The notes beneath the pieces were generated by a model. That model was given only the letters and a program-made list of their open reading frames with translations, searched no databases and had not been told where the DNA came from. A stretch of 37,671 bases of DNA from Thermodesulfobacteriota bacterium (lineage in GTDB: Bacteria; DASVDK01): contig DASVDK010000198.1 in the NCBI GenBank assembly GCA_036381125.1, positions 1 to 37,671 of the forward strand, in the 5' to 3' direction. Shown here one piece after another: positions 1 to 37,671 of the stretch (its first letter is position 1; every line of letters begins with the position of its first letter). Made by a program: the position numbers and the translations under genes.

Positions 1-93
1 CCGCCCGCCGCGGCCGGGCGCGCGAGATTTTCTCAAGCAAGGCAAGGGGACCGCTCATCGAGCGTCGGCGCTCCGACCGGCAATCATGGCCCC

Positions 94-122
94 ATTACAC
101 GGAATGCCGCGCGCGTTGACAA
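94..122 (-). promoter_or_regulatory. Putative sigma70 promoter pointing left (divergent from the LysR gene)
   Basis: Minus strand reads TTGTCA (122-117), 17 nt, TGTAAT (99-94), in an AT-rich patch upstream of the LysR gene. Confidence 0.55.
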
Positions 123-144
123 ACGACTTTTTATCTCTGTAGAG

Positions 145-157
145 TGACGAAAAGTCA
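145..157. promoter_or_regulatory. Putative LysR-type binding site (T-N11-A)
   Basis: TGACGAAAAGTCA: TGAC/GTCA dyad fitting T-N11-A, just upstream of the LysR start codon. Confidence 0.45.
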
Positions 158-174
158 TCCAGCGAGGCAGTCGC

Positions 175-1110
175 ATGCAGCGCCTCCCTCCGCTCAACGC
201 CGTGCGCGCCTTCGAGGCCGCGGCGCGCTACCTGAGCTTCAAGCAAGCCGGCGAGGAGCTCTGCGTCACCCCCGGTGCGGTGAGCCGCCACATCGCGCAC
301 CTCGAGGCGTTCCTCGGCACGCGGCTCTTCGTGCGCCGGCATCGGCGCGTCGCCCTCACGAGGGCCGGGGAAACCTATCTGCGGGACGTCCGCGACGGGC
401 TCGAGCGGATCGCCCGCGCCACGGCGGCCATCGGCTCGCGCCGGACCGACACCGTCCTCGGGCTCAAGCTGCCGCCGACCTTCACGATCCGCTGGCTCGT
501 GCCGAGGCTCGGTCGGTTCCACGCCCGGCACCCGGAGATCTCCGTCCAGGTGACGACGTCGCACGACCCGGTCGACTTCGACAACGAGGAGGTCGACGCG
601 GCCGTCTGCTACGCGCGCGAGCTCGGCGGGGAGTTCCTGGGGGAGCGCCTGTTCGACGAGGCGTTGATCCCGGTCTGCCATCCCGACCTGAGGGCCGGCG
701 GCCGGTCGCTCTCACCCCGCGAGCTTGCCGGCATGTGCCTCCTGCACTCGACGCGCCGGCCCGACGACTGGCCCCGCTGGTTCGCGGCTGCGGGCGAGCC
801 CGGGATCGAGATCGAGCAACCGCTCGTCTTCGAGAACTCCACGATGACGTATCAGGGCGCGATGGACGGCGTCGGCGTGGCGCTCGCACACGTCGCCTTC
901 GTCACCGACGAGCTGCGCTCCGGCCGGCTCGTGAGCCCCTGCCCGATCAGGCTCGACCGCGACATCGCCTACGTCCTGAGCTACCCGAGGGAGCGGGCGC
1001 GATGTGCGCGCCTGCAGGCGTTTCACCGCTGGATCGCCGGCGAGGCCGCGGCGACCCGGCGCGAGATCGAGACCGTGGACCACGCCGGCGCCCCGCAGTG
1101 CGGCCATTGA
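175..1110 (+). CDS. LysR-family transcriptional regulator, GcvA/AmpR-like
   Basis: N-terminus RLPPLNAVRAFEAAARYLSFKQAGEELCVTPGAVSRHIAHLE is the GcvA-type HTH; WLVPRLGRF..HPEI in the substrate-binding domain; GAGG RBS upstream. Confidence 0.93.
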   Translation: MQRLPPLNAVRAFEAAARYLSFKQAGEELCVTPGAVSRHIAHLEAFLGTRLFVRRHRRVALTRAGETYLRDVRDGLERIARATAAIGSRRTDTVLGLKLPPTFTIRWLVPRLGRFHARHPEISVQVTTSHDPVDFDNEEVDAAVCYARELGGEFLGERLFDEALIPVCHPDLRAGGRSLSPRELAGMCLLHSTRRPDDWPRWFAAAGEPGIEIEQPLVFENSTMTYQGAMDGVGVALAHVAFVTDELRSGRLVSPCPIRLDRDIAYVLSYPRERARCARLQAFHRWIAGEAAATRREIETVDHAGAPQCGH

Positions 1111-1156
1111 CGCCCGCCTCCCGCCGGCTCTAGCATCCCGAACGGAGGTCCTCCCC

Positions 1157-1825
1157 ATGCGCGGTCCAGCCGCCCTCCTCACCGGCTTCGACCCCTACGG
1201 CGGCGGAACGGCCAATCCCTCGGCGCTCGTTGCGCGCACCCTCGACGGCGTCGAGATCGGCGGCGTCAGGGTCGTCGGCCGCACGCTCCCCGTCTCGCTC
1301 CGCGGCCTGCGCGCCGACGCCGAGCGGCTCCTCGAGGAGGTCCGCCCGGTCGCGGTCGTGAGCCTGGGGCTCTGGCCGGGCGAGCCGGTGATCCGGCTCG
1401 AGCGGATCGCGGTCAACGTGGCCGATTACGAGATCCCGGACAACGACGCGGCGTTCGTGACGGACGGCCAGGTGGAGGCGGGCTCGGCCGCGGCGCTCCG
1501 CTCGCGCCTGCCGCTGCGCGCGATCGAGGCGAGGCTCCTCCGGGCCGGGATCCCGGCGCGCGTCTCGAACACGGCCGGCACCTTCCTCTGCAACGCGACG
1601 ATGTACACGTTCCTCCGGCTCACGGGCGAGGCGCCGAGCGGCTTCGTGCACCTGCCGTACCTGCCGGAGCAGGTGGCGGCGCTCCTCGAAGCCCTCAAGG
1701 CCGAGCGGCGGCTCGAGCTGCACCAGCGGGCGGACCTCGCCTCGATGAGCCTCGACACGATGGTCGAGGCGGTCCGCGTCGTCCTCGCGACCACCCTCGA
1801 GACCGCCGGCGCCGCGACGCGCTGA
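1157..1825 (+). CDS. pcp: Pyroglutamyl-peptidase I (peptidase C15)
   Basis: LLTGFDPYGG..NPS; catalytic Glu (IRLERIAVN), Cys (AGTFLCN) and His (GFVHLPY); GGAGG upstream of ATG 1157. Confidence 0.92.
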   Translation: MRGPAALLTGFDPYGGGTANPSALVARTLDGVEIGGVRVVGRTLPVSLRGLRADAERLLEEVRPVAVVSLGLWPGEPVIRLERIAVNVADYEIPDNDAAFVTDGQVEAGSAAALRSRLPLRAIEARLLRAGIPARVSNTAGTFLCNATMYTFLRLTGEAPSGFVHLPYLPEQVAALLEALKAERRLELHQRADLASMSLDTMVEAVRVVLATTLETAGAATR

Positions 1826-1835
1826 TCCCGCCCGG

Positions 1836-2903
1836 ATGCCGGCCCCGATCCTCCGCCTGGAGCAGGTGACGAAGCGCTTCGGCGACCACGTGGCCGTCGA
1901 CCGGCTCGACCTCGCCGTCGACCGCGGCGAGTTCTTCACGTTCCTCGGCTCGAGCGGCTCGGGGAAGTCGACGGTGCTCCGCATCGTGGCGGGGCTCGAG
2001 CAGCCGGACGGCGGCCGGGTGCTGATCGACAGCAAGGACATGGCCGGGGTGCCGCCCTGGCGGCGGCACGTGGGGATGGTCTTCCAGCAGTACGCCGTCT
2101 TCCCGCACATGAACGTGGCGGCGAACGTGGCGTACGGCCTCGGCGTACAGGGGAAGCCGCGCGCGGAGATCGAGGCGCGGGTCGCCTCGCTCCTGGCCCT
2201 GGTCGGCCTGTCGGGCAAGGAGAGGCGGGACGTGACGCGCCTGTCGGGCGGCGAGCAGCAGCGCGTCGCGCTGGCCCGCGCGCTGGCGCCGGCCCCCTCG
2301 CTCCTCCTCCTCGACGAGCCGCTCGGGGCGCTCGACGAGAAGATCCGCCGCGAGATGCAGGCGGAGCTCAAGCGGATCCAGCGGACGACCGGGATGACCT
2401 TCGTCTACGTGACGCACGACCAGGAGGAGGCGCTCACGATGAGCGACCGGGTGGCGGTGATGCACCTGGGGAGCTGTCTCCAGGTCGACGCGCCGGAGAC
2501 CCTCTTCCGGCGGCCGCGCACCCGCTTCACGGCGAGCTTCTTCCGCGGGTCGAACGTCGTCGAGGCCGACCTCCTCGAGGCGCGGCCGGACGCCCTGGTC
2601 CTCCGCCTGGCCGGCGCGACGCTCGTCGTCCCCACGAACGGCCGTTGCGTGGCCGGCCCGCGCGTGCCGGTGTCGGTCAGGGCCGAGAGCCTGCACCTCG
2701 ACGGCGCCGCGGCGAGCCGCGGCGTCCGCCTGGAGGCGACGCTCGCCGAGGTCGTCTACCGCGGCACGAACGTCGACCACGTCCTCGAGACCGCCGACGG
2801 CCAGCGACTGACCGCCACCTCCACCAGGCGCGAGGTCGACGGCGTCGGCCGCCGCGTGACGGTCGGCTTCGACTCCACCGACGTGGTGGTCCTGGAGGAC
2901 TGA
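1836..2903 (+). CDS. ABC transporter ATP-binding protein, PotA-like
   Basis: Walker A GSSGSGKS, LSGGEQQR signature, LLLDEP Walker B, VTHDQEEA, C-terminal TOBE-like region. Confidence 0.93.
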   Translation: MPAPILRLEQVTKRFGDHVAVDRLDLAVDRGEFFTFLGSSGSGKSTVLRIVAGLEQPDGGRVLIDSKDMAGVPPWRRHVGMVFQQYAVFPHMNVAANVAYGLGVQGKPRAEIEARVASLLALVGLSGKERRDVTRLSGGEQQRVALARALAPAPSLLLLDEPLGALDEKIRREMQAELKRIQRTTGMTFVYVTHDQEEALTMSDRVAVMHLGSCLQVDAPETLFRRPRTRFTASFFRGSNVVEADLLEARPDALVLRLAGATLVVPTNGRCVAGPRVPVSVRAESLHLDGAAASRGVRLEATLAEVVYRGTNVDHVLETADGQRLTATSTRREVDGVGRRVTVGFDSTDVVVLED

Positions 2904-2930
2904 CCGCTCGGCCTGTCGACTCCTCTGCGG

Positions 2931-3383
2931 TCAGCCCTCCGGCGACTTCCCGGCAAACGGGTCGCGAACGTCGAGGAACGGGAACCTCCTGAAGTCGGCG
3001 TCGCGAGTGTAGAGGACTCGCACACCGTGCTGACGGAGGATCGTGGCGATGTGCGCATCGGGCACGAGGTTGCCTCTGGCGGGGAGGGCGCCGGTCACCT
3101 CGCGATACACGTGGAGGAAGCCATCGCCCTCGGAGAGGAACCGGACGTTGGGGAACCGGGCGAGCATCTCGACGTTGGCCAGGGCCTCTGCCGGCGACAG
3201 TGGCGCCGTGAAGATACGGGGGTGCGTGGCAATCCGGACATACGACATGATGACCGGCCAGGGGAGATAGAAGAGTTCACGCGAAGTGCACCGCTCCTCG
3301 AGAAATCGCCTCGCTCCGGCGTGGAACGGGCTCGCGTCGTCGGAGGCGTACAGGAGGACGTTGACGTCGACCGAGCAGCTCAT
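2931..3383 (-). CDS. vapC: VapC-family PIN-domain ribonuclease toxin
   Basis: MSCSVDVNVLLYA...GNLVPDAHIA...LYTRDADFRRF with the PIN acidic residues; start overlaps the antitoxin stop. Confidence 0.9.
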   Translation of the reverse strand: MSCSVDVNVLLYASDDASPFHAGARRFLEERCTSRELFYLPWPVIMSYVRIATHPRIFTAPLSPAEALANVEMLARFPNVRFLSEGDGFLHVYREVTGALPARGNLVPDAHIATILRQHGVRVLYTRDADFRRFPFLDVRDPFAGKSPEG

Positions 3384-3634
3384 CCGTCCCGGTGCTCGTC
3401 GGCGTCGAGGATCGCGTAGACGGCTTCCTTGTCCGAGAGGTCGACCCGGGGCCTCATGGCCCGAGACACCCATCGGAACGAGGGGCGCGAGCCGGAGCGG
3501 CGGGCACGACGATTGGCGAGGGCCTCCGCGAGGAGTTCGGAAACGACCGCACCGAGCGACTTTCGCTCGGCCTTCTGGATGGCCCGCAACTCCTCCAGGA
3601 CCGGCGACTCGATATCCAGCGTCGTGCGACTCAT
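3380..3634 (-). CDS. vapB: VapB-type antitoxin (RHH/CopG-like N-terminus)
   Basis: MSRTTLDIESPVLEELR...SLGAVVSELL...VDLSDKEAVYAILD; small gene directly upstream of and overlapping the PIN toxin; start set at ATG 3634 from promoter position. Confidence 0.85.
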   Translation of the reverse strand: MSRTTLDIESPVLEELRAIQKAERKSLGAVVSELLAEALANRRARRSGSRPSFRWVSRAMRPRVDLSDKEAVYAILDADEHRDG

Positions 3635-3642
3635 GATGCGTG

Positions 3643-3671
3643 ATGCTACTGCGTATCGCATCTGATGTCAA
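3643..3671 (-). promoter_or_regulatory. sigma70 promoter of vapBC with overlapping dyad operator
   Basis: Minus strand TTGACA (3671-3666), 17 nt, TAGCAT (3648-3643); CATCTGATG dyad at 3659-3667. Confidence 0.7.
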
Positions 3672-3739
3672 ACGTCCTCGCCGCTCGGCACTCTGCGGGC
3701 CGGCGTCGGGGCCGACCAGGCTCCTGCGAGGACTGGCCC

Positions 3740-4489
3740 TCAGCCCGTGACCACCCGTCCCCTGCGCCCCTTGCCGACGAGCAGCACAGCCACGAGCGCC
3801 AGCGTGAGCCCGATGAGGAGGCTCATGAGGGCGTGGAGGGACGGTGAGAGGCCGACCTGCAGGTAGGTCGTCCAGATGTAGGTCTGCACCGTGTTGAGCG
3901 GTCCCTGCACGAGCGAGGTCCGGATCGTCTCGTTGAGCGACACGATGGCCGACAGGCTCGCCGCGCCGAGGAGGCCGGGTCGGATCAGCGGCAGCTCGAC
4001 GTCGAGGAAGGCGCGCAGGCGCGGGGCGCCGAGCACGTACGCGGCCTCCAGGTAGACGGGGTCGAACGTCGCCATGGCGGCGAGGACGACGAGGAAGGCG
4101 AACGGGAGGGTCCACATCACGTGGACGAGGAGGATCGTCCGGAGGGACGGCGTCACCCCGAGGAGCTTGAGGAACACCGCCGTCGCGAGCCCCATGCTGA
4201 CGCCCGGCACGAAGAGCGGCAGCAGGAGGACCAGGAGGACGAGCCGCGGCACGCGCAGCTCGCGGACCGCCATGGCGCCGAGAAGGGCAAGCGGCGGCGT
4301 GACGAGGGCGGTCAGGGCGGCGAGGAGGAGCGAGTTCCGGACGGCGTCCACGAGGATCGGGTTCTGCCGGATGCCGGCGTACCCGCCGGCGCCGAAGAGG
4401 ACGGGCGGGACGAGCGGCAGGTAGAGGAACGCCAGCACGAGCCCGATCCCGGTGAGCATGGCCGCCCGCGCGGCCGGCCGCGCCTTCAC
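3740..4489 (-). CDS. ABC transporter permease, PotC-like
   Basis: Multiple hydrophobic helices; EAA loop YLEAAYVLGAPRLRAFLDVELPLIRPG. Confidence 0.88.
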   Translation of the reverse strand: MKARPAARAAMLTGIGLVLAFLYLPLVPPVLFGAGGYAGIRQNPILVDAVRNSLLLAALTALVTPPLALLGAMAVRELRVPRLVLLVLLLPLFVPGVSMGLATAVFLKLLGVTPSLRTILLVHVMWTLPFAFLVVLAAMATFDPVYLEAAYVLGAPRLRAFLDVELPLIRPGLLGAASLSAIVSLNETIRTSLVQGPLNTVQTYIWTTYLQVGLSPSLHALMSLLIGLTLALVAVLLVGKGRRGRVVTG

Positions 4490-4490
4490 G

Positions 4491-5360
4491 TCAGAACCTC
4501 CACCGCAGGATCTTCCCGAGGAAGGTCCGGAGGTCGAAGGCGAGGTACCAGCAGGCGAGGAAGAGGAGCATCACCGCGACGACGGCGGTCGACATGGCGG
4601 CGGCGATGGGGTAGTTGAGCACGTCGAGGGCGCTCGTGATGGCGTTGCCCATGAGCTGGTAGCCGACGCCGCCGAGGATGATCGGCACGGCGCTCTCGCC
4701 GAAGCTGCCGACGAAGCCGAAGACGACGGCGGCGAAGACGCCGGGGATGGAGAGCGGAACGGTGACGCGCCAGAAGGTCCGCCAGGGGCCGGCGCCGAGG
4801 AGCCAGCTCGCCTCGACGAGCCTTTGCTCGATGCCCGAGAGCGAGATCCAGAGCGGGAAGACCATGAGCGGCATGTAGGAGGTGACCAGGCCGACGTAGA
4901 CGGCGAAGTCGCTGAAGAGGAGCCAGTCGAGCGGCTGGTCGGCGAGCCCCGTGCCGACGACGAGCGAGTTCACGGGCCCGGTGCGGCCGAGGAGCCAGGT
5001 CCAGGCGAAGGTCCGGATGATGTAGTTCACGAGGAAGGGGATCGTGAAGAGGAGCAGCACCGTCCGGGTGGCCGCGGCCGAGAGGTGCCGCGCGAGCGCG
5101 TAGGCGATCGGGTAGGCGATCGAAAGGCCGATCGCGGTCGCGACAGCGGCGGCCTGGAGGCTGCGGCCGAGGACGGCCAGCCGGGCGCCCGAGACGAACT
5201 GCTCGTAGGCGGCGAGCGAGAGGGCCGGCTTCACCCAGAAGCCGGCCCGCTGCCAGAGGCTCACGGCCACCGTGAGCGCGAGCGGCGCGATCAGGAAGAC
5301 GACGACGAACGCGACCGGCAGGAGGAGGAGCGCGCGCCGCCCCGGGACGAAGCGCCGCAC
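4491..5360 (-). CDS. ABC transporter permease, PotB-like
   Basis: AYPIAY, IPFLVNYIIRTFAW, EAA loop LVEASWLLGAGPWRTFWRVTVPLSIPG; GTG start just after the binding-protein stop. Confidence 0.88.
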   Translation of the reverse strand: MRRFVPGRRALLLLPVAFVVVFLIAPLALTVAVSLWQRAGFWVKPALSLAAYEQFVSGARLAVLGRSLQAAAVATAIGLSIAYPIAYALARHLSAAATRTVLLLFTIPFLVNYIIRTFAWTWLLGRTGPVNSLVVGTGLADQPLDWLLFSDFAVYVGLVTSYMPLMVFPLWISLSGIEQRLVEASWLLGAGPWRTFWRVTVPLSIPGVFAAVVFGFVGSFGESAVPIILGGVGYQLMGNAITSALDVLNYPIAAAMSTAVVAVMLLFLACWYLAFDLRTFLGKILRWRF

Positions 5361-5365
5361 GCGCG

Positions 5366-6547
5366 CTAACGGGCCGCCTTGAACCTGGCCCACTCCGACT
5401 CGTACGTCTCTACGTGGGTCGGCCAGCGGTTCTGCCAGGTGCCTCCCTTCTCGAATTTCCGCTTCACGTTGGCGTCGATGTCGGCGACCTTCTTCGCCTC
5501 GTCGGCCGTGAACTCCTGCGGGTGCGCCTTCGCGTAGGCCGGCGCCTGCGGGTTCGTCATGTAGCCGCGCAGGAGGGCGATCTTCGCCCCGTACCAGCCG
5601 CCGAGCATGAAGTCGAGGAGCCTGTAGGTCACGTCGAGCCGCTCCTTCGGCCGCTGCGGGTTCTTCGGGATGTAGGCGGCCATGGCCCAGAGCAGGAAGC
5701 CCTCCTTCGGGTTCGCGTAGGCGGCATCGACTCCCTTGCGCTGCGCCGCGAAGACCATCGGCTCCCAGGCGTCCAGGACGTAGACCTCCTTGTTGACCAG
5801 GAGGTTCACCGCCTGCTCGAAGGAGGACCAGATCACCCGGAACTGCCCGGCCCGCTTCTTCTCGATGAGGAAGTCGACGACGGTCTTGATCTCGGCCGGC
5901 GTCATGTCGGCGGGGTCCTTGATGCTGGCTAGCCCCGCCTGCTTCATGTACAGGGCGGTCTTCTGCCCGGTGGTGGTGAAGTTGTCCTCGAGGGCGACAT
6001 AGCCCTTCCACTTCGGGTCGAAGAGGGCGGCGTAGGAGTCGAGGGGCCCGGTGACGTCCGGCAGGTAGGCGAAGGAGTCCCCCTGGAGCACGGTCGGGAC
6101 GCCGTAGACCTTCCCCTCGTAGCCGATGAACTCGAAGCCGGGCTTGCCCTGGGCGAGGAACTGCTGGATGTAGCTGTTCTTCGCCCAGTTGGGCATGCGC
6201 GACGTATCGATCGGCTCGATGAGGTCGTTCTCGACGAGCGGCTTCTGCATGCCGCCCACGATGTTGGCGATGTCGTAGACCCTCGCCCCGCCGCCGGCGA
6301 CGAGGACGTTCAGCACGGTGGACGGCGCGTTGCCGATCGCGACCAGGTTCACCTTCCAGCCGGTCGCGTTCGTGAAGCGCGACCAGTCGCCGTCGGGATC
6401 GCCGACGCCGATGTCGGCCAGCGTCACCGTGCCCCCGGCGGCCGCGAGCGCCGCGGGAAGGCGGCCGCTCAGGGCCCCGCCCGCGGCAAGCCCCGTCGCG
6501 GCCGTGTACTTCAGGAAGTCTCGACGACTCGAACCGGTGCGCGTCAT
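5366..6547 (-). CDS. ABC transporter substrate-binding protein, PotD/PotF-like, with Tat signal
   Basis: SRRDFLK twin-arginine signal; DSYAALFDPKWKGYVAL and YANPKEGFLLW motifs; GGAGG RBS. Confidence 0.88.
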   Translation of the reverse strand: MTRTGSSRRDFLKYTAATGLAAGGALSGRLPAALAAAGGTVTLADIGVGDPDGDWSRFTNATGWKVNLVAIGNAPSTVLNVLVAGGGARVYDIANIVGGMQKPLVENDLIEPIDTSRMPNWAKNSYIQQFLAQGKPGFEFIGYEGKVYGVPTVLQGDSFAYLPDVTGPLDSYAALFDPKWKGYVALEDNFTTTGQKTALYMKQAGLASIKDPADMTPAEIKTVVDFLIEKKRAGQFRVIWSSFEQAVNLLVNKEVYVLDAWEPMVFAAQRKGVDAAYANPKEGFLLWAMAAYIPKNPQRPKERLDVTYRLLDFMLGGWYGAKIALLRGYMTNPQAPAYAKAHPQEFTADEAKKVADIDANVKRKFEKGGTWQNRWPTHVETYESEWARFKAAR

Positions 6548-6743
6548 GGCGCGATCCTCCCCGGACTGCCTCACCAGGACTATACGCCGTTGCGGGGCCG
6601 CCTCCCAGGGATTTGCGAGCCGGACGGCCGAGTCCAATCCGCTGCCGCTCGCGCGTCGCCGCGTGACGGGCCCTCCGGCGCCGGCCGGCGCCATGACCTT
6701 CGGGAGCGCGCCGGGACCTGCGATCGCGGGACGCCGTTTCTGC

Positions 6744-6797
6744 TTGCCTCCCTGTCGGAAACATGTATTATCTTGTATTAGCTCGTCATAACTAGTT
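6744..6797 (+). promoter_or_regulatory. AT-rich promoter/operator region upstream of the aconitase X operon
   Basis: TTGCCT (6744), 16 nt, TATTAT (6766); TGTATTA direct repeat at 6764 and 6774; AACTAGTT palindrome at 6790-6797. Confidence 0.45.
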
Positions 6798-6814
6798 CTG
6801 ATCAGGAGTGCGCC

Positions 6815-8056
6815 TTGCAACTCACCGCCCGGGAAGAACGGATGTTGTCGGGAGCCGAGGGCGAGGCCGTGCGCTGGGCGCTCGAGATGCAGGTGGCGGT
6901 CGGGAAGGTCTTCGGCGCCAGGAACATGGTACCGGTCACCTCGGCCCACATGATGGGCGACATGGAGGTGATGGGCGACCCCGGCCACGCGCTGCTCGAG
7001 CGGCTCGCCGAGGGGGGCGCCAGGACCCGCGTGCCGACCACGACGAACGCGCGCTGCGTCGACTTCGCCGCGGCGGAGCGGCTCCTGCAGCCGGCCGCCA
7101 TGGTGGCCAAGGAGGCCGAGCTGATCGGCTTCCTCCGTCGCATGGGGGTCATGATCACCGACACCTGCATCAACTACCAGACGCTCTACCAGCCCCACAT
7201 GGGCGAGCACGTGGCCTGGGGCGACACCGGCACGGTGATCTACGCCAACTCGGTCCTCGGCGCCCGCTCCAACTTCGAGAGCGGGCCGGCGGCGCTCGCG
7301 GCGGGGCTTACCGGCGTCACGCCGAACTACGGATTCCATCTCGACGAGCAGCGGCGGGGGACGGCCCTCGTCGAGGTCACGGCGACGCTCGCGGACCTGG
7401 CCGACTGGGGCGCACTCGGAGCGGCGGTCGGCCGGTGGCTCAACGACTACTGGCAGGTACCGGTCTTCGACGGGCCGAGGCGGACGCCGACGGCCGACGA
7501 GCTCAAGCACCTCGGCGCGAGCCTGGCGAGCTACGGGTCGCTGGCGATGTTCCACATGGTGGGCGTCACGCCCGAGGCGCGGACGCTCGCCGACGCGTTC
7601 GGCGGGGCGGCGCCGCGCACGCGGCTCACGATCGACGACGCGGCGATCGAGGCGGTCTACGCCTCCTACCCGCCCGATCGGGAGGAGATCGACCTCGTGG
7701 TCCTCACCGGGCCGCAGCTCTCGGTGTTCGAGCTGCGGGCGGTGGCGGAGCGGCTCGCGGGGCGCAAGGTCCATGGCAACACGCAGCTCATCGTCACGAC
7801 GAACGCCCAGAACCGCGAGGCCGCGGCGCGGCTCGGCTACGTCGGCGCCATCGAGGACGCGGGGGGCCTGGTGCTCTCGGGGGTCTGCTTCTATCTCATG
7901 GCGCCGGGCGAGATGCGGCGGCGTTTCGGCTGGCGGAACGTCCTCACCAACTCCGCCAAGCTCGCGAACATCATCGGCGGCTACCGCTACCACCCGATCC
8001 TGCGGCGGACCCCGGTCTGCATCGAGGCGGCGGTCGCCGGGAGGCTCGCGGCGTGA
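6815..8056 (+). CDS. Aconitase X catalytic (large) subunit, DUF521
   Basis: MQLTAREERMLSGAEGEA, VPTTTN, TCINYQ, YANSVLGARSN, ALAAGLTGVTPNYGFHLDE, MFHMVGVTPEA, TNSAK; TTG start behind AGGAG. Confidence 0.9.
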   Translation: MQLTAREERMLSGAEGEAVRWALEMQVAVGKVFGARNMVPVTSAHMMGDMEVMGDPGHALLERLAEGGARTRVPTTTNARCVDFAAAERLLQPAAMVAKEAELIGFLRRMGVMITDTCINYQTLYQPHMGEHVAWGDTGTVIYANSVLGARSNFESGPAALAAGLTGVTPNYGFHLDEQRRGTALVEVTATLADLADWGALGAAVGRWLNDYWQVPVFDGPRRTPTADELKHLGASLASYGSLAMFHMVGVTPEARTLADAFGGAAPRTRLTIDDAAIEAVYASYPPDREEIDLVVLTGPQLSVFELRAVAERLAGRKVHGNTQLIVTTNAQNREAAARLGYVGAIEDAGGLVLSGVCFYLMAPGEMRRRFGWRNVLTNSAKLANIIGGYRYHPILRRTPVCIEAAVAGRLAA

Positions 8057-8520
8057 GCGGGCCCGTCCTCCGGGGGCCGGCCGGCTTCGGTCCGGTGGTG
8101 GAAGGGGAGGCGCTGGTGTCGGCCGACGCTTTCAGTCCCCGCTACGACCTCGATCGCGACACGGGGGTCATCTCGAGAAAGGGTCACGCGATCGAGGGGG
8201 AGTCGCTCGCGGGACGGATTCTGGTGACGCCGGCGGCCAAGGGGGGCGTGGCGGCGGGCTGGGCGCTGTACGACATGCAGGCGCGCGGGATCGCGCCGAA
8301 GGCGTTCGTCTTCCGGACGACGAACCCGGTCTTCGTGCAGGGCTGCGTGCTGGCGGGGATCGGGATCATGGACCGGCTCGAGCCGGACCCGGTGGCCACG
8401 CTGCGCACGGGCGATTGGATCCGGGTCGATCCGGAGGCAGGCACGGTGACGGTGCTGCGGCGCGCCCGCGCTCCCGTCACCCCGAACGGGAGAAGAGCCG
8501 ATGGGAGACAATCCGGGTAG
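8053..8520 (+). CDS. Aconitase X swivel (small) subunit, DUF126
   Basis: VEGEALVS...GVI..KGHAIEGESLAGRILVTPAAKGG...APKA; GTGA overlap with the large-subunit stop. Confidence 0.88.
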   Translation: MSGPVLRGPAGFGPVVEGEALVSADAFSPRYDLDRDTGVISRKGHAIEGESLAGRILVTPAAKGGVAAGWALYDMQARGIAPKAFVFRTTNPVFVQGCVLAGIGIMDRLEPDPVATLRTGDWIRVDPEAGTVTVLRRARAPVTPNGRRADGRQSG

Positions 8521-9928
8521 AAGCCAGGGGACCGATCCGAAGGTCTCACGCCGGAGGTTCCTCGCGGCCTCGGCGCAGCTCGGCGCCGCGGCGGCGGTCG
8601 CGCCGGGACTCCTCGCCTCGCGGGCCTACGCGCAGGGGGGCGGCTCCCTCGAGGCCTACCGCCGGGCGAAGATCGACTGGCAGCAGGCGAAGGGCGAGAC
8701 GATCAACGTCGCGGTGATCCCGGCGAGCTACTTCGACAACCTGATCGCAATCACGCCGACCTTCGAGCAGCTCACCGGCATCACGGTCCGATACGAGAAG
8801 ATCCCGCCGGGACAGATCCGGCAGAAGGCGGTGCTCGACCTCACGGCGAAGACCGGCACCTACCACACCCACGCCGCCGATCCGATGTACTATCCCCTCT
8901 ACGTCTCGAACCGCTGGGTCGAGCCGCTCGACGAGTTCCTGAGGACGCCGTCGCTCACCGACGCGGCCTGGTTCGACTACGACGACATCATCCCGGCCTG
9001 GCGCAACGCCACGAAGATCGGCGACGCGACGTACGGCGTCCCCTACGACGGCGAGGTGACGATCCAGGTCTACCGGAAGGACCTGTACGACGCGAAGGGG
9101 CTCGAGCCGGCCGAGACGCTCGACGAGCTCATGGCGAACGCGAAGGCGGTGCACGACCCGGGCAACCGGGTCTGGGGGGCGGCGCTGCGCGGCTTCCCGG
9201 GCGCGGGCCAGAACATGTACATCTATCCCTCGCTCTTCAGGGCGTTCGGCGGCGAGTGGTTCGAGGGGAAGAAGCCGGCGTTCAACTCGCAGGCGGCGGT
9301 CGAGGCGCTCGAATACTACATCGAGCTGCTCACGAAGTACGCCCCGCCGGGGGTGCAGAACTGGAACTGGCCCGACATCGCCGACGCCTTCTCCCAGGGG
9401 ACCGTCGGCGTCTACATCGACGCCCACTCGTCGGCCGCGGTCCTGAACAACCCGGAGAAGTCGAAGGTCATCGGCAAGATCGGCTACGCGCGCTGGCCGA
9501 AGGGGCCGTCGGGGAAGCGGGTCACCTCGATCTGGAACTGGAGCTTCCCGATCAACGCGGCGCTCTCCAAGACGGCGAAGGTCGCGACCTGGCTCTTCAT
9601 CCAGTGGGCCGCCTCGACCGAGACGCAGATCCGCACCTCGTACCGCTTCGAAGGCCCGGTCAAGCGGGCCGGCGTGAACCGCCAGTCGCTCTGGCGCTCG
9701 CCGGAGTACCAGAAGGCCTACGAGGGCTGGGGGGCGGACTTCATCCAGGCGACGCTCGAGTCGCTCGAGCACGACACCGACGTCGAGTGGCGGCCGCGCG
9801 TCCCGCAGTGGCCGGCCATCGGCGATACGATGGCCACGGCGATCCAGTCGGCGCTGGTCGGTCAGGCGAAGCCGAAAGAGGCGCTCGACGCGGCGAACGC
9901 GAAGATCGCGCAGTTCGTGCGCGCCTGA
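8501..9928 (+). CDS. Carbohydrate (CUT1) ABC transporter substrate-binding protein with Tat signal
   Basis: SRRRFLA twin-arginine signal; YGVPYDGE..YRKDLYD, PEKSKVIGKIGYA, PRVPQWPAI motifs. Confidence 0.88.
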   Translation: MGDNPGRSQGTDPKVSRRRFLAASAQLGAAAAVAPGLLASRAYAQGGGSLEAYRRAKIDWQQAKGETINVAVIPASYFDNLIAITPTFEQLTGITVRYEKIPPGQIRQKAVLDLTAKTGTYHTHAADPMYYPLYVSNRWVEPLDEFLRTPSLTDAAWFDYDDIIPAWRNATKIGDATYGVPYDGEVTIQVYRKDLYDAKGLEPAETLDELMANAKAVHDPGNRVWGAALRGFPGAGQNMYIYPSLFRAFGGEWFEGKKPAFNSQAAVEALEYYIELLTKYAPPGVQNWNWPDIADAFSQGTVGVYIDAHSSAAVLNNPEKSKVIGKIGYARWPKGPSGKRVTSIWNWSFPINAALSKTAKVATWLFIQWAASTETQIRTSYRFEGPVKRAGVNRQSLWRSPEYQKAYEGWGADFIQATLESLEHDTDVEWRPRVPQWPAIGDTMATAIQSALVGQAKPKEALDAANAKIAQFVRA

Positions 9929-9940
9929 GGGCGGGGGCCG

Positions 9941-10840
9941 GTGCGGGGCGTCGCGAGGAAGCGGGTCGTGGACGCAACGAGCCAGGAGCGCCGGTTCGCG
10001 GCGCTCCTGGTGGCGCCGTCGCTCGCGGTCCTGCTCCTCACGACGACGGCGCCGCTCCTCTACCTCGTCTGGAACAGCCTCTACCGGATCAACCTGTCGA
10101 TGCCGTTCCTCGACGGCTTCGCCGGCCTCGACAACTACGCGGCGATGCTCGGCGACGCCCGCTTCTGGCACAGTCTCCAGCTTACCGGCATCTACACGGT
10201 CTCGACCGTGGTGCTGCAGGTCGTGATCGGCCTCGCCCTCGCCCTCCTCGTGATCCGGATCCCCGCGGGGCAGGGGCTCCTCCGGATCGTGGCGATCCTG
10301 CCGATCGTGCTCGCGCCGGTCGTCGTCGGCCTCTTCTGGCGGACCCTGGTCCTCACGCCCCAGTTCGGGATCCTCGACTTCGCCATCCGGAGCCTCGGGC
10401 TCGGCTCGCACAACTGGCTCGGCTCGCCGGGGCTCGCCCTGGCCTCGGTCATCCTGATTCACACCTGGCAGTGGACCCCCTTCGCGTTCCTGGTCTTCCT
10501 GGCGAGCCTCGCGTCGCTGCCGCCCGACCTCTACGAGGCGGCCCGGATCGACCGGGCGGGGCCCTTGCGGCAGTTCCGGTACATCACGCTCCCGCTCCTT
10601 CGGCCGGCCATCGTGATCGTGGTGATCATGCGGGCGATGGTGGCCCTGTCGGCCTTCGCGGCGATCTACGCCGCCACCGGCGGCGGCCCCGGCACGGCGA
10701 CCGAGATCCTGAACCTCTACGCCTACCGGACCTCCTTCACGGAGCTGTCGTTCGGCTACGGCTCGGCGCTCGCGGTGGCGCTCCTCCTCATCACGCTGGC
10801 CGTGTCGGTCGGCCTCTTCCGGATCCGGAGGGTGACGTGA
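9941..10840 (+). CDS. Carbohydrate ABC transporter permease (MalF/UgpA-like)
   Basis: FAGLDNY, WQWTPF, LYEAARIDRAGPLRQFRYITLPLLRP, TGGGPGTATE. Confidence 0.9.
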   Translation: MRGVARKRVVDATSQERRFAALLVAPSLAVLLLTTTAPLLYLVWNSLYRINLSMPFLDGFAGLDNYAAMLGDARFWHSLQLTGIYTVSTVVLQVVIGLALALLVIRIPAGQGLLRIVAILPIVLAPVVVGLFWRTLVLTPQFGILDFAIRSLGLGSHNWLGSPGLALASVILIHTWQWTPFAFLVFLASLASLPPDLYEAARIDRAGPLRQFRYITLPLLRPAIVIVVIMRAMVALSAFAAIYAATGGGPGTATEILNLYAYRTSFTELSFGYGSALAVALLLITLAVSVGLFRIRRVT

Positions 10841-11673
10841 CGCGCGGGGTGGGGAGGGCCGTCGGGCTGGCCGTCGCCGGGCTCGTGCTCCTGGTCTGGT
10901 CGTTCCCGGTCCTCTGGGGGCTCGTCACGTCGCTCAAGACGGAGCGGGACGTCCTCGCCTACCCGCCGTCGGTCGTCTTCACGCCGACGCTCGACAACTA
11001 CCGGAGCGCGCTCGTCGGCCGGCAGTCGATCCTGCCGAACCTCTGGGCGAGCACCATGGTCGCCACGGCGACGACGGCGGTCACCGTGCTCCTCGCCGTG
11101 CCGGCGGCGTACGCCTTCGCGCGCCTCAGGATGCGCGCGAGGAAGGCGCTCGGCCTCTACACCCTCTTCACGCAGATGGTGCCGCCGGTGGGGCTCGTGA
11201 TCCCCTACTTCCTGATCCTGAACCGCCTCGGCTGGCTCGACACGTACGGGGGGCTGATCCTCGTCTACCTGACCGCCTCGCTGCCGTTCGCGATCTGGCT
11301 CATGGTCTCCTACATGGAGGACCTCCCGCTCGAGATGGAGGAGGCGGCGTTCCTCGACCGGGCGTCGAGGCTCAGGACGCTCTGGCACGTCATCCTGCCT
11401 CAGGTGCGCGGGGGGATCGCGGTGACGGTGATCTTCGTCTTCCTGAACGCCTGGAACGAGTTCCTCTTCGCCGTCGTCCTGTCGGGACGCGAGGTGCGGC
11501 CGGTGACGGTCGCGATGTACAACTTCATCTCGGTCGAGCAAACGCTCTGGGGGCCGCTCGCCGCGGCGGCGATGGTCGCGATGCTGCCGGTGATCGTCCT
11601 CGGCGTGGCCGGCCAGCGGCACATCGTCAAGGGGCTCACCGTGGGGGCGGTCAAGGGCGGGGGGCGGCGATGA
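10837..11673 (+). CDS. Carbohydrate ABC transporter permease (MalG/UgpE-like)
   Basis: FTPTLDNY, AAYAFAR, LPLEMEEAAFLDRAS, AWNEFLFA, KGLTVGAVKG; GTGA overlap with the previous gene. Confidence 0.9.
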   Translation: MTRGVGRAVGLAVAGLVLLVWSFPVLWGLVTSLKTERDVLAYPPSVVFTPTLDNYRSALVGRQSILPNLWASTMVATATTAVTVLLAVPAAYAFARLRMRARKALGLYTLFTQMVPPVGLVIPYFLILNRLGWLDTYGGLILVYLTASLPFAIWLMVSYMEDLPLEMEEAAFLDRASRLRTLWHVILPQVRGGIAVTVIFVFLNAWNEFLFAVVLSGREVRPVTVAMYNFISVEQTLWGPLAAAAMVAMLPVIVLGVAGQRHIVKGLTVGAVKGGGRR

Positions 11674-12752
11674 GCGGGCCGGGCCGGGTCACGCTGCGGG
11701 GCGTCGTGAAGCGCCACGGCGCGGTGGCGGCGCTCAAGGGGGTGAACCTCGACATCCGGCCGGGGGAGTTCTTCGCCCTCCTCGGGCCTTCCGGGTCGGG
11801 GAAGACGACGACGCTGCGCATCATCGCCGGCCTCGAGACGGTGGACGAGGGGTCGGTCCACATCGACGGCGCCGACGTGACCCGCCTGCCGCCGGGCGAC
11901 CGCGACGTGGCGATGGTCTTCCAGAGCTACGCGCTCTACCCCCACATGACCGTCTTCGACAACATCGCCTTCCCGCTCCGCATGGTCGGCACGCCGAAGG
12001 CCGAGATCGCCGCGCGGGTCGCCGAGGCCGCCGGCCGGCTCCAGATCGGTCACCTCGTCGACCGCCGCCCCGGGCAGCTCTCCGGCGGGCAGCAGCAGCG
12101 CACGGCGCTCGCCCGCGCGATCGTCCGCCGGCCGACCCTCTTCCTGCTCGACGAGCCGCTCTCGAACCTCGACGCGCGCCTCCGGCTCGACACCCGGGTG
12201 GAGATCAAGACGCTCCACCAGACGCTCGGCGTGACGACCATCTACGTGACGCACGACCAGGAGGAGGCGATGACGCTGGCCGACCGGATGGCGGTCTTCG
12301 TCGACGGCGAGATCGTGCAGGTCGGCACCCCGGAGGAGGTCTTCGACCGGCCGAACTCGGTCAAGGTGGCGGCCTTCCTCGGCAACCCGCCGATGAACCT
12401 GGTCCGTGGCATGCTGGCCGGCGGGCGCCTCGTGCTCGAGGGGCACGCGATCCCGATGCCCGGCGCTGGCGGCAATGAGCCGCGCGAGGTGACGGTCGGG
12501 ATCCGGCCGGGCGACCTCAGGCTCGAGCGGGGCGGCATCCCGGCGACCGTCTACCTGAGCGAGGTCCTCGGCGAGGGGACGATCCTCAACCTCCGCCTGG
12601 GCGAGTCGCTCGTCAAGGCCCGCATCCCGGCGAAGCGGCGGATGGCGACCGGCGCGCCGGTCGAGATCGGCTTCGACCCGGCCTGCCTGCACCTCTTCGA
12701 CCGGACGTCTGGGCTGCGCATCGCCACGGCTCTCGAGAAGACAGGAGCATGA
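11670..12752 (+). CDS. Carbohydrate ABC transporter ATP-binding protein (MalK/UgpC-like)
   Basis: GPSGSGKTT, MVFQSYALYPHMTV, LSGGQQQR, LDEPLSNLDA, GNPPMN. Confidence 0.93.
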   Translation: MSGPGRVTLRGVVKRHGAVAALKGVNLDIRPGEFFALLGPSGSGKTTTLRIIAGLETVDEGSVHIDGADVTRLPPGDRDVAMVFQSYALYPHMTVFDNIAFPLRMVGTPKAEIAARVAEAAGRLQIGHLVDRRPGQLSGGQQQRTALARAIVRRPTLFLLDEPLSNLDARLRLDTRVEIKTLHQTLGVTTIYVTHDQEEAMTLADRMAVFVDGEIVQVGTPEEVFDRPNSVKVAAFLGNPPMNLVRGMLAGGRLVLEGHAIPMPGAGGNEPREVTVGIRPGDLRLERGGIPATVYLSEVLGEGTILNLRLGESLVKARIPAKRRMATGAPVEIGFDPACLHLFDRTSGLRIATALEKTGA

Positions 12753-14182
12753 GACCCATGCAGACGAACTGGATCGACAACCGCAGCGTCGCGAGCGAGT
12801 CGAAGGCCGAGCTGCCGGTCCTGAACCCGGCGACCGAGGAGGTGCTCGACACGATCCCGAAGGGAGCCGAGGCGGACGTCGCCGCGGCGGTCGAGGCGGC
12901 CCGCCGGGCGCTGCCGGCCTGGCGGGCGCTCTCGCCCACCGATCGGAAGAAGGCGCTCCGGGGCGTGGCCGCGAGGCTCGGCGAGCACAAGGAGGAGATC
13001 GCGCGGCTCCTCACCCTCGAGAACGGCAAGCCGCTCGGCCAGGCGAAGGGGGAGGTCGAGTATGCCGTCGACTCGACGCTCGCCTTCGCGGAGCTGGCCG
13101 TCCACCTGCGCAGCGGCGTCCAGGGGGCCCGGGCGGGCGACCTCGTCTTCCAGCACCGGGAGCCGCGCGGCGTCTGCGCCTGCATCGTCCCCTGGAACTA
13201 CCCGCTCGCCGTCGCCATGGAGAACATCGCGCCGGCGCTCGCGGTGGGCAACACGGTCGTCGTCAAGCCCTCCGAGAAGACGCCGCTGTCGACCCGGCTC
13301 CTCGTCGAGCGGGCCTTCGCGGAGCTGCCGGCCGGCGTCGTGAACGTCGTGCTCGGCGACGGCCCCTCCGCGGGGGAGCCACTGGTGCGCCATCCGGGCG
13401 TGGACGTCGTCGTCTTCGTCGGCAGCGAGCGGACCGGCCGGCGGCTCGGCCAGATCTGCGGCGAGACGCTCAAGAAGTGCGTCCTCGAGCTGGGCGGCAA
13501 GGACCCGTTCCTCGTGGACGACACGGTCGACGTCCGGGCCGCCGCCCGCCTCGCGGCCGACGCGGCCTACACGAACGCCGGCCAGATCTGCACCTCCACG
13601 GAGCGGCTCTACGTGCAGCGCGGCATCCTCGAGCCCTTCGTCGCGGCGCTCGCCGAGGAGTCGCGCAGGCTCAGGATCGGCAGCGGCCTCGAGCCGACCA
13701 CGCAGGTGGGGCCGCTCGTCGACTCGCTGCAACTCGCCAAGGTGGAGCGGCATGTGGCCGACGCCGTCGCGCAGGGGGCCGAGGTCGTCTGCGGCGGCGC
13801 CCGCCTGCCGCAGAAGGGCTTCTTCTTCCCGCCGACGGTGCTCCTCGAGATCCGCCGCGACATGCTCCTCATGCGCGAGGAGACCTTCGGGCCGCTCGCG
13901 CCGATCATCCCCTTCGACGACTGGGACGAGGCGATCGCGCTGGCGAACGACTGCGCCTACGGGCTCGCCGCCATCGTCTGCACCACGTCGGCGCCGCGGG
14001 CGATCAAGGCGATCCAGGAGCTGCAGGCCGGCATGGTGAAGATCAACACGACCCGCGGCAAGGCACCCGGCGCCACCTCCGAGCCGTTCAAGGCGAGCGG
14101 GCTCGGGCACGGCTACGGCGTCGAGATCATGTACGAGCTGACCCGCCAGAAGTCGGTCCACTGGCGCGGCGTGCTGGCATGA
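12749..14182 (+). CDS. NAD(P)-dependent aldehyde dehydrogenase
   Basis: IVPWNYP, KPSEKTP, LELGGKDP (catalytic Glu), NAGQICTS (catalytic Cys), EETFGP. Confidence 0.93.
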   Translation: MRPMQTNWIDNRSVASESKAELPVLNPATEEVLDTIPKGAEADVAAAVEAARRALPAWRALSPTDRKKALRGVAARLGEHKEEIARLLTLENGKPLGQAKGEVEYAVDSTLAFAELAVHLRSGVQGARAGDLVFQHREPRGVCACIVPWNYPLAVAMENIAPALAVGNTVVVKPSEKTPLSTRLLVERAFAELPAGVVNVVLGDGPSAGEPLVRHPGVDVVVFVGSERTGRRLGQICGETLKKCVLELGGKDPFLVDDTVDVRAAARLAADAAYTNAGQICTSTERLYVQRGILEPFVAALAEESRRLRIGSGLEPTTQVGPLVDSLQLAKVERHVADAVAQGAEVVCGGARLPQKGFFFPPTVLLEIRRDMLLMREETFGPLAPIIPFDDWDEAIALANDCAYGLAAIVCTTSAPRAIKAIQELQAGMVKINTTRGKAPGATSEPFKASGLGHGYGVEIMYELTRQKSVHWRGVLA

Positions 14183-14193
14183 CGGAGGGTGGG

Positions 14194-15096
14194 ATGACGA
14201 GCGAGTCGGTCGAGAAGCGGCGTGTCGGGTTCCTCGGTCTGGGTGCCATGGGTGCCCCGATGGCCCGGCGGCTCCTCGAGCGCGGCGTGCCGCTCCGGGT
14301 GTTCGACCCGAACCCGGCGGCGACCCGTCCCTTCACCGAGCGGGGCATCGAGGCGGCGGCGACGCCGAGGGCGCTCGGCGCCTGGGCGAACGTCCTCGTC
14401 TGCATGCTGCCCCACCCGGACGTCCTCCGGGAGGTGATCCTCGGCGAGGAGGGGGCGATCCACTCGCTCGCGGCCGGCAGCGTCGTCGTCGACATGTCGA
14501 CGAACGGCCCGGCGGTGGTGAAGGCGTGCGGGGCGCGGCTCGCCGAGAAGGGCGTGGGGATGGTCGACGCGCCGGTCGGCAAGGGCCCCTGGGCGGCCGA
14601 GAAGGGGGACCTCACGATCCTCATGGGGGGCGACCGGGAGACCTGCCGCTCCGTGGAGCCCATCCTGAAGATGATGGGGAGCACGGTCTACTACTGCGGG
14701 CCGCTCGGCTCCGGCCAGGTCATCAAGCTCGCCAACAACCTCGTCTCCTGCGCCAACATCGCGGTCGTCGCCGAGGCGTACGCGCTCGCCCGCCAGGCGG
14801 GCGCCGACCTCGGCGTGCTCGCCGAGGTCATGCCGCAGACCTCGGCCGATAGCTGGCAGCTCCGCAACACCTTCGTCAAGAAGGTGCTGAACCACGACTT
14901 CAGCCCGATGTTCAAGCTCAAGCTCGCGCACAAGGACATGCGCCTCATCCTCCAGATGGCCGAAGACCTCGGCGCCGCCGCGGGCTGCGCGCGGGGGGCG
15001 CTCGACTGGTACGCGCGCGCCGACGCCGCCGGCCACGGCGAACTCGACTGGGGGGCCGTGCTGCTCGTCGCCGACCCGACGCTCGAGAAGGCGTGA
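14194..15096 (+). CDS. beta-hydroxyacid dehydrogenase (3-hydroxyisobutyrate dehydrogenase / tartronate semialdehyde reductase family)
   Basis: GFLGLGAMGAPMA Rossmann motif, VDMST, DAPVG, GSGQVIKLANN catalytic Lys, KDM; alternative start at 14179. Confidence 0.9.
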   Translation: MTSESVEKRRVGFLGLGAMGAPMARRLLERGVPLRVFDPNPAATRPFTERGIEAAATPRALGAWANVLVCMLPHPDVLREVILGEEGAIHSLAAGSVVVDMSTNGPAVVKACGARLAEKGVGMVDAPVGKGPWAAEKGDLTILMGGDRETCRSVEPILKMMGSTVYYCGPLGSGQVIKLANNLVSCANIAVVAEAYALARQAGADLGVLAEVMPQTSADSWQLRNTFVKKVLNHDFSPMFKLKLAHKDMRLILQMAEDLGAAAGCARGALDWYARADAAGHGELDWGAVLLVADPTLEKA

Positions 15097-15128
15097 GGCG
15101 GAGGCGGGAGGCGGCGGGAGAACCAGCG

Positions 15129-15905
15129 ATGCCGAAGACCACGCTGAAGAGGGACAGCCACGTCGCCCTCTACATGCAGGTCGCCGAGCGGCTCGCGGCC
15201 GAGATCGCGGCCGGCAAGCACCGGCCGCAGAGCCGCCTCCCGTCGGAGCAGGCGCTCGTGGAGCGGTTCCAGGTGAGCCGCGTGACGATCCGCCAGGCCC
15301 TGGCGCACCTGGTACGGCGCGGGCTCGTGGTCTCGAAGCAGGGGAAGGGGAGCTTCGTCGCCGGCCCCCTCATCCGCCACGAGATGCAGGGCCTGCGCGG
15401 CTTCTACGACGCCTTCGTCTCGCAGGGCGTGAGCCCCGAGACGCGGCTGCTCGCCTTCGCCCCGGCGACCCCGCCGCCGAGGATCGCGGAGGTCCTCGGC
15501 GCTGGCCAGGATCCGCGCATGTTCCTCGAGCGGCTCTACTCGCTCCAGGGGCGCCCCATCGCGCTCGCCCGGACCTTCCTGCCGGCCGACGCCTCCCGGG
15601 TGACCTGGGAGCAGGCGTCGCGCTTCCCGAGCTACGCGATCCTCGAGACGCTCCTCGGCATGCGGATCGATCGCGCCGACGTGAGCATCCGCGCGCAGCA
15701 GGCCGGCCGCGGGGTCGGCCCCGCCCTCGGCCTCACGCCCCGCAGTCCGGTCCTGGTGATGGAGCGCGTCTCCTACGACGCCGCCGGGCGTCCGCTCGAG
15801 CACACGCTCTTCTACGTGCAACCCGAGAGCTACGAGGTCGCCCTGAGCGTCCGCGGCCCCCTCAGGATCAGCACGGCCATCAAGGAGGCGGTCGCGGCCG
15901 TATGA
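15129..15905 (+). CDS. GntR-family regulator, HutC/UTRA subfamily
   Basis: LYMQVAE..RLPSEQAL..FQVSRVTIRQAL..GKGSFV winged HTH followed by a UTRA domain (SPVLVMERVSYD..GRPLE). Confidence 0.9.
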   Translation: MPKTTLKRDSHVALYMQVAERLAAEIAAGKHRPQSRLPSEQALVERFQVSRVTIRQALAHLVRRGLVVSKQGKGSFVAGPLIRHEMQGLRGFYDAFVSQGVSPETRLLAFAPATPPPRIAEVLGAGQDPRMFLERLYSLQGRPIALARTFLPADASRVTWEQASRFPSYAILETLLGMRIDRADVSIRAQQAGRGVGPALGLTPRSPVLVMERVSYDAAGRPLEHTLFYVQPESYEVALSVRGPLRISTAIKEAVAAV

Positions 15906-16003
15906 CGCCACGGCCTGGCTCCCCTGGGCCGGGCCGCGAGACCCGATACTGGTATTCGGCGGTGCCGCCTTCCGAATCCAGGGAGCTGTCCGCGATCCTA
16001 TGT

Positions 16004-16022
16004 TGTCCGTTACTAACGGACA
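16004..16022. promoter_or_regulatory. Perfect inverted repeat upstream of the AbiEi-like gene, candidate autoregulatory operator
   Basis: TGTCCGTTA-C-TAACGGACA; related half sites TGTCCGCGA at 15987 and GGACA near 16035. Confidence 0.55.
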
Positions 16023-16041
16023 TGCCATAACGCAGGACACA

Positions 16042-17097
16042 ATGACGGCGCTCGACGACACGCACCGCCTCGCTCCGTACCTGGATCGTCTCCGGGAATT
16101 GCCCTTCGTGCGTCACCTGGACGTCGCGTGGGAGCCTGGGTTGCCCCCGCCTCGCCCGGACGCCGTCGTCAAGCTCAGGACCCCGCGCCGGACCTTCACG
16201 CTCGCGCTCGAAGTGAAACGCACCTACCTCGACCAGGTCCTGACCAACGCGATCATCGCCGAGCACCGTGCCATGCTCGAGAGGCACCGGTTGCCCCTTC
16301 TCCTTGCCGCGCGTTACATCCCGCCGCCGACCGGGGAGCGTCTGGCGGAGGCCGGCGTGAACTTCGTCGATCGTCCGGGCAACGTGCATCTCGCGCTGGG
16401 CGACGACCACCACGTCCTCCTGCTCGGTCGGCGCGAGCCGGCCCGCGAGCCGACCGCCCGGCGCGTCGGTCCGGCGCTGGTCCAGCTCCTGTTCGCCCTG
16501 CTCGCCGAGCCGGCCGCCGCCGCCTGGCCGATTCGACCGCTCGCCGAGGCCGCCGGCATCGGCAAGACGGCCGCCGCGACCGGCCGCGAGCGACTCGTTC
16601 GCCTCGGGATTCTCGCCGGCGGACGGCGGAGACCCTGTCGCGTGGTGGACCACGATCGACTGGTCGACGAGTTCCTCGGGGGGTACGCCAACGTGCTCCG
16701 CCCGCACTTGCTCATCGGGCGCTTCCGTACGACGGAGCGCGACCCTGATCGGCTCATTCGGGGGGTCGCTGCGGCGGCGGAGCGTGCCGAGGTGCCCGTG
16801 GCGCTCACAGGGAGCGCCGGAGCGTACGCCCTCGACCGCTTCTACCGGGGCGAAGAGATCACGCTCCTGGTGGGGGCCTTCACGCCGGCGTTGCAACGAA
16901 GCCTCAGGCTCGTGCCCGACCGAGAAGGGCCGGTCACCTTGCTGCGCGCCTTCGGAACCAGATGGGCCTGGCGAGCGACCGGCGGCGTCACGGTGGCGCA
17001 CCCCTGGCTCATCTACGCCGAGTTGCTGTGCCAGGGTGATCCGCGTGGCCTCGAGGCCGCCGAACAGATGCGACACAACTACCTGACGGGGGTATGA
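16042..17097 (+). CDS. Type IV toxin-antitoxin antitoxin, AbiEi-like
   Basis: AGVNFVDRPGNVHL, central HTH (IRPLAEAAGIGKTAA), VAHPWLIYAELLCQGDPRGLEAAE C-terminus; directly upstream of a nucleotidyltransferase; AGGA upstream of ATG 16042. Confidence 0.75.
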   Translation: MTALDDTHRLAPYLDRLRELPFVRHLDVAWEPGLPPPRPDAVVKLRTPRRTFTLALEVKRTYLDQVLTNAIIAEHRAMLERHRLPLLLAARYIPPPTGERLAEAGVNFVDRPGNVHLALGDDHHVLLLGRREPAREPTARRVGPALVQLLFALLAEPAAAAWPIRPLAEAAGIGKTAAATGRERLVRLGILAGGRRRPCRVVDHDRLVDEFLGGYANVLRPHLLIGRFRTTERDPDRLIRGVAAAAERAEVPVALTGSAGAYALDRFYRGEEITLLVGAFTPALQRSLRLVPDREGPVTLLRAFGTRWAWRATGGVTVAHPWLIYAELLCQGDPRGLEAAEQMRHNYLTGV

Positions 17098-17101
17098 GGG
17101 C

Positions 17102-17904
17102 GTGCTCTTGCCCGAGCAGGTGGAAGCGCTGCGGAGCCTCGAGGATGTCTGCCGGAAGCTCGGTGCCGATCTCGTCTTGATCGGCGCGGTCGCCTACCGC
17201 ACCTGGGTCGCCAACGACTATCGCACGACCGAAGACGTGGACGGTGCCGTTGCCCTCGACATGGACGAGTTCTCCCGGTTGACGGATCGACTGGCTGCGC
17301 GCGGCTGGCGGCAGGAGCCGCGCGTCGAGCATCGCTGGCGCTCGCCTGAAGGTGCGCGCGTGGACCTCCTTCCAGTCGGGCCGAAGGCGCGCCGCACGAA
17401 GGAGATCGTCTGGCCGCGCGACGGGAGCCGGATGAGCGTCGTGGGGGTCGAGCACGTCTTCCGAGACGCGGTTCGTCGCGAAGTCGCACCGGGTCTCGAG
17501 GTGAAGATCGTTCCGCCGCCCGTACTCGCGCTCCTGAAGGTCATCTCCTACATGGACAGGCCGTACATCCGCGAGAAGGACCTGGGCGACCTCGTCAGCC
17601 TCATGCTCCGGTACGAGGAAAATGGGGATCGCAGGTTCGGCGACGCGGTGCTCGACGCCGGCGTGCTCTTCGACGAGGCCGGCGCCTACCTCCTCGGTCG
17701 GGACCGCGCGCGCTCTGCGCCGCCGAAGACGAGGTGGAGGTCCTGGAGCGCTTCCTGCGGCATGTCACCGACCCGGATTTCGTGCTGCAGCCCGCGCTCG
17801 CCCGGCTCGCCGGCATCCGGGGCGACGATCCGGACGCTGCCTTCGCACGACTCGCCGGAGCGCTCGCAAGCGGGTTCCACTCGAGCCCCAGGGCGCGGCC
17901 CTGA
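17102..17904 (+). pseudogene. AbiEii-like nucleotidyltransferase toxin with a 1-nt frameshift near 17705
   Basis: LVLIGAVAY...RTTEDVD Pol-beta NTase motif, VDLLP, LLKVISYMDR..REKDLGD; after AGAYLLGRD the protein-like sequence continues in another frame (LCAAEDEVEVLERFLRH...) to TGA at 17902-17904. Confidence 0.7.
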
Positions 17905-17940
17905 CGACTCGGCCGCTTCGCCAAGGCCGACGCCTGGCAC

Positions 17941-18147
17941 TCACCCCAGCCTGATCGTGTCCTCCACGACGGTGCCGTCCAGGCCGCCCTCGAGCTCGAG
18001 GCGGGCGCGGACCTTCAGGGTCTCGGTGCCGGAAAGCTTCCCGGATGCGACCGCGTCCCGGACCGCCTTCTCGATCTCCCGCTGCGCGGTCACCCCGAAC
18101 CGCTTGAGGAACTTCCGGATGTCCTGGTTGAAGACCTCTTCGTTCAT
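17941..18147 (-). CDS. Small conserved hypothetical protein, DUF6494-like
   Basis: MNEEVFNQDIRKFLKRFGVTAQREIEKAVRDA...; strong GGAGGAGG RBS; 68 aa. Confidence 0.75.
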   Translation of the reverse strand: MNEEVFNQDIRKFLKRFGVTAQREIEKAVRDAVASGKLSGTETLKVRARLELEGGLDGTVVEDTIRLG

Positions 18148-18496
18148 CGTCGTCCTCCTCCGATCGGCCGCCCCGCCCGAGGCGGCCGGGACCGGCGCAC
18201 GCCGGCCGGGTGTCGGCTCCAGCGCCGCAGCGGGACGTCGGTCTCGAGGCAGATCGTCTCGTCGACGCTCGGCACGACCTCTGCGAGAACGCGTCTCCGG
18301 CTGATGGCCCACGCGCGGGGTCGTCGTCCGAACAGTCTGCCGTAGGGAACCCGCGGCGTCGAGGGGCCCGCGCGTAGCCGGCCGGGACCGCTCCGAGGGC
18401 TCGCTCGTCGTCGACTCGACGCACGGCGGGGCTCCTGCAGGAGCGGGCGGGGAGGCGCGGCCGCCCGCCTCGAGATAAATCACAGTTCTATTTACC

Positions 18497-18528
18497 TTGA
18501 CAGTCGCGTACGACACACGGTATACCGT
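18497..18528 (+). promoter_or_regulatory. sigma70 promoter with overlapping palindromic operator ahead of the flavoprotein-grd run
   Basis: TTGACA (18497), 18 nt, TATACC (18521); perfect palindrome ACGGTATACCGT at 18517-18528 and GTCG-N4-CGAC at 18503-18514; AT-rich element upstream. Confidence 0.6.
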
Positions 18529-18577
18529 CCACCAGACTTCCACGGCGCTTACACGGATTCGGCACCGGAGGGCACGG

Positions 18578-19777
18578 ATGGACTTCTCGCTGACGCCCGA
18601 GCAGGCGGGGCTGGTTGCGCGGGCCCGGGAGGCGAGCCGGGAGTTCCCGGCGCGCGCGCGGGCCTACGACGCGGCCGCCGCCTTCCCGCGGGAGAACTTC
18701 GACGACCTCGAGCGGGCGGGGCTCCTCGCCCTGACGGTCCCGAAGGAGTACGGCGGGCTCGGGTACTGGCAGCCGGGGCGCTTCCTCGCCTACTACCTGG
18801 TCATCGAGGAGATCGCCCGGCGCTGCAGCTCGACCGCGCAGCTCCTCCAGGTGCACTCGCACGCGGTCGGCATGATCGCCGGCATGGGGTCGCCGGCGCA
18901 GAAGGCGCGCTACCTCCCGGAGGTCGTGAAGAAGGGGGCCCTCTTCGCCTCCTGCGGCAGCGAGGCATCGGTGCGGCAGAAGGGGCCGGAGGGGTTCGAC
19001 GCGGTCCTCAGACCCTCCGGCAGCGGGTACACGCTCTCGGGCTACAAGGGCTTCGCCTCGCTCGCGGGCGCGGCCGACTACTACGTGATCTGGGCGCTGG
19101 CGGAGGGGACCCGCCGCATGGCCGACGGCCTCGTCATGGTCGTGGTCCCGAAGGGGGCGCCCGGCGTGCGGCTCGAGAACGACTGGGACACGCTCGGCAT
19201 GCGTCCCACGGTGAGCTGGAGCATTCACCTCGACGGCGTGCCGGTCGAGAAGGAGCAGGTGATCGGCCAGCCGGGCGACTGGGTGCAGAAGGACGCGCGC
19301 ACCTTCACGCTCGCCTTCGCGGCCAACCACCTCGGGACGGCCCAGGGCGTCCACGATCTCGTCCTCGACTTCGTCCGGGTGCGCGAGGACCTCAAGGCGA
19401 ACCCGGTGGTCCAGTGCCAGCTCGCCGAGGCCGACACGCTCCTGGCCTCCTCGCGGGCGCTCCTCCACTACGCGGCGTGGCTCTGGGAGCAGGGACGGGG
19501 CGACGAGGCGGAGCTGGCCTCGATGCGGGCGCTCCACCAGACGAAGCGGACGGCGCTCACGGTGACCTCGCGCGCCTTCGACATCTGCGGCGCGCGGACC
19601 ACCTTCCGGAGCTTCCCGGCGCCGCTCGAGCTCGCCTTCCGGGACGTCCGGACCTTCACGCTCCACTTCCGCGAGGACCGGCTCCTCCAGATGCTCGCGC
19701 AGGCGATCCTCGGGGCGCCGTTCCACTCCAAGCAGAAGTACGGGCCGAAGCTCGAGCCCGTCCAGATGCACGCCTGA
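18578..19777 (+). CDS. Acyl-CoA dehydrogenase-fold flavoprotein, DszC/SfnB-like monooxygenase branch
   Basis: MDFSLTPEQ, GLLALTVPKEYGGLG, LSGYKGFAS, NDWDTLGMRPTVS, FRDVRTFTLH; GGAGG RBS. Confidence 0.85.
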   Translation: MDFSLTPEQAGLVARAREASREFPARARAYDAAAAFPRENFDDLERAGLLALTVPKEYGGLGYWQPGRFLAYYLVIEEIARRCSSTAQLLQVHSHAVGMIAGMGSPAQKARYLPEVVKKGALFASCGSEASVRQKGPEGFDAVLRPSGSGYTLSGYKGFASLAGAADYYVIWALAEGTRRMADGLVMVVVPKGAPGVRLENDWDTLGMRPTVSWSIHLDGVPVEKEQVIGQPGDWVQKDARTFTLAFAANHLGTAQGVHDLVLDFVRVREDLKANPVVQCQLAEADTLLASSRALLHYAAWLWEQGRGDEAELASMRALHQTKRTALTVTSRAFDICGARTTFRSFPAPLELAFRDVRTFTLHFREDRLLQMLAQAILGAPFHSKQKYGPKLEPVQMHA

Positions 19778-19809
19778 GCGTCCCACGGACGACTGACGAG
19801 GTGCCGACG

Positions 19810-21249
19810 ATGAGCTATCCGATCGTCACCGCCGTCGCAAACGTCCTGGCGCACTCGCCAGGTCTCGTCCGGTACGGCTCCCGGACCTCGCGCGACCTCG
19901 CGCGTGATCCCGCGCTCGTTGCCACCATTGCTCCCCATCTGCGCACCTATCCGGAGGCCGTGGGCTACGGGCCGACGCAGGTCTACATCGGCAACGCCGA
20001 CCCCGAGGCTCTGCGTACCGCATCCCGCCCGTGGTTCGCGACGCCCGATCCGACCGCACGGTCCGATGGAGCGTTCGGCGAGGTGATCGGCGAGGCGGAG
20101 CTACTCGGGCTCCTGAAGCTCTGCGACCGCGCCCGGCTGGTGCAGCTCGACGAGGCGACGCTCGCGCGTGCACGCGACGGGCTGGTCGCCCGGGCGCTGG
20201 CTTCCACGGAGGAGTTCCACGCGCTGGCCCCGTCACCCGAGGCCGGCATTGCTCGGGCAGTGGGAAGCGGGGAAGCGCTCCCGCTCGTCCTCGACGACAA
20301 GGTCGTCGGCGCGGTGGCTCGCGGGCACGAGGAGGACGAGGCACTGACCGCCGGCGTCCTGCTGGAGAACCTCGTCGCAAAGGCCACCGGCGTGCTGGCG
20401 CTGCGGCGGCTCTTCGCACAGCTCGAAGGGCGCCTCGCGCCCGGCGACCTCGATTTCGTGCTCGCCGGCTCCGAAGAAGCGGTGGGTGACCGCTACCAGC
20501 GCGGTGGAGGAAATCTGGCCAAGGCGATCGCCGAGCAAGTTGGCGTGAAGCGGGCGTCCGGGTTCGACATCAAAGCGTTCTGTGCTTCGACGCTCTACGG
20601 CGTCTTCAACGCCGCCGCGTTGATCCAGGCAGGCGTCTTCTCCCGCGTGGCGGTCGTGGCGGGAGGATCACTCGCCAAGCTGGGGATGAAGTACCGGGCG
20701 CACGTTGCCAGAGGGATGCCGATCCTCGAGGATGTCGTCGCCGGGATCGCCATCCTCGTCGAGGACGCCAGGAGTGGTAAGGACCGGGGGCCGGCGATTC
20801 GCCTCGACACGGTCGGCTTTCACGGAGCCGGCGCCGAATCCTCCCAGCAGGCTGTGATCGAGGCGCTGGTGCTGGGGCCGCTCGCGAAGGCCGGATACCG
20901 ACTGACCGACGTCGACCGCTACGCGACCGAGATGCACAACCCGGAGATCACCGAGCCGGCCGGCAGCGGCGACGTCCCGCTCGGCAACTACCGGCTGATC
21001 GCCGCGCTGGGCGCCATGCGTGGGCACATCCCGAGGGATGGCATCCAGGATTTCATCGTCCGGTACGGCCTGCCGGGCTATGCGCCGACCCAGGGCCACA
21101 TCGCCTCGGCCGTCTGCTACCTCGGCCACGCCGTGCAGTCCATGCGGGCGGGGAACGTCGGCCGGGTCCTCTTCATGGCGAAGGGGAGCCTCTTCCTCGG
21201 GCGCATGACGCAGTTGTCCGACGGTGTTTCGTTCCTCGTGACAACCTGA
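19810..21249 (+). CDS. grdC: Glycine/sarcosine/betaine reductase component C, beta subunit (FabH-like)
   Basis: LLENLVAKATG, SEEAVGDRYQRGGGNLAKAIAE, AGGSLAKLGM, TEMHNPEITEPAGSGDVP, PGYAPTQGHI, KGSLFLGRMTQLSDGVSF. Confidence 0.92.
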   Translation: MSYPIVTAVANVLAHSPGLVRYGSRTSRDLARDPALVATIAPHLRTYPEAVGYGPTQVYIGNADPEALRTASRPWFATPDPTARSDGAFGEVIGEAELLGLLKLCDRARLVQLDEATLARARDGLVARALASTEEFHALAPSPEAGIARAVGSGEALPLVLDDKVVGAVARGHEEDEALTAGVLLENLVAKATGVLALRRLFAQLEGRLAPGDLDFVLAGSEEAVGDRYQRGGGNLAKAIAEQVGVKRASGFDIKAFCASTLYGVFNAAALIQAGVFSRVAVVAGGSLAKLGMKYRAHVARGMPILEDVVAGIAILVEDARSGKDRGPAIRLDTVGFHGAGAESSQQAVIEALVLGPLAKAGYRLTDVDRYATEMHNPEITEPAGSGDVPLGNYRLIAALGAMRGHIPRDGIQDFIVRYGLPGYAPTQGHIASAVCYLGHAVQSMRAGNVGRVLFMAKGSLFLGRMTQLSDGVSFLVTT

Positions 21250-21261
21250 CTGGAGGGGACG

Positions 21262-21720
21262 ATGAATCTCAAGGGGAAGCGAGTTCTGGCCCTCGGCGAG
21301 CGAGACGGCGTCAACGGCGCCGCGATCGAGGCCTGCGTGCGCAGCGCCGGCGCCGATGTCCTCTACGTGGAGACCCAGTGCTTCGTGTGAACTGCCGCGG
21401 GCGCCATGGACCTTGAGGGTCAAGGTCGAATCAGGCAGGTCGTCGAGCAGGCCGGTACCGACGACGTCGTCGCCGTCCTCGGCGCCAACTCGCCGTCGGC
21501 GGTCGAGATGACGGCGCTCACGCTGAAGAGCGGCGACCCGAGCTACGCCGGGCCGCTGGCGGGCGTGGCGCTCGGGATCCCGTCGTTCCACGTGCTCGAG
21601 CCCGAGATCACCCGGCAGATCGATCCGGAAGTCTACGAGCGTGAGCTGGCGCTTCCCGCGATGGCGATGGACGCGGAGGCGCTCATCGAGCCGGTCAAGG
21701 CCGTTCGGGAGGCGCCGTGA
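21262..21720 (+). CDS. grdA: Glycine/sarcosine/betaine reductase selenoprotein A (Sec at UGA 21388-21390, codon 43)
   Basis: MNLKGKRVLALGERDGVNGAAIEAC...TQCFV-UGA-TAAGAMDLEGQGRI...GDPSYAGPLAGVALG: the GrdA CxxU motif; GGAGG RBS; the ORF track shows only the part after the UGA. Confidence 0.93.
21409..21427 (+). promoter_or_regulatory. SECIS-like hairpin in grdA
   Basis: GACCTTGA-GGG-TCAAGGTC perfect inverted repeat, separated from the in-frame UGA by 18 nt. Confidence 0.75.
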
Positions 21721-22991
21721 TGCGACTCGAGCTAGCCCGCCACGTCGTGCAGTCGCTGGAGTTCGGCAGGCGGACGGCATTCGAGGACGGACGGCTTGTC
21801 GTGGATCGAGACGAGATCCGCGCGCTCGTCCTCGGCGACCCGAACGTCCGCTCGGTCGAGATCGAGATCGTTCGTCCGGGCGACCGCGTGCGCATCGTGC
21901 ACTGCATGGACGTCGTGGAGCCGCGGGCGAAGGCGTCCGGCTCGGGCGAGGTCTTCCCGGGCTTCCTCGGCCCACCGGTTACGGTCGGGAGCGGCCGCAC
22001 GGTCGTCCTGACCGGTGTCGCGATCGTCTCGACCGGGACCTGGCCCGAGCTGACCGACCCCTGGTGGAGCAACCGGGAGGCGATCATCGACATGGGCGGC
22101 TCGGCATCGCGGTACTCGCCATACTCCCGGACACGGAATCTGGTGCTCTCCTTTCGAACGGCGGCCGGGCTTACGCCGGCGCAGCAGGACCACGCCATCC
22201 GGGTCGCCACGTTGCGAGTGGCACGTCACCTGGCGCTCACCGCCCGCGATCGGTCGCCTGACGAGGTCGAAACGTGCGAGCTCGGCCAGGCGCGCGGCGG
22301 ATTGCCGCGCGTGGCATACATCTGCCACCTGGGCTCGCTCGGCGCGCTCTACAACACCTATCTCTACGGTCACTCGGTGGCCGGCACGCTTCCGACGCTG
22401 ATCCACCCCAACGAGCTGTTCGACGGCGCCGTGGTGAACGGGCATCATCGCCTCGCTTCCGAGCGACATCCCACGTACGACCACCAGAACTCTCCGGTGG
22501 CAACGGAGCTGATGCAACGGCATGGCCGGGACCTGAACTTCGTGGGCGTCATCCTCATGCGCAGCCTCGCCGAGCTACCGGAGGAGAAGGAACGGCTCGC
22601 GAGCTACACGGCGAAACTCGCGAAGCTCCTCGGGGCCGAAGCGGCCGTCATCACGCGGCAGGGCGGCGGGCACGCCATCTTCGACCTGATGACGACGTGT
22701 CAGCGCTGCGAGCAGGTCGGGATCAAGACGGCTCTGCTCGTAAACGAGATGGCCGGCCACGCGGGGACCGACGTGAGCATGATCGACTTCGTGCCGGAGG
22801 CCGATCTGATGGTCAGTGCCGGCAACCACGAAGCGCTCATCGACCTGCCGGCCCTGGATCGTGCCGTCGGGGGCGATGTGCTGCTCGGCATGCCCGGCCG
22901 GGCGGTCGATGCGAGGCGCCTGCAACTGCGCTGGGTGTTCGGGGCGAACAGCCAGCTCGGCGTCGGCTGTCTGACGGCCCGGGCCCGGTGA
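21720..22991 (+). CDS. Glycine/sarcosine/betaine reductase component B proprotein (GrdE/GrdG/GrdI family)
   Basis: MRLEL, DVVEPRAK..VFPGF...VGSGRTVVL, EAIIDMGG, PTLIHPNELFDGAVV, TYDHQN.P..EL..RHGRDLNFVGVI, EADLMVSAGN; TGATG overlap with grdA. Confidence 0.9.
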   Translation: MRLELARHVVQSLEFGRRTAFEDGRLVVDRDEIRALVLGDPNVRSVEIEIVRPGDRVRIVHCMDVVEPRAKASGSGEVFPGFLGPPVTVGSGRTVVLTGVAIVSTGTWPELTDPWWSNREAIIDMGGSASRYSPYSRTRNLVLSFRTAAGLTPAQQDHAIRVATLRVARHLALTARDRSPDEVETCELGQARGGLPRVAYICHLGSLGALYNTYLYGHSVAGTLPTLIHPNELFDGAVVNGHHRLASERHPTYDHQNSPVATELMQRHGRDLNFVGVILMRSLAELPEEKERLASYTAKLAKLLGAEAAVITRQGGGHAIFDLMTTCQRCEQVGIKTALLVNEMAGHAGTDVSMIDFVPEADLMVSAGNHEALIDLPALDRAVGGDVLLGMPGRAVDARRLQLRWVFGANSQLGVGCLTARAR

Positions 22992-23002
22992 GGGGGCTCT
23001 CG

Positions 23003-24304
23003 ATGACGATACGTGTCGTTCACTACCTGAACCAGTTCTTCGCAGGTCGTGGGGGCGAGAGCCAGGCGGACTGCGGGATCGAGGTACGAGAAGGCGAAGT
23101 CGGCCCCGGACAGCTCATCGGTCGGCACCTCGGGAACTCGGGGCGGATCGTTGCCACGGTGTCGTACGGTGACAACGCCTTCCACGTCGACCCGGAACGC
23201 TCCGCGGCCGAGGTGGTGAACGCGATTGCCCGGTGCCGCCCGGACGTCGTCGTCGCAGGCCCGGCTTTCGAGGCTGGCCGCTACGGACTTGCATGCGGCT
23301 ACGTCTGCCGAGCCGTTCAAGAGCGGCTCGGCATCCCGGCTCTGGCTGCCATGGCCCCCGAGAACCCCGCGGTCGAGCAGTTCCGGCGCGACGTCTACAT
23401 CATCCCGACGGGTCGTTCTGCGATCGACATGGCCCACGCGGCCCCGCCACTCGCGGCCTTTGCCGTGCGCCTGGCTTCGGGTGCGGAGATCGGCGCCCCT
23501 GAGCAGGAGGGCTACCTCCCCAGGGGCCGGCGTGAGAATGTCTTCGTGGAGCGCAGGGCGGCGGCGCGCATCGTGGACCTGCTGCTTCAGAAGGTTCGCG
23601 GCGAGATCTACCAGACCGAGATACCGGCCCCGGCGTTCGATCGCGTGCCGCCCGCGCCGGCGGTTCAACGGATCGAGGCGGCGACGGTTGCACTGGTGAC
23701 GGAGGGGGGTCTCGTGCCGAAGGGCAACCCCGACCGCATCGAGTCGACCCGACCGACCCGCTGGGGCAGCTACGACATCAGCGGACTGCCCGGCCTGCCG
23801 GCCGGGGACTTCCTGAGCATCCACGCCGGGTGGGCGCCGGAGACGGTCAACGAGAACCCGAACCGAATGGTACCGCTCGACATCGCGCGGGAGCTGGTCA
23901 GGGAGGGCCGAATCGGTGCGCTGCACGAACGGGTCTACGTTGCCGTCGGCAGCAGCTGCACGATCGAGAACGCGCAGCGGTTCGGCCGCGAGATCGCCGG
24001 GCGGCTCAGGTCCGCCGGCGTCCAGGCGGCGATCCTGACGGCGACCTGAGGGACGGGCACACGTTGCGGGGCAACGTTGGCGAAGGAGATCGAACGGGTC
24101 GGCATTCCGACGGCGCTTTTCACGCCGCTGGTCCCACTCGCCCTCATGGTCGGTGCCAACCGCATCGTTCCGGGTAAGGCCGTCACGCATCCGATTGGCG
24201 ATCCTGCGTTGCCGCCCGACGAGGAGACGGCGTATCGCCGGCAGCTCCTCGAGCGCGGCCTACGGGCAATCCGGTCGCCGATCACGGAACAGACGGTCTT
24301 CTAG
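23003..24304 (+). CDS. grdB: Glycine/sarcosine/betaine reductase selenoprotein B (GrdB/GrdF/GrdH family; Sec at UGA 24047-24049, codon 349)
   Basis: RVVHYLNQFFAG, AGPAFEAGRYGLACG, ALVTEGGLVPKGNPDRIES, AILTAT-UGA-GTGTRCGATLAKEIERVGIP...VGANRIVPG; the two ORF-track pieces are in the same frame across the UGA. Confidence 0.92.
24061..24077 (+). promoter_or_regulatory. SECIS-like hairpin in grdB
   Basis: ACGTTGC-GGG-GCAACGT perfect inverted repeat, separated from the in-frame UGA by 11 nt. Confidence 0.75.
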
Positions 24305-24330
24305 AGGTCCATCGACAGGAGGATCAGGCA

Positions 24331-25383
24331 ATGCGTTATGTCGCCTGGCTCATCGTGGCTACCCTCCTCGCCGGCCTCGCGCCGAGCCCGGCTCCCATCG
24401 CTGGCGCCGCGCCGAAGGAAGTCGTCTTCATGTCCTGGGCTGCCGACTACGAGAAGAAGATCCCTGCGCTGATCGGCCCGGGCTTCGAAAAGGAGACCGG
24501 TTACAAGCTTGTCTATGTTGCGGCCACGAACTCGGCGGAGATCGTCGCGCGGGTCAAGGCGCAGGCGAGCGACCCACAGATCGACGTGATCTTCTCGGAC
24601 GAGGGGCCGCAGCTGCTCGCCAGGGAGTTGTGGCAGCCGATCGACGCGAAGTACCTGACGAACATGAACCAGATGTACGACCTGGCCAGGGTGGACGGCA
24701 ACCGCCGTGTGAGGCCCTTCGGCAGCGCCGTGGTGATCCTCTACAACACGGCCGTCTTCCGGGAGAAGGGCTGGGCGGCGCCGACATCCTGGAACGATCT
24801 CTGGGATCCAAAGTACAAGGGGCATGTCATCCTGCCCGAGGGGACGAGTCCGTACGCCTACGGCTTGACCGTCGTTGCCGCGGAACTCCACGGGGGCAGC
24901 GAGAGCAACCTCGGACCAGGGTGGGAGCGGATGAAGCAGCTTGCGCCCAGCGTGCGACTCTTTACGACCGGCTCCGCGCGCCTGGGTGATCTCTTCCGCC
25001 AGGGAACGGCGTGGCTCGCGGTGCACTCGGAAGGCGCAGCCATGCGCCTCCGCAACGCCGGCCTGCCGGTCGGGACCGCCTATCCCAGGGAGGGGGCCAT
25101 CTTCGCGCCGGCGTCCGTCGCCGTCGTGAAAGGGGGGCCGAACCCCGACGGCGCGCAACAGCTCGTCAACTACCTCATGAAGCCCGAGGTCCAGAGGGTA
25201 TGGTCCGAGAACTTCGGCTGGGCGCCGCTCAACCGGAACACCGTGCTCCCGGCCGAACTTGCCGCTCAGTTGAGCTACGGGCCGGAGCGGGTGGCGAGTC
25301 TCAAGGCGCTTGACGGGGAGCGGTACAGTGAGTTCCTTTCAGAATTCATCGAGCGCTGGAATCGAGACGTCCTCTCCCAGTGA
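24331..25383 (+). CDS. ABC transporter substrate-binding protein, PotD/AfuA-like
   Basis: Sec-type signal peptide; FEKETGYK, PTSWNDLWDPKYKGHV, YPREGA, VVKGGPNPDGAQQLVNYL; AGGAGG RBS. Confidence 0.88.
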   Translation: MRYVAWLIVATLLAGLAPSPAPIAGAAPKEVVFMSWAADYEKKIPALIGPGFEKETGYKLVYVAATNSAEIVARVKAQASDPQIDVIFSDEGPQLLARELWQPIDAKYLTNMNQMYDLARVDGNRRVRPFGSAVVILYNTAVFREKGWAAPTSWNDLWDPKYKGHVILPEGTSPYAYGLTVVAAELHGGSESNLGPGWERMKQLAPSVRLFTTGSARLGDLFRQGTAWLAVHSEGAAMRLRNAGLPVGTAYPREGAIFAPASVAVVKGGPNPDGAQQLVNYLMKPEVQRVWSENFGWAPLNRNTVLPAELAAQLSYGPERVASLKALDGERYSEFLSEFIERWNRDVLSQ

Positions 25384-25384
25384 C

Positions 25385-26482
25385 GTGGGAGTGCCCGGGC
25401 TCGCCATCTCCAGGCTCTGCAAGCGCTACGGGCCCCACACGGTTCTGGACGACGTGTCGCTGACGGTGCGGGCGGGTGAGTGCCTCTCGCTCGTCGGGCC
25501 GTCGGGCTGCGGGAAGACGACGCTGCTCAACTGCATCGCCGGCTACGTCCGGCCGGATGGCGGCTCCATTGCCCTGGCAGGACGGCCGATCGACGACGTG
25601 CCCGAGCACCGTCGCGACACGGCGATGGTGTTCCAGAGCTACGCCCTCTTTCCGCACATGGACACGTTCGAGAACGTCGCGTTCGGTCTGCGGATGCGCA
25701 AGGTTCCGAAGGACGAGATTCGTCGGCGGGTCCTTGCCGCCCTGCAGATGGTTCGCCTCGAAGGCAGGGAGAGAAGCTACCCGAACCAGTTGTCCGGCGG
25801 CCAGCAGCAGCGCGTCGCGCTCGCCCGAGCCCTCGTGCTCGAGCCCAAGGTGCTGCTGCTCGACGAGCCGCTGTCGAACCTCGACGCGCGGCTTCGCGAA
25901 GCGATGCGCTTCGAGCTACGCGAGCTCCAGCAGAAGATCCGCATCACCGCGATCTTCGTCACCCACGACATCCAGGAGGCATTCGTCCTCTCGGACCGCG
26001 TGGCGGTCATGAGCGCCGGTCGGATCGAGCAGGTCGGCACGGCGGCGGAGATCTACGAGCAGGCGGCGACCGAGTTCGTCGTCACCTTCGTCGGGCCCTC
26101 GAACGCGTTCGCCGGCAAGGTAGCCGCGCTGGCGAACGGCACCGCCGACGTCCTCGCCGACGGTCTCCGCATTCGTGTTCCGCGCGACGCCCGCGTGACC
26201 CCTGGCGCCGGGGTGAGCGTCTACGTCCGTCCGGAGCGAATCTCGCTCACCGATCGGCCGACCCGACCGAACTCCTTCCCCGGGCGGATCGAGCGAATCG
26301 CCTACCTCGGCGGTTGGATCGACTACCTCGTGCGCGTCGAAGGCCACCTGGTCCGCGTGCAGACGGTGAACCACGGGAAGCCCATCGCGGTCGGTGCTGC
26401 GGTGCGTATCGAGTGGGAGGTCTCGGACGGCATCTGTCACCTCGATCGACAATCAACCGAACGATCGGCTACGCCCCGATGA
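25385..26482 (+). CDS. ABC transporter ATP-binding protein, PotA-like
   Basis: GPSGCGKTT, MVFQSYALFPHM, LSGGQQQR, LDEPLSNLDA; start uncertain (GTG 25385 or 25391). Confidence 0.9.
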   Translation: MGVPGLAISRLCKRYGPHTVLDDVSLTVRAGECLSLVGPSGCGKTTLLNCIAGYVRPDGGSIALAGRPIDDVPEHRRDTAMVFQSYALFPHMDTFENVAFGLRMRKVPKDEIRRRVLAALQMVRLEGRERSYPNQLSGGQQQRVALARALVLEPKVLLLDEPLSNLDARLREAMRFELRELQQKIRITAIFVTHDIQEAFVLSDRVAVMSAGRIEQVGTAAEIYEQAATEFVVTFVGPSNAFAGKVAALANGTADVLADGLRIRVPRDARVTPGAGVSVYVRPERISLTDRPTRPNSFPGRIERIAYLGGWIDYLVRVEGHLVRVQTVNHGKPIAVGAAVRIEWEVSDGICHLDRQSTERSATPR

Positions 26483-27393
26483 CCACGCTGCGAAGTCTTG
26501 TCACGACCAACGTATTCACCTCGGCGAGCCTGGTCGGACGGCGACACGACCTGACGCCCGTAGTCCTGGTCCTTCCGGCAATCGCCGTCCTCGCCGCACT
26601 CTTCGTCCTGCCGCTCGCGTCCGCCTTCGTGATGAGCTTTCACCAGCACCATCCGGTGCTCGGCCTCCGGACCGAGGTCTTCACGCTCGCAAACTACGCC
26701 AGGCTCGGCGATTCGTACCACCTGGGCGTGTTCCTCAGGACGATCAAGATCAGCGGGCTCGTGACGGCGATCTGTTTGATCGTCGGGTATCCAATCGCGT
26801 ATTTCTGCTCGACGTTACCCCGTCGTGCACAGGCCGTCGTCATCCTCGGGTATCTCTCGCCCTGGCTCGTCAGCGTGGTGATCAAGGCGTACGGCTGGAT
26901 GGTGCTCCTGGCAGAGAACGGTATCGTCAACGGCCTGCTGCTTCGCCTCGGCCTGGTGGACGAGCCGATCCGGTTTCTCTATTCGGAGTTTGCGATCGCG
27001 CTCGGACTGGCTCATGCGTACCTGGTGTTTGCAATCCTCCCGATCTTCACGTCGCTCGTCGCCATTGACCGGAGACTCCTTCAGGCGGCCCGCAATCTCG
27101 GCGGAACACGGCTACAGGTCTTTCGGAGCGTCGTGCTCCCGCTCAGCCTGCCGGGCGTGGTTGCGGGCACCCTGCTCGTGTTCACCCTCACGATGGCGGC
27201 CTTTGCAACCCCTGCGCTTCTCGGGGGCGGTCGAGTCAAGGTGGTCTCCTATCTTGCATACGAGCAGGCGCTCCACCTGTTGAACTGGCCGCTCGCGGCG
27301 GCGATCGGCTTCGTCCTCATGCTCGTCACCGGTCTCGTCGTGTTCTCGTACCAGCGAATGAGCAGCCGCTTGCTGCGCGGCGTGGCGGGATAA
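26479..27393 (+). CDS. ABC transporter permease, PotB-like
   Basis: TLANY, GYPIAY, VIKAYGW, LLQAARNLGG..VFRSVVLPLSLPG, TPALLGG; ATGA overlap with the ATPase stop. Confidence 0.88.
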   Translation: MTTLRSLVTTNVFTSASLVGRRHDLTPVVLVLPAIAVLAALFVLPLASAFVMSFHQHHPVLGLRTEVFTLANYARLGDSYHLGVFLRTIKISGLVTAICLIVGYPIAYFCSTLPRRAQAVVILGYLSPWLVSVVIKAYGWMVLLAENGIVNGLLLRLGLVDEPIRFLYSEFAIALGLAHAYLVFAILPIFTSLVAIDRRLLQAARNLGGTRLQVFRSVVLPLSLPGVVAGTLLVFTLTMAAFATPALLGGGRVKVVSYLAYEQALHLLNWPLAAAIGFVLMLVTGLVVFSYQRMSSRLLRGVAG

Positions 27394-27397
27394 CGGG

Positions 27398-28222
27398 ATG
27401 GCAGCGAAGGCTCCACGCGCAACGACCTCGTGGCGGCAGTACATGTCACCACTGGCCATCTTCAACTGGTTGGTCTTGCTGGCGGTCCTCGCGCCGCTGC
27501 TCGTGGTCGCGTACGTGTCGTTCACGCCGTCGAATTTCCTCGAATTGCCAGCGCCGACGCAACTCTCGCTCCGCTGGTACGGCGAGATCTTTCGGCGCGG
27601 CGGTTTCGTCGACGCTTTCGCGACGAGCGTCGTACTCGGCCTGACGGCCACTGCGGTGTCGGTGACGATCGGCACACTGGCTGCGTACGCGATCAGCCGC
27701 TATCAGTTTCCCGGCCGCGAGCTGATCGATACGCTCGTGATGGCGCCTTTGATGGTGCCGGGAGTCATTCTCGGCCTGTTCTTGCTGATCTTCCTGGTGA
27801 ACCTGCGCATGACGGGCAGCTTTCTCGGCCTTCTGGCTGCGCACGTGCTCCTGACCGTGCCGTACGCGGCCCGGACGGTTCGCGCGAGCCTCCGCGACGT
27901 CGACAGGAGCCTCGAGCGGGCGGCCCGAAACCTCGGCGCGCCGGGGTGGCGCGCGTTCGTCCTGGTGACGCTTCCCCTGATCAAGCCGGGCGTTCTGGCA
28001 GGGGCGATCTTCGCCTTCCTGATGTCCTTCGACAACCTGACGGTCTCGATCTTTCTCACCGATCGCCGGTTGATGACGCTCCCGGTCCGCATGTATCACT
28101 ACATCGTCGACATCACCGATCCCGTGATCGCTGCGGTGTCGACAATCCTTCTCGTTGTGTCGCTCGTGCTCGTGCTGTTTCTCGAGCGACTGTTCGGCTT
28201 GAAGAGACTCTTCGAGGCCTAG
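27398..28222 (+). CDS. ABC transporter permease, PotC-like
   Basis: SLRWY, PLMVPGVILG, LERAARNLGA...VTLPLIKPG, FLMSFD, TLPV. Confidence 0.9.
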   Translation: MAAKAPRATTSWRQYMSPLAIFNWLVLLAVLAPLLVVAYVSFTPSNFLELPAPTQLSLRWYGEIFRRGGFVDAFATSVVLGLTATAVSVTIGTLAAYAISRYQFPGRELIDTLVMAPLMVPGVILGLFLLIFLVNLRMTGSFLGLLAAHVLLTVPYAARTVRASLRDVDRSLERAARNLGAPGWRAFVLVTLPLIKPGVLAGAIFAFLMSFDNLTVSIFLTDRRLMTLPVRMYHYIVDITDPVIAAVSTILLVVSLVLVLFLERLFGLKRLFEA

Positions 28223-28226
28223 GGAA

Positions 28227-29474
28227 ATGAGGATGGGACAGGTCAGCCTGTGGAATGGGGAGACGAGGCCGATTGCGGCCGCCGTCGACCGCTCGCGCGT
28301 CGTCTCGTTCCTCTCGGAGACGGCCCGCATCAAGAGCTACAGCGGCGACGAGCGGGACATCGCCCGCTTCATGGCCGAGCGGATGCGCGGCCTCGGCCTC
28401 GAGGTGGCGCTCCAGGAGGTCCGCCCGAACCGCTTCAACGCGATCGGCGTCTGGCGGGGGGCCGGGGGCGGGCCTTCCTTCATGTTCAACGGGCACATGG
28501 ACACGAACCCGGCCGGCATGGGGTGGACGAAGGACCCGCTCGGCGGGGTGGTCGACCGCCGCTTCGTCTACGGCATCGGCGTCTCGAACATGAAGGCCGC
28601 CAACGCGGCGGCCTTCCACGCGGTCGAGGCGCTCAAGGCCTCGGGCTTCGTGCCGGCGGGGGACCTGATCCTCGCCTACGTCGTCGGCGAACTGCAGGGC
28701 GGCATCGGGACGTTGAAGCTCATCGAGAGCGGCGTCCGGGCCGACGCGTTCGTCGTCGGCGAGCCGACCGACCTCTCGGCCGTCACCTGCCACGCGGCGA
28801 GCTTCGTCTTCCGCATCCACACCTTCGGCAAGACGCGCCACCTCTCGAAGCGCGAGGAGGGGGTGGATGCGATCGAGAAGATGCTGAAGGTCCTCGCACG
28901 GCTCAAGCGGATGACCTTCAACGGCGCGAAGACCGCGCGCGACCGGGGGATCAACCGGATCAATGTCGGCGTCATGCGCGCGGGGGTGTCGCGCGAGTAC
29001 CACGAGTGGCGGGCGGCGCAGCTCGCCGACGTGTGCACGATCAAGGCGGCGGGGCGGATCGCCCCGGGCCAGACGCTCGAGGGGGCGATGGCCGACCTGC
29101 GGCGGATGCTCCGCGACCTCGGCCGAGAGGACCGGGACTTTCGCGCCGAGGTGGAGCTGGTCGACGACGAGCGGGTCTACATGCCCCCCTTCGAGGTCGA
29201 CCCGTCGGCCCCGGTCGTCCGGGCGCTCGCGGCGGCCCACCGCGAGGTCACGGGGACGAGGCCGAAGATCGGGGCGGTGGCGCCCTACAAGTTCTACGGC
29301 TCGGACGCGGCGCACCTCGCGCAGGCCGGCATGCAGGGCCTCGTCTACGGCCCGGGGGGCAAGTACAACACGATGCCCGACGAGCGGGTCGACATCGCGG
29401 ACCTCGTGAACGCGGCGAAGGTCTACGCGCTCACGATGGCCCGGATGACGGCCCCGGGCGCCCTGGCGCGGTAG
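28227..29474 (+). CDS. M20-family (ArgE/DapE-like) metallohydrolase with atypical metal ligands
   Basis: FNGHMDT, YGIGVSNMK, VVGELQGG, VGEPT, GSDAAHL, YGPG...PDERV. Confidence 0.85.
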   Translation: MRMGQVSLWNGETRPIAAAVDRSRVVSFLSETARIKSYSGDERDIARFMAERMRGLGLEVALQEVRPNRFNAIGVWRGAGGGPSFMFNGHMDTNPAGMGWTKDPLGGVVDRRFVYGIGVSNMKAANAAAFHAVEALKASGFVPAGDLILAYVVGELQGGIGTLKLIESGVRADAFVVGEPTDLSAVTCHAASFVFRIHTFGKTRHLSKREEGVDAIEKMLKVLARLKRMTFNGAKTARDRGINRINVGVMRAGVSREYHEWRAAQLADVCTIKAAGRIAPGQTLEGAMADLRRMLRDLGREDRDFRAEVELVDDERVYMPPFEVDPSAPVVRALAAAHREVTGTRPKIGAVAPYKFYGSDAAHLAQAGMQGLVYGPGGKYNTMPDERVDIADLVNAAKVYALTMARMTAPGALAR

Positions 29475-29480
29475 GCCGCC

Positions 29481-30158
29481 ATGACGGTGGGCCGCATCGT
29501 CAGACCGGAGCCGATGTCGCGGCAGGTCTGCCGCGAGATCCGCGAGGCGATTCTCAGGGGCCGCATCCCGCCCGGTCAGCAGCTCGTCGAGGCGGAGCTG
29601 GCCAGGAGCCTCGGCACGAGCCGCACGCCGGTCCGCGAGGCGATCCTCTTCCTCCAGGCCGAGGGGCTCGTCGAGCCGCTCGCGGGCGGCGGCGTCGCCG
29701 TCAAGGACATCCGGCGGGAGCTCGAGGACATCGTCGGCGTCCGCGAGGCGCTCGAGGTGTACGCCGTGCGGCGCGCGGTCGAGCGGATCGGACCGGAGGC
29801 GATCGCGAGGCTCGAGGCGAACTGCGACGAGTTCGGCGCCCTGCCGCTCAAGGCGGTCGAGCGGCGGGCGCGCCTCAACCGGGAGTTCCACGAGACGCTC
29901 GTCGGCGCCTCCGGCAACGCGCGGCTCCTCAAGATCCTGAGCGACCACCACGAGTACTTCCTCGTGGCCTCCCGCCTCTACGACGAGGAGACGGTGCGCC
30001 GCTCGGCCCCGGAGCACCGGGAGATCCTCGAGGCGGTCAAGGCGAGGGACGCCGCCCGGGCCGAGGCGCTGCTGCGCGCGCACATCACCGGCGCGGCGGC
30101 GTCGATCATCGACGGGGCCGGCCGGCCGGCCGGCGGCAGGCGGGAGAGGATGGGCTGA
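29481..30158 (+). CDS. GntR-family regulator, FadR/FCD subfamily
   Basis: IREAILRG.IPPGQQLVEAELA.SLGTSRTPVREA HTH; FCD motifs REALE, NREFH, GNARL, EHREILEA. Confidence 0.92.
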   Translation: MTVGRIVRPEPMSRQVCREIREAILRGRIPPGQQLVEAELARSLGTSRTPVREAILFLQAEGLVEPLAGGGVAVKDIRRELEDIVGVREALEVYAVRRAVERIGPEAIARLEANCDEFGALPLKAVERRARLNREFHETLVGASGNARLLKILSDHHEYFLVASRLYDEETVRRSAPEHREILEAVKARDAARAEALLRAHITGAAASIIDGAGRPAGGRRERMG

Positions 30159-31330
30159 TGCTGATCCGCTGCGAACTCCTCATCGACGGCGTCTCGACGG
30201 AGCCGAAGCGCCGGGCCTCCGTCCGGGTCGAGGGGGCGAACATCGCCGCCGTGGGCGAGGACCTCGCGCCGGCCCCGGGCGAGCCGGTCCTCGACCTCGG
30301 CGGGTGCACGGTGGTGCCCGGCTTCGTCGACTGCCACGACCATCTCGGCTTCGACGCGGGCGAGCCGAAGGACCGGCTCACCGCCGAGCCCAACGAGTGG
30401 GTCATGGCGAAGATGGCGGCGCGCGCCCGATGGGCCCTCGAGGCGGGCGTGACGACGCTGCGCGACATGGGGGAGAAGAACCACGTCGACCTCCTCGCGC
30501 GCAGGGCGATCGCCGAGGGGCTCTTCCCCGGGCCGCGGCTCCTGGTGGCCGGCCGGAGCATGACGATGACCGGCGGGACGCAGAGCTGGTTCGAGGGGAC
30601 CGAGGTGGACGGTCCCGAGGAGATCCGCAAGCACGTCCGCCGCGAGGTGAAGGCCGGCGTCGACGTCCTCAAGATGTTCGCCACCGGCAGCGCGGCGACG
30701 CTCCGCGTCGACATGCAGCTCCCCTGCTTCACGAAGACCGACATGACGGTGGCGGCCGAGGAGGCGCACCGCGCCGGCAAGCGGCTCGGGGTCCACGCGC
30801 ACAGCCCCATCGCGGTGCGCTGGGCGGTCGAGGCGGGCGCGGACACGATCGAGCACGGCGTCTTCCTCGACGAGGAGGTCCTCGCCCTCATGGCCGAGCG
30901 CCGGGTGCCGCTGATCCTCACGTCCGGGTACTTCCAGGCGGCTGCGGCGCGGACGGACGTCCCCGAGTACATGCGCGACCGGTCGAAGGCGGCGCTCGAC
31001 CGCTACCTCCGGACGATGGCCGCAGCGCGGCGGCTCGGCGTGCCGGTCGCGGTCGGCACGGACGAGAACCACGGCCGGATCGACATGGAACTCGCCTTCA
31101 TGGTGAAGGCCGGCTACACGCCGCTCGAGGCGCTCCGGGCGGCGACGGCCGCCGGCGCGGCGGCGTGCGGCCTCGCGGACCGGACGGGCGCGGTCAGACC
31201 CGGCCTCGCGGCCGACCTGGTGGCGCTCGCGGAGAACCCCCTCGAGCGGGTGGAGGCGGTGGCCCGGGTCGTCCTCGTGATGAAGGACGGGGTCACCTGC
31301 GTCGACCGGACGCGGTCGGCAGGGAAGTGA
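30158..31330 (+). CDS. Amidohydrolase-superfamily metal-dependent hydrolase (prolidase/imidazolonepropionase-like)
   Basis: PGFVDCHDH, GVTTLRDMG, GVDVLKMFATG, VHAH, IEHG, VGTD, G..ADLV; TGATG overlap with the GntR gene. Confidence 0.9.
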   Translation: MLIRCELLIDGVSTEPKRRASVRVEGANIAAVGEDLAPAPGEPVLDLGGCTVVPGFVDCHDHLGFDAGEPKDRLTAEPNEWVMAKMAARARWALEAGVTTLRDMGEKNHVDLLARRAIAEGLFPGPRLLVAGRSMTMTGGTQSWFEGTEVDGPEEIRKHVRREVKAGVDVLKMFATGSAATLRVDMQLPCFTKTDMTVAAEEAHRAGKRLGVHAHSPIAVRWAVEAGADTIEHGVFLDEEVLALMAERRVPLILTSGYFQAAAARTDVPEYMRDRSKAALDRYLRTMAAARRLGVPVAVGTDENHGRIDMELAFMVKAGYTPLEALRAATAAGAAACGLADRTGAVRPGLAADLVALAENPLERVEAVARVVLVMKDGVTCVDRTRSAGK

Positions 31331-31343
31331 AGGAGAGGACGAT

Positions 31344-32372
31344 ATGCGACGACTCGTCCAGGGTGCGCTCGCGGGGCTGGTCGGCCTCGCGCTCGCCGCC
31401 GGCGCGGTCCGCCCGGCGGGGGCGGCGACGGAGATCGTGTTCCTCAGCTGGGGCGGTCTCTACCACGACATCTTCCGGCCGGTGGCCGACGACTTCGAGA
31501 AGGAGACCGGCATCAAGGTGACCTTCGCCGTGCAGTCCGGCGCGAAGGACGGCCTCAACAAGCTCATGGCTCAGCGCAACAACCCGCAGGTCGACGTCTG
31601 GGCCTCGATCGAGGGGACCGCCAGGGCGGCGGCCGAGGCGGGGCTCCTCTCGGAGCTGCGGGTCGAGCAGATCCCGAACCTCGCGGCGATCCCGAAGCAG
31701 TACCTGACGCCGACGGCGGCCGCCATCTGGCTCTCGCCGAGGGGGATCTTCTACCGGAAGGACCTCGTCCCGTTCGAGATCACGAAGTGGGAGGACCTCT
31801 GGGACCCGCGCCTCGAGGGGAAGGTCGGCACGAGCTTCGTCCTCGACACGGGGAACTTCCTCGTCATGGCGGCCCTCATCAACGGGGGGAGCGAGACGAA
31901 CGTCGAGCCCGGCTTCGAGAAGATGAAGCAGCTCAAGCCGAACCTCGCGCTCTTCTACAAGACCGACCCCGAGTCGATCAAGTTCCTCGAGGCGGGGGAG
32001 ATCGCGGTGGCCGGGTGGGGGATCCTGCCGAACGTGTACCGGCACCTCGGCCCCGGCTCGAAGTATCGGTTCGTGATGCCGGCGAAGCCCCAGTTCCTCG
32101 CCAACATCCCGGTCTCGATCGTCAAGGGCCGCGGCGCCGAGCAGGAGGCGGCCGCGCAGAAGTTCGTGAACTTCCTCCTGTCGAAGGGGGCGCAGGAGAA
32201 GATGGTGGCGGTCGCCGGGACGATCCCGGTCAACCCGGCCGCGAAGCCCCCCGACACCATCAAGGACATGATCCCGCCCCTCGAGCACGTCTACCAGGTC
32301 GACTGGGGCGTGGTGAACGCGAACTACAGCCGATGGGAAGACCGCTGGAATCGCGAGGTCCAGACCCGCTGA
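31344..32372 (+). CDS. ABC transporter substrate-binding protein, PotD-like
   Basis: Signal peptide; SWGG, FEKETGIKV, ITKWEDLWDPRLEGKV, AAQKFVNFLLS. Confidence 0.88.
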   Translation: MRRLVQGALAGLVGLALAAGAVRPAGAATEIVFLSWGGLYHDIFRPVADDFEKETGIKVTFAVQSGAKDGLNKLMAQRNNPQVDVWASIEGTARAAAEAGLLSELRVEQIPNLAAIPKQYLTPTAAAIWLSPRGIFYRKDLVPFEITKWEDLWDPRLEGKVGTSFVLDTGNFLVMAALINGGSETNVEPGFEKMKQLKPNLALFYKTDPESIKFLEAGEIAVAGWGILPNVYRHLGPGSKYRFVMPAKPQFLANIPVSIVKGRGAEQEAAAQKFVNFLLSKGAQEKMVAVAGTIPVNPAAKPPDTIKDMIPPLEHVYQVDWGVVNANYSRWEDRWNREVQTR

Positions 32373-33262
32373 TGGCCCCGGGAGCGGCCATGGGGACGGC
32401 GCCGGCGCGCCGTCCCCGCGGCCGGATGGGGCGGGCCGCCCTCCTCGCGGCCCCCGGCGTGGCGATCGTCCTCGCCTTCCTCGCCTGCCTCGCGGCGATG
32501 GTCTACTACAGCGTCCGCCCGAGCCTCGGGATGGCCCGCGTGGGCGACGGGCTGACGCTCGAGAACTACGCGCGCTTCCTCGGGGACGCCTACTACCTCG
32601 GCTACCTCTGGCGCTCGATCCGTGCCGCGGCCGTGAGCACGGTCGTCGCGGCGGTCCTCGGCTTCGCCGTCGCCTACTACATGAGCCGCTCGGGGCCGGT
32701 GGTCCGCCTCGTGACGAGCCTCGTGCTCGTCGTCCAGTTCTTCACGGCGTACGTCGTGCGGACGTACGCGCTCATGCTGATCCTCGGGCGCAACGGGGTC
32801 GTGAACCGGACGCTCCTGGCCCTGGGGCTCGTCGAGACGCCCTTGCCGCTCATGTACAACGAGCTCGGCGTCGTGATCGGCCTCGTGCTGGTCTCGATCC
32901 CGTTCATGGTCTTCCCGGTCTACTCGAGCCTGCTCGCGATCGAGGCGAACCTCGACGCCGCGGCCGAGTCGCTCGGGGCCGGGCCGCTCAGGCGCTTCTG
33001 GACCGTCACGGTGCCGCTCGCCCTGCCGGGCGTCGCGGCCGGGACGGTCGTCGTCTTCCTCTTCACGCTCACGGCCTACGTGATCCCCGGGCTCCTCGGC
33101 GGCGGCTACTTCGACATGATCGCCAACCTGATCTACGACAAGGCCATGGGGGCGCAGGACTACCCCTTCGCGGCCGCGTCGGCCATGGTGACCCTCGTCG
33201 TGACGGCGACGCTCGTCTACGGCCTCCAGCGCGCCTTCGCCGCGCGGATCCGGGGCGCCTGA
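32372..33262 (+). CDS. ABC transporter permease, PotB-like
   Basis: TLENYARF, VVRTYA, GVVN, LDAAAESLGAGPLRRFWTVTVPLALPG, IPGLLGG; alternative start at 32390. Confidence 0.88.
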   Translation: MAPGAAMGTAPARRPRGRMGRAALLAAPGVAIVLAFLACLAAMVYYSVRPSLGMARVGDGLTLENYARFLGDAYYLGYLWRSIRAAAVSTVVAAVLGFAVAYYMSRSGPVVRLVTSLVLVVQFFTAYVVRTYALMLILGRNGVVNRTLLALGLVETPLPLMYNELGVVIGLVLVSIPFMVFPVYSSLLAIEANLDAAAESLGAGPLRRFWTVTVPLALPGVAAGTVVVFLFTLTAYVIPGLLGGGYFDMIANLIYDKAMGAQDYPFAAASAMVTLVVTATLVYGLQRAFAARIRGA

Positions 33263-34059
33263 TGGCCCACCGGGTCGTCCGCCGCCACCCGGTCGCCGCG
33301 CCCGTGGCGCTGCTCGTCCTGGCCGTGCTCTGCCTGCCGCTCGTCGTGATGATCGGCGCGTCCTTCAACCCCGGCACCGAGCAGGTGTTCCCGCCGCGCG
33401 GCCTCTCGCTCCGGTGGTACGCCAACATCCTCGATCGGGACGGCTTCCTCCGGTCCTTCCAGCTCAGCGTGGCGCTCGGCCTCCTCTCGGCCCAGGTGAG
33501 CGTCGCGGCCGGCACCCTGGCCGCGCTGGCCCTCGTCCGCTACCGCTTCCCGGGGCGAGACGCGCTCCTGACGCTGCTCCTCTCGCCGCTCATCGTGCCG
33601 GGTGTCGTCATCGGCATGGCGTTCCTCGTCTCCTTCGCCGCGCTCGGCGTCTTCCGCTCGTTCCCGAGCCTGTTCGTCCTGCACGTCGTCATCACGCTTC
33701 CCTACGCCGTGCGCGTCGTCGTCGGGAGCCTGACCCGCTTCAAGGTCTCCCTCGAGGAGGCGGCGCGGGTGCTCGGGGCCCCGCCGTGGCGGGCCTTCCT
33801 CACGGTGACGCTGCCGGTCATCCGCACCGGGATGGTGGCGGCCGCGATCTTCGCGTTCGTCACGTCGTTCGACAACTTCACGGCGAGCCAGTTCCTCGTC
33901 TGGGACCGGAGCACGCTGCCGGTCGAGATCTACAGCTACGTGCGGACCGAGAACGACCCGACGGTGGCCGCTCTCTGCGCGCTGCTCGTCGCCGGGGTCT
34001 CCGTGGTCGTGGTCGTCCTCGACCGGTACGTGGGGATCGAGGCGTTCACGGGGCGCTAG
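33262..34059 (+). CDS. ABC transporter permease, PotC-like
   Basis: FPPRGLSLRWY, SPLIVPGVVIG, LEEAARVLGA, FVTSFD, TLPVEI. Confidence 0.9.
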   Translation: MAHRVVRRHPVAAPVALLVLAVLCLPLVVMIGASFNPGTEQVFPPRGLSLRWYANILDRDGFLRSFQLSVALGLLSAQVSVAAGTLAALALVRYRFPGRDALLTLLLSPLIVPGVVIGMAFLVSFAALGVFRSFPSLFVLHVVITLPYAVRVVVGSLTRFKVSLEEAARVLGAPPWRAFLTVTLPVIRTGMVAAAIFAFVTSFDNFTASQFLVWDRSTLPVEIYSYVRTENDPTVAALCALLVAGVSVVVVVLDRYVGIEAFTGR

Positions 34060-34067
34060 AGGAGGCG

Positions 34068-35165
34068 ATGGACGGGGTACGGATCGAGATCGAGGACCTC
34101 GGGGTCCGGTACCGAGACGTCCAGGCGGTCAGGGGCGTGTCGCTCGTCGTGGAGCCGTCGGAGTTCGTGGCGCTCCTGGGGCCCAGCGGCTGCGGCAAGA
34201 CCAGCCTCCTCAGGGCGATCGCCGGGTTCGTCGACTACGACGGGGAGATCCGGATCGGCGGGCGGGTCGTCGACGGCGTGCCGGCCCACCGGCGCGGCGT
34301 CGGCATGGTCTTCCAGGACTACGCCCTCTTCCCGCACAGGACCGTCCGGGAGAACATCGGCTACGGCCTCGCCATGCGCCGCACGCCGCGGGCCGAGGCC
34401 GTCGCGCGGGTGGACGAGATGGTCCGCCTCCTCAAGCTCCAGGGCCTCGAGGGGCGCTACCCGGGCCAGCTATCGGGCGGGCAGCAGCAGCGCGTCGCCC
34501 TGGCGCGGGCCATCGCGGTCAACCCGGCGGTGCTCCTGCTCGACGAGCCGCTCGGCGCCCTCGACCGGAAGCTGCGCGAGGAGATGCAGGTGGAGCTGCG
34601 CCAGCTCCAGAAGCGGGTCGGCATCACCGCGGTCTTCGTGACGCACGACCAGGAGGAGGCGCTCGCCCTCGCCGACCGGATCGCCGTCATGAACGGCGGA
34701 CGGATCGAGCAGGTGGCCGGACCGGTGGAGCTCTACGAGCGCCCGGTGAACCGGTTCGTGGCCGACTTCATCGGCCGGTCGAACCTCCTCGCCGCGACGG
34801 TCGTCGAAGCCGACGGACGGCGCGCGGTCTGCCGCGTCGGGGAGGCGGACCGCATCGTCCTCGTGGCCGACGGCGCGTGGACCCCCCTCGCGCCGGGCCG
34901 GACGCTGACCCTCGCGGCGCGCCCCGAGAAGCTCGCCCTCGCCCTCCCGCAGGAGGCGCCCGCCGGTCGCAACGCCCTCCACGGCGTCATCGAGCACGTC
35001 ACCTATCTCGGGATGATCACCGAGGTGCGCGTCCGCCTGGCGACCGGCGACATCCTCGACGTCGTCGAGCAGAACTCCACCGCCGACGGCCGCCGCGCCG
35101 CCCGGCACGTGGGCGACCGGGTGGCCGTGCACTGGAACCCGGCCGACACGGTCGTCGTTGATTGA
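34068..35165 (+). CDS. ABC transporter ATP-binding protein, PotA-like
   Basis: GPSGCGKT, MVFQDYALFPH, LSGGQQQR, LDEPLGALD, FVADFIG; AGGAGG RBS. Confidence 0.93.
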   Translation: MDGVRIEIEDLGVRYRDVQAVRGVSLVVEPSEFVALLGPSGCGKTSLLRAIAGFVDYDGEIRIGGRVVDGVPAHRRGVGMVFQDYALFPHRTVRENIGYGLAMRRTPRAEAVARVDEMVRLLKLQGLEGRYPGQLSGGQQQRVALARAIAVNPAVLLLDEPLGALDRKLREEMQVELRQLQKRVGITAVFVTHDQEEALALADRIAVMNGGRIEQVAGPVELYERPVNRFVADFIGRSNLLAATVVEADGRRAVCRVGEADRIVLVADGAWTPLAPGRTLTLAARPEKLALALPQEAPAGRNALHGVIEHVTYLGMITEVRVRLATGDILDVVEQNSTADGRRAARHVGDRVAVHWNPADTVVVD

Positions 35166-35190
35166 CTCGCCCCGATCAGGCTCGTCCCCC

Positions 35191-35336
35191 ATCCCCTTCG
35201 GTCGCATCTTCCGCACCTCGCCGAAGGGCGAGTGGGGCCTCGCGGCGGCCGCGCCTTCCGCCTCGCGGCCGACGGCCGCCTCGACCGGCTCGTCGCCAAC
35301 GCGCCGAGCCCCAACGGCATCACCCTCGGCACCGAA
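35191..35336 (+). pseudogene. Remnant of an SMP-30/gluconolactonase-family gene
   Basis: One frame gives IPFGRIFRTSPKGEW; a shifted frame gives GRAFRLAADGRLDRLVANAPSPNGITL. Both resemble non-adjacent blades of SMP-30/gluconolactonase proteins. Confidence 0.55.
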
Positions 35337-36374
35337 CTAGGATCCGCCCTGGCCCCGCCGCCGGCGAGGGGCGGCGGTGCTGCGGCGCAGGACCAGGTCG
35401 GTCGGGACGTGCTCGACGCGCAGCTCGGGACCGGGAGGATCGAGGGCGAGGGTGAGGGCGCGCGCCCCGAGGTCGGACATCGGCACGTGCACGGTCGTGA
35501 GGGGCGGCTCGACGTCGCGGGCGAGCGGGATGTCGTCGAAGCCGGCGACGGAGACGTCCTCGGGCACGCGCAGCCCCCGCTCGCGCAGCACGGCGAGGAC
35601 GCCGACCGCCATGGGGTCGTTGAGGGCGACGACGACGGTCGCCTGCGGCGCCCGCTCGAGAAGCACGCGCGCGGCCTCGGCCCCGCCGTCGCGGGAGAAG
35701 TCGCCGCCGACGACCCGATCGGGCGGCAGGACGAGGCCGGCCTCGGCCAGCGCGCCGCGGAGCCCCTCGAGGCGGTCGCGGGTGGTGGTGAGCCGCTCGG
35801 GGCCGCTCACGACGGCGAACTCCCGGTGTCCCATGGCGACCAGGGCCCGCCCGAGGGCGCGCGCCCCGCCGCTGTTGTCGGGGATCACGGCGTCGCCCGG
35901 CACGTGGTGGCGCCCGATGAAGGCGGCCCGGCCCCCCTCCGCGGCGAGGGCGGCGACCTGTCCGGTCATCTCCAGCGCGAACTCCCGGTCGTCGATCCCG
36001 CCGCCCGCGAGGACGAGGGCGCCGACGCGCTGGGCGCGCAGGAGCGCGACGTAGGCGAGCTCCCGCTCGGGGTCCCGGTAGCTGTTGCAGATGGTGACGA
36101 GGCGGCCCGCCTCGCTCGCCACCCGCTGCACGCCGCGCATGATCTCGGCGAAGTAGGGGTCGCTCACGTCGTGGACGACGACGCCGACGGCGGGCGAGGT
36201 GGCGCCGACGAGGGCGCGGGCGTGCGCGTTCGGCACGAAGCGCAGCTCGCGCACCGCCTCGAGCACCCGCGCGCGCAGTTCGCCGGTCACGCCGCGGCGG
36301 CTGCCGTTGATGACGCGCGAGACGGTTGCCGGCGACACGCCCGCGCGGCGCGCGACGTCGGCGAGGGTCGCCAT
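35337..36374 (-). CDS. LacI-family transcriptional regulator
   Basis: MATLADVARRAGVSPATVSRVING HTH, PNAHARAL hinge, VPEDVSVAGFDD, PPLTTV. Confidence 0.95.
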   Translation of the reverse strand: MATLADVARRAGVSPATVSRVINGSRRGVTGELRARVLEAVRELRFVPNAHARALVGATSPAVGVVVHDVSDPYFAEIMRGVQRVASEAGRLVTICNSYRDPERELAYVALLRAQRVGALVLAGGGIDDREFALEMTGQVAALAAEGGRAAFIGRHHVPGDAVIPDNSGGARALGRALVAMGHREFAVVSGPERLTTTRDRLEGLRGALAEAGLVLPPDRVVGGDFSRDGGAEAARVLLERAPQATVVVALNDPMAVGVLAVLRERGLRVPEDVSVAGFDDIPLARDVEPPLTTVHVPMSDLGARALTLALDPPGPELRVEHVPTDLVLRRSTAAPRRRRGQGGS

Positions 36375-37439
36375 CTACCGGAGCCAGCCGTCGAGGCGCT
36401 CGGCCACGAACGCGTCGTCGGTGAGGTGCGGGTACGCGGCCAGGACGCGGTCGATCTCGGCCATCTGCCCGGGCGACAGCTCCTCGCGCGGGTCGAGGCA
36501 CCACCGGCCGGCGAGCAGGCCCTGGCGGCGCAGGACCTCGTGGATGCCGGGCAGGCAGCCGGCGAAGCCGTGCGCGGGGTCGAAGAGGGCCGCGTTGGCG
36601 TCGGTCAGCTCGTTGGCGAGGACGAGCAGCGCCGGCGGGACCGGCTCGCCCGACTCGACGACGCCGCGGACCGTCTCGAACGTCTCGACGGCCCGCCGCG
36701 TCCAGACCGCCCACTGGCCGAGGAGGCCGCCGGCGATCCGCACGGTGCACGCCCCGTCCGCCGTGCGCAGCCGGTAGGGGCCGAGGAGGTCGAGGAGGAT
36801 GTGGTCGTCGTTGCCGGTGTAGAGCGCGACGTCGCCGGCGCGGCCGGCGTCGACGACGGCGCGCACGACGTCGAGGGTGTCGTAGCGGTTGAACGGCGCG
36901 ATCTTGATGGCGGCGACGTTCTCGATCTCGGCGAAGCGGCGCCAGAAGGCGTAGCCGAGCCGGCGGCCGCCGACGGCCGGCTGGAGGTAGAAGCCGAAGA
37001 GCGGCCGCACCTCCGCGACGGCCCGGCAGTGGGCGAGGAGCGTGTCGTCGTCGGCCCCGGCAAAGGCGCCGAGCTGCGGCATGACGAGGTCGTAGCCGAG
37101 GTCGGCGGCCAGGCGCGCCTCGGCCACGGCCTGCGCGGTCTTCCCGCAGACGCCGGCCACGCGCACGAGCGGCCCCCGATCCCGCTCGCGCATCGTCGCC
37201 ATCGCCAGCTCGAGGACCGGACGCAGGAGGCCGACCGCGGGATCGCGGATGGCGAACTGCGTGCTGTGCACCGCCACGGCGAGGCCGCCGGCGCCGGCGT
37301 CGAGGTAGTAGCGGGTGAGGGCGCGCTGGCGCCGCTCGTCGAGCGTGCGGCGCTCGGTGAGGGCGAGCGGGTGCGCCGGGATGACGAGGCCGCGGCGGAG
37401 GGCGGCGGCGCGATCGGGGTCGAGGCGAGGGAGCGGCAT
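36375..37439 (-). CDS. Dihydrodipicolinate synthase / class I aldolase-like protein
   Basis: VIPAHPLAL, AGAGGLAVAVHSTQF, FYLQPAVGG, AIKIAPFNRY (Schiff-base Lys), LYTGNDD. Confidence 0.85.
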   Translation of the reverse strand: MPLPRLDPDRAAALRRGLVIPAHPLALTERRTLDERRQRALTRYYLDAGAGGLAVAVHSTQFAIRDPAVGLLRPVLELAMATMRERDRGPLVRVAGVCGKTAQAVAEARLAADLGYDLVMPQLGAFAGADDDTLLAHCRAVAEVRPLFGFYLQPAVGGRRLGYAFWRRFAEIENVAAIKIAPFNRYDTLDVVRAVVDAGRAGDVALYTGNDDHILLDLLGPYRLRTADGACTVRIAGGLLGQWAVWTRRAVETFETVRGVVESGEPVPPALLVLANELTDANAALFDPAHGFAGCLPGIHEVLRRQGLLAGRWCLDPREELSPGQMAEIDRVLAAYPHLTDDAFVAERLDGWLR

Positions 37440-37442
37440 CGG

Positions 37443-37671
37443 CTAGAACTCCCCGGTCCGCACCTGGAAGCGGGTCGGCTTGCCGAGCGTGCGGCCGCCG
37501 CGGGCGAGCCAGTCGGCGGTCCACTCGACGAGGCGGTCGAGCGGGACCGACGGCCGCCCCATGAGCGCCCACTGGCGGCCGGCGTGACTGAGGAGCGCCG
37601 TCGCCGCCTCGCGCCCGACGAAGCGGGGCGCCGGCGCGCCGAGACGCGCGGCGAGGCGGGTGGCGAGGTCG
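37443..37671 (-). CDS. C-terminal part of a probable NAD-dependent epimerase/dehydratase (truncated by the window edge)
   Basis: ...TALLSHAGRQWALMGRPSVPLDRLVEWTADWLARGGRTLGKPTRFQVRTGEF-stop, the C-terminus typical of the epimerase that accompanies this DHDPS-like clade; only about 75 codons visible. Confidence 0.6.
   Translation of the reverse strand, partial: DLATRLAARLGAPAPRFVGREAATALLSHAGRQWALMGRPSVPLDRLVEWTADWLARGGRTLGKPTRFQVRTGEF

Follow-up and report, generated by a model that had tools for sequence, protein, structure and literature searches.

A variant Grd-type selenoprotein cassette within a putative composite catabolic operon of a Thermodesulfobacteriota bacterium

The stretch of DNA analysed here (the window, 37,671 nucleotides) comes from a soil bacterium of the Thermodesulfobacteriota and contains a run of 16 genes, all on the + strand, whose content and order in Pfam and NCBIfam profile searches are as an earlier, sequence-only reading had described them (Table 1). 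The genes are spaced by −4 to +32 nt, with no terminator-like sites on the + strand between them. A single clear promoter had also been proposed ahead of the run. A perfect TTGACA does lie at 18497, and this −35 element and its surroundings are kept in a genome of the same genus, G001 (89% over 18475-18568), but the site is weaker than claimed, with only a −10-like TATACC; it fails the criteria of a consensus scan, which returned 0 promoter-like sites in 17900-35600. The flavoprotein probably starts at the ATG at 18578, not at the TTG at 18497.

Table 1. Positions of the genes and other features of the run within the window
Feature	Position	Strand	Evidence or remark
Promoter-like site	18497-18526	+	−35 TTGACA, 18 nt spacer, −10-like TATACC
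ACAD-fold flavoprotein	18578-19777	+	Pfam Acyl-CoA_dh N, M and C domains; first gene of native operon
grd and importer 1 block, 8.5 kb	19781-28273	+	no counterpart in genus-mate G001
grdC (protein C beta subunit, KAS-III-like)	19810-21249	+	NF040746 540.7 bits (cut-off 450)
grdA, selenoprotein A	21262-21720	+	PF04723 180.2 bits; NF040748 185.9 bits (cut-off 130)
grdE′ (B component subunit)	21717-22991	+	PF09338 397.8 bits
grdB′ (selenoprotein B-like)	23003-24304	+	PF07355 434.3 bits
SECIS-like element of grdB′	24050-24087	+	Rfam SECIS_4
SBP of importer 1 (PotD/PhnS-like)	24331-25383	+	SBP_bac_8 110 bits
Importer 1 ATPase; permeases	25385-26482; 26479-27393, 27398-28222	+	ABC_tran and TOBE_2; BPD_transp_1
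M20 (ArgE/DapE-like) hydrolase, native operon	28227-29474	+	Pfam M20
GntR/FCD regulator, native operon	29481-30158	+	profile match
Amidohydrolase, native operon	30158-31330	+	Amidohydro_1 141.7 bits
ABC importer 2, native operon	31344-35165	+	SBP 31344-32372; permeases 32372-33262, 33262-34059; ATPase 34068-35165

The best NCBIfam matches of the flavoprotein (AcrC 143, SfnB 131 and DszC 110 bits) fall far short of the cut-offs, and its PDB matches include both DszC-type monooxygenases and true ACADs, so that its earlier designation as an oxygenase is not established. The M20 protein reaches 190.9 bits with TIGR01910 (cut-off 217.6), the GntR/FCD regulator 117.7 bits with a PhnR-like model (cut-off 271.5) and the amidohydrolase 243.4 bits with an Xaa-Pro dipeptidase model (cut-off 500).

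The selenocysteine of GrdA, Sec43, is encoded by the TGA at 21388-21390 within the motif CFVUTAAGAMD, and a hairpin follows this codon (−26.6 kcal/mol, z −2.45). GrdB′ is full length with Sec349 at the canonical position (TGA at 24047-24049), right after which lies a SECIS_4-like element scoring 30 bits, below the Rfam gathering score of 38 (E 0.0027). GrdB′ and GrdE′ miss every NCBIfam equivalog cut-off, whether for the glycine, sarcosine, betaine or fluoroacetate enzymes. Specifically, GrdB′ scores 501.6 bits with GrdF (cut-off 800), 465 with GrdB (602.2) and 434.1 with GrdH (775), while controls exceed the same thresholds (L034 and L011 with 737.9 and 626.9 for GrdB; L107 and L108 with 816.5 and 797.3 for GrdH). 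Two metagenome proteins are 75% identical to GrdB′ and the next best match only 51%. Together with these two proteins, P0004 and P0005, it forms a clade (support 100) outside those of GrdB and GrdH, nested in a 14-row clade (support 96-98) and separate from the controls for GrdB and GrdH. Several motifs are altered: residue 55 is Tyr, whereas 136 of 137 aligned rows show Cys here; ‘IHAG plus aromatic residue’, common to two verified GrdH proteins (IHAGF), is found where glycine-type GrdB has HGGYD; the downstream motif is VGSSCT(I/V)ENAQRF as opposed to VGTGTTQAEA of GrdH; and one of two cysteines is missing from the motif after Sec (UxxGxxC). The missed cut-offs, separate clade and changed motifs bear out the view that this is an altered, non-canonical GrdB.

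GrdE′ matches GrdG best (303.5 bits, cut-off 780), followed at a distance by FarE (169.2, cut-off 675), and none of 1.84 billion cluster representatives exceeds 50% identity to it. It has NGHHRLAS at the place of the canonical SGNCVSAC and hence lacks the processing cysteine from which the pyruvoyl group forms, in agreement with the altered active site noted previously. Among the 150 GrdE-like cluster representatives nearest to GrdE′, just 9 retain this cysteine and, judged from these sequences, its loss is not special to the locus. The same cysteines are missing from FarE and GrdI, neither of which is a proprotein, according to a study of fluoroacetate reduction (PMC10838667). The missing cysteine suggests that the carboxymethyl group of the substrate is bound to a good leaving group and, with the altered GrdB motifs, makes the onium or other leaving-group substrate suggested by the sequence-only reading a reasonable proposal.

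The glycine reductase complex of Clostridia, reportedly the subject of Andreesen 2004, resembles the cassette in several respects: GrdA (CxxU) and GrdC pass their equivalog cut-offs, GrdB′ is full length with a canonical Sec, and the overall logic of carboxymethyl-selenoether transfer would be the same. However, the cassette differs in that GrdE′ has no pyruvoyl-forming cysteine, GrdB′ lies below the glycine-model cut-off with several conserved motifs altered, the gene order is C-A-E-B rather than E-A-B-C-D, thioredoxin genes are not adjacent, and the host can respire oxygen and has no GrdD. The clostridial complex comprises GrdA, GrdB-GrdE and GrdC-GrdD, as outlined in a published account (PMC13188914). 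Fluoroacetate reductase, FarEB, of Cloacibacillus porcorum is likewise presented, in the corresponding passages, as a substrate-specific B variant that feeds shared GrdA and GrdC, with the processing cysteines missing in FarE as in GrdE′, and with no CxxC after Sec in FarB, comparable to the Cys missing from GrdB′ (PMC10838667). Unlike FarEB, the cassette brings its own GrdC, GrdA and ABC importer, GrdE′ attains 169 bits where the FarE model demands 675, and the host belongs to a different phylum.

The sequence-only reading had found no grdD, trx or sel genes in the window. The absence of grdD extends to the whole 96%-complete genome (best NF040747 score 21.9 bits, cut-off 350; 0 tblastn hits with verified GrdD), whereas selA, selB, selD and trxB are present on other contigs; no tRNA-Sec could be identified in the assembly. 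Lack of grdD is also no peculiarity of this locus but is general to grdE-B-C-A type clusters outside the Firmicutes: GrdD was above cut-off in 0 of 5 other genomes tested that carry such a cluster, and among 24 grdC loci without grdD, the sequence continues for at least 1.5 kb downstream of grdC in 16, and grdA comes next in 15 of those 16. Two further grd clusters and several haem-copper oxidases are encoded in the genome. With its capacity for oxygen respiration, the host is unlikely to live by classic Stickland fermentation, as had been anticipated.

Two other accounts of the cassette need to be weighed against these features. It could be an ordinary, if divergent, glycine betaine reductase, GrdHI-like in function but with another importer; like GrdI, GrdE′ would be unprocessed, with its cysteines missing, ‘IHAG plus aromatic residue’ is shared with GrdH rather than with glycine-type GrdB, and a leaving-group mechanism independent of a Schiff base is likely in both. 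We nevertheless consider this improbable, because GrdB′ reaches just 434 of the 775 bits required by the GrdH model, falls outside the GrdH clade and has a downstream motif unlike that of GrdH, and because importer 1 is PotD/PhnS-like and no betaine-type transporter is encoded in the window. The other account, that the cassette is a recently acquired copy that is non-functional or decaying, draws on the unique Tyr55, which at an otherwise invariant Cys position could impair GrdB′ and whose codon recurs in a contig from another study, on the missing GrdD and tRNA-Sec, and on the lack of any RNA dataset among the listed runs with the cassette. This seems to us less probable still, given that 8 of 8 reading frames are intact, both TGA codons are exactly at canonical Sec positions and are followed by SECIS-like structures, GrdC and GrdA clear their equivalog cut-offs, cassette pieces identical to the window were also obtained from runs of two further studies (three studies in all), and such clusters are retained in other GrdD-less genomes.

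On balance, we favour the view that the 16-gene run is a composite of two systems, based on comparison with G001, the only genus-mate genome, so that the indel is inferred from two genomes. Contig C173 of G001 matches the window over 18496-19780 (96.0%) and 28274-34516 (95.9%); homology breaks at 19780 and restarts at 28274, the two segments lying about 30 nt apart on C173. In G001 the genes for M20, GntR, amidohydrolase and importer 2 come immediately after the flavoprotein gene, with no grd gene between, and the M20 start overlaps the flavoprotein stop (ATGA). Flavoprotein identity is 95-96%, M20 is about 96% identical at the nucleotide level from codon 17 on (the first 16 codons differ), the amidohydrolase has a 97% identical protein on an 8586-nt G001 contig, and importer 2 is matched at 96% up to 34516, where the G001 contig ends. 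The 95%-complete G001 genome yielded no GrdB′ (best match 48%). GC3 steps sharply at both borders, from 0.967-0.987 in the 8 flanking operon genes (flavoprotein 0.98; importer 2 genes 0.97-0.99) to 0.816-0.876 in the 8 cassette genes. Logan contigs from the run that best covers the window span the two borders of the grd block (19409-20991 and 25864-28647) with 0 differences, so the arrangement is not a binning artefact. Neither flanking repeats nor mobility genes were found at the junctions.

The original proposal, by contrast, was of one uptake-and-degrade system, a co-evolved run of 16.7 kb in which a single substrate reaches the Grd-type reductase through the two importers, the two hydrolases and the flavoprotein. 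The tight, co-directional packing and the lack of terminator-like sites are in its favour, as is a published parallel, the riboflavin-induced finHI neighbourhood of Clostridium scindens, in which Grd B-type genes are, in the portion of the preprint concerned, an optional add-on to a catabolic cluster, with natural variants with and without them (bioRxiv 10.64898/2026.02.13.705874); the finHI hosts are Firmicutes and the substrate there is a flavin derivative. We regard a single system as unlikely, since the operon is complete without the grd block in G001 and GC3 jumps at both borders of that block. Moreover, the neighbourhood does not recur: no ACAD, M20 or SBP gene is found at any of 80 related grdB loci, with a weak amidohydrolase match at one and a weak GntR match at two, and among the 75 amidohydrolase relatives listed none is on a contig sized like those with the 75% GrdB′ relatives. 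The sequence-only interpretation as a whole is partly supported. Within the composite reading, a deletion in G001 instead of an insertion here would be the alternative polarity. The cassette's GrdC and GrdA share 75-83% identity with copies that the genome encodes on contig C118 (75.5% for the second GrdC encoded there), so some of the block could have arisen by duplication within the genome instead of coming from outside.

In the composite reading, the older, native unit would comprise the ACAD-fold flavoprotein, M20, GntR, amidohydrolase and the PhnS/PotD-like importer 2, and would act on some amide or N-acyl compound. The 8.5 kb cassette, made up of grdC, grdA(Sec), grdE′, grdB′(Sec) and the genes of its own PotD-like ABC importer, would have entered precisely at the boundary of the flavoprotein and M20 genes, probably after horizontal transfer out of a related lineage, and has probably been co-transcribed with the host operon since. 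Its partnership with the hydrolases would thus be recent and non-conserved.

Importer 1 appears to belong with the reductase. Its SBP has weak PotD and PhnS matches and very few relatives (in 5.8 billion, 6 proteins reach E ≤ 1e-70, itself included); one adjoins the C358 grd cluster and another is on a 4370-nt contig, equal in length to the contig that carries one 75% GrdB′ relative. This linkage to the same GrdB type elsewhere supports the idea of a dedicated importer. P0005, the second 75% relative, is on a 42,933-nt contig, and no SBP1-like or amidohydrolase-like partner was found on a contig of that size, so the link is not universal. Nothing else in the genome closely resembles the importer 1 ATPase and permeases (≤59% identity).

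Collectively, these features suggest a reaction in which importer 1 would take up X-CH2-COO−, where X is a good leaving group such as a quaternary ammonium or sulfonium. With the cysteine absent from GrdE′ a pyruvoyl group is impossible, and no Schiff base would form; on the model of betaine and fluoroacetate reductases, Sec349 of GrdB′ would instead displace X, and the carboxymethyl group would then move to Sec43 of GrdA. GrdA would be reduced by a thioredoxin system from another part of the genome, and the acetyl group would be transferred to GrdC as a thioester and, as there is no GrdD, probably be released as acetyl-CoA or acetate rather than acetyl phosphate. Judged by its sequence, the cassette is a rare variant of the selenium-dependent glycine reductase machinery.

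The source genome (G000) is a metagenome-assembled genome of 4.33 Mb in 382 contigs, 96% complete and with a G+C content of ~70%. Between 18497 and 35165 of the window, 16 genes were called, all on the + strand with intergenic gaps of -4 to +32 nt, and their identities, assigned with Pfam and NCBIfam, bear out the gene content and order described in the sequence-only reading (see table). The promoter that had been called clear is less secure, since a perfect -35 box at 18497 is coupled to a weak -10 box and a consensus promoter scan returned no sites. GrdA has the CxxU motif (CFVU) of glycine-reductase selenoprotein A and passes the NF040748 model. A stable hairpin (z -2.45) lies 3' of the grdA TGA, and the TGA of the gene for GrdB' is followed by a SECIS_4-like element (30 bits, E 0.0027) that falls under the Rfam gathering score. 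A separate + strand run at 6815-15905 encodes aconitase X (AcnX), a sugar-type ABC importer, an aldehyde dehydrogenase, a 3-hydroxyisobutyrate-dehydrogenase-like protein and a GntR/UTRA regulator.

Features of the gene run in the window and the two further grd clusters of the source genome
Feature	Position	Strand	Domains, scores or content
ACAD-fold flavoprotein	18578-19777	+	Acyl-CoA_dh N, M and C domains
GrdC	19810-21249	+	540.7 bits against a cut-off of 450
GrdA	21262-21720	+	NF040748, 185.9 bits against a cut-off of 130; Sec43 in CFVUTAAGAMD
GrdE-like (GrdE')	21717-22991	+	PF09338, 397.8 bits
GrdB-like (GrdB')	23003-24304	+	Sec349
ABC importer 1	24331-28222	+	PotD/PhnS-like binding protein (24331-25383), ATPase, two permeases
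M20 hydrolase	28227-29474	+	Peptidase_M20
GntR/FCD regulator	29481-30158	+	GntR and FCD domains
Amidohydrolase	30158-31330	+	Amidohydro_1
ABC importer 2	31344-35165	+	binding protein, two permeases, ATPase
Second grd cluster	contig C118 (L007), 1492-12745		grdE-grdB-grdC-grdA, then IclR, CoA-transferase subunits, TctA/TctC
Third grd cluster	contig C358 (L008), 215-16272		DUF1989, TAXI-TRAP transporter, grdE-grdB-grdA, SBP1-like protein without permeases, GntR/FCD, CoA-transferase A and B, xanthine-dehydrogenase-family molybdoenzyme

In our reading, the run consists of an older operon of flavoprotein, M20, GntR, amidohydrolase and importer 2 genes into which a cassette was inserted; the single long co-evolved system that had been proposed is not supported. 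GTDB offers one genus-mate genome (G001), all remaining relatives being domain-level kin only. Contig C173 of G001 (8586 nt) matches the window at 18496-19780 (96.0%) and 28274-34516 (95.9%), and on that contig the two matching stretches lie ~30 nt apart, the intervening 8.5 kb, from grdC through the second permease of importer 1, being absent. At the G001 junction the flavoprotein TGA and the M20 ATG overlap as ATGA, and the first 16 M20 codons in the window differ from those of G001. A search of G001 (95% complete) gave no GrdB' at another site, its best match being 48%. GC3 changes exactly at the block borders, from 0.967-0.987 in the eight flanking operon genes to 0.816-0.876 in the eight block genes. 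ACAD, M20 or binding-protein genes are present in none of the 80 related grdB loci compared. Both borders are crossed with no differences by Logan contigs of the best-holding run, and short, identical pieces of the block also occur in runs of two other studies; none of the 19 runs listed is an RNA run. Loss of the block from G001 is a less likely alternative to insertion, since composition steps at the borders and the two genes are coupled through ATGA in G001. No direct or inverted repeats of at least 10 nt common to both junctions and no mobility genes at the borders were found, and the form joining 19780 to 28274 is not among the 15 joints listed from the reads, which contain 226 further joints. 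The donor of the inserted cassette was probably a related lineage, as suggested by the 75-83% identity of its GrdC and GrdA to the copies on C118. Just upstream of 18475, where synteny with G001 starts, lies an AbiEi/AbiEii type IV toxin-antitoxin pair (16000-18304) with a GC3 of 0.84 versus 0.96-0.98 in its neighbours.

The proposal that the reductase is non-canonical holds up well. GrdB' scores under the cut-offs of the glycine (TIGR01917, 465 bits against 602.2), sarcosine (NF040794, 501.6 against 800) and betaine (NF040795, 434.1 against 775) equivalog models, none of which is passed by any of the three GrdB paralogues of G000; the GrdB controls L034 and L011 pass TIGR01917 with 737.9 and 626.9 bits. 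Only two relatives at 75% identity (P0004 and P0005, both cut at the Sec codon) were found among 5.8 billion clustered proteins, the third best being 51% identical, and the best match in a one-genome-per-species set is ~53%. Trees built with FastTree (137 rows) and IQ-TREE in quick mode (50 rows) agree in uniting GrdB', P0004 and P0005 with a support of 100. This trio is nested in a clade of 14 rows from high-GC groundwater and soil lineages (support 96-98), which also holds the other two paralogues of G000 and stands apart from the rows passing the GrdB and GrdH models. None of five genomes examined for a verified GrdF has a match over the NF040794 cut-off, and the sarcosine clade is represented solely by its published motif. 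The Grd tree of PMC9751293 (Fig. S6) might already show the GrdB' clade. Within the 14-row clade, the Actinomycetota MAG protein P0053 carries Cys at the Sec position and Ser instead of the Cys that follows (GTCGTGSRSG).

Motifs of GrdB' differ from those of GrdB and GrdF. Nobu et al. (PMC9751293) describe the motifs AHGGxD / IHGGYDR and TxGNxTxV / TTGTGT as fully conserved in GrdB and GrdF, IHGGYDR and TTGTGT being those of sarcosine reductase; GrdB' has IHAGWAP in place of the former and VGSSCTIENAQRF (with VGSSCT) in place of the latter, and its GPAFEAGRYG is also altered. The Sec motif, UGTGTRC, is of the form UxxGxxC, whereas that of glycine reductase is UxxCxxC; the U+3 position varies within the family, with Cys in 104 and Gly in 15 of the 137 rows. 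Tyr55 (23165-23167), at the CGD motif, is unique, the other 136 rows having Cys. Both 75% relatives keep this Cys, and the same Tyr55 codon is present in a contig of another study.

GrdE' is also unusual. Its NGHHRLAS aligns to the canonical SGNCVSAC (L034, L016), with both self-cleavage cysteines missing. According to PMC10838667, these cysteines serve the self-cleavage of GrdE to a pyruvoyl group, FarE (fluoroacetate reductase) and GrdI (betaine reductase) have the same cysteine loss, and the loss is tied to substrates for which no Schiff base is required. GrdE' falls under the cut-offs of the sarcosine (NF040793, 303.5 bits against 780) and fluoroacetate (NF053623, 169.2 against 675) models. 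Among 1.84 billion, there is no cluster representative with more than 50% identity to it, and only nine of the 150 nearest representatives have Cys at the processing column, most having Tyr or Phe. By these counts, GrdE' is one rare branch within an extensive and uncharacterised radiation of B subunits that are not processed.

Protein C of glycine reductase consists of GrdC and GrdD, whereas here GrdC was found and GrdD is absent from a 96%-complete genome: the best match to the GrdD family model in G000 is 21.9 bits against a cut-off of 350, and a verified GrdD (588.6 bits) used as tblastn query gave no matches. Among the 80 related loci, grdC is present in 55 and is directly followed by grdD in 31 of these (E-A-B-C-D, E-B-A-C-D and similar orders). 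Sixteen of the 24 grdC loci without grdD extend at least 1.5 kb downstream of grdC, and in all of them except the Bathyarchaeota locus L087 the next gene is grdA (15/16). Moreover, GrdD over the cut-off was found in none of five genomes with E-B-C-A clusters (L011, L041, L043, L055 and L064 in G041-G045; an Armatimonadota, three 'Deltaproteobacteria' and a Dehalococcoidaceae genome). Because of this C-A order and the five genomes without GrdD, the absence of GrdD characterises the cluster type as a whole rather than this particular locus, and the weight given to it in the sequence-only reading is not supported. No discussion of a GrdD-less cluster type was found in the literature searched, though one may already exist in print. 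A CoA-transferase was considered as a general stand-in for GrdD and rejected; both other grd clusters of G000 have CoA-transferase genes nearby, but only one of the 80 related loci does. In the Desulfobaccales loci L055 and L060 the order is E-B-E-B-C-A, so that two different B pairs accompany one grdC-grdA, and the C118 type has its closest relative in the first of these pairs.

The wider search of the genome for selenium and redox genes, suggested along with that for grdD, located selA, selB, selD and trxB on other contigs. It did not find a tRNA-Sec in the assembly: ARAGORN called 53 tRNAs, none of them Sec, and the best Rfam tRNA-Sec matches (46.4 and 43.1 bits; gathering score 47) are tRNA-Ser. 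The selD gene (C156, 487-1425) has one in-frame TGA, so that its product, selenophosphate synthetase, is probably a selenoprotein too. G000 carries three or more strong haem-copper oxidase genes, which makes a strictly fermentative Stickland lifestyle unlikely.

Relatives of the binding protein of importer 1 (SBP1) are rare, only five being found at E<=1e-70. One of these, 67% identical, is the binding protein beside the grd cluster on C358, and the SBP1-like protein P0216 and the GrdB' relative P0004 are each on a 4370-nt contig. This supports a dedication of importer 1 to the reductase. For P0005, on a 42,933-nt contig, no partner on a contig of that size was found among 6 SBP1 and 75 listed amidohydrolase matches. 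The C118 cluster, which has an orthologue in G001, encodes a GrdB with UGSGTRS, having no Cys after Sec, and a GrdE without the processing Cys. Genes for xanthine-dehydrogenase-family molybdoenzymes recur beside GrdB genes at L059, L024, L025, L056 and on C358, which gives a hint of a connection with the breakdown of N-heterocycles; L059, L024 and L056 fall in the same 14-row clade as the C358 paralogue, and L025 falls outside it. The neighbours at L059, L024 and L056 (xanthine-dehydrogenase-family, UbiD, M19 and metallo-beta-lactamase genes) are unlike those in the window and were set aside as substrate clues.

Glycine betaine was considered as a substrate. GrdB' shares 'IHAG + aromatic residue' with two verified GrdH proteins, and the unprocessed GrdE-type partner without the two cysteines that marks betaine reductase is found in GrdE'. 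This loss is not, however, betaine-specific, because it is common to FarE and to 141 of the 150 nearest cluster representatives of GrdE', and GrdB' does not group with the verified GrdH L107 and L108 in their clade. It is improbable that glycine betaine is the substrate. A further possibility, less likely than not, is that the cassette encodes a self-contained, mobile and GrdD-independent selenoprotein reductase for a carboxymethyl-onium compound other than glycine, sarcosine or betaine, with a private PotD-type importer and release of the acetyl group as acetyl-CoA or acetate in place of acetyl phosphate, in an oxygen-respiring soil host; it would then be one visible tip of a large, uncharacterised non-pyruvoyl B-component radiation. 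What is observed comprises the parts list, the loss of the pyruvoyl cysteine, the lack of GrdD and the presence of selenocysteine and thioredoxin-reductase genes; the steps of the most likely mechanism are inferred. Importer 1 would take up X-CH2-COO- bearing a good leaving group, X would be displaced by Sec349 of GrdB', and the carboxymethyl group would pass to GrdA. Thioredoxin would then reduce GrdA, and GrdC would form an acetyl thioester that leaves as acetyl-CoA or acetate.

In textbooks, Grd-type selenoenzymes belong to the Stickland metabolism of strict anaerobes, and three or four substrates are known for them. Here the Grd machinery comes as a cassette, complete with an importer of its own, in a soil lineage capable of oxygen respiration. 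The run is also a cautionary case, in that a tight, co-directional set of genes need not equal one pathway, and the near-identical genome pair with and without the cassette provides a clean natural comparison. A B component without assigned specificity, together with the absence of GrdD, poses the questions of what is cleaved, how acetyl is released and how energy is conserved in GrdD-less systems, which are widespread outside the Firmicutes.
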